Shown here one piece after another: positions 1 through 64,000 of a stretch of 64,000 nt of DNA. The translations under genes and the position numbers were made by a program. Within the stretch, counting starts at the first letter, position 1. Every line of letters begins with the position of its first letter. Below the pieces are notes generated by a model. The model was not told the DNA's origin. It made no database searches and was given only the letters and a program-made list of their open reading frames with translations. The DNA is from Paracoccaceae bacterium (lineage in GTDB: Bacteria > Pseudomonadota > Alphaproteobacteria > Rhodobacterales > Rhodobacteraceae): positions 2,778-66,777 of the forward strand of contig JANOCQ010000319.1 in NCBI GenBank assembly GCA_031412255.1, given 5' to 3'.

Positions 1-66
1 GAGTGCGGCCGCGTAGGCGTCTGTGTCGTCGGCTGACGGGTCGGCAAGATGGGGAACGGCCAGCAT
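1..66 (-). CDS. 5' end of a gene running off the left edge (MLAVPHLADPSADDTDAYAAAL...), product unidentified
   Basis: The ATG at 66-64 overlaps the upstream TGA (TGATG coupling) and the frame is open to the edge. PEP carboxylase is expected from serine-cycle synteny, but this is inference only. Confidence 0.4.
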   Translation of the reverse strand, partial: MLAVPHLADPSADDTDAYAAAL

Positions 67-1037
67 CAGGCCACCCTGTCGCGGGGGGTGCGGCCGTCGA
101 AGAAGGCGGTCAGGTTTTCCAGGACGCGGAAGCCCATCGCTTCACGCGTTTCGCGGGTGGCCGAGCCGAGATGGGGAAGGAGGACGAGATTGTCGGCGTT
201 GAGGAGGGCGTCAGGGACCGACGGTTCGCGTTCGAAGACGTCAAGGCCCGCCCCGGCGATGGTTCCGAACCAGAGGGACTGGGCGAGCGCCTGTTCATCG
301 ACCACCTCTCCGCGCGCGGTGTTGATCAGGAAGGCGGAGGGCTTCATCAGGTCAAGACGGCGGGCGTTTATGAGGTGGCGGTTCGCCGGGCCGCCGGGGC
401 AGTGGAGCGAGACGAAGTCGCATTCCGGGAGGAGGTCTTCGATGGTCGGGACCTGGGTGGCGTTGTAGCGGGCGAGGACTTCTGGCGGCACGGGGGAGCG
501 ATTCTGGACGACGATCCGCATGCCGAAGCCGAAGTGCGCCCGTTGTGCCATTGCCTGACCGATGCGGCCGAAGCCGATTATGCCGAGGGTCGCGCCGGAG
601 ACCTTGGTGCCGATCAGGTGGGTCGGGCGCCAGCCGGTCCAGCGGCCCTCACGCAGCTCGCGCTCGCCTTCCCCTGCCCGGCGGGCGACCATGAGGAGAA
701 GCGTCATCGCGATGTCGGCGGTGCATTCCGAGAGCACGTCGGGGGTGTTGGTGACGGCGATCCCGCGGTCCTTGGCGGCCTGGGTGTCGATATGGGCGAA
801 GCCCACACCGTAGTTCGCAAGGATTTTCGTCCGGGGGCTGGTCTCGAAGACTGCCGCCGGAAGCTTGTCGGTGACGGTGGGGAGGATGGCGTCGTAGCGC
901 GTCATGGCGTTGCGGAACTCGTCCTGCGACAGCGGTTTGTCCGACTGATTGAGGTCGACGTCGAAGTTGGCAGCCATCTGCGCTTCGACGGCCTGCGGCC
1001 AGCGCCGCGTGACCAGGACCTTGGGCTTCAACATCAT
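66..1037 (-). CDS. D-2-hydroxyacid dehydrogenase (glyoxylate/hydroxypyruvate reductase family)
   Basis: GIIGFGRIG NAD(P) motif, LINTARG, AGLDVFEREP and PHLGSAT catalytic motifs. Confidence 0.9.
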   Translation of the reverse strand: MMLKPKVLVTRRWPQAVEAQMAANFDVDLNQSDKPLSQDEFRNAMTRYDAILPTVTDKLPAAVFETSPRTKILANYGVGFAHIDTQAAKDRGIAVTNTPDVLSECTADIAMTLLLMVARRAGEGERELREGRWTGWRPTHLIGTKVSGATLGIIGFGRIGQAMAQRAHFGFGMRIVVQNRSPVPPEVLARYNATQVPTIEDLLPECDFVSLHCPGGPANRHLINARRLDLMKPSAFLINTARGEVVDEQALAQSLWFGTIAGAGLDVFEREPSVPDALLNADNLVLLPHLGSATRETREAMGFRVLENLTAFFDGRTPRDRVA

Positions 1038-1052
1038 CCTCCCCTCCCCCCT

Positions 1053-1946
1053 TCAGGCGGCGCGCTTGGCCATGACCTTGGCCACGGTTTCGCCGATGAC
1101 CGAGGGGTTCTCGGCCACGGTAACTCCGGCGGCGGTCAGGATTTCCACCTTCTCGGACGCGCTTTCGCCAAAGGCCGAGATGATCGCGCCCGCATGGCCC
1201 ATCGTGCGGCCCTTCGGTGCGGTCAGGCCCGCGATGTAGGCGATGACCGGTTTGGTCATGTGGTTCTGGATGTATTCGGCGGCTTCGGCTTCCTGTGGGC
1301 CGCCGATCTCGCCGATCATGCAGACGATGTGGGTGTCGGGGTCGGTCTCGAACCGTTCCAGGATGTCGCGGAAGGACGAGCCGTTGATCGGGTCGCCGCC
1401 GATGCCGACGGAGGTCGAGATGCCGATGCCCCGGTCCTTCAGCTGCTGGGCGGCCTCATAGCCGAGGGTGCCCGAGCGGCTGACGATGCCGACATTGCCC
1501 TGCAAGTAGATGTGGCCGGGCATGATGCCCAGAAGCGCCTTGCCGGGGCTGATGGTGCCCGCGCAGTTCGGCCCCGTGAGGACCATGCGGCGTTCGCGGG
1601 GGTAGCGCATCATGTAACGCTTCACCCGGATCATGTCCTGCGCGGGGATGCCGTCGGTGATGCAGACGCAGTAGCGGATGCCCGCGTCGGCGGCTTCCAT
1701 GATGCTGTCGGCGGCAAACGGAGGCGGCACGAAGACGAGGGAGGTGTCGCAGCTCGTCGCCTCCACCGCCTCTTTCATCGTGTTGAAGACGGGCACGCCC
1801 ATCACGGTTTCGCCGCCCTTGCCGGGGACGACGCCCGCGACAACCTGGGTGCCGTAGTCGAGCATTTCCTTGGTGTGGAACTGCGCCATGCGGCCGGTGA
1901 TGCCCTGCACGACGACGCGGCTGGAACGGTCGAGAAAGATGCTCAT
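1053..1946 (-). CDS. mtkB: Malate-CoA ligase (malate thiokinase) alpha subunit, SucD family
   Basis: SucD fold with MGHAGA phospho-His motif. [20 protein letters not shown] and GIMPGHIY match recalled Methylobacterium MtkB better than SucD. Adjacent to mcl. Confidence 0.8.
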
Positions 1947-3136
1947 CAGACGGCCCTCATCATTTGCTTGCGGTCGTTCTTCCAGGCGATCACGGCGCGC
2001 TCGGCGGCCTCCATCAGCGTGTTGGCGCGGATGATCGGCAGGCCGGATTGCGCAAGGATCTTCTGGCCTTCCTCGACGTTGGTGCCCGAGAGGCGGACGA
2101 TGACGGGCACGTCCACCGGTTCGGCGCGCAGGGCCTGGACGACGCCTTCGGCCACCCAGTCGCAGCGGTTGATGCCGGCGAAGATGTTGACCAGCACCGC
2201 CTGCACGTTCTTGTCGGACATCACCAGCCGGAAGGCCTTGGCGACGCGTTCGGGGGTTGCCCCGCCGCCGATGTCGAGGAAGTTGGCGGGCTCACCCCCG
2301 GCCAGCTTGATCGTGTCCATCGTCGCCATCGCAAGGCCCGCGCCGTTCACGATGCAGCCGATGTTGCCGGAAAGGCCGATGTAGGCGAGGCCCCGGTCGG
2401 CGGCCCGGCTTTCGCGCGGGTCCTCCTGGGATTTGTCGCGGAGTTCCGCGATTTGCGGGTGGCGGAAGAGGGCGTTGGTGTCGAAGGTCATCTTCGCGTC
2501 CAAGGCCAGGATGCGGTTGTCGGCGGTGATGACCAGCGGGTTGATTTCCACCATCGTCGCATCCAGGTCGCGGAAGGCGCGGTAGCAGCCTTGCAGCGTG
2601 CGGACCATCTGCTGTGTCAGCGCGGCGGGGATGCCAAGCTTGTAGGCGATCTCGCGCGCCTGGAATTCCTGCAACCCGACCGCGGGTTCGATGGAGGAGC
2701 GCACGATGGACTCCGGGCGTGAGGCCGAGATTTCCTCGATCTCCATCCCGCCTTCCGAGGAGGCGACGATCATCACCCGCTGCGACGAGCGGTCGAGGAC
2801 GAAACCAAGGTAGATCTCACGGTTGAAGGCGACGGCGGCTTCGACGTAAACGCGGTAGATGCCCTTGCCTTCGGCGCCGGTCTGGTGCGTCACGATCTTG
2901 CGGCCGAACATGCCTTCGGTCGCCTCGTGGATGTCGTGTTCCGAGTTGCAGAGCTTGACGCCCCCCGCCTTGCCGCGGCCCCCGGCATGGACCTGGGCCT
3001 TGACGATCCAGCGGTCGCCCCCCAGTTCCCGCGCCCGGTATGCCGCCTGTTCAGGGCTGTAGGCCAGCGCGCCCGCAGGCACGGCGACGCCGAACTTGGC
3101 AAGGATTTCCTTGGCCTGATATTCGTGGATGTCCAT
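1946..3136 (-). CDS. mtkA: Malate-CoA ligase beta subunit, SucC family
   Basis: [10 protein letters not shown] start, [37 protein letters not shown] (MtkA-type). TGATG overlap with mtkB. Confidence 0.8.
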
Positions 3137-3148
3137 AGGTTCCTCCCG

Positions 3149-4395
3149 TTATTCGGCGGCCAGAGCGGCGGCGTAGTGGGTTTCCAGCGCATTGAGCGCC
3201 TGCCCTACATCGACATTTGCGCCCATCGCGTTCATCTCGTTGGCGAAGCGCGTCACGATTTCGGTGATCGCGGCTTCGGAAAGCTGATTCAGGATGCCGA
3301 TGCGGACCTGCACGGGTTCCGACAGGGTCGGCCAGATGCCGAAGCCCTTGGCGCGGGCCGAGGCCACCAGTTCCTTTTCGCGGCCAGCCAGGGAGCCGGG
3401 CAGGTTCAGGACAACGAGGCTGGTCATGTTGGACGTGACCTCGCAGCCAAGCGCCTGAACGGCGGCGCGCAGTGCTGCCTCGTGGTGGGCGTAGTCGGCG
3501 GCCTTCTGGGAGCGACCGTGCTGCAGGTTGATCCGCAGCGCCTCATGGAAAGCCGCGACGGCATAGCCCGAATGGGTGCGGTGATAGGTGCCCGCGCCTA
3601 CGTCCTTGCCGTCGACGATGCCCCAGTGGCGGGCCTCGAAGATCGGGTTGTGGACGAAAGTGTAGCAGCCGTTTTCCCGCAGGTGGGTGATGTAGCGGTC
3701 GGTGAAGCTGACCGGGGCGTAGGTCAAGGGCAGGCAAAGGACGCCCTTCTGCGGGCAGGAGGCCCAGCCGACGACGCCGGGGAAGTCGTCGATGGCGAAG
3801 TCCTCGATCCCGAGGGAGGAGACGGCGTCAACGAGGCCCATCACGTTGTGCTTGAGGCAGGCGTCGGAGAACCCCTGGATGTCGTTGATCCGACCCGAGC
3901 CGGTTTCCCAATGCGCCATCGTGGCCCAGGTCGGTTTGTGCTGCGCGAGGGCCCTTTCGATGATGTCCTCGGTGACCGACTGTCCGTGCGGAACCTGGAT
4001 GACGGTAACGCAGGCGGGCTTCGGGTCCAGCGCGTTGGCCTTCAGGTCTTCACGGGTCGCGGCGCGGGTGCGGACGGTCAGTGCGTCGATGCCGGAGAAG
4101 GTGCCGTTCACGAAGCAGACCACTGTGTCGCCCGGCAGGATGGCGGAGAAGAGGGCGTCAAGCCCGCTCCATCCCGTGCCGGCCACGCCGAATGTGTAGG
4201 TGTTCTTCGTACCCTGACCTGCCGCAGCATGTGCTTGCACTCGATCATGCCGCGCAGGACGTCGGCCTGCATATGGTCGGCAAGACCCGCGTTGGCGAAG
4301 CTTGCCAGAACCCGCGCATCAGTATTGCCAGGACCGGGGCCGGCGGCCAAAGTCTCGGGAATGACAAGTTGGGGGAAAAGTTCGGTATCGGTCAT
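3149..4395 (-). CDS. PLP class V aminotransferase (serine:glyoxylate aminotransferase-like), frameshifted near 4212-4216
   Basis: The N-terminal frame (MTDTELF..AAGPGPGNTD..HMLRQV) continues in the -1 frame as GTKNTYTFGVAGTGWSGLD. DAVSSLG and SCPQKG (PLP Lys) motifs. One added base gives ~415 aa. Confidence 0.75.
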
Positions 4396-4574
4396 GCGGC
4401 GCCCCTCCCAAGGCCTGTGGCGTTTGGACCGTCGTCTGGGCGGGACCTGCGACGCTTCCGGGTGCAGCGGAAGAAAGTGTCGTGAAGGTCTGCCTGGACG
4501 TTGGTCCTTGACGCTTAGGAAAGCGGCAGTCGACAAATCTCGCAACAGTCGTATATCCTGCCAATGGATATCTA

Positions 4575-4647
4575 TTTGGGTGGTGTTCAACCCACCCGAA
4601 GCGGTGGATATACGGCGGTATACCGAAGTTACCCGCCTAAATGGGTA
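4575..4647. promoter_or_regulatory. Palindrome cluster (candidate operators) in the divergent aminotransferase/LuxR promoter
   Basis: tttgggtgg..ccacccgaa (4575-4600), cggtataccg (4616-4625) and taccc-N8-gggta (4630-4647), with a recurring GGGTRG half-site. Confidence 0.45.
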
Positions 4648-4663
4648 GGGTCAGGGGCGTCTA

Positions 4664-5311
4664 ATGGCACTTTGGGATGACGAACAGAAGGTGGTAGCGG
4701 TAACGCTGATGCTGGCGGACGCGAACCCGCTGATGCTGGCAGCGATGTCCGAGATCTTCGAGAAAGACCGCCGATTCTCTTTGGTGGCGACAGCGGCCAC
4801 CGCAGAGGGGTTCCTGGGCATGGCCATGCGGATGCCGGTCCAGGTGGGGGTGATCGACTGGAACCTGCCCGCCTTGGGCGGCGCGCGGCTGATTGATGTG
4901 CTGCGCACGCAGGCGAACGCCCCCCGGCTGGTGGTCTATGCCGAAGATACCGGGGACATCCCCAGGAAGGCGATGGCGGCGGGGGCTGCGGGGTTCGTCT
5001 CACGCTCCGAATCGGTGGAACGGCTGTTGGAGACCTGCGCGGCGGTGGCGAAGGGGCAGATGGTGTTCCCCTTCCTGGACATACGCGGGCTGAAGCAGGA
5101 CCCAATTGAATCGCTGTCGCCCCGGGAACGCACCCTTCTGGAGGCTTTGTCGAAGGGGCTGACCAACCGGGAGCTCGCGCGCGACTTGGAAATCAGCGCG
5201 AATACGGTGAAATTTCACCTGTCGAACCTGTTCGAAAAGCTGTCGGTCAAGAACCGGGCGCAGGCGATTGCCTTCTACTATTCCAACCGGGAGTCACGAG
5301 GCGGGATGTAG
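4664..5311 (+). CDS. NarL/LuxR-family response regulator with atypical receiver
   Basis: Receiver-like N-terminus (IDWNLP) and LuxR HTH LSPRERTLL..GLTNRELA..ISANTVKFHLSNLFEKL. Confidence 0.9.
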   Translation: MALWDDEQKVVAVTLMLADANPLMLAAMSEIFEKDRRFSLVATAATAEGFLGMAMRMPVQVGVIDWNLPALGGARLIDVLRTQANAPRLVVYAEDTGDIPRKAMAAGAAGFVSRSESVERLLETCAAVAKGQMVFPFLDIRGLKQDPIESLSPRERTLLEALSKGLTNRELARDLEISANTVKFHLSNLFEKLSVKNRAQAIAFYYSNRESRGGM

Positions 5312-5392
5312 GCGTGCATTTTCCGGCTTGACGAAAGGGACCCGCTTCGCCGATGCCTAGGGCGGGTGCAGCTCCTGACTTAGGAGCCCAAC

Positions 5393-6370
5393 ATGTCTTT
5401 CCACGTCATCACACAGGCCCCCGCGCGCCTGAACCGTAGCGAGCTGGCCGTTCCGGGCAGCGCCCCCCAGATGTTCGAAAAGGCCGCCGCGTCGGACGCG
5501 GACGTGATCTTCCTGGACCTGGAAGACGCCGTCGCCCCGGACGACAAGCCGCAGGCGCGCAAGAATATCATCAAGGCGCTGAACGAGGTCGACTGGGGCA
5601 AGAAGACCATGTCGGTGCGGATCAATGGCCTCGACACCCACTTCATGTACCGCGACGTGGTGGATGTGGTGGAGCAGGCCGGGGAGCGGTTGGACCTGAT
5701 CATGATCCCGAAGGTCGGGACGGCCGCGGATGTCTATGCGGTGGACATGATGGTCACGCAGATCGAGGACGCGAAGGGCTTGAAGAAGCGGATCGGGTTC
5801 GAGCATATCATCGAGACGGCGCTGGGGATGCAGAACGTCACCGAGATCGCGGGGGCGTCGAAGCGGAATGAGAGCCTGCACTTCGGGGTGGCGGATTATG
5901 CGGCCTCGACCCGCGCGCGGACGACGATCATCGGCGGGGTGAACCCGGATTATTCGGTGCTGACCGACAAGCTGGAGGACGGCTCCCGCGCGGTCCATTG
6001 GGGCGATATGTGGCACTATGCGCTGGCCCGGATGGTGGTGGCGGCTCGGGCGAACGGGCTGCGGCCGGTGGATGGGCCGTTCGGGGACTTTTCAGACCCG
6101 GACGGATACCGTGCGGCGGCGAAGCGGGCGGCGGTGCTGGGCTGCGAGGGGAAGTGGGCGATCCATCCGTCGCAGATCGGACTGGCCAACGAGGTGATGA
6201 GCCCGTCGGAGGCCGAGGTCACGCGGGCGCAGCGGATCCTGGAGGCGATGGAAAAGGCGGCGGCGGAAGGCAAGGGGGCCGTTTCGCTGGACGGGCGGCT
6301 GATCGACTACGCCTCGATCCGGCAGGCGGAGGTGCTGGTCCAGAAGGCCCGGCAGATCGCGGGTGCCTGA
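5393..6370 (+). CDS. mcl: L-malyl-CoA/beta-methylmalyl-CoA lyase
   Basis: RSELAVPGS, DVIFLDLEDAVAPDDK, FGVADYAASTRAR, DGPFGDFSDPDG and GKWAIHPSQI closely match recalled Methylobacterium Mcl. Confidence 0.88.
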   Translation: MSFHVITQAPARLNRSELAVPGSAPQMFEKAAASDADVIFLDLEDAVAPDDKPQARKNIIKALNEVDWGKKTMSVRINGLDTHFMYRDVVDVVEQAGERLDLIMIPKVGTAADVYAVDMMVTQIEDAKGLKKRIGFEHIIETALGMQNVTEIAGASKRNESLHFGVADYAASTRARTTIIGGVNPDYSVLTDKLEDGSRAVHWGDMWHYALARMVVAARANGLRPVDGPFGDFSDPDGYRAAAKRAAVLGCEGKWAIHPSQIGLANEVMSPSEAEVTRAQRILEAMEKAAAEGKGAVSLDGRLIDYASIRQAEVLVQKARQIAGA

Positions 6371-6375
6371 TGGGC

Positions 6376-6423
6376 TGCCCGCGCGTGGGCAGCTTTGCGG
6401 ACACAAGGATATCAAGGGGTTGG
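6376..6423. repeat. Dispersed repeat family B, copy 1 (tgcccgcgcgtgggcag...atcaagggNttg)
   Basis: Collinear with 62721-62768, 39/48 identical by eye, with a 17-bp exact core containing a hairpin. Confidence 0.75.
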
Positions 6424-6586
6424 TTGCGGGCGTTTACCGGCCGTTAACCTGAGTGAAGCGGGCCGGGGGAGCGATCCCCTGGCCCGGTTGCGTTGGGTTC
6501 TGAGTTCTGGAGAGGTTCACCACCCCCTCCACGCAAAGGGGAGGGGAGGCGCGGATGCGCAGGGTCGCGCCTGCTGCATGGGCGGC

Positions 6587-6625
6587 GGGTGCCTCCGGCA
6601 GGGAAGTTTGGGCAAAGATGAAAGG
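6587..6625 (+). repeat. Dispersed repeat family C (cctccggcaggga.gtttgggcaaagatgaa)
   Basis: Shares the ccc..gggata.tt.g..aagat.a core with 33654-33702 and 45644-45693. Confidence 0.5.
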
Positions 6626-6643
6626 TGGCGGGACTGATCGGTG

Positions 6644-7000
6644 TCAGTCGACCGGAATCAGAGCCACGGCGACGCGGCGGCCTTCGCCGAGGAGGACGTT
6701 GTAGGTGCGCGCGGCCGTGGGCGAGGCCATGACCTCGACCCCGATCCCCTGCCCTTCCAGTGCCGCGCGAAACCCGGCAGGCACGTGAGCGATGCTGGTG
6801 CCAGTGCCCACGAACAGGACGTCAATCTTGTCCACCAGGCTGAGGGGTGCTGCGGTATCCTCGAAGCCGCCCCAGGGGCCGGCGTCCCAGGGCGTGATCA
6901 GGCAGGGGCCGCGGAAGATGTGCCCGGCCACGCGGAAGAAGCCGGGTCCGTAACCCTCGATCGCCTTGGCCGTGCCGTAGGTGACTTCGGTCAGCCGCAT
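6644..7000 (-). CDS. Mth938-like domain protein
   Basis: DVLFVGTG and EVMASPTAARTYNVLLGEGRRVA motifs. Usual position downstream of secF. Confidence 0.85.
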   Translation of the reverse strand: MRLTEVTYGTAKAIEGYGPGFFRVAGHIFRGPCLITPWDAGPWGGFEDTAAPLSLVDKIDVLFVGTGTSIAHVPAGFRAALEGQGIGVEVMASPTAARTYNVLLGEGRRVAVALIPVD

Positions 7001-7009
7001 CAGGCCCCC

Positions 7010-7987
7010 TTACGCATCCACGTTGGCGAACTCGCCCTTGCCGGGCTTCTTCGTCTTGTCGGTCCGGTCCACGCCCAGCATCAGGACGATGTTCTTGGCC
7101 ATGTAGAGCGTCGAGTAGGTGCCCAGCACCACGCCCAGAAGCATCGCAAAGACGAAGCCACGGATCACGTCGCCGCCAAAGATGAAGAGGACCATGAGCG
7201 AGATGAAGGTGGTTGAGGCGGTCATGATCGTGCGGCTCAGTGTCTCGTTCGCGGTGAGGTTCATCATTTCGCGAAGGGGCATCTGCTTGTATTTGGCAAG
7301 ATTCTCGCGCAGGCGGTCGAAGATGACCACGGTGTCGTTGACCGAATAGCCCAGGATCGTCAGCAACGCTGCGACGATGGTCAGGTCGAACTTGATCTGG
7401 AAGAGCGCAAAGATGCCAACGGTCACCAGCACGTCATGGACAAGCGCGGCAACCGTCCCCACGGCGAACTGCCATTCGAAGCGGGCCCAGACATAAGCCA
7501 GGATGCCGATGGCCCCGGCCACGACGGCCAAGAGCGCCGAGGTGATCAGTTCCTGACTGACTTTCGGGCCGACGGATTCGACCGACGGGAACGTGATGCC
7601 CGGGTCAATCTTCTGAAGAGCGGTCTCGACCTCGGCGATCACTTCCGGGGTCACGGATTCCTCGCCCTCGCGCGCGGAGAGGCGGATCATGGCGACGTGC
7701 TGGTCCTCGCGGAACGACGGATCGAAGACCTGCGTGATTGACACGTCACCAGCATCGACGTTGGACAGTGCCTCACGATAGTCGCCGACATCCACGGCAA
7801 CTGTGGATTCGGTCCGGATCGTGGTGCCACCGCGGAAGTCGATGCCGAAGTTCAGGCCCATGGTGAAGATCAGCACCAGGGACGCAACCATGGCAAAGAT
7901 CGAGCTACCGAACGTGGCCCACTGGATGGCAAAGAAGTTGATGTTGGTCTTTTCGGGAACCAGCCGCAGGCGCCAGGCCATCTTCAT
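7010..7987 (-). CDS. secF: Protein translocase subunit SecF
   Basis: GLNFGIDFRGG, VESVGPKVS, GYSVNDTVVIFDRLRE. Confidence 0.97.
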   Translation of the reverse strand: MKMAWRLRLVPEKTNINFFAIQWATFGSSIFAMVASLVLIFTMGLNFGIDFRGGTTIRTESTVAVDVGDYREALSNVDAGDVSITQVFDPSFREDQHVAMIRLSAREGEESVTPEVIAEVETALQKIDPGITFPSVESVGPKVSQELITSALLAVVAGAIGILAYVWARFEWQFAVGTVAALVHDVLVTVGIFALFQIKFDLTIVAALLTILGYSVNDTVVIFDRLRENLAKYKQMPLREMMNLTANETLSRTIMTASTTFISLMVLFIFGGDVIRGFVFAMLLGVVLGTYSTLYMAKNIVLMLGVDRTDKTKKPGKGEFANVDA

Positions 7988-7996
7988 ATCCTCCGG

Positions 7997-9664
7997 TCAG
8001 ACCACAATCGTCTTGGGACGCTTCCAGTCGACGTATGTCTCGACGATCAAGCGGGTAACGTAGACGGCCGTAAACATGGACGTGAGGATCCCCAGGCCAA
8101 GCGTGACGGCAAATCCCCGCACTGCGCCAGAACCGAGCCAGTACATGATGATCGCGGTCAGGAAACCTGTCACGTTCGAGTCCATGATTGCGGAGAAGGC
8201 GCGGTCGAAGCCTTCGGCAATGGCGCGGCGCGGGTTGGCGCCTTCGCGAAGTTCTTCTCGCATCCGTTCGAAGATCAGCACGTTCGCGTCGACTGCCATC
8301 CCCATGGTCAGCACGATGCCGGCTATCCCCGGAAGGGTCAGGGTGGCACCGATGGCCGACAGGACCGCCATGATCAGCGCAATGTTGATCGCCAGGGCGA
8401 TGTTGGCGAACACCCCAAAAATGCCGTAGCTGGCGACCATGTAGACTGCGACGGCGACCATGCCGATCAGCGCGGCGGTGCGCCCGGCGTCGATCGAGTC
8501 CTGGCCAAGCTCGGGGCCGATGGTGCGTTCTTCCAGAAAGGTCATCTCGGCGGGAAGCGCACCGGCGCGCAGCAACACCGCAAGACGGGTCGATTCATCG
8601 ACGTCGAAGTTGCCGGTGATGATGCCCGAGCCACCTGGAATGTGGCTTTGGATCACCGGTGCAGAGATGACCTCGTCGTCCAGCACGATGGCGAAGGGCG
8701 CGCCGATGTTGGCGGCGGTGTAATCACCGAACTTGCGGGCACCGGTGGTGTCGAAGCGGAAGCTGACTGCGGGAGTCCCGTTCTGGTCGAAGGAGGGCTG
8801 GGCGTCGACCAGATCCTCACCCGACACGACGGGGCTTTGTTCGACGATGTAGTAAACCCCGTCTTCGTCCATCGAAGGCAGAAGCACGTTGCGCGGGCCG
8901 GGTGTGGCGCCTGCGTCGGTCGTGCGGCTGATGACGGCGTTGAAGGTAAGCTGCGCGGTCTGGCCGATCAGTTCTTTCAGTTCTTGTGCCGATCCGATGC
9001 CCGGAACCTGGATCAGCACCCGGTCCTCGCCCTGGCGCTGGATCGTGGGCTCGCGTGTCCCCGCCTCGTCGACACGGCGGCGGATGATTTCCAGCGACTG
9101 CTGAAGCGTGCGTTCGTCGGTGGCCTGCTTTTCAGCCGCGGAGAGCTGGACGACGATGTCGTTGCCTTCGGAGGTGACGTCGATGGTGCTTTCGCCGACC
9201 CCGGTCAGGCTGACGACGCTGGAACCCAGGCCACGCACGGCCTCGACAGCCGCAGCCATCCCTTCGGGAATCGAGATTGTCACCCGCAACACATCATCAG
9301 GGGAAGGCGCACGGCGCACGGCACCGACCTGATCGCGCAGGTCGCGAAGGACATCGCGGACCTCCGGCCAGAGGCCGTCGATGCGGGTCTTGTAGACGTC
9401 CGCAACCTGGACTTCGGCCAGAAGATGCGCACCGCCGCGAAGGTCGAGGCCGAGGTTCATCAGAGCCGAGGGCAGAAAACCGGGCCATTCGGCCGCAGTC
9501 GCAGTCTGTTCGGCGGTCGCGGTGCCCCCGGCGGCCTCGATGGCGGTGACGGCGTCGTTATGGCGTTCGACCTGCGCATAGAAGAGGTTCGGGACCGCCG
9601 CCAGGATACCCCAGCCGCAGACCAACAGGATGAGAACGCGCTTCCACAGCGCCATAGATTCCAT
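7997..9664 (-). CDS. secD: Protein translocase subunit SecD
   Basis: LGLDLRGG, IGPELGQDSI, TLTLPGIAGIVLTMGMAVDANVLIFER. Confidence 0.97.
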   Translation of the reverse strand: MESMALWKRVLILLVCGWGILAAVPNLFYAQVERHNDAVTAIEAAGGTATAEQTATAAEWPGFLPSALMNLGLDLRGGAHLLAEVQVADVYKTRIDGLWPEVRDVLRDLRDQVGAVRRAPSPDDVLRVTISIPEGMAAAVEAVRGLGSSVVSLTGVGESTIDVTSEGNDIVVQLSAAEKQATDERTLQQSLEIIRRRVDEAGTREPTIQRQGEDRVLIQVPGIGSAQELKELIGQTAQLTFNAVISRTTDAGATPGPRNVLLPSMDEDGVYYIVEQSPVVSGEDLVDAQPSFDQNGTPAVSFRFDTTGARKFGDYTAANIGAPFAIVLDDEVISAPVIQSHIPGGSGIITGNFDVDESTRLAVLLRAGALPAEMTFLEERTIGPELGQDSIDAGRTAALIGMVAVAVYMVASYGIFGVFANIALAINIALIMAVLSAIGATLTLPGIAGIVLTMGMAVDANVLIFERMREELREGANPRRAIAEGFDRAFSAIMDSNVTGFLTAIIMYWLGSGAVRGFAVTLGLGILTSMFTAVYVTRLIVETYVDWKRPKTIVV

Positions 9665-9674
9665 GATTATGGGC

Positions 9675-10007
9675 CTAGTTCGTCGCCGGTTCGGTCTTGT
9701 TCAGCACAGTGGTGATGGTGTGCTTGAGGACCTTGACCTTGACGCCGTCGGCAATCTCGACTTCGACCATGCCGTCCTCCTGAACCTTGGAGACCTTGGC
9801 GACGATGCCGCCCGAGGTCACGACCTGGTCACCGCGGCGGAGCGCCTCGACCATTGCGCGGTGTTCCTTCATCTTCTTCTGCTGCGGGCGGATCAGCAGG
9901 AAGTAGAAGATCACGAAGATCAGGACGATCGGCAGGAATTGCGCGAAGACGGCGGCGCCTCCGGGCGCGGCTGCGGCGTCCTGGGCGAAAGCTGGAGTGA
10001 CGAACAT
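9675..10007 (-). CDS. yajC: Preprotein translocase subunit YajC
   Basis: [26 protein letters not shown]-like agagg upstream of the ATG at 10007. Confidence 0.95.
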
Positions 10008-10192
10008 GGGCATCCTCTCTGGGCAGGGCCGGGTGGTCGGTCTTGCCGCCCCCATTGCGATTGTCGGGTGATGTAAGGCCTTTCGCGGCACTTTGCCAGA
10101 GGGCGCGCGCGGTGAGCCGAACAGGGCGACGGCTTCCCCCCTGCCGGGATATCGGGCATAAGCGCCCGCGTATCCTTTCACTGAGGTCTGCC

Positions 10193-11478
<1,286 letters not shown>

Positions 11479-11483
11479 GCCCG

Positions 11484-11528
11484 GAACCGCCCCAAGGGTG
11501 GCGGGTTCCCTCTACCCTGTTGTTTTTC
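11484..11528 (+). terminator. Probable intrinsic terminator after serS
   Basis: ggaaccgcc...ggcgggttcc stem followed, after a short spacer, by a T-rich tract. Confidence 0.45.
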
Positions 11529-11540
11529 CTGGAGGCCGGA

Positions 11541-12248
11541 ATGTCCCGACCGCTTTCGCTGATCCTGTTCCTGGCAACCATCGCCTTTGCGCTGGCGCCC
11601 TTCGTCACACCGCCCTTCACCGGCTACCAGCCTGGCCAGTTCCCGGTGGAGATCGCCCGCCCGGCGATCCAGCCGGCAGGTTATGCGTTTTCGATCTGGT
11701 CGGTAATCTATCTGTGGCTCATCATCCATGCCGGTTACGGGCTGTGGAAGCGACAGGGCGATCCGGCTTGGATGCGGGTGAGGCCCGCTTTGACAGTGGC
11801 GTTGGTGCTGGGCACGGTCTGGCTGGCGATTGCCGGAGCAAGCCCGATCTGGGCGACGGCGGTGATCCTGGTGATGGCGGGGGCGGCGATCCTGGCCTTT
11901 CTGCAGGCCCCGACCGAGCCGGACCGCTGGCTGTTGTCCGCCCCATTGGCGATCTTCGCAGGCTGGCTGACCGCGGCGTCGCTGGTTTCGACCGGTATCC
12001 TGCTGGCCGGATATGGCTACACCGGAAACGAAGAAGCGGCCTATGACATGATGGGAGTGGTGCTGATCCTGGCACCGCTGGTTCAGTCGCGGCGGCCGCG
12101 GATGCCGGTCTATTCGCTGACGGTTGCCTGGGCGCTGGTCGGCGTCGCGGTGGCGAACTGGGGCAGCGGCTCGCTGGTCGCTTGGACGGCGCTGGGAATC
12201 GGCGCGGTGGTCCTTGCGGCGGCGGCCTGGTTCTGGCGGCGCGGGTGA
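11541..12248 (+). CDS. Integral membrane protein, TspO/tryptophan-rich sensory-like
   Basis: Multiple TM helices with PAGYAFSIWSVIY and IFAGWLTAAS motifs. SD ggagg precedes the ATG. Confidence 0.65.
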   Translation: MSRPLSLILFLATIAFALAPFVTPPFTGYQPGQFPVEIARPAIQPAGYAFSIWSVIYLWLIIHAGYGLWKRQGDPAWMRVRPALTVALVLGTVWLAIAGASPIWATAVILVMAGAAILAFLQAPTEPDRWLLSAPLAIFAGWLTAASLVSTGILLAGYGYTGNEEAAYDMMGVVLILAPLVQSRRPRMPVYSLTVAWALVGVAVANWGSGSLVAWTALGIGAVVLAAAAWFWRRG

Positions 12249-12315
12249 CGGAATTTTCGAAAATTCCGGTGCGGAGCCTTTGAAGGCTCCGGTCCGATTT
12301 CTTTGAAGAAATCGG
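12249..12315. repeat. Stacked TTYGAA-centred palindromes, family A copy 1
   Basis: cggaattttcgaaaattccg, cggagcctttgaaggctccg, ccgatttctttgaagaaatcgg. Confidence 0.85.
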
Positions 12316-12323
12316 TGCCCGGT

Positions 12324-13793
12324 TTACTGCCCGGTATTCTTTTCCTTGTGCTTCCTAAGGCGCGAGGGTGTGTGAAATTTGCGGTCTTTCCACGGGTTCT
12401 CGTTGCCCTGGCTGCGCAGGAAAAGCCGGATCGGCGTGCCTGGCATGTCGAAATGGTCGCGCAACCCGTTGACCAGATAGCGCTTGTAGCTTTCCGGCAG
12501 CTCGTCCGGGCGCGAGCACTTGATCATGAAGCCGGGCGGCCGGGTCTTGGCCTGCGTCATATAGCGGAGCTTGATGCGGTGGCCGCCGGGGGCCGGTGGC
12601 GGGTGCGCCTCGGTCATCGCACCAAGCCAGGTGTTCAGCTTGGCAGTCGCGATACGGCGGTTCCAGACGTCATGCGCCTTGCGGATCGCGTCGTGAAGCC
12701 GGTCGAGCCCCCTGCCCGTCTTGGCGCTGACGGTGACCAGCGGCGCGCCGCGCAGCTGCGGCAGGAGGCGGTCGAACATCTCTTTCAGCTCGGCCAGCTT
12801 TTCCTGCTTTTCTTCTTCCAGGTCCCACTTGTTGACGGCGACCACAACGGCGCGGCCTTCGGTTTCGGCGAAGTCAGCGATGCGAAGGTCCTGGACTTCG
12901 AACGGGATTTCCACGTCAAGGAGGACCACGACCACCTCGGCGAAGCGGACCGCGCGAATGCCGTCGGAGACGCTGAGTTTCTCAAGTTTTTCGGTAATCC
13001 GCGCCTTTTTGCGCATACCGGCGGTGTCGAAGATCCGGATCGGAGTGCCGTGCCATTCGGCGCGGACCGAGATCGAGTCGCGGGTGATCCCCGGTTCGGG
13101 CCCAGTCAGAAGGCGGTCGTAGCCAAGGATCTTGTTGATGAGCGTCGATTTTCCGGCATTCGGGCGGCCGATGACGGCGATCTGCAAAGGCTTTTTCGCC
13201 GTCGGATAATGGGCGGTCTCATCCGCTTCCAGTTCTGCGTCGGCTTCGGAAAGGTCGATGTCGACTTCGGGCGCGTTCTCGGCCTCACGCTCGGCGAATT
13301 CGCCTTCGAGGGGTTTCAATTCGCGGTAAAGGTCGTCCATCCCTTCGCCATGTTCGGCGGAGATCCGGATCGGTTCGCCAAGACCAAGCGAGTATGCCTC
13401 CAAAGCTCCGGCATCACCGGCCTTGCCCTCGGCCTTGTTCACGGCCAGGAAAACGCGGGCGTTCTTCTTGCGCAGGATGTCTGCGAAGACTTCGTCGGAG
13501 GGGGTCACGCCCACCCGGCCGTCGATGACGAAAAGGCAGGCGTCGGCCATTTCCACGGCACGCTCGGTCAAGCGGCGCATTCGGCCCTGAAGACTGTCGT
13601 CGGTGATTTCTTCCAGGCCCGCGGTGTCGATCACCGTGAAGCGCATGTCGAAAAGCCGCGCGTCGCCTTCACGCAAGTCGCGAGTCACGCCAGGCTGGTC
13701 GTCGACCAGCGCAAGCTTGCGGCCCACGAGGCGGTTGAAGAGCGTCGACTTGCCCACATTCGGGCGTCCCACGATGGCGAGGGTGAAGGTCAT
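12324..13793 (-). CDS. der: Ribosome biogenesis GTPase Der
   Basis: Two G domains ([12 protein letters not shown] and [16 protein letters not shown]) plus a KH-like C-terminus. Confidence 0.97.
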
Positions 13794-13841
13794 GGTTCAG
13801 GTCCGGCAATGGCGAAGGCGCTGCCATACACGGGTTGGCCC

Positions 13842-15197
13842 CTAGCGGAAAGCGTGAAGTTGCCCGTTGGTGCCGACGACATAAAGCGTGCCGCCCGCGA
13901 CGGCAGGCTGCGCTGCGGCCCCGCCCGGGATTTCCGCGGTGTAGGCCAACGAGCCATCAGTCGGGTCAAAGGCGCGCAGGAGGCCGTCGGAGGAGACGAC
14001 CATGATGCGGCCCCCGGCCAGCACCGGTCCGTAATGGGCGAAGATACCCTTGCGGCGCTTGGGCTTGTCGTTGGTGAAGTAGGGCATCTCGACGGCCCAG
14101 ATTACCGCGCCCGTGGCGGCATCAAGGCGAACGAGCTTGGCTTCGTCGTTGACGAGGAAGAGCGAGCCGCCCGCGACGGCGACAGGGCCCATGGCACCTT
14201 CGCCGGCGGACCAGATGCGTTCGCCCGAAGACGCGGACATCGCAACGGTGCGGCCCGCGCCGGAGCCTGCAAAAAGGGTCTTTCCGGCGATGACGGCGTC
14301 GCCGGTGACGTCGGACGTCAGGGCATAAGCGCGGCCCAGGCGTTTGCCGGCCAGAGAGGACTGCCAGACCTTCGTGCCGCCGCCGATCTTCAGGACGGCC
14401 ATCAGGTCTCCAGCGGAAGACGGGAAGATCACGGCGCGGTCGCCGACGGTGGGGGCGGCTGTGCCGACGTAGGCGGTCTTGCCGGGGGTGCCGACGACCT
14501 GCCAGATCACCTTGCCGTCGGCAGCGTTAACCGCCCAGGCGGACCCGTCGCGGCCCGAGACGTAGACAGCCTGTCCATCGGTCGCGGGGGCGCCGCTGAT
14601 CGGGGCGTCGACGCGCTGGCGCCAGATCACGGCGCCAGAGGCGGCGTCAAGTGCGACAAGTTCGCCGTAGCCGGTGGTGGCGTAGACGCGGCCGTTCGCG
14701 GTGGCAAGTCCGCCCGAGGATTGACCGCCGCCCTTGTCGAAGTTGGCCGTCAGGTCGCTGGACCACAGGGTGGCGCCGCCCGTTGAGGTGGCGGTGACGG
14801 CGGTCCCGGCGTCAATGGTGAAGATGCGGCCATCTGCCACAACGGGGGCCGCGGCGATACGGTTCTTGCGACTTGAGCCAGAGCCGATCTTGGCCGACCA
14901 GACGCGCTGTGGCGCAGCCGACAGGGCGGCGTGCGGCATGAGGTGACGGGCATTGCCGGCGCGGTGGGTCCAGTCACCGCCGGTCTGGGGACCAAGCGAG
15001 ATCGCAACGCTCTGGTTTTCCGGGGCGGCGGGGGAGGTAGGGGCGGGCTGGCCTTCGACCGGGACGGAAGCGTCAAGTTCGGCACGGATCGGGAAACGTT
15101 CCCCGCTCAGGATCACTTCACGCTGTCCGCAGGCGGCCAGAAGCGCCAGCAGCCCCACGCCGGTCATCAGCCTGCCGCCCATCTGTCTGAACTTCAT
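13842..15197 (-). CDS. bamB: PQQ-type beta-propeller outer-membrane lipoprotein (BamB-like), start approximate
   Basis: Lipobox LLALLAAC, repeated G.L.ALDA.TG..IW motifs, conserved position upstream of der. Confidence 0.8.
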   Translation of the reverse strand: MKFRQMGGRLMTGVGLLALLAACGQREVILSGERFPIRAELDASVPVEGQPAPTSPAAPENQSVAISLGPQTGGDWTHRAGNARHLMPHAALSAAPQRVWSAKIGSGSSRKNRIAAAPVVADGRIFTIDAGTAVTATSTGGATLWSSDLTANFDKGGGQSSGGLATANGRVYATTGYGELVALDAASGAVIWRQRVDAPISGAPATDGQAVYVSGRDGSAWAVNAADGKVIWQVVGTPGKTAYVGTAAPTVGDRAVIFPSSAGDLMAVLKIGGGTKVWQSSLAGKRLGRAYALTSDVTGDAVIAGKTLFAGSGAGRTVAMSASSGERIWSAGEGAMGPVAVAGGSLFLVNDEAKLVRLDAATGAVIWAVEMPYFTNDKPKRRKGIFAHYGPVLAGGRIMVVSSDGLLRAFDPTDGSLAYTAEIPGGAAAQPAVAGGTLYVVGTNGQLHAFR

Positions 15198-15240
15198 GCG
15201 TGCCACCTGAAACGACCTTTCCGATTTGCCCATCACCGCG

Positions 15241-15897
15241 TCAGCCACCGGCCGTTTCGGGCGGGGTGCCGCCCAGGGCGACGATCACCTGGCCCAAGCG
15301 CGCACGCAGCGGACCCGAAGCTTCCTGGTCCTGCATGAGCGTTCCCAATGCCGCAATGGCTTGGTCTGTCTTGCCTTCCTCAACCAGAAGGTAGGCGAGC
15401 TGTTCCTCGGCCAGCGCCCGGTACGGTCGTCCCGGTCCGGCAATGGCCTGCAGGGCAGTCCGTCGCTCGGCAAGAGGCTGATCGGTTCCGGCCACAAGAA
15501 CGCGGCGCAGGGCGGCAAGATCGCGGTAGGCGGCGGGAAGGCTCGCGTCTGTGGCGACCTTGTCCAGCGCTGCCAGCCGCGTCGCCTGGTCCTCATCGGG
15601 GTCGGAGGCAAGGACCAGTTGCAGGATCGCAGTCTGCTCGGCATCCGAGGCCACGGCGGCCAGTGCCTCGCGGCGTTCTTCGGGCGTGCCCTGGTCAAGC
15701 GCATCGATCAGGCCATTCCCGAACGCTTCCGCGCGCGCGGCGTCCCGGGATTTCGACCATTCCGTCCAGGCAGTTCCGCCGACGAGGCCGAGGATGATAA
15801 CCACCCCGACCCAGCCATAGTTGCGGAACAGGCGGAACAGCCGGTCCCGGCGCACCTCTTCGGTGACTTCTTCGATGAAGCTGTCGGGATTGCTCAA
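15241..15897 (-). CDS. YfgM-like membrane-anchored TPR protein
   Basis: SFIEEVTEEVRRDR N-terminus, one TM helix, helical repeats, yfgM-bamB-der synteny. Confidence 0.8.
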   Translation of the reverse strand: MSNPDSFIEEVTEEVRRDRLFRLFRNYGWVGVVIILGLVGGTAWTEWSKSRDAARAEAFGNGLIDALDQGTPEERREALAAVASDAEQTAILQLVLASDPDEDQATRLAALDKVATDASLPAAYRDLAALRRVLVAGTDQPLAERRTALQAIAGPGRPYRALAEEQLAYLLVEEGKTDQAIAALGTLMQDQEASGPLRARLGQVIVALGGTPPETAGG

Positions 15898-15978
15898 CGC
15901 CGTTGCCTCTGCTTTCGTTTGCCCCGTCTTACAGGGAAAGGCCGCACATTGCCAAGCCCTGCCCCACCCGACCCGCGG

Positions 15979-18900
15979 TCAGAACTTCGTCGGCAGGCCC
16001 AGGCTCTTGCGGAAACCGTCAATCCAGTCCTCGAAGCCCTCGGGCAGCGTGCCCGCGGCCTGCATCTCTTCGAGAATGGTCAAGGCTTCCTGGTTCTCGG
16101 CAGTGGGGTCCTGCAGAAGGACCGCAGTTTCATCCAGCGCGCGAACGACGTCGATCCGGTACCAAGGGTCCTCGGGATAGGCCGCAGCGAGATCGCGCAT
16201 GATGCGCAAGGATTCCTGCTGATGCCCCAGAGCGGTTTCAAAGTCGTTGCGGTCGGCAAGTGCGGCGGCAACGCTGGCTTGGCTGAGTGCCAGATTGCGA
16301 TACCACAGGGGATTGGACGGGTCCTGGTTGACCAGCCAGTCGCGCAAGGCCAGCGCGTCCTGATGGCTTTTAAGTGCCGCGGCCACGTCGCCCGTGGCGC
16401 CTTGCGCGTTGCCGAGCCGGGTCAGCCCTAGGGCAAGGTCGTTGGCCCAGAGGGTGCTGTAGGGGTCGATATCAAGAAGCCGGTTGCCCTGCTCGACCAT
16501 CGCCCTGAAGGTGGTGGCGGCGGCGCGGTTGTCCCCCAGTGCCACCTGCGCATCGCCCAGGCGGTTCAGCGTGACCAGCCGGTCGTGGATATGGTCGGGC
16601 ACGTCAGGCGCGAGTTGCAGCAGACGGTCAGCTGTAGCCAGTGCGGCTGTGGCGACTGTCACGGCCTCGGTGTTGCGACCAAGCTGCATGAGCGCCGAGG
16701 CGTGGATGTTCTGGGCAATGGACAGGTCGCGCAGGGCGAAAGTGTCTTCGGGGGCGGCACCTGCAAGCTGCGCGTGTCGCGACACCGCGTTGGCGATCAG
16801 CGGCTCGGCGGCGGCGGCGTTGCCTTCGGTCAGGTTCAGATCGGCCATGGCGGCAAGAGAAACCGCGCTGTCGCGCAGGTAGCCGGGATCAGCCTCGGTG
16901 GTGGCGATGGCCAGGCGAAGGTCCAGGGCCGTCTGCAACGCCTCACGTGCGCCGGCTGCGTCGCCCATGGCGGATTTGATGTCGGAGATCTTTTGCAACG
17001 CGTCGCCGAGGTCGGACTGCCGCGACATGTCCTCGGGATTCAGCGCGACGATGGCCTCGGCGATGCCGCGGGCGGACTCTTGCGCGTCCAGGGCCGCGAC
17101 GAAATCATTGGAGTCGAAGTGGATGTCGCCCATGCGGTCGAGGCTTGCGAGAAGATCCTGTTGCCAGACCATGTTGGTGGGGTCGAGAGCGGCGAGGTTT
17201 TGCCGGATCGACAGGGCGGCTTCGTAGGCGAGAAGGGCCGAGTCCATTTCTTCCAAATAGCGCTGAGCATCGCCGATCCGGTCGAAGTTGATCGCAAGGT
17301 CGCGCTTGCGGGGCTTGTTTTCGGGGTCGAGCGCGGCCAGTTCCTCGCGGATTGCCAGCGCCTTGCCATAGGTTTCCAGAGCGCCGGGATAGTCGCCTTC
17401 GTCAACGAGCATGTCGCCGATCCGTTCGTAACTGACAGAGAGGTTGCGGCGGATCACCGTGTCTGTCGGGTACTCCGAGACCAGCGCCTCTGAAATCTCC
17501 AGCGCGGTCTGGAAGGCGGCTGTCGCTCCCTCCTTGTCGCCAAGGCTGAGCTTGGCGTCGCCGATCCGTTCCTGAGTATAGGAGATGTCCATCCGGTAGG
17601 TGACATTCGTCGGTTCGCTGTCGAAGAGCGCTTGCGCGATCCCCAGCGCCTCGACATGGGCGTCAAGCGCGCCGGCGGCGTTGCGACGGGCAAGGCGGAT
17701 CGACCCGACGCGGTTCACCGCCACCTGGCGATCCCGCATCAGATCGACGTCGTCCGGCCTTTGGTCGGACTGCCACTGCGAGAATTCGAGTGCCGAGGCA
17801 TAGGCGGTTTCGGCTTCCTTCAGGTAACCCTGCTGCTGAAGCACGCTGCCGAGGTCGTTCATCGACCAGACGAGTTCGCGCACCCATTCCACATCGGTCG
17901 CATCGGCCTCGACGCGCGTCTGCGCAAAGGTCGCGCGGTCCTTGTAGGCAGCCCAGGCGGCCTCGGTATTGCCAGCCACAAGCTGAAGCTCGCCAAGGCT
18001 GGTCAGCGCGGTCGTGTAGGAGAACTGGGCATCGCGGTCCATGTCTTCGGCCACCTCCGCATAGAGGGCGGTCGCCTTCTGAAGGTCGGAGATGGCAAGG
18101 TCATAGCGCAGGTCGGTCTTGGCTGCATTGGCGTTCAGCATGTGGGTTGCGGCTTCGGAGAGCGTGCGCGACAGATAGGTTGCCTTGATCGCGCCGCGGG
18201 CATTGGCGTCGATGGCGGCAGCGTCGGTCAGCAGACCTCGGGCCGCGTCGAAGGCCCCAAGGGTCAGCTGTTCCTCGGCCTCGGCGCGCAATGCGGCGAC
18301 GCGGGGATCGTCGGACTGGAACTTTTGCAGCTCGGCCTGGAATTGCTCGTAGGACTGCGCGGCCTCCATGAGCATGGCGGCACGTTCCTCTGGCGTCTGG
18401 CTTTCCAGGTCGGCGGACAGGAGGGCCGCGTAAAGAGGTGCCAGTGGCAGATTGCGCGCGGAAGCCAGATATTCGACCTCGGCCCGGATGTCGGGGGTCA
18501 GGTTGGCCATCGCGATGAGGAGTTGGTCGCGTTCGGGAAGCACGCCCTGGCCGGAGATGAAGATGAGTTCGGGCAGGCCGGATTCGATGTACGGCAGTTG
18601 CTTGCCGCGGCTGCGGTCATAGACGTCCTGCTGGACCAGCGTCAGGGCGGTGCGCAGTTCGACCCCGGCGGTGGCGAAGTGGCGGACGAGGGCCGAGGTG
18701 AAGGGCGAGTTGGTGCCGTCCCCGTCCGAGGCGGTTTCGCCGGGTGCGGCGGCAAAGGCGAAAAGGACACCGTCGGCGCGGCCGATGCGCCCGAGGCCGG
18801 GCGTGGGTTTCGGCGCGGTGGGCGGGTCGTCCTCCAGCGCGGCGGCGCCACGCCCCTCGGTTCCGCCGCCCGCGAAAGGATCGTCGCGGCAGGCGTCCAA

Positions 18901-19338
18901 GAGGATGATGGCGACCTTTGCGACGGACTGTACCGCCTCTTGCGCCTCGGCGAGGGGGAGCGAGGTTTCGGCGAGCCGGGCGGCCGAGGAGGCATCGGCG
19001 TCGGTGGGCAACAGGTAGTTCACCCCATCTATGGCAACGCCGTGGCCCGCAAAGAACAGCAGGGCGACGTCGGCCCCGGCGGCGTCTTCCTTGAAATCCT
19101 CCAGCGCGCGGCGGGTGCGTTTCAGGTCGCGGTTGGTTTCGACAAAAACCTGAAAATCCAGCTGTTCCAGAACCGCTTCCAACGATCGAGCGTCATTCGC
19201 AGGGTTCGCGAGAGCGCGGACATTCCGGTAATCGTCCGCAGCAATCAGGAGAGCAACGCGCTTTTCCGCCAATGCGACGGTGACGCCGCAAAGCCAAAGG
19301 ATCAGAACAAGACCGACACGCCGAATGAGCATCGCCAC
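15979..19338 (-). CDS. Exported caspase-like (peptidase C14) protein with ~13 extended 48-aa TPR-like repeats
   Basis: Signal peptide (..VTVALA-EKRVALLI), LANPANDA, FFAGHG (His), LLDACR (Cys), GETASDG..NSPFT, then repeats of the type RDL..S.ERIGD.....GD..GAL..Y..AL.I...L...DP.N. Confidence 0.85.
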   Translation of the reverse strand: MAMLIRRVGLVLILWLCGVTVALAEKRVALLIAADDYRNVRALANPANDARSLEAVLEQLDFQVFVETNRDLKRTRRALEDFKEDAAGADVALLFFAGHGVAIDGVNYLLPTDADASSAARLAETSLPLAEAQEAVQSVAKVAIILLDACRDDPFAGGGTEGRGAAALEDDPPTAPKPTPGLGRIGRADGVLFAFAAAPGETASDGDGTNSPFTSALVRHFATAGVELRTALTLVQQDVYDRSRGKQLPYIESGLPELIFISGQGVLPERDQLLIAMANLTPDIRAEVEYLASARNLPLAPLYAALLSADLESQTPEERAAMLMEAAQSYEQFQAELQKFQSDDPRVAALRAEAEEQLTLGAFDAARGLLTDAAAIDANARGAIKATYLSRTLSEAATHMLNANAAKTDLRYDLAISDLQKATALYAEVAEDMDRDAQFSYTTALTSLGELQLVAGNTEAAWAAYKDRATFAQTRVEADATDVEWVRELVWSMNDLGSVLQQQGYLKEAETAYASALEFSQWQSDQRPDDVDLMRDRQVAVNRVGSIRLARRNAAGALDAHVEALGIAQALFDSEPTNVTYRMDISYTQERIGDAKLSLGDKEGATAAFQTALEISEALVSEYPTDTVIRRNLSVSYERIGDMLVDEGDYPGALETYGKALAIREELAALDPENKPRKRDLAINFDRIGDAQRYLEEMDSALLAYEAALSIRQNLAALDPTNMVWQQDLLASLDRMGDIHFDSNDFVAALDAQESARGIAEAIVALNPEDMSRQSDLGDALQKISDIKSAMGDAAGAREALQTALDLRLAIATTEADPGYLRDSAVSLAAMADLNLTEGNAAAAEPLIANAVSRHAQLAGAAPEDTFALRDLSIAQNIHASALMQLGRNTEAVTVATAALATADRLLQLAPDVPDHIHDRLVTLNRLGDAQVALGDNRAAATTFRAMVEQGNRLLDIDPYSTLWANDLALGLTRLGNAQGATGDVAAALKSHQDALALRDWLVNQDPSNPLWYRNLALSQASVAAALADRNDFETALGHQQESLRIMRDLAAAYPEDPWYRIDVVRALDETAVLLQDPTAENQEALTILEEMQAAGTLPEGFEDWIDGFRKSLGLPTKF

Positions 19339-19421
19339 TCCCGAAGGGTGGCGGCAGAATGCTGAAGCCTGACCGAATGGTCAAAGGAAAAAGCCCGTCA
19401 TGTTACGGCTTCACGGGCCTG

Positions 19422-21350
19422 TCAGCCAATCGGTGCAGCGCGCGCGTTGCGTTCCCGTGCTGCCTCCCTTTCCGTGTAAAGTGTGGCCGGTTTGGCACCC
19501 TCGAATTCAACCAGCGGGCTGGCGAAATCCTCGCCTTCCATAATCTGGCGCTGCCACATTGCGGTGTAGACCCCGCCCTGTTCCAACAGTTCATCGTGGG
19601 TTCCGCGTTCGACCACGCGACCCTCGTCCATCACCAGAATCTGGTCGGCGTCGGCGATGGTGGACAGACGGTGCGCGATGGTGATGACACTGCGGCCCTG
19701 CCCCATCTCGGCCAGGCTTTCCTGGATCGAACGTTCGGTCTGGGTGTCCAGCGCACTGGTCGCCTCGTCCAGGATCAGGATCGGCGGGTTTTTCAGCAGT
19801 GTCCGTGCGATGCCGACGCGCTGCTTTTCGCCGCCGGAAAGCTTCAGGCCGCGTTCGCCGACCTTGGTCTCATAACCTTCTGGCAGGCGCAGGACAAAGT
19901 CATGGATGCGGGCGGCGCGGGCGGCGGCCACGATCTCGGCTTCGGTCGCATCGGCCTTGCCGTAGGCGATGTTGTAGCGGATCGTGTCGTTGAAAAGCAC
20001 GGTATCCTGCGGCACCACGCCGATACTGGCGTGAAGCGAGGATTGCGTCACCTCGCGCAGGTCCTGCCCGTCGATCCGCACCGCGCCCGAGGTCACGTCG
20101 TAGAAGCGGAACAGAAGCCGCCCGATGGTGGACTTGCCGCTGCCGGAGTGTCCGACAAGGGCCAGCTTCTGGCCCGGCTTCAGGGTGAAGGAGACGCCCT
20201 TGAGGATCTCGCGCGTCGGCTCATAGCCGAAGTGGACGTTGTCGAAGGTGATCTCGCCCGCGCTGACCTGCAGAGGCCTGGCATCGGGAGCGTCTAGGAT
20301 TTCTGCGGGCTGGCCAAGAAGGCCGAACATCTCGCCCATGTCGACCAGTGCCTGCCGGATTTCGCGATAGACGGTGCCAAGGAAGTTCAAGGGCATGGTG
20401 ATCTGGATCATGTAGGCGTTGACCATCACGAAATCCCCGACAGTCAAAGTGCCTGCCCGGACGCCAAGCGCGCTCATCCCCATGACGATGACGAGGCCGG
20501 TGGTGATCAGGGTGGCCTGGCCCATGTTCAGGAACGACAACGACAGGCCGGTCTTGACCGCAGCGGTTTCATATTGCCGCATCGCGCCGTCGTAACGGTC
20601 AGCTTCGCGCGTTTCCGCGTTGAAATACTTGACAGTTTCGTAGTTCAGGAGGCTGTCGATGGCCTTCTGGTTGGCATCGGTGTCCTGGTCGTTCATCTCA
20701 CGCCGCAGCTTCACGCGCCATTCAGTCACCTTGAAGGTGAACAGGACGTAAAGCGTGATCGTGACGATCACGACGGCGGCGTATTCCCAGCCGAAAACCC
20801 AAGCGAAGATGCCAGCAACCATCGTCAGTTCCAGGATCAGCGGGCCGATGGAAAAAAGCATGAAGCGAAGAAGGAAATCCACGCCCTTCACCCCACGCTC
20901 GATTATGCGGGAAAGGCCGCCGGTCTTGCGGGTGATGTGATAGCGCAGGGACAACTGGTGGATGTGGGTGAAGGTTTCGATCGCAAGCCGGCGGATGGCG
21001 CGTTGGCCGACCCGGACGAAGACCGCATCGCGCAGTTCGCCGAACACAACCGCGCCCAGGCGGGCAAGCCCATAGGCCACGACAAGGCCAACTGCCCCAA
21101 GGCCAAGGATCATGCCGGTATCTGGGGCCACGCCGCCGAGCCGGTCGACGGCCAATTTGTAGAGGTAGGGCGTCGAGACGGAAACCAGCTTGGCAGCCAG
21201 CAGAAACAGCAGCGCGATGACGACCCGGCGCTTCACCCATCCCTGCCCTTCGGGCCAGAGATAGGGCACGACGCGACGGAGTGTGGTCATGGCCGGAGAA
21301 CGGGCAGTTGCGGCATCGGCGGAGGTAGCAGTCGAGGTGGTGCGGCGCAT
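19422..21350 (-). CDS. Atm1/HMT1-type ABC exporter (fused permease-ATPase)
   Basis: SLRYHITRKTGGLSR, DSLLNYETVKYFN, GHSGSGKS, LSGGEKQR, ILDEATSALD. Confidence 0.92.
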   Translation of the reverse strand: MRRTTSTATSADAATARSPAMTTLRRVVPYLWPEGQGWVKRRVVIALLFLLAAKLVSVSTPYLYKLAVDRLGGVAPDTGMILGLGAVGLVVAYGLARLGAVVFGELRDAVFVRVGQRAIRRLAIETFTHIHQLSLRYHITRKTGGLSRIIERGVKGVDFLLRFMLFSIGPLILELTMVAGIFAWVFGWEYAAVVIVTITLYVLFTFKVTEWRVKLRREMNDQDTDANQKAIDSLLNYETVKYFNAETREADRYDGAMRQYETAAVKTGLSLSFLNMGQATLITTGLVIVMGMSALGVRAGTLTVGDFVMVNAYMIQITMPLNFLGTVYREIRQALVDMGEMFGLLGQPAEILDAPDARPLQVSAGEITFDNVHFGYEPTREILKGVSFTLKPGQKLALVGHSGSGKSTIGRLLFRFYDVTSGAVRIDGQDLREVTQSSLHASIGVVPQDTVLFNDTIRYNIAYGKADATEAEIVAAARAARIHDFVLRLPEGYETKVGERGLKLSGGEKQRVGIARTLLKNPPILILDEATSALDTQTERSIQESLAEMGQGRSVITIAHRLSTIADADQILVMDEGRVVERGTHDELLEQGGVYTAMWQRQIMEGEDFASPLVEFEGAKPATLYTEREAARERNARAAPIG

Positions 21351-21414
21351 CGGATTCCTGGCGTCTCGGGACCGGCAGGATGATTGCGCGAGGACCCGGG
21401 TTCGGCTATGGTCA

Positions 21415-21432
21415 ATTCAAGTTTTCTTGAAT
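21415..21432. promoter_or_regulatory. Candidate ArsR operator
   Basis: Perfect inverted repeat ATTCAAG-TTTT-CTTGAAT ending 9 nt before the arsR ATG, inside the divergent atm1/arsR region. Confidence 0.65.
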
Positions 21433-21441
21433 AGTTGAACG

Positions 21442-21798
21442 ATGGACCGAAGTAAAGCCCTCGCCGCCCTGTCGGCTCTGGCCCACGAGACCCGGCTGGA
21501 CCTGATCCGCCTGCTCACTCCGCAGGGGGATGAAGGCATGGCGGCGGGCCAGATCGCCGAGACACTGGGGCTTGCCGCACCGCGTCTATCGTTCCACCTG
21601 TCGGCGCTGGAGCAGGCGGGCCTGTTGCGGTCGCGCAAGGTGGCGCGGAACGTGTTCTACAGCGTGGACCCTTCTGGGATCGGTCGGACGATCTCGTATG
21701 TCCTGAACGATTGCTGCCGGGACAATCCCGAGGTGCTTGCGGCGTGCACGCACAAGGCTCAGGGCGCGCTGGCGGTTTCCGGAACCGAGAAGACCTGA
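21442..21798 (+). CDS. arsR: ArsR/SmtB-family regulator with C-terminal vicinal cysteines
   Basis: [37 protein letters not shown]. Confidence 0.85.
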
Positions 21799-23174
21799 CC
21801 GGGATAGATCAGGTTCGGGTCCTTGATCTTGTCTTTGTTCGCCTCAAAGACCTGCACGTACATCACGCCGTCGCCGTAGCGTTCCTGCGCGATGCCCCAA
21901 AGGGTGAAGCCGGGCTGCACGGTCACGGTCACCGGGGCCGCAGCCAGGGCCGGAGCGTCGGCCTGAGCGGCAGCCGGGGCGTCCGGGGTCTGGGGGGCGG
22001 TGGCGGGCTGGTCCAGCACGGCAGGCTCGGCCAAGGCGTCTGTCTCAGCGACAGTGTCCTTGGTGGCCAATGGGGCTTCGGCCATGGCAGGCTGCGTCGG
22101 GGCTTCGGGGGCCGCGCTGTCCTGCACGACAGGTTGGGGCTCTGCAGCCTGGACTGCAGCGAGGGCTTCAAGCGTTTCGCGCTTGAACGGGGTTTCAAAG
22201 CGCGAGGTGACCTTGCCCTGCGCGTCCAACTGGTCGACGCGCAGCGTGTAGACGCCAGGCGCGGTCTCGGGAAGGGTTGTGCTCCACAGGCCGGTGGCGG
22301 GGATCTGCAAGGTCAGTTTCTCGGCGTTGTCGAGGTAGATCCGGAGACCCGAGCCGGCCACGCCGCGCCCGCCCACCTGAACCTCGCCCTCGGGCGTATA
22401 GGCGATGGTGTCGATCATCACGGTGGACATCGGCGGAAGGTCGACCTGGGCAGGTTCCTGCAGGACGACGGCACCGTCATCGGACAGCAGGAGTGCCGGC
22501 GGGGTGGGTTCTTCGGTCGGTGCAAGGCCGTCGGCCGCAGGGGCTTCGGCGATGGCATCTGATGCGGCGTCGGCGGCAACCTCAGGTTTCGGACCCGTGA
22601 TCGGGCCAAGCGCAACCATCTGCTCCGAGAGGATGGGAGGTTGGTCAGCCTGGGACATCGACAACCACATCAGGCTGGGCTTGGGGTTCGGAGTCAAAGA
22701 GAAAAGGATGGCGAAATCGCCCGACCCGGTGGCTTCGCCGCTGGCAACGACGGCGTCGTCCACCACGACAGAGATGATCGTGCCCGGCTGGGCGTTTCCG
22801 GAAACCAAAGCCTCGCCGTCGGCGGCAACGCGCCACGTGTCGATGACGGGTGCGGCGGGGGGTGTTACGGGGGGCGTTACCGGGGCCGTTTCGGGCGTCT
22901 TTAGGGGGGAAGCGGGATCAGTGACCTCGGTGGCGGGTTCCGGGACGTCGGGGACCCTGTCGGCGGCGGGTGTTTCGGCTGTCGCGGAGTCGGGCTGGGG
23001 CGCATCCGGCGCGGGGGCGGCGGCGAGGGCGACGGCGGACTCAGTTCCGGCGGACGTTTCGGGCGAGGGCCGCAAGGCCTGCCAGCCGAACCACCCTGCC
23101 CCCAACATGACCACCGCCGCCATCACGACGACGGCCATCCCCGCTCGCCGGTCCAGCGCCCCAAATGCCGACAT
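21759..23174 (-). CDS. Membrane-anchored LysM domain protein with Ig-like and Pro/Ala-rich regions
   Basis: N-terminal TM and C-terminal Lys[38 protein letters not shown]. Confidence 0.88.
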
Positions 23175-23270
23175 CGCGTCTCCCCCCTCGGCGATTTCCG
23201 CCGCTTTGCGTTTCTTGTGATCAGGAATCTCTATATGACGGGGCAAAGCAACCATTTTCAGGCCCGACCC

Positions 23271-23828
23271 ATGTCCCTGCGTTCCGTCTGCGTCTTCTGT
23301 GGCTCTCGCACCGGCCGCAACCCTGCCTACGCCGATGCCGCCCGAGCAACCGGCGAGATGCTGGCGCACAATCGCTGGCGGTTGGTGTTCGGGGCGGGCG
23401 ACGTGGGGCTGATGGGTGAGGTGGCAAAGGCCACGGAGGCGGCTGGTGGGCCGATGCTGGGGGTGATCCCGGTGCATCTTTTGGGTCGGGAGCGACTGGA
23501 GCGGGACCGCACCACGATGGTGGTCACCGAGGACATGCACGAGCGCAAGAAGGTGATGTTCATGAATTCGGACGCCGCCGTGGTGCTTCCAGGCGGTGCC
23601 GGGTCGCTGGACGAGTTCTTCGAGGTGCTGACCTGGGCGCAGATCGGGCTACATTCGCGGCCGATCCTGCTCTTGGATGTCGCGGGATATTGGCAGCCCC
23701 TGCTGGCGCTGATCGACCACGTGATCGACGAGGGTTTCGCCGACACGTCGTTGAAGCGGCATTTCCAGGTGGTGCCGGACGTGCCGGCGCTGGAGGCTGC
23801 GTTGCGGTTGGCGCTTGAAAGGCCCTAG
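23271..23828 (+). CDS. LOG family (TIGR00730) phosphoribohydrolase
   Basis: [33 protein letters not shown] (PGGxGTxxE variant). Confidence 0.9.
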
Positions 23829-23836
23829 CAACGACC

Positions 23837-23867
23837 ACGGCCCGCAGATCGCTTTGCGGGCCGTTTT
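23837..23867 (+). terminator. Intrinsic terminator between convergent LOG and sodB
   Basis: acggcccgca-N8-tgcgggccgt followed by ttt. Confidence 0.7.
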
Positions 23868-23882
23868 GAGTTTGCAGGCAGC

Positions 23883-24485
23883 TTAAAGACCGGCAGCGAC
23901 GGCTTCCCAGTTGACCAGCTTGTCAAGGAAGTTGGTCAGATAGGCCGGGCGCTTGTTGCGGAAGTCGATGTAGTAGCTGTGCTCCCACACGTCGCAGCCC
24001 AGAAGTGCGGTCTGGCCGAAACAAAGCGGGTTCACGCCGTTTTCGGTCTTGGTGACCTTGAGCGAGCCGTCCTTGTCTTTCACCAGCCAGGCCCAGCCCG
24101 AGCCGAACTGGCCCGCACCGGCCGCCGAGAAGTCGTCCTTGAACTTCTGGACCGTGCCGAAGCTGTCAGTCAGCGCCTTTTCCAAGGCACCGGGCATGCC
24201 CTTGTTTTCGCCGGGGGCCATCCAGGTCCAGAACTGGGCGTGGTTCCAATGCTGCGAGGCGTTGTTGAAGATGCCGTTCTGGGCGACCGCGCCGGCCTGG
24301 TAGGTGCCTTTCACGATCTCCTCGACCGACTTCGATTCCCATTCGGTCCCGGCGATCAGCTTGTTGCCGTTATCGACATAGGCCTTGTGGTGGAGATCGT
24401 GGTGATACTCCAGCGTCTCCTTCGACATGCCAAGCGAGGCAAGCGCGTCGTGGGCATAGGGCAGATCGGGAAGGGTGAAAGCCAT
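23883..24485 (-). CDS. sodB: Fe/Mn superoxide dismutase (Fe type likely)
   Basis: LEYHHDLHHKAYV, NNASQHWNH, QFGSGWAWL, DVWEHSYY. Confidence 0.95.
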   Translation of the reverse strand: MAFTLPDLPYAHDALASLGMSKETLEYHHDLHHKAYVDNGNKLIAGTEWESKSVEEIVKGTYQAGAVAQNGIFNNASQHWNHAQFWTWMAPGENKGMPGALEKALTDSFGTVQKFKDDFSAAGAGQFGSGWAWLVKDKDGSLKVTKTENGVNPLCFGQTALLGCDVWEHSYYIDFRNKRPAYLTNFLDKLVNWEAVAAGL

Positions 24486-24607
24486 GGGAGTTTCTCCTGT
24501 TGAATGCTTGCCACGAATAAGAGGTCTCGACGCGGGAAGGTCAAGGCCAACCGGCACCGACTGAACGGTTGGCCGAGGGAACGGGTTCCCGCTGCGGGCT
24601 CTTCAGG

Positions 24608-25015
24608 TCAAATGGCCTTGCACGTGCCGCGACCCTCGAAGTCGTTGGAATAGCCTCCGCCAGGAACCGCGCGGACGGTGATCGACCTGTTGTTCCTGAA
24701 GTAGGAGGCTCGGAACTGCATCTTGGTCATCTGGCCGGTATTGTTCGTCATCTTGACGTTCCAGGTCAGGACAAGCTTGTTTGACGTGTCCTCGGAAACG
24801 TTGGCCTTCATCGGCTGTTCCTTGTTGTAGTACATGATCAACGCGTCGGAGACGATCGCATAGCCGGATGCTTCGTCATGTTGCAGGATGTAGAGGTCGG
24901 TGATGTAACCTCCACCCGCATTGGACGCCGGTATCCTGCATTCCAGCGTAAGAGCCTGGGAAATCGAGGGAAGCGCAATAAGGAACGTCGCAATGACAAG
25001 GCGGAGTAGGGTCAT
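24608..25015 (-). CDS. Hypothetical exported 135-aa beta-rich protein
   Basis: Signal peptide (..LPSISQA-LTLEC), two Cys near the mature termini, coding-like composition. Confidence 0.7.
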   Translation of the reverse strand: MTLLRLVIATFLIALPSISQALTLECRIPASNAGGGYITDLYILQHDEASGYAIVSDALIMYYNKEQPMKANVSEDTSNKLVLTWNVKMTNNTGQMTKMQFRASYFRNNRSITVRAVPGGGYSNDFEGRGTCKAI

Positions 25016-25101
25016 GGGGCACTCGTACTGGTTTGCCGGACAAGACAAATCCGACCGCGAAGGCCCGGTCAAGTGCCGTTTCGCAGCCGGATTGGTGAGC
25101 C

Positions 25102-25647
25102 CTACAGTTGGCTGCCAGGTTGGGCGGAATGGGCCAGAAGGCCCATCACGTAAGCTGCGACCGAACGGAAGCAGACCACGGTAAAGCCCCCACTTTCCGC
25201 CCACATCGCGGCCGCCACCTGGGCCGCGCGGGTGCGGCGGAGTTCGCCGGGTTCCAGCGCCTCGAAGTCCACCGGCGCGAGCTTTCGCAGGACATCGGCG
25301 GCCCTGTCACCCTCGATCCGGAAGACCGCACGGGCGTCCGAGACGTCGACTGCGAGGTGATGCTCTCCACTCAGAGACTTGGCGAGTGACGCAAGGGCGG
25401 CGGTGACTTCCGCGTAGGGCACGATCAGCAGGTACTCGTCCGGGCTCATCCAGCCGCAGGCTTTGTCCCCGTTGACCTCGATCCGCCTAAGAGCGGGAAG
25501 CTTGGTGCCGGTGACGGCCTTCACGGCCTTGTCCAGCGCCTTCACGCCCTTGGCGCGAAGGGTGATCATTCCGAGCGGGCCGATTTCACGGATGGACGCG
25601 AAGCCCTCGAAGCTGGCGCCGTTCAGGGCGCTGACTGGATCAGACAT
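25102..25647 (-). CDS. soxG: Sarcosine oxidase gamma subunit
   Basis: GMITLR, WMSPDEYLL, VDVSDAR, RSVAAY. Overlaps the end of soxA. Confidence 0.92.
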   Translation of the reverse strand: MSDPVSALNGASFEGFASIREIGPLGMITLRAKGVKALDKAVKAVTGTKLPALRRIEVNGDKACGWMSPDEYLLIVPYAEVTAALASLAKSLSGEHHLAVDVSDARAVFRIEGDRAADVLRKLAPVDFEALEPGELRRTRAAQVAAAMWAESGGFTVVCFRSVAAYVMGLLAHSAQPGSQL

Positions 25648-28558
25648 TCTGCTTCTCCCCATCCTTGTCAAAGAACATCGTGTCGCGGACCCGGGCCTTC
25701 ACGGTGCCGCCGGCGGCAGTGTTGAACTCTACGATCTCACCCATGCGGGAGGGGCCGTGCTTCAAAAGCCCCATCGCGATGCCGCGCTTGAGGGTGGGAG
25801 AGTGGTAGGTCGAGGTGACGCGGCCCTGCACATTTCGCTGGCCGTTGCCGTTGACCCCTTCAGCGACGATGTAGGCGCCGTCCGGGACCACCGAGCCGTC
25901 AAGCGTGTCGAAGCCCACCAGCTTCCAGCGGTCGGGGCTGGCGAGGTAGCTGCGGTCCTGCCCGCGCTTGCCGAGGTAGTCGGCCTTCTTTTTCGAGATC
26001 GCCCAGTCAAGGCACAGGTCCTGCGGGATCACGGTGCCGTCGGTCTCGTCCCCGATCATGATGAAGCCCTTTTCGGCCCGCATGATGTGGAGACATTCCG
26101 TGCCGTAAGGCATCGCGCCGAGGGCCTTGCCGGCCCGGGTGCAAGCTTCCCAGAAGGCAGCACCGTGGCTGGCGGGGACGGCGATTTCGTAGCTGAGCTC
26201 ACCCGAGAAGCTGATCCGGTAGACGCGGACCGGGAAGCCTGCAAGCGTGCCGTCCGCCCACTGCATGAAGGGCAGAGCTTCCTTGGAGACGTCCATGCCA
26301 CCAAGGACTTGCAAGAGCTTCCTCGCATTCGGGCCGACGACGGCGACTTGCGCGTACTGTTCTGTGACGTTGGCGGTGTAGACCTTCCAGTCCCACCATT
26401 CGCACTGCAGCCAGTCTTCCATCCAGGCGTGGATGCGGTCGGCCCCGCCCGAGGTGGTGTGGCAGAGCCAGGTATCTTCGTCGATGCGGGCGACGACGCC
26501 GTCATCGGAGAGGAAGCCCTGTTCGTTGCACATGAGCCCATAGCGGCATTTGCCGATGGGCAGCGTCGACATGACGCCGGTGTAGAGCATGTCGAGGAAC
26601 TTGCCCGCATCCGGCCCCTTGACGATGATCTTGCCGAGGGTCGAGGCGTCGAGGAGGCCGAGGTTCTGGCGGGTGTTCAGCACCTCGCGGTGGACGGCCT
26701 GTTCGTGGGTCTCCCCGGCGCGGGGGAAGCAATAGGGGCGGCGCCAGAGGCCCACGGGTTCGAAGTAGGCGTTGGCATTTTCGTGTGCCTCGTGAATCGG
26801 AGTGCGGCGCAGGGGTTGGAAAATCTCGCCCCGGCTTTCGCCTGCCAGCGCGCCGATGGTGACGGGCGTGTAGGGCGGGCGGAAGGTGGTGGTGCCGACC
26901 TGCGGGATCTCTTGACCCAAACTGTCAGCAAGCACGGCGAGTCCGTTGATGTTACTGAGCTTTCCCTGATCGGTGGCCATGCCAAGCGTGGTGTAGCGCT
27001 TCGTGTGTTCGACCGAGACATAACCCTCGCGGCTGGCGAGTTGGACGTCACTGACCTTCACGTCGTTCTGGTAGTCGAGCCACATTTTCGACCGCAGCTG
27101 GATCGGCGCGCCCTGCGGCATGACCCAGACGGGCGGGATCGTGACGGTCGCGCCGGTGAGGGTGAGGTCTCCGGCAGCGGAGCCCACGACCTCGACCATT
27201 GCCGAGCCGTCGTGGTTCAGCGGCGGGCGAGAGGGGTCGGGGATGAAGGCAGAAAGGGTTTCGTCCCAGGTGAGCTTGCCGCCGCAGTGGCTCCACAGGT
27301 GGACGACGGGGGACCAGCCGCCGGACATGGCGACGGCCTCGCAGGCGATTTCCTCCTGGACGGACCCTTCTCCGGCCTGGGCGCAGACGGCGACGCCGGT
27401 GACGCGCTTGGACCCTTTCACCTTGGCGATGGCCTTGCCGGTCAGGACGCGGATGCCTGCGGCGCGGGCGGCTTGCGGCAGCGCCCCGTCAGCGGTTTCG
27501 CGAGCGTCGAGGATGGCGGGGACGTCGAGTCCAGCGGCCTTCAGCGCGAGGGCGGTCTGGTAGGCGCTGTCGTTGTTGGTGACGACGACGGTGCGGTCAC
27601 CGGGCGAGACGGCGTAGTTGACCACATAGTCGCGGACGGCTGCGGCGAGCATCACGCCGGGGATGTCGTTTCCGGCGAAGGAAAGCGGGCGTTCGATGGC
27701 CCCCGTCGCGGTGACGATCTTGGCCGTGCGGATGCGCCAGAGGCGGTGCTTCGGGCGGCCATCTCCGGGCGTGTGGTCGGCGACGCGCTCGTCGGCCAGC
27801 ACATAGCCGTGATCATAGACCCCGAAGCCGCAGGTGCGGGTGCGGATCGTTACGTTGTCGCGGGCTGCGAGATCGGATTCCATCGCGGAAATCCAGGCGT
27901 CGACGAACGTGCCCTCAACCTCGGTGTCGTCGACCGGGGCGCGGCCGCCGAGGACGGCAGTCTGCTCGAGAAGGATGACGCGCTTGCCTGCATCGGCGGC
28001 AGCTTTCGCGGCCTTCAAGCCCGCGACCCCTGCCCCGACGACAAGCACGTCGCAGAAGGCGTAGGCCTGTTCGTAGCGGTCGGCGTCGCCTTCGGTGGGG
28101 GCTTTGCCCAGACCCGCGGCGCGGCGGATGATGGGTTCGAACAGGTGCTTCCACGCCGGGCGCGGGTGGATGAAGGTCTTGTAGTAGAAGCCCGCAGGCA
28201 TGAAGCGGGCGGCGTAGTTGTTGACCACGCCGACGTCGAACTCCAGCGACGGCCAGTGGTTCTGGCTGGTGGATTCAAGGCCGTCGAAAAGCTCCGTCGT
28301 GGTGGTGCGCTGGTTCGGCTCCAGCCGCGCGCCGGAGCCGAGGTTCACCAGCGCGTTCGGCTCTTCGGGTCCCGAAGCGACGATGCCGCGCGGGCGGTGG
28401 TACTTGAAGCTGCGGCCGACGAGCATCTGGTCGTTGGCCAGAAGGCCAGCGGCCAGCGTGTCACCTTGAAAGCCCTTGAGGCGTTTGCCGTTGAAGGTGA
28501 ATTCGACAGGCGCGGTGCGGTTGATCAACCGACCGCCTTTGGCGAGACGCGTGCTCAT
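25640..28558 (-). CDS. soxA: Sarcosine oxidase alpha subunit
   Basis: GRSFKYHRPRG, EHTKRYTTLGMATDQGK, TTFRPPY and a GcvT-like C-terminus. Confidence 0.96.
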   Translation of the reverse strand: MSTRLAKGGRLINRTAPVEFTFNGKRLKGFQGDTLAAGLLANDQMLVGRSFKYHRPRGIVASGPEEPNALVNLGSGARLEPNQRTTTTELFDGLESTSQNHWPSLEFDVGVVNNYAARFMPAGFYYKTFIHPRPAWKHLFEPIIRRAAGLGKAPTEGDADRYEQAYAFCDVLVVGAGVAGLKAAKAAADAGKRVILLEQTAVLGGRAPVDDTEVEGTFVDAWISAMESDLAARDNVTIRTRTCGFGVYDHGYVLADERVADHTPGDGRPKHRLWRIRTAKIVTATGAIERPLSFAGNDIPGVMLAAAVRDYVVNYAVSPGDRTVVVTNNDSAYQTALALKAAGLDVPAILDARETADGALPQAARAAGIRVLTGKAIAKVKGSKRVTGVAVCAQAGEGSVQEEIACEAVAMSGGWSPVVHLWSHCGGKLTWDETLSAFIPDPSRPPLNHDGSAMVEVVGSAAGDLTLTGATVTIPPVWVMPQGAPIQLRSKMWLDYQNDVKVSDVQLASREGYVSVEHTKRYTTLGMATDQGKLSNINGLAVLADSLGQEIPQVGTTTFRPPYTPVTIGALAGESRGEIFQPLRRTPIHEAHENANAYFEPVGLWRRPYCFPRAGETHEQAVHREVLNTRQNLGLLDASTLGKIIVKGPDAGKFLDMLYTGVMSTLPIGKCRYGLMCNEQGFLSDDGVVARIDEDTWLCHTTSGGADRIHAWMEDWLQCEWWDWKVYTANVTEQYAQVAVVGPNARKLLQVLGGMDVSKEALPFMQWADGTLAGFPVRVYRISFSGELSYEIAVPASHGAAFWEACTRAGKALGAMPYGTECLHIMRAEKGFIMIGDETDGTVIPQDLCLDWAISKKKADYLGKRGQDRSYLASPDRWKLVGFDTLDGSVVPDGAYIVAEGVNGNGQRNVQGRVTSTYHSPTLKRGIAMGLLKHGPSRMGEIVEFNTAAGGTVKARVRDTMFFDKDGEKQNV

Positions 28559-28890
28559 TTCGGGGCCTTCCAATCAGGCGTCCAGCCGGGGCGGCGCGCT
28601 TGAATCTTTGCGATGATGTCGGCGGGGGGTTCGGAAACCTGCGCGGGGTAGGTCCCGAATACCTCCAGGGTGGCGGTGCAGCGGGCGGACAGGAACCACT
28701 TGCCGCAGCCGTAGGTGTGGCGCCAGCGTTCGAAGTGGACACCCTTGGGGTTCTTGCGGGCGAACATGTAGGCCTCGAACTCTTCGGGTGAGGCGCCGGG
28801 GCCGAAGCGCTTGAGGTGCGCTTCATAGCCAGGCGACAACTCGGTCTCGTCGGCCTTCACGCCGCAGTAGGGACATTCGAGGATCAGCAT
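28555..28890 (-). CDS. soxD: Sarcosine oxidase delta subunit
   Basis: CPYCG, NPKG.H.ERW.H..GC..WF zinc-binding motif. Confidence 0.95.
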   Translation of the reverse strand: MLILECPYCGVKADETELSPGYEAHLKRFGPGASPEEFEAYMFARKNPKGVHFERWRHTYGCGKWFLSARCTATLEVFGTYPAQVSEPPADIIAKIQARRPGWTPDWKAPK

Positions 28891-28915
28891 GAGGGTCTTC
28901 CCAATTGTGCGGGGG

Positions 28916-29671
28916 TCATTCGTCTACCTCGGCTGGGGCGCCGAGGCCCTTTTGGAAGAAGGCCAGAAGCTCTTCTAGTGGCATCGTGAGCCGGTTGGGC
29001 GCGAGGCCGACCAGCCATCCGGCAACGCGGAAGGGAAGAAGCCCTGCAGTTGTCAGACTGACGACGCAGGCCTCTTCGCTGGTGGTGTCGGGCGTGGCGT
29101 GGATGAACACGACGGATGGGTCTAGCCCCGCAAGCGCAAAGCTTTGCAACACTTGCGCCTCATGACCGCCAGCGTTGATCGAGATGATCTGGGCGCTGTC
29201 GATGCCAAGTTCCTGCAGCACGGTATCGAGGCGCAGGAACGGCACTTCGGCGCTGGCAACATCCTCGGGCGCAGTGCCGGGCATTGCGATGCGATCCCGG
29301 ATAAGCGACGCGCGGCTGCGCGGACCCCGGCGCTGGCGGGCCTCGGCTTCCGGCGTCAACGAATGCAGAAGGAGATTGGCCCCCACATTGGAAACGCCAA
29401 GGTTCAGCACGGCGACCCGGTCACTTTCGGCATGGAGTGCATCGAGCATGGCAAAATTGCCGGGATGTGGCTCGATCAGCAGGCCGGACCATCCGGCGTC
29501 CTGAAAGCGTGGCAAGAGGGGAAAGCCGGTTTGCCCATTCCCTGCCCCGACTTGAAGCGCAAAGACGCGCCCCTGATGGCGGTCATGCAGCCCGTTCAGG
29601 AGCATCGCAAAGATCGGCGCATTCAACTTGTGCGCACGCCGGGGAACGAAGGGGCCCAGGTCGCGGTTCAT
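28916..29671 (-). CDS. FkbM-like SAM-dependent methyltransferase (divergent)
   Basis: LQVGAGNG, LLIEPHP, VLNLGVS, RLDTVL and INAGGHEAQVL (IDVEGHE-like) motifs. Confidence 0.6.
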   Translation of the reverse strand: MNRDLGPFVPRRAHKLNAPIFAMLLNGLHDRHQGRVFALQVGAGNGQTGFPLLPRFQDAGWSGLLIEPHPGNFAMLDALHAESDRVAVLNLGVSNVGANLLLHSLTPEAEARQRRGPRSRASLIRDRIAMPGTAPEDVASAEVPFLRLDTVLQELGIDSAQIISINAGGHEAQVLQSFALAGLDPSVVFIHATPDTTSEEACVVSLTTAGLLPFRVAGWLVGLAPNRLTMPLEELLAFFQKGLGAPAEVDE

Positions 29672-29686
29672 TTCCGCGCCCCGGGC

Positions 29687-29718
29687 AAGAAAGCGGCGCG
29701 CGCCGTCGGGCGCGCGCC
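29687..29718 (-). terminator. Intrinsic terminator inside the soxB-soxD interval
   Basis: Minus strand ggcgcgcgcc-cgac-ggcgcgcgcc followed by gctttctt. Confidence 0.65.
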
Positions 29719-29734
29719 GGAATGCGTTGCAGTC

Positions 29735-30106
29735 TTAGGGGTTGGTTGCCGGCGCAGCGGGCTCAACCGGAGCCGGCTCGGCCGGAGCGGTTTCGACCGG
29801 CTCGGCAGGAGCAGGTTCGGCCGGAGCAACAGGCTCGGCTGCGGGCTCATCCCCGTCGATGGTGACGTTGGTCGTGCTGTCGGCCGGCTGAGTCGGCTCG
29901 ACCGTAACATTCGTCGTGTCGTTGGCAGGCGTGTTGTCGACCACAGCGCCGTCGCCGTTTCCGAACACGAGCCACAGGATGAAGCCCACGGCGACGACGA
30001 GGCCGCCGACGATAAGCGCCATGCTGGCACCGGAGGATTCGGACGTGCGAATGTCGCGCGTGTTGGTGTCGCGGACGTAGGTCTTGGTTGTGTCGTTGTC
30101 GGCCAT
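29735..30106 (-). CDS. Small single-TM protein with Thr/Asp- and Pro/Ala/Glu-rich tail
   Basis: SD ggag upstream, TM ALIVGGLVVAVGFILWLVF, APAEP repeats. Confidence 0.75.
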   Translation of the reverse strand: MADNDTTKTYVRDTNTRDIRTSESSGASMALIVGGLVVAVGFILWLVFGNGDGAVVDNTPANDTTNVTVEPTQPADSTTNVTIDGDEPAAEPVAPAEPAPAEPVETAPAEPAPVEPAAPATNP

Positions 30107-30209
30107 TGGAGCATCTCCATGCACAGTTGATCTGGCATGGAAACGTCCGGGCATGACCGGAGGTTCCGCCCGGCGCAGGGATCGGCAAGGATACGCCGAC
30201 GGTGGCCCA

Positions 30210-31457
30210 TCAGTGTGCCACCCCGGCGGCGACGGATTCGTCGATGAACTGGCCTTCCTTGAAGCGCCACATGCTGAAGTCTTCGGCCAGCGGGCCGGGT
30301 TCGCCCTTGGCCATCAGCTCGGCCATGGCCCAGCCCGAGCCGGGGATCGCCTTGAAGCCGCCCGTGCCCCAGCCGCAATTGATGAAGCAGTTGCCAAGCG
30401 GGGTTTTGGAAATCAGGGGCGAGCGGTCGCCGGTCATGTCGACGATGCCACCCCATTGGCGCAGCATCTTCAGCCGGCTGATCATCGGGAAGGTTTCGAC
30501 CAGCGCGCGGAGGGTTTCCTCGATATGGTGGAAGCTGCCGCGCTGGGTGTAGTTGTTGAAGCCGTCGGTGCCGCCGCCGATCACCATCTCACCCTTGTCG
30601 GATTGCGACATGTAGCCGTGGACGGTGTTGGCCATCACGACCACGTCCATGCAGGGCTTGATCGGTTCGGAGACGAGGGCCTGAAGGGCCACAGCTTCGA
30701 TGGGCAGGCGGAAGCCCGCCATCTCGGCCAGCTGGCCGGAATGGCCGGCCACGACCATGCCAAGCTTCTTGCAACCGATAAAGCCGCGCGTCGTGTCGAT
30801 GCCGGTGACGGTGCCATTTTCCGACCGCACGCCTTTGACTTCGCAGTTCTGGATGATGTGCATCCCCATCGCCGAACAGGCGCGGGCATAGCCCCAGGCC
30901 ACGGCATCGTGGCGGGCGGTGCCGCCGCGGGCCTGGTAAAGCGCGCCGAGGATCGGGTAGCGCGGCCCGTCGATGTTGATGATCGGCACCAGTTCCTTGA
31001 CGCGCTGGGGCGAGATCCATTCGGTCGAAACACCTTGCAAGGCGTTGGCATGGACCGTGCGAAGGTAGCCGCGCACCTCGTGGTGGGTCTGGCCCAGCAT
31101 CAGAAGGCCCCGGGGGGAGAACATGACGTTGTAGTTCAGTTCCTGGCTCAGGGTCTCATACAGCGAGCGGGCCTTCTCGTAGATCGCGGCCGAGGGGTCC
31201 TGCAGGTAGTTCGAGCGGATGATCGTGGTATTGCGGCCGGTGTTGCCGCCCCCGAGCCAACCTTTTTCGATGATTGCGACGTTGGTGATCCCGAAATTCT
31301 TGCCCAAGTAGTAAGCGGTGGCGAGGCCGTGGCCCCCTGCCCCGACGATGATGGCATCGTAGGACCCCTTCGGCTCGGGCGAGGCCCAGGCCCGTTCCCA
31401 GCCCATGTGGTAGCGGACTGCCTCGCGGGCGATAGCAAAGACCGAATAGCGCTTCAT
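30210..31457 (-). CDS. soxB: Sarcosine oxidase beta subunit
   Basis: IVGAGGHG, GGGNTGRNTTIIRSNY, ARHDAVAWGYA, GWGTGGFKA. Confidence 0.96.
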   Translation of the reverse strand: MKRYSVFAIAREAVRYHMGWERAWASPEPKGSYDAIIVGAGGHGLATAYYLGKNFGITNVAIIEKGWLGGGNTGRNTTIIRSNYLQDPSAAIYEKARSLYETLSQELNYNVMFSPRGLLMLGQTHHEVRGYLRTVHANALQGVSTEWISPQRVKELVPIINIDGPRYPILGALYQARGGTARHDAVAWGYARACSAMGMHIIQNCEVKGVRSENGTVTGIDTTRGFIGCKKLGMVVAGHSGQLAEMAGFRLPIEAVALQALVSEPIKPCMDVVVMANTVHGYMSQSDKGEMVIGGGTDGFNNYTQRGSFHHIEETLRALVETFPMISRLKMLRQWGGIVDMTGDRSPLISKTPLGNCFINCGWGTGGFKAIPGSGWAMAELMAKGEPGPLAEDFSMWRFKEGQFIDESVAAGVAH

Positions 31458-31690
31458 CGGGGCCTCGTGTCGGACGGACTGTGCCGGATTGTTCCGGCCT
31501 TGATGTCTTGGAATGGAAGCGGGTTATAGCCGCACCCCGCTGCGGCACAATCGGGAAAAATGCGACATTCGTCGCGATGTCGCGGGCAGAGGGGCAGACC
31601 TGCCCGGTGATGCGGCCGAATGCCCCTTTCTTGGCCGGGCCGAAACCACTATGTCGGAGCCGGACGTGCAGGTGGAGTGGGCTGGAAGTG

Positions 31691-32884
31691 ATGGCGGAGG
31701 GCTTGTTCTGGGCAGTGGCCATCGGGCTGGCGGCGGTGGTCGCTTTCGTGCTGATCAGCGCGCTACGCCGGGTTCCCCCGCCAAGCGCCACGGGTGAGGC
31801 CGACATGGCGGTCTACCGCGACCAGCTTGCGGAAATTGACCGGGATCTTGCGCGTGGGACCATCGCTGCGGACGAAGCGACAAGGCTGCGGGCCGAGGTG
31901 GGCAAGCGGGTGATCGATGCGGACCGGACGCGCGGCGCGGGCGACCTTGCGGGGACCGGGACGTCGCTTGCGGTGGTGGTTGTCTTGATCTTTGCGGTAG
32001 TCGTACCGGGCGGCGTCGCCGGCTATTGGTGGCTGGGTGCGCCGGGATACCCGGACATGGCCCTGAAGGAGCGGCTGGCCACGCTTGACGCGGGTATCAA
32101 GAGCCGCCCGTCCCAAGAGGCAGAACTGGCGCGGCTGGGCGCAGCGCGCGATGCGAAGCTGGACTCACAGCTGGCGACCGAGCTTGCGGCGATGGCCGAT
32201 GTCGAAGTGTTGCGGGCACGTTTTCGGACCGAGTTCGAGGCGGGCCGGACACAGGCCGCCGTGCGCGTGCAGGAGCGTATCCTGGAATTGCAGGGCGAGG
32301 CGGCGTCGGGAAATGATCATGCCAACCTGGCGCTTGCCCTGGTGGCCGAGGCGCAGGGATATGTCTCGCCCGAGGCAGAGACCGCGCTGCGCGCAACCTT
32401 GCAGCGTGACATGAGCAACGAATTGGCCCGCTATCTGGTGGGAGAGATGTTCCTTCAGGGCGGGCGCTATGACCAGACCTTCCGTTTCTGGCGTCCATTG
32501 GCTGAAGGGGGCGATCCTGCTGCGCCCTGGACTGAGTCGATCCGAGAGCGGATCAGCGAGGTCGCAGAACTGGCCGGCGTGAACTACGCGGCCCCCGAGG
32601 CGGGCCCCGGTCCCACGGCGGGGGATGTTGCGGCGGCGGAGGAGATGACGCCCGAAGAACGCCAGGCGATGATCGAAGGAATGGTGGCGCAGCTGTCGGA
32701 CCGGCTGGCGACCGAGGGCGGCGATATCGAGGACTGGAATCGTCTGATCCGGTCGCTGGCGATCCTGGAGCGGTTGCCCGACGCGCAGAAGATTTACGAC
32801 GAAGCCAAGGTCCGTTTCCAAGGCCGCCCCGCAGAGTTGTCATTCCTGAGGCTGGCTGCGGTCGAGACGGGGTTGAACCCGTGA
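31691..32884 (+). CDS. ccmI: c-type cytochrome biogenesis protein CcmI/CycH
   Basis: [27 protein letters not shown] region, [14 protein letters not shown]-terminus. Confidence 0.88.
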
Positions 32885-33354
32885 TCTGCGCCACTGTGGA
32901 AGAGTTTCTGGCCGCCCTGCCTTTGAACCGGGCCATCGCCGGGCTGGACCTTGGCGACAAGACCATCGGCGTGGCGCTGTCGGACCTGCGGCGGCAGGTG
33001 GCGACACCGATTGAAGTGATCCGTCGCGAGAAGTTCACCATCGATGCGGGCAAGCTGCTGACGCTTCTGGGGGCGCGCGGGGCGTTCGGGATCGTGCTGG
33101 GATTGCCGTTGAACATGGACGGGTCCGCGGGTCCCCGCGTTCAGGCAACGCAGGCTTTCGCGCGGAATCTGGAGAAGCTGTGCGCGCTGCCGATCTGCTA
33201 CTGGGACGAGCGGTTGTCGACGGTTGCGGCAGAAAGAGCTCTCCTTGAGGCGGATACGTCGCGAAAGCGTCGGAAAGAGGTGATCGACCAGGTGGCTGCG
33301 GGCTATATCCTGCAAGGCGCGCTGGACCGGATGGCGCATCTTGCCAGAACTTGA
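32881..33354 (+). CDS. ruvX: YqgF/RuvX nuclease
   Basis: [41 protein letters not shown]. Confidence 0.95.
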
Positions 33355-33601
33355 CCGCGAGGCTGACCCTGTGAAGGACGACGTCTGGAAACGCGACGAA
33401 ATCGCCTCGCCTTGCGTGAAGCTTTGCGTCGTCCATCCCGAAGCGCGCATCTGCGTCGGCTGCTTCCGGTCGATCGACGAGATTTCCGGCTGGTCGCGGA
33501 TGACGCATGAGGAACGGGCAGCGGTGATGGCAGAACTGCCCGCACGCGCGCCCCGGCTGGCGACGCGCCGTGGCGGGCGGATGGCCCGGCTGGAGCGCTA
33601 G
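33341..33601 (+). CDS. DUF1289 Cys-rich small protein (start may be GTG at 33371)
   Basis: SPCVKLC....[13 protein letters not shown] motif. Confidence 0.85.
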
Positions 33602-33653
33602 GAAAGCAGAGTTCCTGAGGGCGCCAGCGCCGGACTTCGCCCGCTGGTCTGTA

Positions 33654-33702
33654 CGGGTTTCACCCGCAAACCCCGGGATAGTTGTGGACAGAAGATCAGG
33701 GG
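33654..33702 (+). repeat. Dispersed repeat family C
   Basis: caaaccccgggatagttgtggacagaagatcagg resembles the 6587 and 45644 copies. Confidence 0.5.
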
Positions 33703-34436
33703 CGTGTCAGCCAGGCTTCGACCGATGCGAGCTGCGGACGAAGATAGGCGATCATCCGGCCCTCGGGTGGTGCCGTGTCCTCTGGCTTCCAGGCTGCGAC
33801 GCCATGGAGCGAGAGGCGGTGAAGAAGTGTGGCTTCTCCGGGTCGGACGGGAAGCTCGATGCGGCGGCAGGTGCGGAATACTTCTCGGCGGGCTTTTTGG
33901 TAGGGCTCGGTGATGTCGATGTCGCCCCAGGTCGTCGGCGGGTAAGGCGCGAGGGCCTGAAGAAGGGCTGCACGAAGGAGTTTGTGGCTCCCCTCCCATA
34001 CGGTAAGCGGCGAGGCCGCGGTATCGTTCAGGGCCAAGCCGAGAATCCAGGCGTGGGGCTCCTTGACCATGCGGCGCTTGTCAGGGCCGACGGGGAGAAG
34101 GCCGTCGAGATGGGCGGCGTCACGGCTGTGCCGGTAGGCGAAGGCGGCGGGTGTTTCCTCGGGTGAGGGTTGTGGGTAGCCAGGTCGGATGACCGAAAGT
34201 TGGGCCTGATGCAGCGGTTCGGGCGTGAGCGGCAGCGCTGTCCACGGAAAAGGGGTGCCATTGATCGCGCCGTCCGGCGTATTCGGCAGCGCGTCGACCC
34301 CGACGAACCAGGTGCCACCGCAGCGCCAATCCTCGGTTGTGGTGGCGAGGGTATCGCGGGCGGCGGCACGCGCGGCGGCGGCCCAGGCGCCTATGGCGGG
34401 GTGAGGGCCGATCCTCTGCCAGCCATCACCTACCAT
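33696..34436 (-). CDS. Conserved-type hypothetical protein, possibly PhyH/2OG-Fe(II)-like fold
   Basis: Coding-like ORF coupled to tauE. DAAHLDG, LTVWEGSH and LHRLSLHGVA pattern. Confidence 0.6.
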   Translation of the reverse strand: MVGDGWQRIGPHPAIGAWAAAARAAARDTLATTTEDWRCGGTWFVGVDALPNTPDGAINGTPFPWTALPLTPEPLHQAQLSVIRPGYPQPSPEETPAAFAYRHSRDAAHLDGLLPVGPDKRRMVKEPHAWILGLALNDTAASPLTVWEGSHKLLRAALLQALAPYPPTTWGDIDITEPYQKARREVFRTCRRIELPVRPGEATLLHRLSLHGVAAWKPEDTAPPEGRMIAYLRPQLASVEAWLTRP

Positions 34437-35248
34437 CCCAGGACCTTGCGCAGCATGTTCAGCGCCACCAGCGTCAGGAAAACGGCGAAGGCGCGCTTCA
34501 GGGGTTTGGGGTTCATTGCGTGGGCAAGCCGCACGCCCAGCGGCGTGGTCAGCAGCGTGGTGCCGATGACGACGAGGAAGGCGGGGAGGTTGACGGCACC
34601 GATGGTGTAGGGAGGAGCGTCAGTGACCGGCAGGAGGAGGAAGCCGAGGACCGAGGGCACGGCAATCAGGACGCCGAAGCCCGAAGCGGTCGCGACGGCG
34701 CGGTGGATCGGCAAGCCGTAGAGCGTCAGCAAAGGGACGCCAAAAGTGCCGCCGCCGATGCCCATCATCGCGGAAAAGAAGCCGACGGTCCCCGCAAGAA
34801 GGCTACGGACAGGCTGGCTGGGCATCTGGTCGCCCAGGCGCCAGGCGTCGCGACCGAACGCCATCCAGAGACCCGCGAGGCCGGCGAGGGCGCCAAACAC
34901 GGCCTGAAGCGTCAGCGACGAGACCTTGCCCGCGACAAAAGTGCCCACGGCGGCGGCAATCACCAAGGTCGGACCCCAGGTCTTCAGCACGTCCCAGTCG
35001 ACCGCGCCCTTCTTGTTATGCGCCGAGACCGACCGCAGCGAGGTGATGACGATGGTTGCCATCGAGGTCGCGACACAGACCTGCATCAGTTGGTCGCCGC
35101 CGTAGCCGAGGTGGCCGAAAGCGTAGAAGAAAGCTGGCACCAGCACGATCCCACCCCCGACGCCAAGGAGACCGCCGACGACCCCGGCGAAAGCTCCGAT
35201 CACCACAAGGGCGGCGACCATCGGAAGAAGAGTGGCGAGTTCTGGCAT
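34430..35248 (-). CDS. Sulfite exporter TauE/SafE family
   Basis: GLLGVGGGIVLVP and SAMMGIGGGTFGVP internal repeat, multi-TM. Confidence 0.9.
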   Translation of the reverse strand: MPELATLLPMVAALVVIGAFAGVVGGLLGVGGGIVLVPAFFYAFGHLGYGGDQLMQVCVATSMATIVITSLRSVSAHNKKGAVDWDVLKTWGPTLVIAAAVGTFVAGKVSSLTLQAVFGALAGLAGLWMAFGRDAWRLGDQMPSQPVRSLLAGTVGFFSAMMGIGGGTFGVPLLTLYGLPIHRAVATASGFGVLIAVPSVLGFLLLPVTDAPPYTIGAVNLPAFLVVIGTTLLTTPLGVRLAHAMNPKPLKRAFAVFLTLVALNMLRKVLGW

Positions 35249-35415
35249 GGAACACCTTCGGGATTGGCTTTGGGGACATAGCCTGAGGATCCGCTGGAGG
35301 CCAGTGTCGAAAGGGGATGGCAAACCTGGATACCGAATGGTATGCAGCGCGTCCAACGCGCGAGTCGGGGTGCTACCCTGCCCCACCGGCGACACCGTAT
35401 TTCACAGGTTTCCAA

Positions 35416-36609
35416 ATGTCTGACCGTATTCTGCGCCCGGCGCTGGTGCTGGGATTATTGTCGTCGATCGGCCCCTTCGCCATTGACATGTATCTGCCCG
35501 CGATGCCCGAGATCGGAGCCGCTCTTGGCACCACGGTGCAAGGGATGCAGGGCACCATCGTGGCCTATTTCATCGCCTTTGGCTTGGCCCAGCTGATCTA
35601 TGGCCCCTGGGCCGACAGGTCGGGCCGGAAGCCGCCGCTTTATGCGGGGATTGCAGTCTTCATCATCGGCTCGCTGGTCTGCACCTTTGCGCCGACGGTG
35701 GAATGGCTGCTGGTCGGCCGCGCGATCCAGGGTCTGGGTGGAGCCGCACTTATGGTCGTGCCACGCGCGATCATCCGCGACCTTTACACCGGGCCACAGG
35801 CGACAAGGCTGATGGCGGCGGTGATGATGGTGATCTCGGTCTCGCCCATGCTGGCGCCGCTTGCAGGATCGGGGCTGATGGCGGTGGTCGGTTGGCGCTG
35901 GATCTTCGGGGCGCTTGTCGTCGCCGCCGTCGCAAGCCTGACGATCCTGGCGCTGTTCCAGCCCGAGACGCTGCATGAGAAGGACCGCCAGCCGTTCAAC
36001 CTCTCTGCGATGCGCCGTGGGGCGGCGGTGCTGTTCACCGACCCATTGTTCATGGGGCTGACCTTTCTGGGCGGTTTCGGGATGGCGAGCTTCTTCGTCT
36101 TCATCGCCAGCGCGAGCTTCGTCTACACCGGGACCTTCGGCCTGTCGCCGACGGGGTTTTCGCTGGCCTTCGCAGTCAACGCGATCGGCTTCTTCGGAGC
36201 CTCGCAGGTGGCTGGACCTTTGGGAATGCGGCATGGCGCGCCCAAGGTGATGGCCTGGGCCTCCTCCGGGTTCGCGTTCTTCACGGTGCTTCTTTTCGCT
36301 TTAGCGCTGGCGGGGTTCGTGAGCTTGTGGCTTTGCATGGCGGGATTGTTCCTGGCAAACGCCTGCCTGGGACTGATCATCCCGACGGCGATGGTGATGG
36401 CGCTGGACGAACATGGCGACATCGCGGGCCTCGCTTCGTCCTTGGGCGGCACGCTGCAGATGCTGGCGGGCGGGCTGATGATCGTCGCGGTGGGGCCCTT
36501 CTTCGACGGGACGGCCACGCCGATGCTGGGGGCGATCGCTCTCTGCGGCGTGCTGGTGCTGGCGTTATCGCGACTGGTGCGGTCGCGTCAGGCGGCAGCG
36601 CTGGCCTGA
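35416..36609 (+). CDS. Bcr/CflA MFS multidrug efflux transporter
   Basis: AIDMYLPAMP, GPWADRSGRKP, RAIIRDLY, SPMLAPLAG. Confidence 0.92.
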   Translation: MSDRILRPALVLGLLSSIGPFAIDMYLPAMPEIGAALGTTVQGMQGTIVAYFIAFGLAQLIYGPWADRSGRKPPLYAGIAVFIIGSLVCTFAPTVEWLLVGRAIQGLGGAALMVVPRAIIRDLYTGPQATRLMAAVMMVISVSPMLAPLAGSGLMAVVGWRWIFGALVVAAVASLTILALFQPETLHEKDRQPFNLSAMRRGAAVLFTDPLFMGLTFLGGFGMASFFVFIASASFVYTGTFGLSPTGFSLAFAVNAIGFFGASQVAGPLGMRHGAPKVMAWASSGFAFFTVLLFALALAGFVSLWLCMAGLFLANACLGLIIPTAMVMALDEHGDIAGLASSLGGTLQMLAGGLMIVAVGPFFDGTATPMLGAIALCGVLVLALSRLVRSRQAAALA

Positions 36610-37577
36610 AGCTCGGCCAGGGCTGCGTCCAGCACCTCCAGCCCTGCTCCGGTGCGTGAGGCCCGTTCGGACAGAACCCGGCGCCAACCCCTGGCGCCGG
36701 GTTTTCCCGTGAAGAGGCCCAGCATGTGGCGGGTGATCTGGTGCAGACGGCCGCCTTGCGCGAGGTGCTCGGCAATGTAGGGGCGCATGCTGTCGATCAC
36801 GGCAAAGGCGTCAGGCGCGAAGTCATCCTCCCAAAGCCCGTCGGCACCGATCAGGACCGATGCCGGGTCGTGATAGGCCGCGCGCCCGATCATCACTCCG
36901 TCGAGTCCTTCATCCAATAGCGTTCTTACCTGGTCCAGCGTGGTGATCCCACCGTTGACGCAGATCGTGAGGTCGGGAAAACGTTGCTTCATCCGCAGCA
37001 CAAGGGCGCGATCAAGGGGCGGAATTTCGCGGTTTTCCTTGGGGCTGAGCCCTTTGAGCCAGGCCTTGCGGGCGTGGACGATGACGTGGCGGACCCCTGC
37101 CCCGGCCAAGGTTTCGATGAACTGCGGCAGGACCGTTTCAGGGTCCTGATCATCGACACCGATGCGGCATTTGACCGTGACGGGAGCGTCGGTTTCAGCC
37201 TGCATCGCGCGGACGCAGTCTGCGACGAGATCGGGCCGTTCCATCAGCACCGCACCGAAGCAGCCGGACTGCACCCGGTCCGAGGGGCAGCCGCAGTTCA
37301 GGTTGATCTCGTCGTAGGACCAGGGGCCTGCGATGCGGACCGCAGCCGCCAGTTCGGCGGGATCGGAGCCGCCGAGTTGCAGTGCGAGAGGGTGTTCGCC
37401 AGGGCAGTAGTCCAGAAGCCGCGGCCTAGGCCCGTGGACGATGGCAGGGGCTGTGACCATCTCGGTATAAAGCATCGCCCGCCGCGTCATCTGACGGTGG
37501 AAGATGCGGCAGTGCCGGTCCGTCCAATCCATCATGGGCGCGACAGAGAGGCGGTAAGCGGCGGCAGAAGCGGACAT
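36588..37577 (-). CDS. dusA: tRNA-dihydrouridine synthase A (start approximate)
   Basis: SVAPMMDWTDRHCR, QLGGSDP, INLNCGCPSDRVQSGCFGA, HARKAWLKGLSPKENR. Confidence 0.95.
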   Translation of the reverse strand: MSASAAAYRLSVAPMMDWTDRHCRIFHRQMTRRAMLYTEMVTAPAIVHGPRPRLLDYCPGEHPLALQLGGSDPAELAAAVRIAGPWSYDEINLNCGCPSDRVQSGCFGAVLMERPDLVADCVRAMQAETDAPVTVKCRIGVDDQDPETVLPQFIETLAGAGVRHVIVHARKAWLKGLSPKENREIPPLDRALVLRMKQRFPDLTICVNGGITTLDQVRTLLDEGLDGVMIGRAAYHDPASVLIGADGLWEDDFAPDAFAVIDSMRPYIAEHLAQGGRLHQITRHMLGLFTGKPGARGWRRVLSERASRTGAGLEVLDAALAELQASAAA

Positions 37578-37923
37578 TCCTTGTTTTTCCGTGTCTTGGT
37601 CAGAACTCGTCATGCCTTGTTCGTCATTGGAACCCCTCTGGGGAGTGAACGTGCCCAGTTGGGGCTGCCACAGAGATGGGGCCGGTTGGCTCTAACGTAA
37701 GCGCGGAGGCTCCGATTGCATATCGCATACAAGGCGAAGCTGCTGGGGCGCAAGGACGGAAAAAGGTGGCGCGGACGCTCTGCTGTCACGGCCCTTGGGC
37801 TGCGGTTCCAGCGGACTTTGGCCCAGTCACGATCCTGATCAACAAGCCCAGCATAATGCGCCGCTTGCGAGGCCCGTCTTGCACATTGGGGCAGAGCCGT
37901 GGCGGAATGCAGGCTGGATAAAG

Positions 37924-37963
37924 ATGAACCGAAAATGAACGGCAGGTTCTCACCACATTAAAC
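37924..37963 (+). promoter_or_regulatory. 40-bp promoter motif copy 1: ATGAAC-N5-ATGAAC-N4-GGTTCTC-N-CC-N3-TTAAAC
   Basis: Same spacing and 31/40 identity (counted by eye) to the minus-strand copy at 39375-39414. The 11-bp direct-repeat period is typical of OmpR/PhoB boxes. Confidence 0.75.
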
Positions 37964-38043
37964 AAGGATTTGGCACAGTGATTCCAAGATGAGTCGCAAT
38001 CCGCCGGCAAGAGCGAACGACCAGTGTATCTGTGGGGGAAGTC

Positions 38044-38235
38044 ATGCTGCGTTCGACGACCGAGGAAAATCGCCTGTACCTGACTGCCGACCTGCGGGCC
38101 TTTGATGGCCAGCCGCTTCAGAAACGCCAGAAATCCTCGGGCAGCATGTTCCCCGCGGATCTGAAGCGGTTCCCGCCGGTCGAGGACGTCGTCGCCGTCC
38201 TTGACCGGATTGCTTCTCGGGCTTTTGCCGCCTGA
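38044..38235 (+). CDS. Small hypothetical protein (63 aa)
   Basis: SD gggggaag, conserved promoter upstream, strong terminator downstream. Confidence 0.6.
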   Translation: MLRSTTEENRLYLTADLRAFDGQPLQKRQKSSGSMFPADLKRFPPVEDVVAVLDRIASRAFAA

Positions 38236-38261
38236 GGTTCTCCGTTCTCCGTTGCGAAGGG

Positions 38262-38295
38262 AAAGGCCACCCGGTTTCGGGTGGCCTTTTCTTTT
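38262..38295 (+). terminator. Intrinsic terminator after the small ORF
   Basis: aaaggccacccg-gttt-cgggtggccttt followed by tctttt. Confidence 0.85.
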
Positions 38296-38331
38296 GGCGT
38301 GAAACTTCCTGCCATCCGCGTGCGGTCGTGC

Positions 38332-38366
38332 ACAAAGCAAAACGGCCGGCGCAATGCCGGCCGTTT
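38332..38366 (-). terminator. Intrinsic terminator after the (NGGG)n protein gene
   Basis: Minus strand aaacggccggc-attgc-gccggccgttt followed by tgctttgtg. Confidence 0.75.
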
Positions 38367-38383
38367 CAGAATCTTAGCTCGGA

Positions 38384-39280
38384 TCAGAGGCCGAGAAGCT
38401 TCTTCACTGCTGCTTCAACCTCGGGGGTGACCTCTTTGTTCGCTGCGGCATCCAGAAGCGAGGTTTCCAGTTCGGGCTGGTCTTCGACCTTCTGGGTCAG
38501 GTCGGCAACATCGCCCTCAAGCGTTTCGTAGGCGACGGCACCATCGTATTCTGCCTGGAGCGCGGCCTCCGCCTGCTCTGCATCGTCCAGCGTGCCAAGT
38601 GCCGCGTCGAGGTCTGTCTGCAGCTGATTGACCAGCGCAATGTCAGTCGGATCGGCCGCCGCCAGATCGGCTTCCAGCCCGTCCACGATATCCGAAGCGG
38701 TCGCAGTCTCTTCCGCAGCCAAGTCGAGATCGGTCTTCACCAGTTCAGAGCTGCGCGCCGGCGGATCAAGCAGATCCAGTGCGGCCTGCTTCGTTGCGAG
38801 TTCCTCGACCAGAAGCTCGCCGGCGACGACCGCATCGCGATAGGCAGCGATCTTGCCGACGCGGGAATTCGGCGAGGCGTTCTTCAGGGCATTCTCGTTG
38901 GCATGCGCGGCGTTCAGAGCGCCCAGTTCCGACGGATGGACGCCCAGCTCAGCAGCCAAGTCCTTCTTCTTCGGCTTCGCCTTCGCCTTTACCGTGGTCT
39001 TGGCTTTCTCTTTCGTTTTCGACTTGACGCTGTCGCCGCCGGACTTCTTGTCCGATTTCTCGGCCTTGCCGTTGCCGCCGCCGGACTTGTCAGAGTTTCC
39101 GCCGCCATTTCCGCCGCCATTTCCGCCGCCGTTCCCGCCGCCGTTGCCACCGCCGTTGTCGTTGCCCGACTTGGCATAGGCCACGTCCGGCATCGACACG
39201 GCTGCGACGATGGCGACCGAGCCCAGAAGGGCAACCGAAAGCGAGCAGGCTTTCAGCATTTGCAGGGACATCTTCTTCAT
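38384..39280 (-). CDS. Exported protein with (NGGG)5, Lys-rich segment, GALNAAHA/SPNSRVG core and acidic helical C-terminus
   Basis: Signal peptide ending VAYA, SD gagg, own promoter and terminator. Confidence 0.8.
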   Translation of the reverse strand: MKKMSLQMLKACSLSVALLGSVAIVAAVSMPDVAYAKSGNDNGGGNGGGNGGGNGGGNGGGNSDKSGGGNGKAEKSDKKSGGDSVKSKTKEKAKTTVKAKAKPKKKDLAAELGVHPSELGALNAAHANENALKNASPNSRVGKIAAYRDAVVAGELLVEELATKQAALDLLDPPARSSELVKTDLDLAAEETATASDIVDGLEADLAAADPTDIALVNQLQTDLDAALGTLDDAEQAEAALQAEYDGAVAYETLEGDVADLTQKVEDQPELETSLLDAAANKEVTPEVEAAVKKLLGL

Positions 39281-39303
39281 CTCGTACCTCTGGTAATGGG
39301 AGC

Positions 39304-39349
39304 GACCGGCGACTTGGTTTCCGCATGGAAAGGAACCGAGTCGCCGGTC
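39304..39349 (-). other. Long hairpin in the predicted 5' leader of the (NGGG)n gene
   Basis: Perfect 11-bp outer stem gaccggcgact/agtcgccggtc plus inner pairing. Confidence 0.6.
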
Positions 39350-39374
39350 CATGCAAGCATTAGACACCACCCGC

Positions 39375-39414
39375 GTTTAACTCGGCGAGAACCGGTCGTT
39401 CATCTTGAGTTCAT
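39375..39414 (-). promoter_or_regulatory. 40-bp promoter motif copy 2
   Basis: Minus strand ATGAACtcaagATGAACgaccGGTTCTCgCCgagTTAAAC, in the divergent gap before the PepSY-RR-HK operon. Confidence 0.75.
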
Positions 39415-39437
39415 ATCAAATCTGCTAGATCGGCTTC

Positions 39438-39950
39438 ATGAAAATGGCTCGCACCATAGTCCTTGCGTCGATGCTCGCTTTGTCGGGGCCCAGTCTTGCC
39501 GCCACGGTGCGCGAGCTGGACGCTGCGGAACTGCGCCAGGCGGCACGGTCTGGGGATCTGATCAGCCTCAAGCGGGTGATCGAATCTGTTGCGAAATCCA
39601 CTGGTGGAGAGCCGATCGAGGCTCGCGCCTTCGCGGTCGAGGATGTGTTCTACAGAATTGTTCTGAAGAAGACGGATGGATCGGTCATCAGCATCATCTT
39701 CAACGCCCGCACCGGCGAGCAGGTTGGCAAGAATTCCGCGATCGGCAGGAATCTGGCCGCCGCTGCCGAGGGTGGCAAGGGCAAAGACAAGGCCTCGAAG
39801 AGCAAATCCGACCGGGCCAAAGGTGCCGGCTCTGCTGGAGGCGGCTCGGGCAACAATGGCGGCGGAAATGGCGGCGGGAACGGTGGCGGCGGGGGCAGTG
39901 GCAACGGCGGCAACGGCGGCAACGGCGGCAACGGTGGCGGAAAGAACTGA
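39438..39950 (+). CDS. Exported PepSY-like protein with Gly/Asn-rich tail
   Basis: Signal peptide (GPSLA), LRQAARSGDLISL..VI, IEAR, YRIVL...DGSV..IIFNARTG, tail GGGNGGGN. Confidence 0.75.
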   Translation: MKMARTIVLASMLALSGPSLAATVRELDAAELRQAARSGDLISLKRVIESVAKSTGGEPIEARAFAVEDVFYRIVLKKTDGSVISIIFNARTGEQVGKNSAIGRNLAAAAEGGKGKDKASKSKSDRAKGAGSAGGGSGNNGGGNGGGNGGGGGSGNGGNGGNGGNGGGKN

Positions 39951-39994
39951 TCACCGCCATAATTGTTGCCAGATTCGCCTGTAATCCGTGACCC

Positions 39995-40654
39995 ATGAGA
40001 ATTCTTCTTGCTGAAGACGAAGTGGTCCTCTGTGACCAGATCAAGCGCCTCCTCTCGGCCGAGGGGCGTATCGTCGATGTTGCCCATGACGGGCAGGAAG
40101 CCGGCTTTCTGGGTTCTACCGAACCTTATGACATGATCATCCTCGACATCGGATTGCCGATCCGCGACGGGATCTCGATCTTGAAGGAATGGCGTGCGAC
40201 CGGGGTGAAGACGCCGGTGCTTATCCTGACTGCCCGGGACGGCTGGTCCGATCGCGTCGACGGGCTGGATGCCGGCGCCGACGATTATCTGACGAAGCCC
40301 TTCCACCTCCCCGAACTGGCTGCACGGGTGCGCGCGGCACTGCGCCGCAGCTCTGGACGAACCAATCCGCTGTTCGAGCGCGGCGGCGTGGTGTTCGACA
40401 CCCGACACGGGCGTGCCACAGTGGATGGGGTGCCGGTGGATCTCACCTCGCAGGAGGTCGCAGTCCTGACCTATCTCATCCACAATGCCGGGCGCCTGAT
40501 TTCCCGGACCGAATTGTCGGAACATATCTATGAGTATGACGGCGACCGCGATTCCAACACCATCGCCGTGTTCATCAATCGGCTGCGAAAGAAGCTTGGG
40601 CCGGACCTGATCCAGACCATGCGTGGCCGCGGATACATGATCGACGCCCCCTGA
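39995..40654 (+). CDS. OmpR-family response regulator (QseB/PmrA/BqsR-like)
   Basis: LLAEDE, LDIGLP..DG, DDYLTKPF and winged helix SNTIAVFINRLRKKLG. Confidence 0.95.
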   Translation: MRILLAEDEVVLCDQIKRLLSAEGRIVDVAHDGQEAGFLGSTEPYDMIILDIGLPIRDGISILKEWRATGVKTPVLILTARDGWSDRVDGLDAGADDYLTKPFHLPELAARVRAALRRSSGRTNPLFERGGVVFDTRHGRATVDGVPVDLTSQEVAVLTYLIHNAGRLISRTELSEHIYEYDGDRDSNTIAVFINRLRKKLGPDLIQTMRGRGYMIDAP

Positions 40655-42018
40655 TGCTGTCCCTGCGCAAACGGGCCTGGATCAGCGGTGGCATTGCGGC
40701 GCTGGTCTCGCTCAGCGTGGGAACGCTGCTGCTGTATTCCTTCCTGAACCAGCGCGTGCTGCAGCGTTTCGACACGGCGCTGGTGGACCGGCACACGCAG
40801 ATCGTGGTCGCCCTGAGTTCGGTGTCCGATGACCCGGCCGTTCTGGGCGAACTGCTGTTTGATCCGGCCTATCAGACACCCTTTTCCGGTCGGTATTGGC
40901 AGGTCACCGGGCCGGACGGGCAGATTTTCGCGTCAGCGTCGCTTCTGGATGCGACATTGCCCGGCCCGCAAAATGCGACCTCTGCGCTGGACATTCTGGA
41001 TGCAGCAAACCCGGAGGTCGAGGAGGTCCGTCTGGCGCAGCAGGTGATCACGCTGGAAGACGGGGGAGCATGGACGGTTGCCGTCGCCGAGAGCCTGACC
41101 GAACTGAACGCCGAACGGCTTGAGACCCGGCGCAGCCTGATCGTTGCCTTCGCCCTCGTGGCGGTGATCGGTCTGGCAAGTGTCCTGGTACAGACTGCAT
41201 CAATCGTGCGCCCGCTGGACCGCCTGCGCCGTGACGTGGCGCAGCGCTGGGACAAGGACGAAGAGCTGAGCGAAGCCGATTATCCCGAGGAAGTCGCTCC
41301 ACTGGTCAGCGACATCAACGCACTTTTGCAGCGCAACCGCGACATCATCAGCCGCTCGCGCAGACAGGCGGCGGATCTTGCTCATGCACTGAAGACACCA
41401 AGTGCGATCCTCCGGAACGAGCTGACACAGTTGGCGGAGGAATCGCATGCCATGGACAAGGCGCTGGACGCACTGGACCGGGTGGACGCCCAGCTTGGCC
41501 GGTCGCTGGCGCGGCTGCGGGCGTCGAGCTCGGGCGAGACGACGCAGGCCAGGACCGATCTCAGCCATTCCATCGACCGCTTCGCCAGGTTGTTCGGGAT
41601 GATGGCGAACCGGGAGGGGAAGCGTCTTCAGGTGGTCTGCGATCCAGGGTTGACGATCCGGATGGATGCGCAGGACATCGAGGAAGTGCTTGGCAACCTC
41701 ATGGACAACGCCCTGAAATGGTGCCGGACGGTACTGTCTCTCACCGCACGGGCGCAGTTAGGCGGGATCGAGATCCTGATCGAGGACGACGGGCCTGGCA
41801 TCCCGGCTTCGGACCGGGCCGAGGCGATGCGGTCCGGAGCGCGGCTTGACACTTCGAAGCCTGGGACGGGGCTGGGGCTGGCCATCGCGAGCGACCTGCT
41901 GCAGGCCTATGGGGCCTCGCTGGCGCTGGAGGAGAGCCCGTCGCTGGGGGGGCTGGCGGTGCGGATCACTCTGCCGCCGCAGCGGGTTCGACCGGCAAAG
42001 GACGCAACCAAGGCCTAG
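40654..42018 (+). CDS. Sensor histidine kinase (QseC/PhoQ-like)
   Basis: Two TMs, DLAHALKTP H-box, GNLMDNALKW, EDDGPGI, GTGLGLAI. TGATG overlap with the RR. Confidence 0.95.
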   Translation: MLSLRKRAWISGGIAALVSLSVGTLLLYSFLNQRVLQRFDTALVDRHTQIVVALSSVSDDPAVLGELLFDPAYQTPFSGRYWQVTGPDGQIFASASLLDATLPGPQNATSALDILDAANPEVEEVRLAQQVITLEDGGAWTVAVAESLTELNAERLETRRSLIVAFALVAVIGLASVLVQTASIVRPLDRLRRDVAQRWDKDEELSEADYPEEVAPLVSDINALLQRNRDIISRSRRQAADLAHALKTPSAILRNELTQLAEESHAMDKALDALDRVDAQLGRSLARLRASSSGETTQARTDLSHSIDRFARLFGMMANREGKRLQVVCDPGLTIRMDAQDIEEVLGNLMDNALKWCRTVLSLTARAQLGGIEILIEDDGPGIPASDRAEAMRSGARLDTSKPGTGLGLAIASDLLQAYGASLALEESPSLGGLAVRITLPPQRVRPAKDATKA

Positions 42019-42058
42019 CGGCGACTAACATGTCCACGGTGGACAGGATATGATCTTA

Positions 42059-42116
42059 CATAGGGATCAATGGCTTGCTTGCTGACGTTAGGGGATTCTT
42101 AAGTCGCTGCCCACGT
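42059..42116. repeat. Possible degenerate family B copy
   Basis: Contains atagggatcaatggcttg and ctgcccacg, the inverse of cgtgggcag. Confidence 0.35.
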
Positions 42117-42134
42117 GCCTTTGACGTCGATCCG

Positions 42135-43379
42135 TTACCCTTTAGGCAGGATCAGGATCGCGCGGAAGTCGTTGACGTTGGTCAACGTGGGGCCGGTCAC
42201 GACCTGTGATCCTGCGCGGGCGAAGTAGCTGTGCGCATCGTTGCGAGCCAGTGCCTCGGCAGCACCCGGGAATTTCAGCGTATCGGGACAAACCAGCGCG
42301 CCGGCAACCTCGGCCGCGCCGTCTACACCGTCGGTGTCACAGGCGATCGCGTGAATCTGGCTGTGGCCGTCCAGCGCGATGGCGAGGGCCAGGCAGAACT
42401 CGGCATTCGGCCCCCCTACCCCGTCGCCGGTGCGGGTCACGGTCAGCTCTCCGCCTGACAGAAGAAGGATCGGTCTGTCACCTGGCTTGATGCTGGCGGC
42501 AAGGCCTATCGCCATCGCGGCCTGTTCCCGAGCGACAGCGCGGGCCTCTCCCTCAAGCCTGTCGCCCAGAGTACGGACCTCTGCCACAGGAGCGGCCAGG
42601 TCGGCAGCGGCCGCGAGAGATTGGGCAGGAGCGGCGTAGATGATGTTTTCGGTCCGTGACAGACGAGGGTCGCCGGGGGGGACCACGCCCGACCGGGCAA
42701 GCGCTGCGCGGGCCGCTTCCGGAACCGGGATGTTCCAGCGGTCAAGGATTCCCCGGACTTCGTCGGCGGTGGTCACGTCGCCGACCGTGGGACCGGAGCC
42801 GATGAAGGCCGGATCGTCACCAGGCACATCCGAGATCATCAACGCCAGCATCCTTGCCGGATAGGCGGCGGCGGCAAGCTGGCCACCCTTCACGCGGCTG
42901 AGATGCTTTCGCACGGTATTCATGGCAAGGATCGGGGCGCCCGATGCCAGAAGTGCCGCATTGATCTGCTGCTTCTCCGCCAGCGTCATGCCGTCCGCCG
43001 GGGCGCAAAGGAGTGCCGATGCTCCACCGGAAATCAGTGCAAGGACAGTATCGTCCTTGGAAAGGCCCGCGACGAGGTCCAGCATCCGGGCAGTGGCATC
43101 GACTCCGGCCTGGTCGGGCACGGGATGGGCGGCCTCCACGATCTTGATCCCACGGCAGGGGCGGCCATAGCCGTATCGGGTGATGACAAGTCCGTCGCAC
43201 GGCCCCCATGCGACCTCGACAGCTTCGGCCATCCGGGCCGAGGCCTTTCCCGCGCCGATGACCAGCAGGCGACCCTTGGGCTTTTCGGGCAAGAAACGCG
43301 CGAGGGAGCGCATCGGGTCGGCGACCTCGACCGCACGGTCGAAGAGCTGGCGGAGGAACGTGGCAGGATCTGGAATCAT
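42135..43379 (-). CDS. Glycerate 2-kinase (MOFRL/TtuD family)
   Basis: IGAGKASA, LISGGASAL, NTVRKHLSRVKGG, SDVPGDD, SGGELTV, DTDGVDG, TGPTLTNVNDFR. Confidence 0.9.
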   Translation of the reverse strand: MIPDPATFLRQLFDRAVEVADPMRSLARFLPEKPKGRLLVIGAGKASARMAEAVEVAWGPCDGLVITRYGYGRPCRGIKIVEAAHPVPDQAGVDATARMLDLVAGLSKDDTVLALISGGASALLCAPADGMTLAEKQQINAALLASGAPILAMNTVRKHLSRVKGGQLAAAAYPARMLALMISDVPGDDPAFIGSGPTVGDVTTADEVRGILDRWNIPVPEAARAALARSGVVPPGDPRLSRTENIIYAAPAQSLAAAADLAAPVAEVRTLGDRLEGEARAVAREQAAMAIGLAASIKPGDRPILLLSGGELTVTRTGDGVGGPNAEFCLALAIALDGHSQIHAIACDTDGVDGAAEVAGALVCPDTLKFPGAAEALARNDAHSYFARAGSQVVTGPTLTNVNDFRAILILPKG

Positions 43380-44377
43380 CAGCCTTGGCTCGACGCGCGG
43401 AGGATCAATGTCACGGGTGTAACGGTTTCCGGCGGCGGGCGGTGGGCATTTTCCAACCAGTTCAGCACCGTTTCCGCCATCTGACGCCCGAAACCTGCGA
43501 TATCGCAGCGAACCGACGAGAGGGCGGGGAAAACCTGAGCGCAGTCTTCGATGTCATCGAAGCCGACGATTTTCAACGCGGTTCCGACAGGGCGGCCAAG
43601 TTCGGTGCAGCCGGTCAGAAGCCCAAGCGCGGTGAGGTCGTTGAAACATAGGACCGCATCGACAGAGGGCTGTTCCTGCAAGAGCCAGCGTGCCGCCTCG
43701 CGTCCGAAGGCGCGGCCGGGTCGGCCGGGAAGGTGCAAAGGTTCAAGCCCGCCGGCGGCCAGCGTGGCGAGGTAACCGGACATGCGCAGTTGCGTGACGG
43801 CCCGGCCCTCCAGCCCGCCGACAAAGGCAATCCGGGACGCGCCCTGGGCCAGAAGGTGTTCCGTGGCGAGGCGGCTGCCGGTCGAATAATCCGGCGCTGC
43901 GAAGGGAACGCGGGCGGTGTCGACGACCTGGCGCAGAACCTGCAATGCCGGGACATTCGCCCGGATGATTGCATCGAAGGCGGCTTCGTCCCCATAGGCG
44001 GGCGAGACGATCAGGGCCGAGACGCCATGTTCCAGCATCGCGCCGATGACCTGGGCCTGTAGGGTTGGGTTCTCATCCGTGTTGCCAAGCACCGTCGCAT
44101 AGCCGCGAGCCGAAAGGGCCATTTGCAGCGAAGTGGCGAATTCGGTGAAGAAGGGGTTTCGAAGGTCGTTGATGACGACGCCGATCAGCCCCGCATTGGC
44201 CGAACGCAGGTTTGCCGCTGCGCGGTTGTAGACGTAGCCGAGCTGCGCCATGGCGCGGCGGACATCCTCGCGCGTTTCCTGTTTCACCAGCGGGCTTTGC
44301 TGCAGGACCAGACTGACGGTGGACTTGGATACCCCCGCCAAGGTCGCCACGTCGATGATCGTCGGCCGTTTGTCCAT
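43379..44377 (-). CDS. LacI-family transcriptional regulator
   Basis: TIIDVATLAGVSKSTVSLVL, YVYNRAAANLR, CFND, VGFDD. Confidence 0.95.
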   Translation of the reverse strand: MDKRPTIIDVATLAGVSKSTVSLVLQQSPLVKQETREDVRRAMAQLGYVYNRAAANLRSANAGLIGVVINDLRNPFFTEFATSLQMALSARGYATVLGNTDENPTLQAQVIGAMLEHGVSALIVSPAYGDEAAFDAIIRANVPALQVLRQVVDTARVPFAAPDYSTGSRLATEHLLAQGASRIAFVGGLEGRAVTQLRMSGYLATLAAGGLEPLHLPGRPGRAFGREAARWLLQEQPSVDAVLCFNDLTALGLLTGCTELGRPVGTALKIVGFDDIEDCAQVFPALSSVRCDIAGFGRQMAETVLNWLENAHRPPPETVTPVTLILRASSQG

Positions 44378-44383
44378 GGCACC

Positions 44384-45547
44384 TTACGTCTGATCGATCC
44401 CGTAGAGGGAGAGAAGCGTCCGCATCCGCGCTTCTGCCAGATCGGGACGGGAAAGCAAGCCTGCCTGGTCGGCCAGGCGGAAGACCTGAGCGTAATGGGT
44501 TATGTCGCGCGAGGATTGGAAGCCTGCGGGCATGATGAAGTGGGACTGGTGGCCGTTCAGCCAGGAAAGGAACGCGATGCCGGCTTTGTAAAAGCGCGTG
44601 GGGGCGCGGAAGATTTCGCGGCTGAGGGGGACGGTGGGGGCGAGGAGGCGGTGGTAGGTTTGATGGTCGTTCAGGGCGAGGGCTTCGAGGGCCTGGGCGG
44701 CGGCGGGGGCGATGGCGGCGAAGATGCCGAGGAGAGCGTGGGAGAAGTGGGTGCCGTCGCCCTCGATCAGGGGGGCGTAGTTGAAGTCGTCGCCGGTGTA
44801 GAGGCGGACCCCTGCGGGGAGGCGGGCGCGGAAGGCTTCCTCGTGCGCCTGGTCGAGGAGCGAGATCTTGATGCCGTCGACCTTCTGCGGGTTCTCGGCG
44901 ATGAGGGAGAGAACGAAGTCGGAGGCGCGTGCGACGTCGGTGGAGCCCCAGTAGCCAGTGAGCATGGGGTCGAACATCGGGCCGAGCCAGTGCAGGATGA
45001 CCGGGTCTTTGGCTTGGTCGATCAAGCGGCGGTAGACGTGGTGGTAGGTGTCTTCGGTGGCGTTCAGCGCGGTGAAGGCGCGGGAGGCCATCAGGATGAG
45101 CTGGCCTCCGGCGGCCTCGATGGCCTCGGCTTGCAGGGTGTAGGCGGCGAGGATGGCGTCGGCGGTGGTGAGGTTCTGCGCGTGGTCGGTCCCGGCCCCG
45201 CAGGCGACACGGGGGCGCATCGGGTGGGCCTTGGCGGCGCTCATTGTGCGCTGGATCAGTTCCAGCGCCGTCGGCCAGTCGACGCCCATGCCGCGTTGGG
45301 CGGTGTCCATCGCCTCGGCGAGGTGGAGGCCCTGGTCCCAGAGCTGTTGGCGGAAAGCCAGGGTGGCGTCCCAGTCGACGGCGGGTCTGGTGTCCCAGGG
45401 GGACCGTTCCCGCAAGGGGTCGGAGACGACGTGGGCGGCGGCAAAGGCGGTTCTGGTGAGGGGTATGCGGGGAGCGCGGGGGACGAGGGGGGTGCCGGTG
45501 AGGCGGTAGGGTTCCAGGCGCGCGTCGGCGGTGGGGAGGGTCAGCAT
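44384..45547 (-). CDS. DUF993 / DHDPS-like class I aldolase-fold protein
   Basis: AFAAAHVV, AEAMDTAQRGMG, GIKISLLD, LYTGDDFNY, HALLGIF. Confidence 0.75.
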   Translation of the reverse strand: MLTLPTADARLEPYRLTGTPLVPRAPRIPLTRTAFAAAHVVSDPLRERSPWDTRPAVDWDATLAFRQQLWDQGLHLAEAMDTAQRGMGVDWPTALELIQRTMSAAKAHPMRPRVACGAGTDHAQNLTTADAILAAYTLQAEAIEAAGGQLILMASRAFTALNATEDTYHHVYRRLIDQAKDPVILHWLGPMFDPMLTGYWGSTDVARASDFVLSLIAENPQKVDGIKISLLDQAHEEAFRARLPAGVRLYTGDDFNYAPLIEGDGTHFSHALLGIFAAIAPAAAQALEALALNDHQTYHRLLAPTVPLSREIFRAPTRFYKAGIAFLSWLNGHQSHFIMPAGFQSSRDITHYAQVFRLADQAGLLSRPDLAEARMRTLLSLYGIDQT

Positions 45548-45643
45548 CGGGTTGCCTTCCGGGCGGGTGTTGAATGGAGCGCTGGCGCGCGAGGCTTTTG
45601 TCTCGCCTTTTGCGCGTGAAGAACGCGCAACGGCTCGGACGTT

Positions 45644-45693
45644 CGGGGCGCTTCGCCCTCCAAACCCCCAGAGGATATTTGGGGACATGAAAT
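45644..45693 (+). repeat. Dispersed repeat family C
   Basis: ggggcgcttcgccctccaaacccccagaggatatttggggacatgaaat, preceded by the hairpin ttgcgcgt-gaaga-acgcgcaa. Confidence 0.5.
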
Positions 45694-45695
45694 GG

Positions 45696-46001
45696 TCATG
45701 CGATCGGAAGGTCGAAGACGAGGATGCCGTCGATCCCGCCTTGGGCTGCGGCGACAAGGGCAGCGCCGGCGCGTTTGTGGTCAGGGTGGGCCTGGTAGGT
45801 TGCGAGGGCGTTCCAGTCGGCGAAGTCGATGGTGAAGCCGTGCATGTAGCCGCGTTCGATCTGTTCGGGGCTTTCCGAGCGGCCGGAGTGGATGGCGAGG
45901 ATGCCGGGGAGTTCGAGGCTGTGGAGGTCGGCGAAGATGGACTGGATGTGGGTCTCGGTGACCTCGGGGCGGGCTTTGAGGAGGACGATGTGGCGGATCA
46001 T
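45696..46001 (-). CDS. Dabb (stress-responsive A/B barrel) protein
   Basis: MIRHIVLLK, HGFTIDF, YQAHPDH. ATGA overlap with the GMC gene. Confidence 0.88.
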   Translation of the reverse strand: MIRHIVLLKARPEVTETHIQSIFADLHSLELPGILAIHSGRSESPEQIERGYMHGFTIDFADWNALATYQAHPDHKRAGAALVAAAQGGIDGILVFDLPIA

Positions 46002-47572
46002 TTCTGGGCGTCCTTGATGAGGTCGGCGGCTTTTTCGGCGATCATGATGGTGGCGGCGTTGGTGTTCGAGGAGACAACGGTGGGCATGATCGAGGCATCG
46101 ACGACGCGGAGGGCGTCGATCCCGTTGAAGCGCAGGTGGGGGTCGACGACGGCCTCCAGGTCCGCGCCCATGCGGCAGGTGCCTGCGGGGTGGTGGTCGG
46201 TCTTGGCGTTCTTGATGGCGTAGTCGAAGTAGTCCTGATCGGTCTTGACGTCCGGGCCCGGGAGGCGCTCGGCGAGGACGAAGGGTTTCAGGGCGGGTTG
46301 GCGCATGATTTCCTGCGCGAGTTTGAGGCCCTTGATCGACATTTCGCGGTCGTAGGGGTCTTCCCAGTAGTTCGGGTCGATCAGCGGGGCGGCTTTCGGG
46401 TCCGCGCTGGCGAGGCGGACGGTGCCTCGGCTGCGGGGCCTCAGGAAGGCGGAGTTCAGGGTGACGCCGCCTTGCGGCATGGCGGCGACCCCGGCCTCGA
46501 TCCCGGAGCCGAGACCGAGGTGGAACTGGATGTCGGGGCTGCGGGCGGAGGGGTCGGCGTACCAGAAGCCCCCCGTCTCGAAGAGGGAGGAGGCGACGGG
46601 ACCTTTGCGGGTCAGGAGGTATTGGAGGCCTGCGAGGGCGGACCAATGCGGCTTGGCGTAGCGGTCGTAGGTGTGCGGGCCGGTGCATTCGGCGATGACG
46701 AAAAGGTCGAGGTGGTCCTGCAGGTTCGCGCCGACCTGCGGGCGGTCGAGGATGACGGGGATGCAGAGGCGTTGGAGGTCGTCGGCGGGGCCGATGCCGG
46801 AGAGTTGCAGAAGGCGGGGGGAGCCGATGGCTCCTGACGACAGGATGACTTCGGCGCTGGCGCGGTGGGTGGTTTCCGTGGTCTGGACGCCGACCGCCCT
46901 GCCCTTTTTGACGACGATCCGCAGGACCTGCTGGCTGGTTTTCACAGTGAGGTTCGGGCGGTTCAGGGCGGGTTTCAGGAAGGCGGTGGAGGTGGAAGAC
47001 CTGCGATACCAGCGCTGGGTCAGCTGGTAGTAGCCGAGCCCGTCTTGCGACTCTCCGGTGAAGTCGCGGTTGCGGGGGATGCCGATTTCGGACCCGGCGG
47101 CGAAGAAGGCCTCGCAGATCGGCAGGGGGGCGCGGGGCTGGCTGACGCCGAGGGGGCCATCTTTGCCGTGGTAACGGTTGTCGAAGCTGTCGTTGTGTTC
47201 GGACTTGCGGAAGTAGGGCAGCACGTCCTCATACCCCCAGCCGGGGCAGCCCATCTGGCGCCAGTCGTCGTAGTCCTGGGCGTTGCCCCGGGTGTAAAGC
47301 TGGGCGTTGATCGACGAGCCGCCGCCGATCACCTTGGCCTGCGTGTAGCGGATCTGCATGCCCTTCATGTGGCGCTGGGGGACGGTCTGCCAGCCCCAGG
47401 ACCCGATGCCCTTGGTCATCTTCGCGAAGCCTGCGGGGAGGTGGTAGAACGGGTGGCGGTCGCGGCCCCCGGCCTCCAGCAGAAGGACCTTTGCGGCGGG
47501 GTTTTCCGTCAGGCGGGCGGCGAGGACGCAACCGGCAGAGCCGCCGCCGATTATGATGTAGTCGTAGGTCAT
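45998..47572 (-). CDS. GMC oxidoreductase (choline/sorbose dehydrogenase-like)
   Basis: IIGGGSAGCVLA, KVIGGGSSINAQ, VGANLQDH, HHPAGTCRMG, VVDASIMP..SSNTNA. Confidence 0.92.
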   Translation of the reverse strand: MTYDYIIIGGGSAGCVLAARLTENPAAKVLLLEAGGRDRHPFYHLPAGFAKMTKGIGSWGWQTVPQRHMKGMQIRYTQAKVIGGGSSINAQLYTRGNAQDYDDWRQMGCPGWGYEDVLPYFRKSEHNDSFDNRYHGKDGPLGVSQPRAPLPICEAFFAAGSEIGIPRNRDFTGESQDGLGYYQLTQRWYRRSSTSTAFLKPALNRPNLTVKTSQQVLRIVVKKGRAVGVQTTETTHRASAEVILSSGAIGSPRLLQLSGIGPADDLQRLCIPVILDRPQVGANLQDHLDLFVIAECTGPHTYDRYAKPHWSALAGLQYLLTRKGPVASSLFETGGFWYADPSARSPDIQFHLGLGSGIEAGVAAMPQGGVTLNSAFLRPRSRGTVRLASADPKAAPLIDPNYWEDPYDREMSIKGLKLAQEIMRQPALKPFVLAERLPGPDVKTDQDYFDYAIKNAKTDHHPAGTCRMGADLEAVVDPHLRFNGIDALRVVDASIMPTVVSSNTNAATIMIAEKAADLIKDAQK

Positions 47573-47597
47573 TTCAGAGCCTCGGTGCGGCCGGGGA

Positions 47598-47643
47598 CCG
47601 GAGTTTTCGAAAACTCCGGGCAAAAGTACTCGAAAATTTTTGC
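47598..47643. repeat. Family A stacked palindromes, copy 2
   Basis: Perfect ccggagttttcgaaaactccgg plus degenerate gcaaaagtactcgaaaatttttgc. Confidence 0.85.
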
Positions 47644-47668
47644 GGTGCGCGGGGGGAAGAGGTCATTG

Positions 47669-48427
47669 CTACAGCCTTTCGATCGACAGACCGCCGTCGA
47701 CGGGGATCACCGCGCCGGTGGCGAAGGCCATCTGGCCGGTGACGAGGGGGATCACGGCCTGGCCGATGTCGGAGGGCTGGCCCCAGCGACCGGCGGGCAC
47801 AAGGCCACCGGCGATGCGGGCGTCGTATTTGTCTTTGACGCCTGCGGTCATGCCGGTCTCGATGATGCCAGGGCGCAGCTCGAAGACGCCGATGTTGTGC
47901 GGGGCAAGGCGGAGCGCGAGGGTCTGAGCGGCCATCGCGGCGGCGGCTTTTGAGATGCAATAGTCGGCGCGTTCGGGGCTGGCCATCTGGGCCGAGACGG
48001 AGGTGACGAAGGTGAGGGAGCGGTAGTGCTCGGCTGGGGTGGCGAGCATCCGTTGCGCGACTTGTTGAGCCAAAAAGAAGGCCCCGCGCAGGTTGATGCC
48101 GATGATCCAGTCGAAGTTTTCGGGCGTGATGTCGAGCATGTCGCCCCGGACCTTCGCGGCGACACCGGCGTTCTGGATCAGGGCGTCGAGGGGGCCTTGC
48201 TGGGCTTCGATAGCGTCGATGAGCGCGGGGATGGCGGCCACGTTCGAGAGGTCGTGACGGTAGTAGCGGGCGTCGGGACCGAGGGTTTTGAGGGCCGTCT
48301 GGACGGAGGCGTCTTCGGGCGCGGAGCGGGAGGCGATGGCGAGGCGGAAGCCTTGGGCGGCCAAGGCCTGAGCGATGCCGAGGCCGATGCCTTGCTGGCC
48401 GCCGGTGATGAGCGCGAGGGGTTTCAT
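47669..48427 (-). CDS. Short-chain dehydrogenase/reductase
   Basis: TGGQQGIG, NAGV, YCISK, PGIIETGM. Confidence 0.92.
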   Translation of the reverse strand: MKPLALITGGQQGIGLGIAQALAAQGFRLAIASRSAPEDASVQTALKTLGPDARYYRHDLSNVAAIPALIDAIEAQQGPLDALIQNAGVAAKVRGDMLDITPENFDWIIGINLRGAFFLAQQVAQRMLATPAEHYRSLTFVTSVSAQMASPERADYCISKAAAAMAAQTLALRLAPHNIGVFELRPGIIETGMTAGVKDKYDARIAGGLVPAGRWGQPSDIGQAVIPLVTGQMAFATGAVIPVDGGLSIERL

Positions 48428-49911
48428 GGCAGGGCTTTCGCGATGTGGTCGCCGGCGCGGAGAGCGAGGGCTGCGATGGTGAGCGAGGGGTTCACGGCGG
48501 CGGAGGTGGGCAGGACCGAGGCGTCGCAGATGTATAGGTTGTCGAGGTCGTAGGCCTTGAGGTTCGGGTCCACGACCGAGGTCTGCGGGTCCGCGCCCAT
48601 GCGGTTGGTGCCGCATTGGTGGGAGGGTTTGGATTTGGGGAAACCGCGGGCCAGGGTGATGGGCCAGCCTGCTTTCCGCATCGCCTGTTTCAGGCGCTGG
48701 ACGAGGAGGTCGTGGGCTTTCGTGTTCGTCTTCTTCCAGTCGAGCACGACCTCGCCGTTGCGCCAGAACACGCGGGAGTTGGGGTCGGGCAGGTCCTCGG
48801 ACATCGCCATGATGTGGATGGAGTGGTCGGCTAGGTGATGGGAGAGCCAGAGCGGCAGACCGGATTCGCCCGCGAGGATCGGACCGGTGATGCGGCCGAG
48901 CATCTGGATGTTGCCGAGGGGTTCGCCGCGCGGGCCGCCGGTCAGGTAGAAGTCATTGATCTGGATGGTCTTTTCGTAGGTCGTCCGGTTCCGGTGGAAG
49001 GGGTTGTAAGCGACCAGGCCGGTGAGGTTGTGGTTCATGAAGTTGCGGCCGACCTGGTCGGAGCGGTTGGCGAGGCCGGTCGGATGGTCGTCGTTGGCAC
49101 TGGCGAGGAGGAGGGCGGAGGAGAGGATAGCGCCTGCGGCGAGGACGACGGTGGGGGCGGTGAGGGTTTCGCGGGTGCCGTTGCAGTCGACCTCGACCCC
49201 GGTGATGCGGCGGGCGTCGGAGAGGAGGCGGGTGACTTTGGTGTTGGTCTGGAGGGTGACGTTGGGGTGCTTCAGCGCCTCGGCCAGGGCGCAGGATTCG
49301 GCGTCGGATTTGGCTCCGGTGGTGCAGGGGAAGGCGTCCCAGCCGGTCTTTGCGCGTTTCAGCCAGGCGTTGATGTCGACGCCCAGAGGTAGCGCGGAGA
49401 CGTGGAGGCCCTGGGCCTGGAACGCGGCGCGGAGGCGTTGGATGTCAGGCTCGTCGGGGACGGGCGGGAAGGGATAGGGGGCGGAGTGCGGCGGCTCGGT
49501 CGGGTCGTTCGCGACGTCGCCCCGGACGCGGTAGAGTGTTTCGGCGCGCGAGTAGAAGGGTTCGAGGTCAGCGTAGGTGATTGGCCAGCCGGGGGTGGTG
49601 CCTTCGATATGGGCAAGGGGGGCGAAATCCTCGGCCCGGTAGCGCAGGAGGACGGCGCCGTAGAACTTGGTGTTGCCGCCGACATAGGCGTAGTTGCCGG
49701 GGTGCAGGGGCGCGCCGGAGATGTCGCGCCAGGTCTCGTTCGGCTTGAAGTGGCCGCGCTGGAAGATGGCGGCGGGGTCGCGCGCCTCGGGCGAGTCCTT
49801 CAGGTGCTCGCCGCGTTCGAGGATCAGGATGCGGCGGCCGGTGGGCGCTAGGGCTGCGGCGAGGGTGGCGCCTCCCATGCCCGAACCGATGATGATGATG
49901 TCAGGCTGCAT
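48424..49911 (-). CDS. GMC-family flavoprotein (gluconate 2-dehydrogenase large-subunit-like)
   Basis: IIGSGMGG, VGGNTKFYGA, VGRNFMNH, HQCGTNRMG, DASVLPTSAAVNPSLTI. Confidence 0.88.
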   Translation of the reverse strand: MQPDIIIIGSGMGGATLAAALAPTGRRILILERGEHLKDSPEARDPAAIFQRGHFKPNETWRDISGAPLHPGNYAYVGGNTKFYGAVLLRYRAEDFAPLAHIEGTTPGWPITYADLEPFYSRAETLYRVRGDVANDPTEPPHSAPYPFPPVPDEPDIQRLRAAFQAQGLHVSALPLGVDINAWLKRAKTGWDAFPCTTGAKSDAESCALAEALKHPNVTLQTNTKVTRLLSDARRITGVEVDCNGTRETLTAPTVVLAAGAILSSALLLASANDDHPTGLANRSDQVGRNFMNHNLTGLVAYNPFHRNRTTYEKTIQINDFYLTGGPRGEPLGNIQMLGRITGPILAGESGLPLWLSHHLADHSIHIMAMSEDLPDPNSRVFWRNGEVVLDWKKTNTKAHDLLVQRLKQAMRKAGWPITLARGFPKSKPSHQCGTNRMGADPQTSVVDPNLKAYDLDNLYICDASVLPTSAAVNPSLTIAALALRAGDHIAKALP

Positions 49912-49912
49912 T

Positions 49913-51025
49913 TCAGGGGGTGATCCGTTCCTCGGTGTCCGGATCGAAGGCTACAGCCTTTTCCATGTTCACGGCGAACTCGAATGTCTGTCCGGGCGCG
50001 ACAGAGGCGTCGGCGCGCATCCGGGCGATCGTGTCGCGGCCGGAGAGGGTCATGGTGACGAAGGTGTCGGAGCCTGCGGGTTCGGTGACGGTGACGCGGT
50101 TGGTGAAGGGCTGGATGTTGCCGGACTTGCGGTCCGCGCCTTCGGGGTCGGTGATCGCCTCGGGGCGGATGCCGAGGAGGATGGGCTTGCCTTCCCATGC
50201 GGCGAGGTTGGATTGGCTGAACCGAAGGAGGCGGGGGGTGCCGTCGGCGTCGGTTAGGGCGGCGTGGGGGTGGCCGTTTTCGAGGACGACGGTGGCGGGG
50301 ACGATGTTCATGGCGGGTGAGCCCATGAAGGTGGCGACGAAGAGGTTCGAGGGGGTGTCGTAGATTTCCTTTGGCGTGCCAAGCTGCTGGACATGGCCCT
50401 TGTTCATCACCGCGATGCGGGTGGAGAGCGTCAGCGCCTCGATCTGGTCGTGGGTGACGTAGACGATGGTGGTGCGCAGCTTCTGGTGCAGCTTCTTGAT
50501 CTCGGTCCGCATGTCGACGCGCAGTTTCGCGTCGAGGTTGGAGAGGGGTTCGTCGAAAAGGAAAACGTCAGGGTTCCTCACCAGCGCGCGGCCCATCGCG
50601 ACGCGCTGGCGCTGGCCTCCGGAAAGTTGGCCGGGTTTGCGGTCGAGAAGCGTCTCGATCTGGAGGAGTTTCGCGACATCCGCGAGCGCGCGGTCACGTT
50701 CGGGCTTGGGGACGCCGTGCATTTCAAGGCCGAAGGTCATGTTCTGGCCCACGGTCATGTTGGGGTACAAGGCATAAGACTGGAACACCATCGCAATGTT
50801 GCGCTTGGACGGGTGGACCCCGTTCACCACGCGGCCCTTGATGGCGATCTCGCCACCCGTGATCGCCTCCAGCCCTGCAATCATGTTCAGAAGCGTGGAT
50901 TTTCCGCAGCCCGAGGGGCCGACGAGGACCAGAAACTCGCCTTCCTCCACCGCGATGTCGATGCGGTGCAGGACCTGCACGGGCCCGTAGGATTTGGTGA
51001 CGTTGCGGATGTCGAGAAAGCCCAT
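49913..51025 (-). CDS. Sugar ABC transporter ATPase (MalK/UgpC family)
   Basis: GPSGCGKS, LSGGQRQRVAMGR, DEPLSNLDAKLR, YVTHDQ. Confidence 0.96.
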   Translation of the reverse strand: MGFLDIRNVTKSYGPVQVLHRIDIAVEEGEFLVLVGPSGCGKSTLLNMIAGLEAITGGEIAIKGRVVNGVHPSKRNIAMVFQSYALYPNMTVGQNMTFGLEMHGVPKPERDRALADVAKLLQIETLLDRKPGQLSGGQRQRVAMGRALVRNPDVFLFDEPLSNLDAKLRVDMRTEIKKLHQKLRTTIVYVTHDQIEALTLSTRIAVMNKGHVQQLGTPKEIYDTPSNLFVATFMGSPAMNIVPATVVLENGHPHAALTDADGTPRLLRFSQSNLAAWEGKPILLGIRPEAITDPEGADRKSGNIQPFTNRVTVTEPAGSDTFVTMTLSGRDTIARMRADASVAPGQTFEFAVNMEKAVAFDPDTEERITP

Positions 51026-51057
51026 GTCAAGCTCCTGGTCGGACGGTGGGGGCAGCG

Positions 51058-51125
51058 CCGAGTTTTCGAAAACTCCGGACCGGACTTTTTGAAAAGTCCG
51101 GTCAAATTCCTTCGAAGGAATTTGA
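51058..51125. repeat. Family A stacked palindromes, copy 3
   Basis: gagttttcgaaaactc, accggactttttgaaaagtccggt, tcaaattccttcgaaggaatttga. Confidence 0.85.
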
Positions 51126-51147
51126 GGTGAGCGGTGCGGGCGGGTCG

Positions 51148-52026
51148 TCATCCCTTCACGCTTCCCGCCATCAGGCCGCGGACGAAATAGCGTCCGGCTA
51201 CGATGTAGACGAACAGGGTGGGCAGCGCGGCTAGGATCGCGCCGGCGAAGTGGACGTTGTATTCCTTCACGCCCGTCGAGGATTGGACGAGGTTGTTGAG
51301 CGCGACGGTCATCGGCTGGCTGGTGCCGCCGAAGCTGACGCCGAAGAGGAAGTCGTTCCAGATGTTGGTGAATTGCCAGATCACGCTGACCACGGCGATG
51401 GGGCCAGAGACGGGCAGAAGGATGCGCCAGAAGATGCGGAAGAACCCCGCCCCGTCGATCATCGCGGCGCGGACAAGCTCGGTCGGGAACGACGCGTAGT
51501 AGTTGCGGAAGTAAAGCGTGGTGAAGCCGATCCCGTAGACGACATGGACGAGGATTAGGCCGGGGACAGTGCCAGCGAGGCCAAGCTTGCCAAGGACCAC
51601 GGCCATCGGGATCAGGACGATCTGGAACGGGATGAAGCAGGAAAAGAGCATTAGCCCGAAGACCCAGGTATCGCCCCGGAAGCGCCACTTGGTCAGGACG
51701 TAGCCGTTGAGGGCTCCGATGATTGTGGAGATGGCGACGGCGGGGACGACCATCAGGATGGAGTTGATGAAATAGGGTTTCAGGCCGGTCGGCTCGACGC
51801 CGATCTGCGCGGTGGACCAGGCCTGTCGCCAGGGCTCCAGCGTCCAGACCGACGGCAGCGCCATCATGTTGCCGCCGGTGATTTCGGCCAAGGGTTTGAG
51901 GGAGTTCACGCCCATCACGTAGAGCGGCAGGAGGTAGAAAAGCGCGAAGAGGAGGAGGGTGAGGTAGATCAGCGCGCGGGTGACGCGGGTGGTGGAGACG
52001 GCAGTGTCCTGGGCGGCGACGCTCAT
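51148..52026 (-). CDS. Carbohydrate ABC permease (MalG-type)
   Basis: EAA-like ELVRAAMIDGAG, FTNIWNDFLF. Confidence 0.93.
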   Translation of the reverse strand: MSVAAQDTAVSTTRVTRALIYLTLLLFALFYLLPLYVMGVNSLKPLAEITGGNMMALPSVWTLEPWRQAWSTAQIGVEPTGLKPYFINSILMVVPAVAISTIIGALNGYVLTKWRFRGDTWVFGLMLFSCFIPFQIVLIPMAVVLGKLGLAGTVPGLILVHVVYGIGFTTLYFRNYYASFPTELVRAAMIDGAGFFRIFWRILLPVSGPIAVVSVIWQFTNIWNDFLFGVSFGGTSQPMTVALNNLVQSSTGVKEYNVHFAGAILAALPTLFVYIVAGRYFVRGLMAGSVKG

Positions 52027-52916
52027 GCCTTCTTCTCCTTCAGCTCGGCGTAAAGGTAGGGGACCATGATCGCGGCGATGGTCATCAGCATGATCACGGC
52101 AGAGGAGGCGCCGATGCCCATCTGGTTCCTCGTGAAGGTGTAGGAATACATGAAGGTCGCGGGCATCTCGGTCGCCCTGCCAGGGCCGCCGCCGGTCAGC
52201 GCGATGACAAGGTCGTAGGACTTGATCGCGAGGTGGGAGAGGATGACGAAGGCCGACAGGAATGCGGGGCGTAGGAGGGGGATGACGATGCGGCGGTAAA
52301 GCTGCCAGTTCGAGGCACCGTCGATCTGGGCGGCCTTCAGGATCTCGTTGTCGATGCCGCGGAGCCCGGCGAGAAACATCGCCATCACGAAGCCCGAGGT
52401 CTGCCAGACGGCGGCGATGACGATGGTGTAGAGCGCCATCTCGCCGTCCTTGATCCAGGTGAAGGAGAAGCTCTCCCATCCCCACTGGTGCATGATCCGC
52501 TCCAGCCCGATGCCGGGGTCGAGGAACCATTTCCAGGCGGTGCCGGTGACGATGAAGCTGAGGGCCATCGGGTAGAGGTAGATGGGCCTGAGGACGCCCT
52601 CGCCCCGGATCTTCTGGTCGAGGAAGATCGCCAGCATCAGGCCGATGGCGGTGCAGATGGTGATGTAAAGGGTGGCGAAGATGGCGATGTTGACTGTGGC
52701 GGTGTGCCAGGCCGGGAGGGCGAAGAGCTTTTCATAGTTCTCGAAGCCGACCCAGGTGAACTTGGGCAGCATCTTCGAGCCGGTGAAGGAGAGGACCACG
52801 GTGAAGAGGATGAAGCCGTAGACGAAGAGGAGCGTCACAGCGAAGGAGGGGGCGAGGACGAGCTTTGGCAGCCAGTCCTGCAGCGTCGTGCGGAAATCGG
52901 CCTGGGTCGTCGCCAT
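52023..52916 (-). CDS. Carbohydrate ABC permease (MalF-type)
   Basis: LYPMALSFIVTG, LKAAQIDGAS, SYDLVIALTGGGP. Confidence 0.93.
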   Translation of the reverse strand: MATTQADFRTTLQDWLPKLVLAPSFAVTLLFVYGFILFTVVLSFTGSKMLPKFTWVGFENYEKLFALPAWHTATVNIAIFATLYITICTAIGLMLAIFLDQKIRGEGVLRPIYLYPMALSFIVTGTAWKWFLDPGIGLERIMHQWGWESFSFTWIKDGEMALYTIVIAAVWQTSGFVMAMFLAGLRGIDNEILKAAQIDGASNWQLYRRIVIPLLRPAFLSAFVILSHLAIKSYDLVIALTGGGPGRATEMPATFMYSYTFTRNQMGIGASSAVIMLMTIAAIMVPYLYAELKEKKA

Positions 52917-52939
52917 CGGTCCCTCCCGTGGGTTTAAGC

Positions 52940-52986
52940 GCAAAAGTTTTCGAAAACTTTTGCCAAATTCCTTCGAAGGAATTTGG
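52940..52986. repeat. Family A stacked palindromes, copy 4
   Basis: Perfect gcaaaagttttcgaaaacttttgc and ccaaattccttcgaaggaatttgg. Confidence 0.85.
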
Positions 52987-52989
52987 TCT

Positions 52990-53013
52990 GGGGGCGACCC
53001 GAGGGCCGCCCCC
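52990..53013 (-). other. GC-rich hairpin just after the binding-protein gene (possible mRNA stabiliser or attenuator)
   Basis: gggggcg-N10-cgccccc stem, no clear U tract. Confidence 0.45.
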
Positions 53014-53022
53014 GTCGCGAGG

Positions 53023-54273
53023 TTACTGCGCGGCGGCGACGGCTTCGGCCAGGGCTGCAGCGGCAGCGGCCCCGTCGGCATATTCGCCGTTGAAGGCCGC
53101 GGTGATCACGTCATAGGTGGCGTTCTTCACCGAGGCCGGGGCAGCATGGCCGTGCGCCATCGAACCGAAGAGCGTGCCGTTGGTCGAAGCCTCGGCCAGG
53201 TCGGCCATTCCCTTCTTGCCGCAATCGTCAAAGGCCTCGTTCGAGACGTCGGTCCGCGCGGGGACCGAGCCCTTCACCACGTTGAACGCCGACTGGAACA
53301 CCGGGTCCATGATCGCCTTCGCCATGGCGACCTGGGCTTCCTGCTTGGCCGGGTCGGTCTGGTTGAACATGGCGAACTGGTCGGAGTTGAACGTCACCGA
53401 CCCTTGCGTTCCGGGGAAGCGGATGCAGACGAAATCGGTACCGGGGACCTTGCCGGCCTTCAGGAACTCACCCTTGGCCCAGTCGCCCATCATCTGCATG
53501 CCCGCCTCGCCGTTGATCACCATCGCGGAAGCCAGGTTCCAGTCGCGGCCCGAGAAGTTGTCGTCGACATATGACCGAAGCTTGATCAAATGGTCGAAGG
53601 CCGTGGCCATCTCGGGCCCGCCAAGGGCGGCTGGGTCGAGGTCGATGAAAGCCTGCTTGTAAAGGTCACCGCCCATGCCGAGGACGATCCCGTCGAAGAC
53701 GGTGGCTTCCTGCCAGGGCTGGCCGCCATGGGCCAAGGGGGTGATCCCGGCCTCTTTCATCTTGTCGAGGACAGCCACCAGCTCGTCCCAGGTGGTCGGC
53801 GCGCCAAGGCCGGTCGCGTCGAGCGCGGCCTTGTTGATCCAGACCCAGTTGGTCGAATGGACGTTGACCGGGGCCGCGACCCACTTACCGTCAGAGGTCG
53901 AGAAGCCCTGCAGCGCGGTGGGGACGACCTTGTCCCAGCCTTCGGCGGTGGCGGTGGCGGTCAGGTCGGCAAGCGCGCCCTCACCGGCCCAGTCGAGGAT
54001 GTCGAAGCCCAGCATCTGCACGGCGGTCGGCGGGTCGCCGGCGGTGACGCGGGCGCGCAGCGCGGTCATCGCGGCTTCGCCACCGCCGCCGGCGACGGGC
54101 ATGTCGACCCAGCCGGTGCCGGCAGCGCCGAGATTGTCCTTCAGGACGTTCAGCGCGGCGGCTTCACCACCGCTGGTCCACCAGTGCAGGACTTCGACGT
54201 CCTCGGCGAAAGTGATCGAGGTTGTCATCACAAGGGCCGCCGCGGCGGTCATCGTCTTTCCGAAAAGGCGCAT
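53023..54273 (-). CDS. Sugar ABC substrate-binding protein (glucose/mannose GtsA-like)
   Basis: Signal peptide, [43 protein letters not shown]. Confidence 0.9.
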
Positions 54274-54307
54274 GGTTTCCTCCCGTTTTGCGCTTCGTTT
54301 GCCCGGC

Positions 54308-55831
54308 TTACCGGGGTCTTACCCAAGGCGCCCGGGTGCGGCCGATCCGCATGACGAGCGACTTGATTTCCATGAATTCATCTAGGCCCTGGCGGCCGAT
54401 CTCGCGCCCCAGGCCGGATTGCTTGACGCCGCCGAAGGTCACCTCCGGAAAGCCGTCCATCCAGGTGTTGGTCCAGACCGTGCCTGCCTGCACGCCGCGT
54501 GCAAAGGCCAGGCAGGTGTGGATGTTCTCGCTCCACACCCCGGCGGAAAGGCCGTAGTCGGCGTCGTTCACCAGATGCAGGGCCTCTTCGAGGGTGCGGA
54601 AGGTGAGGACGGTCAGGACCGGGCCAAACACCTCTTCCCGGGCGATTGCCATGTCGGGGGTGACGTCCGTCACGATGGTGGGCTGGTAGAATTGTTGGCC
54701 GAGGCCGGGGATATCCAGCGCTTGGCCGCCAAGCGCGACGGTGGCCCCGGCCTTGCGCGCGGCAGAGACGTAGGCGTCGATCTTGGCACCGTGCTCTCGG
54801 CTGACGATGGCACCGACCTGCGTCTGGGGGTCCAGCGGATCGCCGAAGGCCACCTGCTTCGAGAGCTTTACCACTCGCGCGGTGAAGGCTTGGGCAATGT
54901 CCTCATGGACGATGATCCGGGAGCCGGAGTTGCAGCACTGGCCGACGTTGAAATAAACGCCGAACGTCACCGCATCGGCGGCTGCCTCAAGATCGGCGTC
55001 CGGGAAGATCACCTGCGGGTTCTTGCCGCCAAGTTCGAGGGCAACTTTCTTCAGCGTGGTCGATGCGGCCGCCGCGATGCCGCGCCCGACGGCGGTGGAG
55101 CCGGTGAAGGTCACCATGTCCACGCGCGGGTCGCTGGCGAGGGTCGCGCCGACCGGTTGGCCGTAGCCTAGGACGATGTTCACCACGCCCCGCGGAAGGC
55201 CCGCTTCGACAAGAAGCTCGCCAAGGATGACAGTGGTGGAGGGGGTCAGTTCAGAAGGTTTGACGATGCAGGTGCAGCCGGCGGCCAGCGCGAAGGGGAG
55301 TTTCTGGCTAAGGATCCAGAACGGGAAGTTCCAGGGCGTGATGATGCTGACGACGCCGATGGGTTCCTTCAGCACCACGGCAAGCATGTCCTCGCCCAGC
55401 GAGTTGTGGCTGTCGCCATGCAGCGTGCGGGCGAGTGAAGCGGCATAGCGCCAGAGGTCGGCGGCCCCCGCGACCTCGCCCCGCGACTGGGTGATGGGCT
55501 TGCCGGATTCCAGCGTCTCGATCAGGGCCATCCGGTCAACATGGGCTTCGATCAGGTCGGCGACCTTGAGGAGCAGAGTGGCGCGGGCCTTGCCGGGCAA
55601 CTTGCTCCAGCGGCCATCGTCAAAGGCGGCGCGGGCGGCGGTGATGGCGGCCGCGGTCTCGGGCCTGCCACCCCGCGCGGATCGGCTGACGACCGCCCCG
55701 TGCGAGGGGGAAAGGCGTTCGGATGTCGCCCCGTCGGCATTGTCCTGCCAGTGGCCGTCGATCAGGTGGCGCGCCAGAAATACCGGCGGTAAAGTCGTCT
55801 GGATTGCAGGGATCACTGTCAGGTCAAGCAT
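54308..55831 (-). CDS. NAD(P)-dependent aldehyde dehydrogenase
   Basis: [39 protein letters not shown]. Confidence 0.95.
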
Positions 55832-55833
55832 CT

Positions 55834-56601
55834 TCAGCTTCCCGGAAATTCTGGTTTGCGCTTCTGGCGGAACGCGGCGACGCCCTCTTCCCGATCATCG
55901 GTGGCGGCGATGGCGGCGGACCCCAGCGCCTCGATCAGGGCGGCGCTGTCCTCGCCCTGGCCGGCGTGGATCATCGCCTTGGTGATTTCCGTGGCGCGGG
56001 GAGAAAGGGTGGCGGCCTTCTCGGCGATGGCGTGGGCGGCGGCGCGGGGGTCGTCGGAAACTTCGGCCACGAAGCCGCAGGAGAAAAGGCGATTAGCCCC
56101 GATGCGGCGACCGAAGAGGGCCATTTCCTTGAGGACGCCTTCCGGGATCAGCCGGGCGAGGCGTTGCGAGCCGGACCAGCCGGGGACGATGCCGACCCCG
56201 GCCTCGGGCAGCGCGATGGTGGCTTGCGGGGTGATCAGGCGGATGTCGCAGGCAGCGGCCAGTTCCAGGCCGCCGCCGAAAGCATGGCCGTTCAGTGCGG
56301 CGATGGTGGGTTTCGAAAGGCGCGCGAGGCGGTCAAAGATGCGATGTCCGCCGCGGACCCAATTGCGTGCGAAGTCGGCGGGGGAAAGGCCGCCCCAGGC
56401 GTTGATGTCGGCGCCAGAGCAGAAGGCTTTCTCGCCTTCGCCCGTGACGATCACCGCGCGAATTTCCGATTGGACTTCGATAAGTTCCAGATGACTGGCC
56501 AACTGGGCCAGCATCTCCACGGTGAAGCAGTTGAGCTTGGCCGGATTGTCGAGCGTGAGCGTTGCCACCGGCCCGGTGATGTGCAGGCGGACGCCGGTCA
56601 T
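55834..56601 (-). CDS. Enoyl-CoA hydratase/isomerase (crotonase) with both catalytic Glu
   Basis: AFCSGADI, AFGGGLELA, LPEAGVG. ATGA overlap with the CoA-transferase. Confidence 0.92.
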   Translation of the reverse strand: MTGVRLHITGPVATLTLDNPAKLNCFTVEMLAQLASHLELIEVQSEIRAVIVTGEGEKAFCSGADINAWGGLSPADFARNWVRGGHRIFDRLARLSKPTIAALNGHAFGGGLELAAACDIRLITPQATIALPEAGVGIVPGWSGSQRLARLIPEGVLKEMALFGRRIGANRLFSCGFVAEVSDDPRAAAHAIAEKAATLSPRATEITKAMIHAGQGEDSAALIEALGSAAIAATDDREEGVAAFRQKRKPEFPGS

Positions 56602-58169
56602 GGCTGCCACCCCATCGGGCCTTCAGTCAGAAGTGAGAGCGGCATGGTCGTGGCGTTCTCGGCCACGGTCACCCGGCCCTGGCTCGCGGCGATGATGTCG
56701 CGGGCCGGGTCGATCCCCGGCATGATCTCGGTCGCGACAAGGCCCTTGGCCGTCAGCCGGATTGCGCAACGCTCTGTGATGTAGAGGACCTCTTGCCCCT
56801 GCTGGCGCGCCCGGTTGCCCGAGAAGGTGACGTGTTCGACGCGGTCGACCATCTTGCAGAACTTGCCGGGTGTGGCGACGCTCAGCCCCGAGGGGGTAAG
56901 CGCGACCCCTGCCCCGGCCTCGAACCAGCCGGAGAAGACGATCTTGCGGGCATGGGCGGTGATATCGACAAAGCCGCCGCACCCTGCTGTCAGGTAGGGC
57001 TTCTTGCCCAGTTTCGAGACGTTGACGTTGCCTTCGACGTCGATCTCCATGAACGAGAGGAGGGACATGTCGAAGCCCCCGCCCTGGAAGTAGATGAACT
57101 GCTGCGGCGACGGCATGTAGCCCCAGGCATTCGACGCGCAGCCGAAGGCGAAGCCGGTCAGCGGCATGCCGCCCACGGCGCCCTGTTCGATGGCCCAGGT
57201 GACGGCCTCGGGGTGGCCTTCCTCCAAGAGGATCCGGGGGACCATCGCGCTGATGCCAAAGCCGAGATTGGCGGTCATGCCGCCGCGAAGCTCCAGCGCG
57301 GCGCGGCGCGCGATGACCTTTTCGACCCCGTGCTCGGCAAAGCTGAACGATGACCAGGGCCGCATGATCTGACCGGAGATCGCCGGATCGTAGGGCGTTT
57401 CGGTGGTCTGGCGCTGGTCGGGGTCGAGAACGATGAGGTCGACAAGGTGGCCAGGCACGCGCACGTCGTGCGGTCGAAGCGACCCCTTGGTCGTCACGCG
57501 TGAGACCTGGGCAATGACGAGGCCCCGGTTGTTGCGGGTGGCAATCGCCTGCTCCAAGCCACCCAGATAGGCGCCTTCGTGTTCGTAGGTCAGATTGCCA
57601 TTTTCGTCGGCCGTCGTCGCCCGCAGGATGCAGACGTCGGGCTGGATGTTCGGGAAATGCAGCCAGGTCTCGCCGCCGAACTCCACCCGGTGGACGATGG
57701 GGTCCGCCGCCCCGCGGGCGTTCATCGAGCAGCCCTCGCGGATCGGGTCGGCGAAGGTCTCCATGCCGACCTTGGTCAAGACACCCGGACGGCGCGCTGC
57801 TGCCTCTCGGTGCATGTCGAACATGATGCCGGACGGCACGTTGTAGGCGGCGACGCGATCCTCGACGATCATCTTCCAGATCTCGGGCATCGGCAGGTTG
57901 GAAGAGCCCGAAGGATAGGAGCCGGCCAGAACGCGGGCGAGAAGGCCTTCCTGCGCGATCCAGTCCATCCCCTTGACGCCATACATGTCGCCCGCCGCGA
58001 TGGGGTGCAGGGTGGTGATGGCCTTCGGATGCCCTTCCGCGCGGAACCGCTCACCCAATGCCTTCAGAACCAGGTCCGGGCAGCCAAGGGCGGAGGAAGA
58101 GGATACGGTGATGACCGCCTCATCGGCGATACGCACGACGGCCTTGGATACTGCGACGAGCTTGGTCAC
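56598..58169 (-). CDS. Acyl-CoA:acetate/3-ketoacid CoA-transferase (YdiF/Pct fused type)
   Basis: ATTADENGNLTYE, ANLGFGIS, IEQG (catalytic Glu), GCGGFVDIT, YITERC. Confidence 0.9.
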   Translation of the reverse strand: MTKLVAVSKAVVRIADEAVITVSSSSALGCPDLVLKALGERFRAEGHPKAITTLHPIAAGDMYGVKGMDWIAQEGLLARVLAGSYPSGSSNLPMPEIWKMIVEDRVAAYNVPSGIMFDMHREAAARRPGVLTKVGMETFADPIREGCSMNARGAADPIVHRVEFGGETWLHFPNIQPDVCILRATTADENGNLTYEHEGAYLGGLEQAIATRNNRGLVIAQVSRVTTKGSLRPHDVRVPGHLVDLIVLDPDQRQTTETPYDPAISGQIMRPWSSFSFAEHGVEKVIARRAALELRGGMTANLGFGISAMVPRILLEEGHPEAVTWAIEQGAVGGMPLTGFAFGCASNAWGYMPSPQQFIYFQGGGFDMSLLSFMEIDVEGNVNVSKLGKKPYLTAGCGGFVDITAHARKIVFSGWFEAGAGVALTPSGLSVATPGKFCKMVDRVEHVTFSGNRARQQGQEVLYITERCAIRLTAKGLVATEIMPGIDPARDIIAASQGRVTVAENATTMPLSLLTEGPMGWQP

Positions 58170-59167
58170 GCGGCCCTCCCGTAATCCACAACCTGCCGGC
58201 TTGCGGTTCTGGCGGCCTCGCGTACCGCCAGAGCCACGGCCAGCGACGCGACGCCGTCGCGACCTGTTGCTGCGGGTTGACCGGTCCCCGCGATGGCGCC
58301 GAGAAAGTCTGTCACGCTTTGGACGTAAAGGTCGTGCGGGGAATAGGGGACGTCTTCCCGGCCCCGCGCGCTGACCATGCTGATGGACCCGACCGGCAGC
58401 TGAGTCATCACCCCGTTCGCGAAGATGGAACCCTCGGTGCCGTGCACCTCCAACCCCGACCCGGCGAAGGGATGCGTAAAGCTTTCATGGCTTTGCACCA
58501 TCGCGCCCGAAGGCATGGTCCAGACGGACATTGCGGAATCCTCGACCCCCTGCCCCATGCCGGTAGCGCTCATCTGCGCCACCACGGCGACGGGGTCCTC
58601 GCCCAGCAGGAACCGTGCCACGTCGGCGTCGTGAACAGTGATGTCCGGGATAACCCCACCGCCCGCAGATGGATCATTGATCCGCCAGCCTTGCAGATGC
58701 GGGGGCAGATGAACCGCGTGAAACAGGCGCAAGGACAGGACGCGACCGATGCGGCCCGCCCGGATCAGGTCGCGCACCGCCCGATGCGATCCAGAACAGC
58801 GCAGATGATGATTTGTGGCAAAAACCACGCCTGCTGCCTCGGCCGCGCGGACCATTTCTGCTGCCTCGGCCACGGTCATCGCAAGAGGCTTCTCGCACAG
58901 AACGTGCTTGCCGGCGGCAATCGCAGCCATCGCCTGCGCATAGTGCTTTTCATTGGTTGATGAAATATAGACCGCCCTGATAGACGCATCCGACAGCACC
59001 GCATCCAGGTCAGTCCCCGAAACAGCGATGCCATGTTTGTCAGCGTAGTCCTGAGCGCGCTGAAGCGAGGTGCTGACCACAGCCGCCGTTTCGCCATTCG
59101 TGGCACGAATGGCACCCATCATGTGCTGTTCGGCAATGGTGCTTGCCCCGATCAACCCCCAGCGCAT
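58166..59167 (-). CDS. afr: Gfo/Idh/MocA oxidoreductase, 1,5-anhydro-D-fructose reductase-like
   Basis: WGLIGASTIA, STNE.H, HVLCEKPLAMT, TNHHLR, FHAV.LPPHLQGWR, GGGVI.DITVHDAD, EVHGTEGS and VMTQ.PVG all match the recalled Sinorhizobium/Ensifer Afr sequence. Confidence 0.75.
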   Translation of the reverse strand: MRWGLIGASTIAEQHMMGAIRATNGETAAVVSTSLQRAQDYADKHGIAVSGTDLDAVLSDASIRAVYISSTNEKHYAQAMAAIAAGKHVLCEKPLAMTVAEAAEMVRAAEAAGVVFATNHHLRCSGSHRAVRDLIRAGRIGRVLSLRLFHAVHLPPHLQGWRINDPSAGGGVIPDITVHDADVARFLLGEDPVAVVAQMSATGMGQGVEDSAMSVWTMPSGAMVQSHESFTHPFAGSGLEVHGTEGSIFANGVMTQLPVGSISMVSARGREDVPYSPHDLYVQSVTDFLGAIAGTGQPAATGRDGVASLAVALAVREAARTASRQVVDYGRAA

Positions 59168-59180
59168 GATTCCCCCTCGT

Positions 59181-59218
59181 ACTTGGATCGTTCCAAGTGT
59201 TTTACTGGAACGATCCAA
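59181..59218. promoter_or_regulatory. Two LacI-type operators upstream of afr
   Basis: acttggatcgttccaagt (59181-59198) and ctggaacgatccaa (59205-59218): TGGA-N-CG-N-TCCA with a central CG. Confidence 0.7.
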
Positions 59219-59264
59219 ATAACGTCAAGCCCAGCGAGAGCTGGGGTGGTGGAAATCTGAAGCC

Positions 59265-59738
59265 TTAAGGTTTCTTCGGGCTTTCCGCTGCAGCACGGCG
59301 GAGGTCGAGCTTCTGCAGGCCCTCCAGAAGATCCAGCAACTGCTCCAGCCGGTCCTTGCCAAATTCCGCCTCGATGCGGCCCAGAATGGCGGCGCTGTGC
59401 GCGGCATGCGCGTTGACCAGCGTCAGTCCTGCCGGAGTGATCGCGACGATGGTCTTGCGGCGGTCTTCCGGCGGAGTCATGCGCGAGATCAGCCCCTCCT
59501 CGACCATCGGCCCCACCATCCGGGTCAGGCTCGACAGCAGCAGGACGGCCTCGGCGGCGACCTGGCTCAGTTCCAGCGGCCCCTTTTCCTGCAAAACCCG
59601 CAGGACGCGCCATTTCTGCTCGTTGACGCCCGAAGTTGCCAGCATGTCGCGAAATGGCCCCATCACGGTTTCCCGTGCGCGCAACAGCGCGATGGGAAGC
59701 GATCGGCGGATCTGGCGGAAGGGAGGCGCGTCGGTCAT
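59265..59738 (-). CDS. hpaR: MarR-family regulator, HpaR-like
   Basis: RSLPIALLRARETVM..FR..L....NEQKWRVLR, SLTRM, EDRRK. Confidence 0.78.
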   Translation of the reverse strand: MTDAPPFRQIRRSLPIALLRARETVMGPFRDMLATSGVNEQKWRVLRVLQEKGPLELSQVAAEAVLLLSSLTRMVGPMVEEGLISRMTPPEDRRKTIVAITPAGLTLVNAHAAHSAAILGRIEAEFGKDRLEQLLDLLEGLQKLDLRRAAAESPKKP

Positions 59739-59850
59739 GGCCACTTATCGCGCGTTTTCCAGTGGGCCTCAATCCCGACGGGCATGCCCTCTGGCCCTTC
59801 GCCCCGAGGACGCTATGGTGAAGATGCCCACGAGCTTGACGAAGGTCCCG

Positions 59851-60621
59851 ATGCCCGCACCTCTGAACCGCCTGAAGCACCGCCTTTCCGCCGGGGAGAC
59901 CCTTTATGGCTGCTGGCTGGGGATGGCTGACCCCTATGCCGCCGAGATGGCCACGACTTGCGGTTTTGACTGGCTGCTGATCGACGGCGAACACGCCCCG
60001 AACGACCTGCGCTCCACGATGGCGCAGCTTGCGGTGATCGAGCCGTCGGCAAGCCTTCCGGTGGTGCGCCTGCGCGATGACGACCCGGCGCGGATCAAGC
60101 AGGCGCTGGACGCGGGCGCGCAGAGCCTGCTGATCCCGATGATCGAAAGCGCGGATCAGGCGCGTCGGGCGCTGGCTGCGACCCGCTATCCGCCTGAGGG
60201 GATACGGGGGGTGGGTTCATCATTGGCGCGGGCATCACGGTTTTCGGCGATCCCGGACTATCTGGCCACCGCGAATGAGCAGATCTGCCTGATCCTGCAG
60301 ATCGAAAGCCGGGCGGGGCTGGCAGCGCTGGAAGACATTCTGGCGATAGATGGCATCGATTGCGTCTTCATCGGACCTGCGGACCTTGCGGCGGACATGG
60401 GGCATCTTGGCAATGCCTCTCACCCGGAGGTGCGGGCGGCGGTGATGGACGCGCTGGCGCGGATCGCGGCCTCGGGCAAGGCGGCGGGGGTCCTGTCGAC
60501 CGAGGACGCCTTCATCGCCGATTGCCTGAAGGCCGGGGCGCGCTTTGTCGGGGTGGGGATCGACGTGCTGGCTTACGTCGGTGCGCTTCGGGTGCGTGCC
60601 AAGCAGTTCATTCCCGGCTGA
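59851..60621 (+). CDS. HpcH/HpaI class II pyruvate aldolase
   Basis: GFDWLLIDGEHAPND, VRL, LIPMIES, QIESRAG, FIGPADL. Confidence 0.9.
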   Translation: MPAPLNRLKHRLSAGETLYGCWLGMADPYAAEMATTCGFDWLLIDGEHAPNDLRSTMAQLAVIEPSASLPVVRLRDDDPARIKQALDAGAQSLLIPMIESADQARRALAATRYPPEGIRGVGSSLARASRFSAIPDYLATANEQICLILQIESRAGLAALEDILAIDGIDCVFIGPADLAADMGHLGNASHPEVRAAVMDALARIAASGKAAGVLSTEDAFIADCLKAGARFVGVGIDVLAYVGALRVRAKQFIPG

Positions 60622-60691
60622 CGCCTCGTCGTGCGCCTTCGGCTTCTCCTCGCAGGCGGAAGCGAGGAGAAACAAAGTGCACGACGAGGGG

Positions 60692-62659
60692 TCAGATCAG
60701 GGCCAGCGCCCGGATCGGTGAGCCCGTCCCGTCCTTGATCTTCAGCGGCGTCACGATCAGCAGTGCACCCTTGGGCGGCAGCTGGTCGAGGTTGCAGAGG
60801 CTAGCAAGGCCAAAGCAGTTGTCCCGGTGCAGGAAGTTGTGCGCCGGGAACGGCGGGCTGAACTTGCCCGCCATCCCCGCATCGGTGCCGATGCACTGCG
60901 TGCCCCAGCCGACGATGCCCTTGCCCAGAAGGTAATCGATGCAGTCCGTCGACGGCCCCGGCGAGTGCGAGCCGTCCTCGTAGGGGTCCGGGTCCCCGTT
61001 CAGAAACAGCTTCTCGTCATGCGACCGCTGGTCCCAGTCGGTCCGCATCAGCACCCATTCGCCGGGGCCGATGTCGCCGTGCCTTGCCTCCCAGGCTTTC
61101 ACATGGGCGGCGGTCATGAGGAAGTCCGGGTTGGCGGCGGCTTCCGCCGAGCAGTCGATGACGTTCGCGGGCGCGATCAGGCGCTGGACGGACAGGGTGT
61201 CGGTGAAGCCGTCCGGGTGGTCCTTGCCGGAAAGCCAGTGGTGCGGGGCGTCGAAATGGGTGCCCGAGTGTTCGCCAAGCGTGAGCCAGTTCCAGGCCCA
61301 GAAGGGGCCGTCCTGATCATATTCGCTGATCCGATGGATCGCCACTTTCGGCGTGTTCCGCGCGAGATCCTCCGGCAGGTGGAGGATTGGCGTCTCGGGG
61401 CCAAGCTGGGCCGTGAGGTCGACGATCTTCACTCCACCGGACGCAAGCCCGAAAGCCAGCGCCCGAAGCACCTCGCCCGCGCCCTTCTGCGCCTCTCCCT
61501 GCCCCGCAAAGCGGCGGCGGCGGCGGGTCATCACGTCTTCGACCATGTCGAAGACGGCGTCCACGGCGCGCTCCTCGGTCACGAAACCGGGCGACATCCG
61601 CAGGATCGGGCCGCGGAAGTCGACGGAGTAGCCCTCGACCCCCAAGGCCCCGACACAGGCCGCGGCTCCGGCCTTGTCCGGCATCCGGATCATCACTGCA
61701 CCCCCCCGCTTGGCGGGGTCTCGGGGGGAGTGTAGCGGCAGGTCCAGCCGGTCGGCCCGTGCGATCACCCGGTCCACCAGGCGGCGGTTGTGGGCCGCGA
61801 CCTCGGTCAGGTCCTGCTTCGAGAACCAGTCCATTGCGGGCAGCGAAGCGATGGCCGCAACCGACCCCGGCGTGCCGGTGTCGAAGCGGCGGATGTCGGG
61901 GGCGTATTCGAAGCGGTCGAGGTCCCAGGAGAACGGGTTGTTCTGGCTGAACCAGCCGCGGCCTTCCGGCGTCAGGTTGGGGATCAGGTCCTTGTCGGCA
62001 TAGAGGATGCCCGCGCCGGGGGTTCCGCAGAGCCACTTGAGGCTGGTCGAGACGACGAAATCGACGCGCGGGTTCAGTGCGTCGAAGGGCATCAGGCCGG
62101 CGCCTTGGGTGATGTCGGCGACCATCAGGCTGCCCATCGCGCGGCCGTGGGCGACGAGGGTGGGGTAGTCCATCTTCGACGACCCGATGGAGGTGACCCA
62201 GGTCAGGAGGGCGAGGCCGACGTCGGGGGTCCAGTGGGCGAGGTAATCCTCGGTGGTCACCAAGGGGAGGCCTTGGGAGAGCGGCACCGTGGTGAGGGTG
62301 AAGCCCATCTTCGGGGCAAGGCCTGCAAGGAGGAAGTGGAGCGAGGGGAAGCAGTCGGCGGCGGCGAGGACCCGCTTGCCGCGCAGGCTGCCTTCGGGGA
62401 GGGCGCGGAGGATCTTCTGCAGGCCTTCGGTCACGTTGTCGACGGTCGTGAGGCTGCCTTTCGGCACGTTGATCAGCCGACGCCAGCGGTCGATGAAGTC
62501 CTGGCGCTTGCGAAGGACGTACCCCCACTGCTTGTCGTTCGGGGCGGCCCAGACTTCGGAAAACTCGGCCATCGCGCGGGCCATGTCTTCTTCCTTGCCA
62601 GGGTAGATGCCGATGGAATGGTAGAGGAAGTAGCCCCCCTCGGTGGTGTTGCGGTTCAT
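60692..62659 (-). CDS. Fusion of a kynureninase-like PLP class V domain and an isatin-hydrolase/cyclase domain (655 aa)
   Basis: N-terminal DITQGAG, STSLKWLCGTPGAG and GWFSQNNPF. C-terminal EHSGTHFDAPHHW, NTPKV.IH.ISEYD.DGP and HRDNCFGLASL. No stop at the junction. Confidence 0.8.
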   Translation of the reverse strand: MNRNTTEGGYFLYHSIGIYPGKEEDMARAMAEFSEVWAAPNDKQWGYVLRKRQDFIDRWRRLINVPKGSLTTVDNVTEGLQKILRALPEGSLRGKRVLAAADCFPSLHFLLAGLAPKMGFTLTTVPLSQGLPLVTTEDYLAHWTPDVGLALLTWVTSIGSSKMDYPTLVAHGRAMGSLMVADITQGAGLMPFDALNPRVDFVVSTSLKWLCGTPGAGILYADKDLIPNLTPEGRGWFSQNNPFSWDLDRFEYAPDIRRFDTGTPGSVAAIASLPAMDWFSKQDLTEVAAHNRRLVDRVIARADRLDLPLHSPRDPAKRGGAVMIRMPDKAGAAACVGALGVEGYSVDFRGPILRMSPGFVTEERAVDAVFDMVEDVMTRRRRRFAGQGEAQKGAGEVLRALAFGLASGGVKIVDLTAQLGPETPILHLPEDLARNTPKVAIHRISEYDQDGPFWAWNWLTLGEHSGTHFDAPHHWLSGKDHPDGFTDTLSVQRLIAPANVIDCSAEAAANPDFLMTAAHVKAWEARHGDIGPGEWVLMRTDWDQRSHDEKLFLNGDPDPYEDGSHSPGPSTDCIDYLLGKGIVGWGTQCIGTDAGMAGKFSPPFPAHNFLHRDNCFGLASLCNLDQLPPKGALLIVTPLKIKDGTGSPIRALALI

Positions 62660-62720
62660 TGGATGCGGCCCTCCCTGGCCTTCGGGTGGGAGAGTGCCAG
62701 CGGGCCGCGGGGGCTGCAAG

Positions 62721-62768
62721 TGCCCGCGCGTGGGCAGTTTTTCGGGCCTATGGAAATCAAGGGCTTGC
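62721..62768. repeat. Dispersed repeat family B, copy 2
   Basis: Collinear with 6376-6423. Confidence 0.75.
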
Positions 62769-62778
62769 CTGTGGGCGT

Positions 62779-63549
62779 TTACTTTGCGTCAACAATTTCG
62801 CCGCGCCATCCGGCGGCTTTTGCGAGGACGAAAACCTCGCCCGCAAGGACATCGACGGTGCCGTCCGGGTGCAGATGGAACGCGGTCGTCACGCCTGCGG
62901 CGCGGCACAGGGCGAGGCCTCCGGCACAGTCCCAGAGGCCCCCGGCGCGGGCCTCGACATAGCCCTTCAGGCGACCCGTGGCGACGAGCATCAGGGAGAG
63001 GGCGCAGGAGCCGAGGAGGCGGATGCCAAGGCCAAGGGCGTCGGCTTCGGACTCGATGGTGTAACGGTCGGCGGCAGACCAGCGCGGGTTGCGTCCGAGG
63101 CCGAGGCAGGGCGGGTCGTCGGGGCGCGAGCCTTCGGTGAAGCCGGTGGTGCGCAGGGGCTGGCCCAGGGTTCCAAGGGCGGAGAGGCCGAGGGCCGGTG
63201 CGATGATGGCCCCGGCGATGGGCTGGCCTTTGTCCATGAGGCCGAGCGAGACAGTCCAGAACGGCAGGCCGGAGAGGAAGTTCCTGGTGCCGTCGATGGG
63301 GTCGATGGCCCAGTAGCGGTCGGTCGGGGAGCCGCCGTATTCCTCGCCCAGGATGGCGCAGTCCGGGAAGGCGACGGTGAGGCGCTCTCGCAGGGTGCGT
63401 TCGACGGCGCGGTCGGCGTCGGAGACGAGGTCGCCGGGGGATTTCGCCTCGACGTTGCGCTGACTGAGAGTGTTGAAGAAGCCGAGCGCCTGGGTGCCTG
63501 CTTCGGTGAGGATTGCTGTCAGATCGTCCAGGTTGAAAACGTCAGGCAT
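62779..63549 (-). CDS. Inositol monophosphatase family protein
   Basis: DLVSDADRAVE, ILGEE, WAIDPIDGTRNF, WDCAGG. Confidence 0.9.
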   Translation of the reverse strand: MPDVFNLDDLTAILTEAGTQALGFFNTLSQRNVEAKSPGDLVSDADRAVERTLRERLTVAFPDCAILGEEYGGSPTDRYWAIDPIDGTRNFLSGLPFWTVSLGLMDKGQPIAGAIIAPALGLSALGTLGQPLRTTGFTEGSRPDDPPCLGLGRNPRWSAADRYTIESEADALGLGIRLLGSCALSLMLVATGRLKGYVEARAGGLWDCAGGLALCRAAGVTTAFHLHPDGTVDVLAGEVFVLAKAAGWRGEIVDAK

Positions 63550-63695
63550 CGGGTGGTCCTGCTGGGTTCGGAGCAACGTCACTGCATCCTAGAGACTGCG
63601 GAGAACGGATACGAGTCGCTCGCGCCGGCTTTCGGGGCGCGGGCTGAAGGCGCAAGCCGGAAGCCAAGGGGCGTGCGGCAAGGCCAATCGGCCTG

Positions 63696-63786
63696 AAATC
63701 TGCCCGCGTCTGCCTGGGCTGGCGCGGTATCGCGCCTGCCCAAGGGCAGGCAGGCAGGCGCGGGCAGATTTGTCGACGGACAAATC
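63696..63786. repeat. Nested inverted-repeat (cruciform/REP-like) element
   Basis: Arms aaatctgcccgcgtctgcctg / caggcaggcgcgggcagattt (one mismatch) enclose two small hairpins, and a gatttgtc/gacaaatc hairpin overlaps the right arm. Confidence 0.7.
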
Positions 63787-63801
63787 CGCCAAGCATGGTC
63801 G

Positions 63802-64000
63802 TCACGCTTCCGGCACAGAAACCACGATCCCGTCGAGCGCCCCAGTCATCTTGATCTGGCACGACAGGCGCGAGGTGGGTTCGCGGCCCGCTTCGGTGAT
63901 GTCGAGCATGTCATCCTCGAAAGCGCTGGGGGTCCCTGCCCGGATCGTCCAGGCGGGATCGACGACGACGTGGCAGGTTGCGCAGGACATCGAGCCGCCG
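63802..64000 (-). CDS. 2Fe-2S ferredoxin, adrenodoxin/putidaredoxin type (5' end outside window)
   Basis: GGSMSCATCHV...EDDMLD...SRLSCQI. Confidence 0.9.
   Translation of the reverse strand, partial: GGSMSCATCHVVVDPAWTIRAGTPSAFEDDMLDITEAGREPTSRLSCQIKMTGALDGIVVSVPEA

Follow-up and report, generated by a model that had tools for sequence, protein, structure and literature searches.

The five-gene locus described here, part of a 64,000-nucleotide stretch of DNA (the window), is very likely the form that the FeuNPQ / DbfQRS type of envelope-sensing module takes in freshwater Tabrizicola (Rhodobacteraceae), with a response regulator that would act on inverted boxes. This view draws on sequence architecture, conservation, orthology and phyletic co-occurrence, from which we infer binding, activation, transcription starts, what is sensed and what the PepSY-like protein does. 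The locus is a well-resolved but ordinary case of a known kind of module and not a new kind of system, since FeuNPQ and DbfQRS modules are already known and the candidate box has been described in Sinorhizobium. An initial sequence-only reading had considered the system undescribed, a description that does not fit, as the regulator and kinase match FeuP and FeuQ and the box is the candidate FeuP site TTCA-N7-TTCA (PMC3616915).

The 40-bp motif that the sequence-only reading had placed at 37924-37963 (+) and 39375-39414 (-), with 31/40 identity, agreed exactly with the sequence. Site 1 reads ATGAACCGAAAATGAACGGCAGGTTCTCACCACATTAAAC and site 2, when reverse-complemented, reads ATGAACTCAAGATGAACGACCGGTTCTCGCCGAGTTAAAC, with identical spacing. 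The claimed distances were also upheld, with site 1 ending 80 nt before the 63-aa ORF (ATG 38044) and site 2 ending 94 nt before the 298-aa ORF (ATG 39280, - strand). The exact sequence ATGAAC-N5-ATGAAC was found only twice in the genome (3.92 Mb), both times at this locus, against 0.09 occurrences expected from composition, and a chance origin of the repeated motif is excluded. A genome-wide scan had been proposed along with the motif; run with the 31-position consensus, it gave no further match with up to nine mismatches. When a 40-bp weight matrix derived from the orthologous sites was used, sites 1 and 2 scored 59-64 bits, and the rest of the genome scored below 12 bits throughout.

On inspection, the 40-mer resolved into two 16-bp boxes that face in opposite directions across a 7-bp gap: a strong box, ATGAAC-N5-ATGAA, and a weak box, TTCnn-N6-TTAAA. 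In a box, two hexamers repeat at an 11-bp period (GTTCAT-N5-GTTCAT, equivalent to TTCA-N7-TTCA), and reverse-complementing ATGAAC-N5-ATGAAC yields the candidate FeuP box of Sinorhizobium meliloti. In composite site 1 (37924..37963, +), which is kept in 14 Tabrizicola loci, box A (37924-37939, ATGAACCGAAAATGAA) is reversed relative to the small gene, and box B (37947-37962, TTCTCACCACATTAAA) follows in forward orientation after a 7-nt gap. In composite site 2 (39375..39414, -), box A spans 39414-39399 and box B 39391-39376 on the - strand; read on the + strand, box A (39399-39414, TTCATCTTGAGTTCAT) is a forward box for the PepSY-like operon. Conservation among the orthologous sites is concentrated in four half-sites with the 11-bp period, and the spacers are variable. 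The inverted arrangement makes TTAAAC a half-site and not a -10 element, so that GGTTCTC...TTAAAC, earlier taken as a spacer plus -10, is instead a second, weaker box with the same period. We regard the motif as genuine and, most likely, as the site at which the neighbouring response regulator binds.

We then aligned the orthologous promoter regions and found conserved -10-like hexamers 10-11 bp past each box. With such a hexamer 11 bp further on, transcription is expected to start about 24 nt after TTAAA, and not directly downstream of TTAAAC. Starts were predicted by the distance of mapped S. meliloti starts from the box, which is 23-25 nt. For the small gene, the predicted -10 is CACAGT (37974..37979, +), a weak hexamer that reads CAnnnT with a preceding TG in orthologues; TGCAnnnT is conserved 11 nt past box B among the small-gene orthologue loci, and the predicted start lies near 37985-37987. 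The secreted-protein promoter has TCTAAT (39359..39364, -) as its predicted -10, with TCTA[AG]T preceded by TGGTG conserved 11 nt past box B in 16 loci and a predicted start near 39351-39353; a conserved hairpin containing GCGACUCGG (39304..39349, -; folding z -3.8) would lie at the 5' end of this mRNA. On the opposite strand, the predicted -10 of the operon is CTAGAT (39425..39430, +), within GCTAGATC. Here GCTAnA is conserved 10 nt past box A in the 16 loci holding the region, the window included, and in the same 16 loci the operon ATG follows 7-8 nt past GCTAnA and 23-24 nt past the box. The PepSY-like gene has its ATG at 39438, within the predicted operon start (39437-39439), which would make the operon mRNA leaderless. 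The rhizobial feuN promoter has, by eye, a similar box-to--10 spacing of 10-11 nt, and site 2, read on this strand, occupies the feuN-type position for the PepSY-RR-HK operon, implying autoregulation. The operon is therefore probably autoregulated and leaderless, the latter as judged from geometry alone. A scan for sigma-70 consensus promoters found none at the predicted promoter positions, and no -35 hexamers could be recognised there.

The 63-aa protein encoded downstream of site 1 (38044..38235, +) is predicted to be cytoplasmic and belongs to no known family, having no match in Pfam or NCBIfam and homologues annotated as 'hypothetical' throughout. Its motifs RLxLTADLRA and FPPVEDVVAxLDRIASRAF are conserved, and substitutions in the ORF gather at third codon positions. 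The convergent gene (38384..39280, -) encodes a 298-aa secreted protein with a signal peptide, a Lys-rich disordered region with (NGGG)n repeats, and a C-terminal helical coiled-coil domain carrying an invariant LGALNAAHA...NASPNSRVG motif. A family search with this protein gave no match; AlphaFold2 (AF2) modelled residues 140-280 as entirely helical (pLDDT >97), and Foldseek returned only generic coiled coils. Each of the two genes was said to have its own terminator, and folding, with a U-run after each hairpin, showed both to be real, although a simple terminator scan had missed them: that of the small gene at 38255..38299 (+; -35.8 kcal/mol, z -4.96), with UUUUCUUUU after it, and that of the secreted-protein gene at 38328..38368 (-; -26.8 kcal/mol, z -3.98), with UUUUGCUUUG after it.

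Sixteen other genomes of the genus carry the five-gene cassette in synteny, and the 40-bp motif is kept upstream of both target genes in the approximately 16 Tabrizicola genomes with the cassette. An orthologue of the kinase was found in 19 of the 36 other genus genomes. The secreted protein (strong orthologues in 16 genomes), the small protein (13) and a lipoprotein-like protein encoded elsewhere in the genome (11) occur only in kinase-positive genomes, with Fisher p values for the co-occurrence of 1e-7, 1e-5 and 1e-4, respectively. Taken together, the conservation of the motif across the genus, the co-occurrence with the kinase and the identity of the box to the FeuP-type site indicate that the local OmpR/PhoB-family regulator very probably uses the direct repeats as its operator, as had been predicted, and bear out the assignment of both convergent genes, each with the motif upstream genus-wide, to its regulon.

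The regulator (39995..40654, +), an OmpR/PhoB-family protein of the PmrA/BqsR subfamily, is a FeuP orthologue by reciprocal best hits. The Rhizobium FeuP query was obtained by searching for the exact 16-mer of the S. meliloti feuN box, found upstream of feuN-feuP-feuQ in approximately 45 Rhizobiaceae genomes. This query matched the window regulator with 56% identity over the full length (next best 42%), and the reverse search gave 56% for FeuP against 40%. The PmrA (BasR) equivalog was rejected as an assignment, the NCBIfam NF007928 score being 209 bits against a cut-off of 330. The sensor histidine kinase (40654..42018, +), whose start overlaps the regulator stop (TGATG), has a PhoQ-like catalytic core and is assigned as the FeuQ orthologue: in the forward direction, FeuQ found it as the best match in the genome, with 31% identity over 455 residues (next best 24%). 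This low identity means that the sensed signal may differ. An RExxE motif is needed for Fe(II) sensing in BqsS. No RE dipeptide was seen by eye in the periplasmic part of the window kinase (approximately residues 31-160 of the translation), which makes this motif impossible there.

The first gene of the operon (39438..39950, +) encodes a secreted PepSY-like protein of 170 aa with a C-terminal Lys-rich (GGN)n tail, in the position of FeuN and DbfQ. The label 'PepSY' in the sequence-only reading holds in part. It is supported by the orthologues, 9 of 12 of which match PF03413 (best E 2.5e-4), and by the fold, since the AF2 core (pLDDT >90) has as its best meaningful Foldseek match the PepSY protein YpmB (2gu3; probability 0.97, rmsd 2.4 A over 63 columns, E 0.27). 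For the window's own protein, with no Pfam match at E<=10, support is weak. There is thus moderate, not strong, support for a small secreted PepSY-domain protein adjoining the regulator and kinase. Comparison with FeuN by hhalign gave 45% probability, mostly from the signal peptide and one helix, and a search of FeuN itself for PepSY gave no match.

The FeuP/FeuQ pair governs the export of cyclic glucans (ndvA) and reacts to osmolarity. FeuN-FeuP-FeuQ of Sinorhizobium meliloti and Agrobacterium is an osmotic/envelope-stress two-component system (PMC3616915; bioRxiv 10.64898/2026.01.20.700542). In S. meliloti, the FeuP box is a candidate site that came from motif discovery and expression data and not from footprinting; in FeuP-dependent genes, TTCA-N7-TTCA ends 23-25 nt before mapped starts, or a reversed box is present at -47 (PMC3616915). 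The latter reproduces the composite layout seen here (7 + 16 + 24 = 47). The resemblance to FeuNPQ includes the reciprocal best hits of the regulator and the match of the kinase from the FeuQ side, the gene order (small secreted protein, regulator, kinase) with coupled regulator and kinase genes, the same box, a similar distance of 10-11 bp from it to a -10-like hexamer, the composite of reversed and forward boxes in Rhizobiales, and a regulon made up mostly of small orphan envelope proteins. However, the first gene here is PepSY-like with a (GGN)n tail and could not be recognised as feuN, a leaderless mRNA is predicted for the operon in contrast to the 28-nt leader of S. meliloti feuN, and the kinase sensor domain is only approximately 30% identical. 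The 63-aa, coiled-coil and lipoprotein-like targets were not recognised among FeuP-dependent genes, as judged by annotation alone.

PepSY-RR-HK modules are a recognised class, in which the PepSY protein DbfQ binds DbfS and promotes its phosphatase activity, and the promoter of the DbfQ operon serves as a reporter of pathway activity (PMC12714742). DbfQRS of Vibrio cholerae shares with our locus an operon that begins with a small secreted PepSY gene followed by an OmpR-type regulator and a membrane kinase, and Vibrio loci related to the window kinase carry a 135-aa PepSY gene with a TTCA-N7-TTCA-like box upstream. The published mechanism, in which PepSY binds the sensor domain and favours phosphatase activity, serves by analogy as our preferred model of what the first gene here would do. 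Unlike our proteins, those of the Vibrio loci lack the Gly/Asn tail, with regulator and kinase approximately 50% and 32% identical, respectively, and the Vibrio output is the biofilm lifecycle. The earlier analogy to BqsRS was reasonable, given that class and the BqsR box TTAAG-N6-TTAAG (PMC13522522). BqsP/Q-BqsR-BqsS (CarRS, Pseudomonas aeruginosa) is also a PepSY, regulator and kinase module, its box resembles ours in the TTAA core and shares the 11-bp period, and the CarR receiver domain ranks with the best matches of the window regulator to solved structures; the window kinase, however, has no RExxE, and our boxes carry a TTCA/TTAA-T core in place of TTAAG. Class II promoters of PmrA/BasR and PhoP in enterobacteria similarly have hexamer-N5-hexamer direct repeats over the -35 region with no -35 consensus, but the box sequence is different and the PmrA score falls short of its cut-off.

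The locus had also been thought to form a self-contained mini-regulon, which is contradicted by a lipoprotein-like gene (73 aa, Gly/Asn-rich) that lies on another contig and has a single forward box upstream, at the same distance in approximately 9-10 of its 12 orthologues, and possibly by mscL, a weaker candidate whose box lies 5 nt from a -10-like element. Scanning the genome for the box gave seven matches of at least 14 bits besides the composite sites, four of which were inspected: these two and two weaker ones. Beyond the genus, related regulator-kinase operons in Mesorhizobium, Rhizobiaceae, Vibrio and Burkholderiaceae are preceded by the box, and the Rhizobiales sites have the same layout of reverse box, 7 nt, forward box, 11 nt and hexamer. 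Composite sites are also found upstream of small ORFs in other Rhodobacteraceae genera, and those in Ruegeria and Yoonia encode an RFPP(I/V)E-like motif.

We propose that the phosphorylated regulator would bind the 16-bp boxes, with the gene-proximal box overlapping the -35 region and a sigma-70-type -10 lying 10-11 bp beyond. Activation would resemble class II activation by PhoB/PhoP-type regulators, the sign of regulation being taken from S. meliloti. Site 1 would drive the 63-aa cytoplasmic protein. Site 2 would act as a back-to-back bidirectional promoter, serving the secreted Gly/Asn-rich coiled-coil protein on one side and, on the other, the PepSY-like/regulator/kinase operon as a leaderless, autoregulated mRNA. 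By analogy to DbfQ, and functionally to FeuN, the PepSY-like protein probably binds and restrains the periplasmic domain of the kinase, which would close a negative feedback loop.

Reading the motif as an ECF sigma promoter appears highly improbable. In that reading (GAAC-N16-GTT), the second GAAC would supply the -35 element and GTTAAAC, through its GTT, the -10, with the two-component system simply lying nearby. ECF promoters of the GGAAC-N16/17-(C)GTT type, RpoE2 examples among them, do resemble the motif, and GAAC-N16-(G/A)TT can be read in most of its copies, but site 1 in the window has ATT in place of GTT. Such promoters combine a -35 (G)GAAC with a -10 (C)GT(T/C) at 16-17 bp over a non-conserved spacer, and the cognate sigma/anti-sigma gene is usually adjacent. 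Neither gene belongs to the conserved cassette, and in different orders the box accompanies the regulator-kinase pair. This alternative leaves most of the conserved positions unexplained, namely the distal ATGAAC 11 bp upstream, which is equally conserved, the invariant GGTTC inside the supposed spacer, and the conserved hexamers 11 bp downstream. Moreover, single boxes without GAAC-N16-GTT precede the operon and the lipoprotein-like gene at the same spacing, and box-bearing S. meliloti genes are FeuP-dependent. An origin of the 40-mers as non-regulatory remnants, either of a local duplication or of a small repeat element, has next to no probability: there are only two copies, 1.4 kb apart, but their flanks are dissimilar, conservation follows the half-sites and their period while the spacers vary, and the sites persist at orthologous positions though the proteins have diverged to approximately 45-50% identity.

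Two further alternatives accept an OmpR-type regulator at the boxes. The genome encodes at least nine other regulators of this type, and hexamer-N5-hexamer sites are generic for the family, so a paralogue could bind, with adjacency being coincidental or reflecting cross-regulation. This is quite improbable, however, because the box, its targets and the local regulator-kinase pair strictly co-occur within the genus, orthologous operons in distant lineages have the box immediately in front of them, and the next-best regulator is only 42% identical to FeuP. Alternatively, the local regulator may repress, with boxes overlapping the -35 regions and the genes on when the kinase is inactive. The boxes do overlap promoter elements, at mscL only 5 nt separate the box from a -10-like element, and BqsR can act either way depending on box position (PMC13522522). 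Repression is nevertheless very unlikely, since the lack of recognisable -35 hexamers is typical of activator-dependent promoters and the same geometry in S. meliloti accompanies FeuP-dependent activation.

It is conceivable, though rather unlikely, that Rhodobacteraceae have a distinct FeuPQ-type core regulon of orphan proteins, and that FeuNPQ, DbfQRS and BqsRS form one family. If true, secreted proteins rich in Gly and Asn, namely the PepSY tail, the coiled-coil protein and the small lipoprotein, would make up the envelope output, and the three systems would have in common an inverted double-box promoter and the box TT(C/A)A-N7-TT(C/A)A. The literature searched held no paper linking them through these features. 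In enterobacteria, small proteins regulated by PmrA/PhoP feed back on the system (PmrD, MgrB), and the other part of such a regulon, a conserved 47-90-aa cytoplasmic protein with an RFPP(V/I)ED..LDRIA-like motif, could be a feedback connector of this style, acting on the regulator or the kinase.

Direct sequence comparison confirmed that two copies of the 40-bp motif are present as claimed, at 37924-37963 (+) (site 1) and 39375-39414 (-) (site 2), with identical spacing and 31/40 identity. Exact matches to ATGAAC-N5-ATGAAC numbered 2 in the 3.92-Mb assembly, both of them in the window, against an expectation of 0.09, and a genome-wide scan with the 31-position consensus, allowing up to 9 mismatches, found no third copy. 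A weight matrix derived from orthologous sites scored sites 1 and 2 at 59-64 bits, and the rest of the genome at less than 12 bits. The observation is genuine, and not due to chance.

The sites are associated with five genes, comprising a 63-aa ORF (38044-38235, +; the small gene), a gene for a 298-aa secreted protein (39280-38384, -), and an operon encoding a 170-aa secreted PepSY-like protein (39438-39950, +), an OmpR-type regulator (39995-40654, +) and a histidine kinase (40654-42018, +). The start of the kinase gene overlaps the stop codon of the regulator gene in the sequence TGATG (40652-40656), implying translational coupling, as has been reported for feuPQ of Agrobacterium. Each of the two convergent genes ends in its own terminator, in agreement with the sequence-only reading; a simple terminator scan missed both, and folding confirmed a strong hairpin followed by a U-run in each (z -5.0 and -4.0).

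The source names of homologues assign the window to the genus Tabrizicola (Rhodobacteraceae), and the synteny of this cassette is the same in 16 other genomes of that genus. The motif precedes the small gene at 14 loci, counting the window, and the secreted-protein gene at 16. Its consensus, nTGAAC-nnAAn-ATGAAy-nnnn-GGTTC-nCnnCnn-GTTAAAC, carries information mainly in four hexamers, and the spacers are variable. Of the 36 other genomes of the genus, 19 encode a kinase orthologue, and these 19 include all 16 genomes with a strong secreted-protein orthologue (Fisher p = 1.3e-7) and all 13 with a strong small-protein orthologue (Fisher p = 1.3e-5). Substitutions in the small ORF fall mostly at third codon positions, indicating that it is truly coding. 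The complete Tabrizicola genome G010 (locus L076) contains a third composite site, at ~5661 (-), downstream of the kinase and preceding a 136-aa ORF with a hydrophobic, TadE-like N-terminus.

We then compared the locus with known two-component systems. In S. meliloti, TTCA-N7-TTCA is found upstream of FeuP-dependent genes and has been proposed as a candidate FeuP site (PMC3616915). Its reverse complement, TGAA-N7-TGAA, is the core of ATGAAC-N5-ATGAAC. Among the 16-nt boxes given in Table S17 of that study is TTCATTTGCCATTCAG, upstream of feuN (PMC3616915), and we found this exact 16-mer to precede feuN in ~45 Rhizobiaceae genomes (loci L158-L235), 370-450 nt upstream of a regulator 54-57.5% identical to that of the window; one such locus encodes feuN (91 aa), feuP and feuQ. 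FeuP retrieved the window regulator as its best match (56%; runner-up 42%), the window regulator retrieved FeuP (56%; runner-up 40%), and FeuQ retrieved the window kinase (31%; runner-up 24%). Related regulator-kinase operons were also collected from other lineages and scanned, and [ACG]TGAAC-N5-[AC]TGAAC boxes were seen directly upstream of those in Mesorhizobium, Vibrio, Burkholderiaceae and others. The nearest solved structure to the regulator was Thermotoga DrrD (1kgs), followed by BasR/PmrA and the receiver domain of CarR (BqsR). The system is a member of the known kind that includes rhizobial FeuNPQ and DbfQRS of Vibrio cholerae, and not a new type of mechanism. The motif is real and non-random, and the sequence-only reading was supported in part; the description of the system as undescribed does not hold, since its regulator is the reciprocal best hit of FeuP. 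These results suggest that FeuNPQ and the PepSY two-component (PepSY-TCS) modules of Vibrio and Pseudomonas are versions of one system.

Within the 40-mer, GTTCTC (positions 23-28) and GTTAAA (34-39) are 11 bp apart, and the last element takes the form GTTCAA, GTTCAC or GTTCAT elsewhere among Rhodobacteraceae genera. This period and the GTTCA-type last element indicate that the 40-mer consists of two inverted 16-bp boxes with a gap of 7 bp. As judged from sequence, box A (ATGAAC-N5-ATGAA) is strong and directed away from the gene, while box B (TTCnn-N6-TTAAA) is weaker and directed at it. A similar arrangement exists in Rhizobiales, where ATGAACGCCAGATGAA is followed by 7 nt, a forward box (e.g., TTCAAGAGCACTTCAG), 11 nt and a -10-like hexamer. 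Same-strand boxes in S. meliloti end 23-25 nt upstream of mapped starts, and two genes have an opposite-strand box at -47 (PMC3616915), the position that is obtained from 7 + 16 + 24.

At a distance of 11 nt past box B, TGGTG-TCTA[AG]T is conserved at the secreted-protein gene (TCTAAT in the window, 39364-39359) and TG-CAnnnT at the small gene (CACAGT, 37974-37979). These hexamers place TTAAAC at ~-35 as a half-site and not as the -10 element. Predicted starts lie near 37986 for the small gene and 39352 for the secreted-protein gene; scanning the sites for consensus promoters revealed none of the sigma-70 type. We also considered leftward transcription from box A of site 1 but, as the aligned loci showed no conserved -10 on that side, treated this site as unidirectional.

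On the + strand, box A of site 2 (TTCATCTTGAGTTCAT, 39399-39414) has the forward orientation relative to the PepSY-like gene. It is followed after 10 nt on the same strand by GCTAGATC, which we take to be a -10 element of the alphaproteobacterial type, assuming GCTANAWC as the Caulobacter consensus; the rhizobial feuN promoter shows, by eye, a similar spacing of 10-11 bp between box and -10-like hexamer. The ATG of the PepSY-like gene lies 7-8 nt past this -10 and 23-24 nt past the box in 16/16 loci containing the region, the window included, leaving no space for a ribosome-binding site. Transcription of the operon is thus predicted to begin at the ATG itself. Most likely, this operon is autoregulated and yields a leaderless mRNA, and site 2 serves as a symmetric bidirectional promoter. 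Regulator binding, the transcription starts, whether control is positive or negative, the signal sensed and what the PepSY-like protein does are all inferred here. This reading would refine the promoter grammar of the regulator family by adding an inverted double box, fixed -10 spacing, use in both directions and an autoregulated operon without a leader.

An ECF sigma promoter had been put forward as an alternative for the 40-mer, but cannot explain it. Such a promoter leaves the distal half-site without a function, places the invariant GGTTC in the supposed spacer, and accounts neither for the downstream hexamers nor for promoters with a single box; moreover, the cassette contains no sigma gene. 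Binding of the boxes by a paralogous regulator is unlikely in view of the strict co-occurrence and the location of boxes at orthologous operons across orders. It is possible that the regulator of the cassette represses rather than activates, although this would run counter to the S. meliloti data and to the absence of -35 hexamers at the sites.

We scanned the genome with a 17-bp box matrix. Two more strong sites were found, C70:5982 and C91:4826, on contigs outside the window. The first precedes, by 70 nt, a Gly/Asn-rich, lipoprotein-like ORF of 73 aa (MKILTAVATVLVLTTSLSSAAFACGCE..., C70:5711-5998), with one forward box, a 10-nt spacer, the -10-like hexamer TAGCCT, a Shine-Dalgarno sequence and a terminator. 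About 9-10 of the 12 orthologues keep the box at this distance, and the orthologues are confined to kinase-positive genomes (p = 1.5e-4). This gene is likely a third regulon member and, being outside the window, argues against the earlier view of a self-contained system. The second box, GTGAACCGAAAATTAAC (C91:4826-4842), lies 86-103 nt upstream of mscL, encoding the large mechanosensitive channel. FeuPQ is osmosensory in rhizobia, which makes this box suggestive; we rate mscL as a weak candidate because the box is kept in the closest clade only and lies 5 bp from the -10-like TGCAATAG, compared with 10-11 bp elsewhere. Candidates at C304:15946 and C286:2307 had lower scores and unmatched geometry, and were set aside. 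The locus offers a compact, testable regulon for an envelope sensor of the FeuPQ/DbfQRS type in a freshwater Rhodobacteraceae genus.

The PepSY label given to the first gene of the operon was upheld in part. The window protein had no Pfam match, but 9 of 12 orthologues matched PepSY weakly (best E 2.5e-4), and an AF2 model showed a confident helix-plus-sheet core whose best meaningful match was the PepSY protein YpmB. Every orthologue has a (GGN)n tail together with a Lys-rich segment, and both features recur in the versions from Ruegeria, Yoonia and other Rhodobacteraceae. In Vibrio and further lineages, related operons begin with clear PepSY proteins, and that of Vibrio (135 aa, PepSY at residues 75-118) resembles in length and PepSY position DbfQ (135 aa, PepSY 74-122), which binds the sensor domain of DbfS and promotes its phosphatase activity; PepSY-TCS modules are widely distributed (PMC12714742). 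FeuN showed no PepSY match and gave 45% in a profile comparison with the PepSY-like protein, and we make no claim that the first gene encodes a FeuN homologue. The tail is retained across Rhodobacteraceae genera in proteins of up to 261 aa (loci L077, L079, L080, L084). Gly/Asn-rich (NGGG)n or (GGN)n and Lys-rich stretches are shared by this tail and the N-terminus of the secreted protein (both encoded within 38384-39950), and the lipoprotein-like ORF on C70 also has a Gly/Asn-rich segment.

The small, secreted and lipoprotein-like proteins had no Pfam or NCBIfam match. Both targets in the window are orphans, with all named homologues annotated as 'hypothetical'. The N-terminal half of the secreted protein is disordered and Gly/Asn- and Lys-rich, and its C-terminal domain is confidently predicted as a helical coiled coil; Foldseek returned only generic coiled coils for this model, none at E<=0.001, and no specific relative. 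Additional composite sites occur near the operon in other Rhodobacteraceae (Ruegeria, Yoonia, Aestuariibius and others; L077, L080, L082, L083, L085), where they precede ORFs of 47-90 aa. In Ruegeria and Yoonia, these small ORFs share an RFPP(I/V)E-like motif and resemble diverged versions of the 63-aa protein. This suggests a place for the small cytoplasmic protein among the core partners of the system. Three orphan families, namely the 63-aa cytoplasmic, the secreted coiled-coil and the Gly/Asn-rich lipoprotein-like proteins, are given a regulatory context by the locus.

A GAGTCGC / CCGAGTCGC element was seen just downstream of both predicted starts, at 37991-37997 (+) and 39336-39344 (+), and is kept in nearly all orthologous loci. 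It is in the sense orientation in the small mRNA and antisense in the secreted-protein mRNA, which therefore carries GCGACUCGG. It may act as an additional operator, contribute to mRNA stability or allow the two mRNAs to pair. The 9-mer GCGACTCGG has 25 copies in the genome and, not being rare, is notable only by its fixed position. Folding of the 5' UTR of the small gene was not significant (z 0.09). By contrast, the secreted-protein mRNA has a stable predicted 5' hairpin (39304-39349, -; -31.5 kcal/mol, z -3.8), with apparently compensatory changes between species (GACCGGC/GCCGGTC versus GACCTGC/GCAGGTC).

Follow-up and report, generated by a model that had tools for sequence, protein, structure and literature searches.

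A conserved afr operon of Paracoccaceae and Rhizobiaceae and a possible coenzyme A-dependent route for opening ring-locked sugars

In the window, a stretch of 64,000 nucleotides of Paracoccaceae DNA analysed as a whole, 15 co-directional genes lie on the minus strand at positions 42135-59167, between the ATG of afr (59167) and the stop codon of a glycerate kinase gene (42135). ORF coordinates and Pfam matches agree with an earlier sequence-only reading on the limits of this operon and on its domains and catalytic residues. Counted from afr, the Pfam families are Gfo/Idh/MocA, CoA_trans, ECH_1, Aldedh, SBP_bac_1, two BPD_transp_1, ABC_tran with MalK OB/TOBE, GMC, adh_short, GMC, Dabb, DUF993, LacI and DUF4147 plus MOFRL. 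The genes had been described as tightly coupled, which holds for most of them: nine of the 14 junctions overlap or measure at most 6 nt, another measures 34 nt, and at six junctions the stop codon of one gene overlaps the start codon of the next. It does not hold for the four gaps of 96-148 nt (sbp/perm1, perm2/atp, sdr/gmc2 and dabb/duf993), within which no minus-strand terminator-like sites were found.

The first gene, afr (58166-59167), encodes a protein of 333 residues that matches the PDB entries 2GLX (E 4.6e-110) and 4KOA (E 4.9e-107), with K93, D175 and H179 aligned to the CEKPLA and DITVHD motifs of the AFR 2GLX. Judged by these alignments, the Afr-like reductase of the sequence-only reading is truly orthologous to the NADPH-dependent 1,5-anhydro-D-fructose reductase that has been characterised (2GLX/4KOA). 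Its gene overlaps by 4 nt that of a single-chain family I CoA-transferase of the YdiF type (56598-58169, 523 aa, PF01144), which matches E. coli YdiF (2AHU) over the full length (E 3.8e-88) and whose E328, in AIEQG, aligns with the Glu of the YdiF motif TVETG, confirming the catalytic glutamate assigned earlier to EQG. The crotonase-fold enoyl-CoA hydratase/3-hydroxyacyl-CoA dehydratase (55834-56610, 258 aa, PF00378) likewise possesses both catalytic glutamates attributed to it, E116 and E136 aligning with the two Glu of its best PDB match, the 3-hydroxypropionyl-CoA dehydratase 5ZAI (E 4e-50). The NAD(P)-dependent aldehyde dehydrogenase (ALDH; 54308-55831, 507 aa, PF00171, E 7e-164) matches no NCBIfam equivalog at or above cut-off.

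The sugar ABC transporter expected in the operon consists of a periplasmic sugar-binding protein (SBP) of the CUT1 type with a signal peptide (53023-54273, PF01547), two permeases (52023-52916 and 51148-52026, both PF00528) and an ATPase of the MalK/UgpC type (49913-51025; PF00005, OB_MalK, TOBE_2). The SBP matches 4R2B (E 1e-177), 5DVF (E 2e-117) and 8HQQ (E 5e-112), the last being SAR11_0769 with D-glucose (PMC11485210), which places it in the glucose/galactose-binding group. The first GMC flavoprotein (GMC1; 48424-49911, 495 aa) is cytoplasmic and a relative (6A2U, E 1e-39; 7W2J, E 8e-28) of the catalytic subunits of FAD-glucose and fructose dehydrogenases, relatives that oxidise sugar ring hydroxyls. 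The second, choline-dehydrogenase-like one (GMC2; 45998-47572, 524 aa) finds its best PDB matches in a chloramphenicol-oxidising oxidoreductase (8B7S), choline dehydrogenase (9LQ0), an alcohol oxidase (8RPG) and HMF oxidase, and thus resembles primary-alcohol oxidases, some of which go on to the acid. Between the two flavoprotein genes lies that of a short-chain dehydrogenase/reductase (SDR; 47669-48427, 252 aa, PF13561/PF00106), which scores 338 bits against NCBIfam PRK12745, above the cut-off of that model, and gmc2 is followed, with a 4-nt overlap, by the gene of a dimeric alpha/beta barrel (Dabb) protein (45696-46001, 101 aa, PF07876).

The DUF993 protein (44384-45547, 387 aa, PF06187, E 2e-169) is a distant TIM barrel of the DHDPS/NAL fold, the superfamily to which the archaeal 2-keto-3-deoxy-D-gluconate (KDG) aldolases belong. 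It matches 4DNH (E 2e-128) and gives no PF00701 match in Pfam; its AF2 model superposes on DHDPS structures with TM scores of 0.73-0.83, hhalign (90.6% probability) puts K227 on the Schiff-base lysine, and K227 is kept in DUF993 representatives at 34-58% identity. Where DHDPS has its catalytic Tyr, the protein has a His, which counts against a role as aldolase; we infer that the protein is a candidate KDG aldolase. The last gene encodes a MOFRL-type glycerate 2-kinase (42135-43379, 414 aa, PF13660 and PF05161), which matches the NCBIfam archaeal glycerate 2-kinase models at E 5e-60, below their cut-offs, and its gene adjoins lacI in 27 of 45 loci. The LacI-family repressor itself (43379-44377, PF00356 and PF13377) is encoded in every locus that spans the region from the CoA-transferase gene to lacI. 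Motif matching of the 12-bp palindrome TGGAWCGWTCCA gave just two hits in the 64-kb window, both upstream of afr: a distal copy, TGGAACGATCCA (59206-59217), and a proximal copy, TGGATCGTTCCA (59184-59195), 17 nt ahead of the afr start codon region. Of 28 related loci, 24 have the palindrome within the 260 nt that precede the first operon gene, which argues for one LacI-type regulon; 14 of the 28 have it twice, and in S. meliloti-type loci it occupies the divergent DUF993/lacI gap. The operon is thus predicted to be repressed by LacI, with TGGAWCGWTCCA as the putative operator.

A synteny survey recovered the gene order in dozens of genomes of Paracoccaceae, Rhizobiaceae (including the S. meliloti afr locus), Stappiaceae and Devosia, and since the same order recurs in several families the arrangement is far beyond chance. 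The full 15-gene order was found in Peteryoungia and across Paracoccaceae, Rhizobium and Devosia. One carrier, Roseibium porphyridii, was isolated from a red alga, and anhydrofructose is classically obtained from red algae. The CoA-transferase gene is the next gene after afr in each of the 30 Rhizobiaceae loci of the sample, where afr thus has a fixed place beside the CoA-transferase and crotonase genes, and in 21 of 28 gmc1-anchored loci. A reduced variant (L116) retains only afr, CoA-transferase, crotonase, ABC transporter, GMC and LacI genes, and so holds the enzyme types which the proposed upper pathway would require, and the Bradyrhizobium plasmid pNK6a carries a mini-module of afr, gmc1 and an MFS permease gene. 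Clusters around a 58%-identical CoA-transferase add acyl-CoA dehydrogenase, ETF, aldo-keto reductases, a xylose-isomerase-like TIM barrel and an FAH hydrolase, with transporters of the ABC, MFS or GPH type. No GH88 gene was found beside these genes across 401 Pseudomonadota genomes.

As stated in the sequence-only reading, Sinorhizobium afr does lie in a gene set of this kind. The S. meliloti/S. morelense afr locus (AFR, EC 1.1.1.292; SMc04390-SMc04401) is orthologous to the window operon and agrees with it in the content and order of the genes for LacI, Afr, CoA-transferase, crotonase, ALDH, the ABC transporter, both GMC proteins, SDR and glycerate kinase; it also has DUF993 and the TGGAWCGWTCCA motif. 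It differs in having lacI first and DUF993 divergent, whereas both lie near the 3' end in the window operon, which also has the Dabb gene. Judged by gene content and order, the window operon is the Paracoccaceae (Tabrizicola-type) copy of a conserved afr operon, known from the S. meliloti locus around SMc04400, and its genes very probably form one conserved, co-regulated catabolic unit functionally tied to Afr. Both at the S. meliloti locus, where afr is annotated as 1,5-anhydro-D-fructose reductase (protein table in PMC12542648), and among the orthologues of the window operon, Afr is the only characterised member.

The explanation that fits best overall, held at somewhat less than even confidence, is that the operon, repressed by LacI, serves the catabolism of a glucose-shaped sugar without a free anomeric centre, the ring of which is opened in a CoA-dependent manner. 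The most likely substrates are 1,5-anhydro-D-fructose, 1,5-anhydroglucitol and 1,5-anhydromannitol, and anhydro-sugars are on balance probably the physiological ones. After uptake by the glucose-type ABC transporter, whose family is evident and whose ligand would be such a sugar, GMC1 may oxidise anhydroglucitol at C2 to anhydrofructose, which Afr would reduce to anhydromannitol, the activity known for its orthologue. GMC2, with or without ALDH, would then oxidise the sole primary alcohol (C6), and because D-mannitol is C2-symmetric the product would be 2,6-anhydro-D-mannonate, the 3-deoxy-2-keto form of which is KDG. The YdiF-type CoA-transferase would make the thioester, the crotonase would take off the alpha proton and the beta hydroxyl to give a cyclic 2-alkoxy-enoyl species, CoA would be handed on to a further substrate molecule, as CaiB/CaiD do in dehydrating carnitine, and hydration of the vinyl ether would open the ring to KDG. 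As 2,6-anhydro-mannonate and KDG are isomers, these steps would amount to a net isomerisation. The gluco epimer would lead to the unusual L-threo isomer, so that the relation of the manno acid to KDG would account for the manno configuration of the Afr product. KDG would finally be cleaved to pyruvate and glyceraldehyde, with the DUF993 lysine enzyme as candidate aldolase, and ALDH and glycerate 2-kinase would convert glyceraldehyde via glycerate to 2-phosphoglycerate.

This pathway, the core of which was outlined in the sequence-only reading, is chemically coherent, fits the comparative data and is supported in part, namely by the gene unit, Afr, the SBP group, GMC2, the intact catalytic residues of CoA-transferase and crotonase, the fold and lysine of DUF993, the MOFRL kinase, the L116 variant and the ordinary KDG to which the proposed chemistry leads from anhydromannitol. 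The response of the S. meliloti SBP gene to dextrin and the red-algal origin of Roseibium porphyridii also speak for it. Against it count the His for Tyr in DUF993 and the C3-C4 acyl substrates of the proteins of known structure closest to the CoA-transferase (YdiF) and the crotonase (3-hydroxypropionyl-CoA dehydratase). Further points against it are the operons that lack afr (7 of 28), ALDH (3 of 37), SDR (6 of 37) or DUF993 (6 of 37), and the SDR and Dabb proteins, for which the scheme has no step; no dedicated vinyl-ether hydratase was identifiable in the operon. The CoA-dependent ring opening to KDG as laid out here is advanced tentatively, and the broader proposal of a new oxygen-tolerant, coenzyme A-dependent pathway opening ring-locked (anhydro) sugars is plausible, if still short of an even chance. 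Our literature search returned no paper assigning these operon genes, and a 2025 review lists the aerobic steps beyond Afr as missing, a real gap, and knows of no aerobic anhydroglucitol route (PMC12441222).

A different glucose-like substrate, such as an osone, a deoxy or otherwise modified hexose, a carbasugar, an iminosugar or a small glycoside, appears rather unlikely. Reduction of anhydrofructose would then be a side activity of Afr, GMC1 and Afr together would epimerise C2 in an oxidation followed by a reduction, and the acid and CoA chemistry would act on another skeleton. Osones, too, are reportedly reduced by AFR, with manno-aldoses as products. Glucose and galactose are the ligands of the SBP family, and the extra enzymes and varied transporters of the clusters with the 58%-identical CoA-transferase suggest a pathway family for several substrates. 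In S. meliloti, the inducer of the SBP gene smc04396 is dextrin, a heterogeneous product (PMC4960864). Since ordinary hexoses and their uronic acids have CoA-free routes, however, there would be little reason for a CoA module with such substrates, and the proposed chemistry is needed only by a substrate without hemiacetal. The manno product of Afr would moreover lead exactly to KDG, and growth of Rhizobiaceae on anhydrofructose has been reported (Kuhn 2006, as far as summarised in PMC12441222).

Still less likely is that anhydrofructose is used via Afr and a subsequent C-1 oxygenation to mannose by an enzyme encoded elsewhere, with CoA-transferase, crotonase and ALDH handling a small C3-C4 acid downstream, for example 3-hydroxypropionate, lactate, acetoacetate or glyceryl-CoA. 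The short-chain preference of the closest solved relatives would suit this, as would the oxidative deoxyribose pathway, which is said to involve glycerate CoA esters and to end in glycerate kinase. Cytochrome P450 genes occur elsewhere in 11 of 12 operon-bearing genomes, again in keeping with such a route, but the carrier of the L116 variant gave no P450 match, and L116 itself has no maker of a C3-C4 acid. The translational coupling of afr with the CoA-transferase gene, adjacent in 30 of 30 loci, also argues for nearby steps in one pathway. The only published biochemistry nevertheless favours this alternative over the CoA-ester scheme, since S. morelense is reported to convert anhydromannitol to mannose by C-1 oxygenation (Kuhn 2006, in the summary of PMC12441222). 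Chance juxtaposition of unrelated sugar-transporter and fatty-acid modules without common pathway would accommodate the four longer gaps and the variable presence of some genes, but is extremely improbable given the order kept across several families, the six start/stop overlaps, the single conserved putative operator before the first gene and the recurrence of the same combination in paralogous clusters.

The proposed pathway has parallels in known systems. In carnitine dehydration by E. coli CaiB/CaiD, a CoA-transferase is likewise paired with a crotonase-fold dehydratase for net dehydration of a beta-hydroxy acid with recycling of CoA, a pairing by which no ATP would be spent on activation. 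CaiB is a family III transferase, whereas the operon enzyme is of family I (YdiF type) and stands in a sugar operon, so that the likeness concerns the possible working and not membership. Anaerobic 1,5-anhydroglucitol and 1,5-anhydromannitol pathways with the glycyl radical enzymes YbiW and PflD face the same substrates and the same ring-ether task through PTS uptake, 6-phosphates and oxygen-sensitive radical chemistry (PMC12441222); the operon contains none of their genes and has instead flavoproteins and CoA enzymes compatible with air. The net change proposed here is also that of the 3,6-anhydro-L-galactose pathway of agar degraders, in which AHG dehydrogenase and 3,6-anhydrogalactonate cycloisomerase lead from anhydro-sugar via anhydro-aldonate to a 2-keto-3-deoxy-aldonate, there 2-keto-3-deoxy-galactonate. 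That cycloisomerase, of the enolase superfamily (no such gene is present in the operon), opens a beta-positioned ether directly on the free acid, whereas here the ether sits on the alpha carbon and thioester and crotonase chemistry would be used. The non-phosphorylative Entner-Doudoroff branch, finally, combines a KDG aldolase of the NAL/DHDPS superfamily with glyceraldehyde dehydrogenase and a MOFRL glycerate 2-kinase; compared with it, DUF993 is a remote relative with His for Tyr and the kinase stays below the archaeal equivalog cut-offs, and the likeness lies in a DHDPS-fold lysine enzyme, an ALDH and a MOFRL kinase occurring together in one operon.

The locus is a sugar catabolic operon under repressor control that includes a dehydration module of CoA-transferase and crotonase. 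The host belongs to the Paracoccaceae and resembles Tabrizicola. The fifteen operon genes, all on the minus strand, start with the afr ATG at 59167 and end with the stop codon of the glycerate kinase gene at 42135, as the sequence-only reading had claimed, and Pfam assigned all of the domains which that reading had named; the catalytic residues it had cited, E328 of the CoA-transferase and E116 and E136 of the crotonase, were all found in alignments. Nine of the 14 gene junctions overlap or span at most 6 nt, one measures 34 nt and four measure 96-148 nt, and no minus-strand terminator-like hairpin was present in the operon gaps. Among the operon proteins, the SDR alone reaches a curated NCBIfam cut-off, which explains why standard annotation gives the remaining genes generic family names. 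The GC skew of the plus strand is 0.19-0.28 at 44001-52000, the distal half of the operon, whereas most of the window shows about 0.05-0.1. Directly upstream of afr and on the same strand lies a MarR-family regulator gene (59265-59738, minus strand), divergent from a gene encoding an HpcH/HpaI-type class II aldolase (59815-60621, plus strand). This pair stands beside the operon only in its closest relatives (loci L003 and L007) and is thus probably a separate small unit; with this distribution, the aldolase was dropped as a candidate aldolase for 2-keto-3-deoxy-D-gluconate (KDG).

Judged from its alignments, Afr is an orthologue of 1,5-anhydro-D-fructose reductase (AFR), beyond mere family membership, because AFR structures match it over residues 2-328 with E values of about 1e-110 (2GLX, 4.6e-110; 4KOA, 4.9e-107), whereas the next PDB relative stands at 1e-26. 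K93 (CEKPLA), D175 and H179 (DITVHD) and the GASTIA motif are identical to AFR in the alignment; we take the Lys-Asp-His residues to be catalytic and GASTIA to be the dinucleotide-binding motif. The predicted reaction is the NADPH-dependent conversion of anhydrofructose to anhydromannitol. The score of Afr lies far below the levoglucosan dehydrogenase model, and afr shares its genomic neighbours and their order with the gene that carries the 1,5-anhydro-D-fructose reductase annotation in S. meliloti. Aerobic breakdown of 1,5-anhydrofructose beyond Afr is a question standing since 2006; a 2025 review describes the enzyme after Afr as unidentified and states that no aerobic 1,5-anhydroglucitol route is known (PMC12441222). 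As far as the summary in that review goes, the only published biochemistry after the Afr step is that of Kuhn et al. 2006, in which 1,5-anhydro-D-mannitol is converted to mannose in S. morelense through C-1 oxygenation by a P450-like enzyme (PMC12441222). By this published route the oxygenase would be encoded elsewhere in the genome, and P450 genes do occur outside the operon in 11 of 12 operon-carrying genomes, which is compatible with this route; the reduced operon belongs to the lone carrier without one.

We tentatively propose, with less than even confidence, that aerobic bacteria open 1,5-anhydrohexitols at their inert ring ether by a CoA-catalysed isomerisation to KDG that needs neither oxygenases nor radicals; every step but the Afr reaction is one that we infer. 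GMC1 (48424-49911) would be a candidate 1,5-anhydroglucitol 2-dehydrogenase supplying Afr. The single primary alcohol of 1,5-anhydro-D-mannitol, at C6, would be oxidised, and the product would be 2,6-anhydro-D-mannonate because D-mannitol is C2-symmetric. Its CoA thioester would acidify the alpha proton, after which the crotonase would eliminate the beta hydroxyl, and hydration of the vinyl ether would give KDG, an isomer of 2,6-anhydro-D-mannonate that would feed the Entner-Doudoroff lower branch. In the non-phosphorylative form of this branch KDG would be cleaved to pyruvate and glyceraldehyde, the latter proceeding through glycerate to 2-phosphoglycerate, a sequence that DUF993, the ALDH and the MOFRL kinase could fit. 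Such chemistry would be needed solely for a pyranoid without a hemiacetal, and 1,5-anhydro-D-mannitol, the product of Afr as the sole characterised enzyme of this operon type, fits that description. Stereochemical reasoning, absent from the sequence-only reading, indicates that the gluco epimer would yield an uncommon L-threo isomer and not KDG, which would explain why the manno specificity of Afr matters; that this stereospecificity serves delivery of the right KDG isomer belongs to the same ring-opening proposal, and we hold it with equal reserve as possible rather than probable. KDG is a central intermediate, and as the product it would also explain how a host with ordinary KDG metabolism might manage with the reduced variant. 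Neither the SDR nor Dabb figures in the scheme, and no dedicated vinyl-ether hydratase was recognisable in the operon. GH88 enzymes are vinyl-ether hydratases, and across 401 Pseudomonadota genomes none of 30 GH88 (PF07470) loci adjoins CoA-transferase, crotonase or GMC genes.

The CoA-transferase is, on its alignment, a full-length YdiF-type family I enzyme, a fused alpha/beta single chain (PF01144) of which residues 6-519 of 523 align with YdiF, and E328 (AIEQGAVGG) falls on the Glu of E. coli YdiF (TVETGPIGG) that forms the enzyme-CoA thioester. In the crotonase (PF00378, E 1e-44), both catalytic Glu, E116 (GGGLELA) and E136 (LPE), have aligned counterparts in 5ZAI and 5Z7R, and the closest solved relative is a 3-hydroxypropionyl-CoA dehydratase. 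The solved relatives nearest to both enzymes use C3-C4 acyl groups, which keeps alive the alternative that the CoA module acts on a small downstream acid and not on the sugar acid. A CoA-transferase 59% identical to that of the window is also present in CP054241.1, the record of an 834-kb 'Escherichia coli' plasmid; this occurrence looks out of place, and the record may be mislabelled or contaminant sequence.

As for the oxidation steps of the proposed scheme, the relatives of GMC2 (45998-47572) are primary-alcohol oxidising enzymes, namely a chloramphenicol-oxidising oxidoreductase, choline dehydrogenase, alcohol oxidase and HMF oxidase. GMC1 is similar to the catalytic subunits of FAD-glucose and fructose dehydrogenases, enzymes whose site of oxidation is on the sugar ring, and has neither a signal peptide nor partner subunits. 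DUF993 matches in sequence 4DNH, an uncharacterised S. meliloti structure, and its AlphaFold (AF2) model (pLDDT 80.6) superposes on 4DNH with a TM score of 0.90 and on many DHDPS structures with TM scores of 0.73-0.83 (E 1e-9 to 1e-7). By hhalign profile-profile alignment (probability 90.6%), its K227 (DGIKIS), conserved in 91% of 33 representatives of 34-58% identity, falls on the Schiff-base Lys in strand 6 of the host DapA (IIGVKDA). The same alignment places H186 at the position of the DHDPS catalytic Tyr (Tyr133 in E. coli) and leaves the N-terminal region of DUF993, where the GTTGE motif would lie, outside, and the Pfam matches of DUF993 comprise PF06187 alone, without PF00701. For these three reasons DUF993 is classed as a remote relative of class I pyruvate aldolases that has their lysine but stands outside the DHDPS/NAL family proper. 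A protein word search with DUF993 returned near-identical sequences alone. The glycerate kinase carries both DUF4147 and MOFRL and scores 204 and 162 bits against archaeal glycerate 2-kinase models with cut-offs of 550 and 670.

The binding protein of the ABC system matches 4R2B (E 1e-177), 5DVF (E 2e-117) and 8HQQ (E 5e-112), of which 8HQQ is a D-glucose complex and 4R2B, we assume, an Ochrobactrum protein solved with glucose. It groups with the Pseudomonas and SAR11 glucose/galactose-binding CUT1 proteins, and a glucose-type ligand is predicted. A further rival reading is that another glucose-like compound is the true substrate, with anhydrofructose as a side substrate; AFR reportedly acts on osones as well. 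In nine related loci (L001, L012, L015, L016, L034, L035, L056, L059 and L064) a further binding-protein gene, with about 52% identity to the first, is inserted between the second permease and ATPase genes, at the site that is a 122-nt gap in the window, which suggests that the strains concerned have a broader ligand range.

The palindrome TGGAWCGWTCCA is present twice just upstream of afr, at 59184-59195 and 59206-59217, and nowhere else in the 64-kb window. In 24 of 28 loci the motif occurs at most 260 nt ahead of the first operon gene (afr, or the CoA-transferase gene in loci without afr), in 14 of them as two copies, and in S. meliloti-type loci it lies in the divergent gap between DUF993 and lacI; its occurrences total 42 in 1.34 Mb of related loci. 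This pattern is the hallmark of a single conserved regulon of LacI type to which both afr and DUF993 belong, with TGGAWCGWTCCA as the putative operator to which LacI would bind. The S. meliloti binding-protein gene is induced by dextrin (PMC4960864), which is compatible, in a non-specific way, with glucan-derived or heat-formed anhydro-sugars.

Conservation was followed in 80 GMC1-anchored loci with 10 kb on each side, in which the order CoA-transferase, crotonase, ALDH, ABC system, GMC1, SDR, GMC2, Dabb, DUF993, LacI and, in some, glycerate kinase recurs in Paracoccaceae, Rhizobium and Devosia. Among the 37 loci spanning CoA-transferase to LacI, the CoA-transferase, the crotonase and both GMC genes are present in all 37, the ABC system in 35, the ALDH in 34, the SDR and DUF993 in 31 each and Dabb in 29. 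Where enough upstream sequence was available, afr precedes the CoA-transferase gene in 21 of 28 GMC1-anchored loci. In a separate sample, 32 of 151 Rhizobiaceae genomes hold an Afr homologue, and the CoA-transferase gene directly follows afr in all 30 Rhizobiaceae loci fetched. Peteryoungia desertarenae has a 15-gene order identical to that of the window, and the S. meliloti locus reads LacI-afr-CoA-transferase-crotonase-ALDH-ABC-GMC-SDR-GMC-glycerate kinase with DUF993 divergent upstream; the entries for SMc04390-04392 agree with this context (PMC12542648). A chance juxtaposition of the genes is effectively excluded. In loci without a glycerate kinase gene, nothing relevant was found among the genes downstream of lacI.

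Several variants depart from this layout. The reduced operon (L116, genome G147) consists of afr, CoA-transferase, crotonase, ABC, GMC and LacI genes alone, and some Rhodobacterales have a divergent MFS transporter in place of the ABC system and ALDH. Plasmid pNK6a of Bradyrhizobium diazoefficiens (locus L189, 15001-17634) holds just an afr (52%) and GMC1 (55%) pair adjoining an MFS permease, which suggests that Afr and GMC1 work on one common small molecule. This pair is isolated among transposases on a conjugative plasmid and is possibly a mobile module in which two enzymes oxidise and reduce C2. GMC1 homologues of 74-82% identity without other operon genes within 10 kb were also seen (L022, L026, L028, L044 and others), the one in L022 being monocistronic-looking and flanked by opposite-strand genes. 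Roseibium porphyridii, with an afr cluster on a 49-kb plasmid (NZ_CP120864.1, L188), was isolated from Porphyridium cruentum, a red microalga. 1,5-Anhydrofructose is classically obtained from red algae, and this origin is one anecdote and an ecological hint.

Paralogous clusters are centred on a 58%-identical CoA-transferase, with crotonase, GMC2-like, ALDH, SDR, DUF993, Dabb and glycerate kinase genes, transporters of ABC or GPH type, and as extras acyl-CoA dehydrogenase, ETF, aldo-keto reductases, a xylose-isomerase-like TIM barrel or an FAH hydrolase. One such second CoA-dependent 'sugar-like' cluster, L186 on the S. meliloti ml59 megaplasmid (CP140947.1, 726322-753881), is matched in type by L113 and L115; this type comprises a sugar ABC transporter, ADH, ALDH, GMC, aldo-keto reductases, the CoA-transferase (58%), crotonase, glycerate kinase, acyl-CoA dehydrogenase, SDR, DUF993, the TIM barrel, ETF alpha/beta and LysR. 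These clusters suggest a family of related pathways. In all versions the core is a primary-alcohol-type GMC and the CoA-transferase, the crotonase is usual and a sugar transporter is usually nearby. Such a recurring GMC/CoA-transferase/crotonase core fits a course from primary alcohol to carboxylate to CoA thioester to beta-hydroxyl elimination.

The operon thus offers a specific, falsifiable chemical scheme and a candidate gene set that is defined, conserved and amenable to genetics and that is also present in the laboratory strain S. meliloti 1021, and it gives DUF993 and a Dabb protein their first functional contexts. Our literature search returned no paper on DUF993, none assigning the SMc0439x genes, whose SMc locus tags appear in two incidental mentions only, and none tying anhydro-sugars to CoA enzymes. 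Any probiotic treatment of neutropenia in GSD Ib and G6PC3 deficiency would require an oxygen-tolerant enzyme that degrades 1,5-anhydroglucitol (PMC12441222). If the scheme holds, the pathway itself would be new, and thioester-enabled ether opening would join the known strategies of sugar catabolism. It would apply the logic of the carnitine system CaiB/CaiD to a sugar-like acid. It would differ from levoglucosan degradation, which uses 3-keto chemistry, and from the anaerobic glycyl-radical anhydro-sugar pathways, which rely on PTS uptake and 6-phosphates (PMC12441222). With the 3,6-anhydrogalactose pathway it would share the net conversion of an anhydro-aldonate to a keto-deoxy-aldonate, which is brought about there by an enolase-superfamily cycloisomerase.
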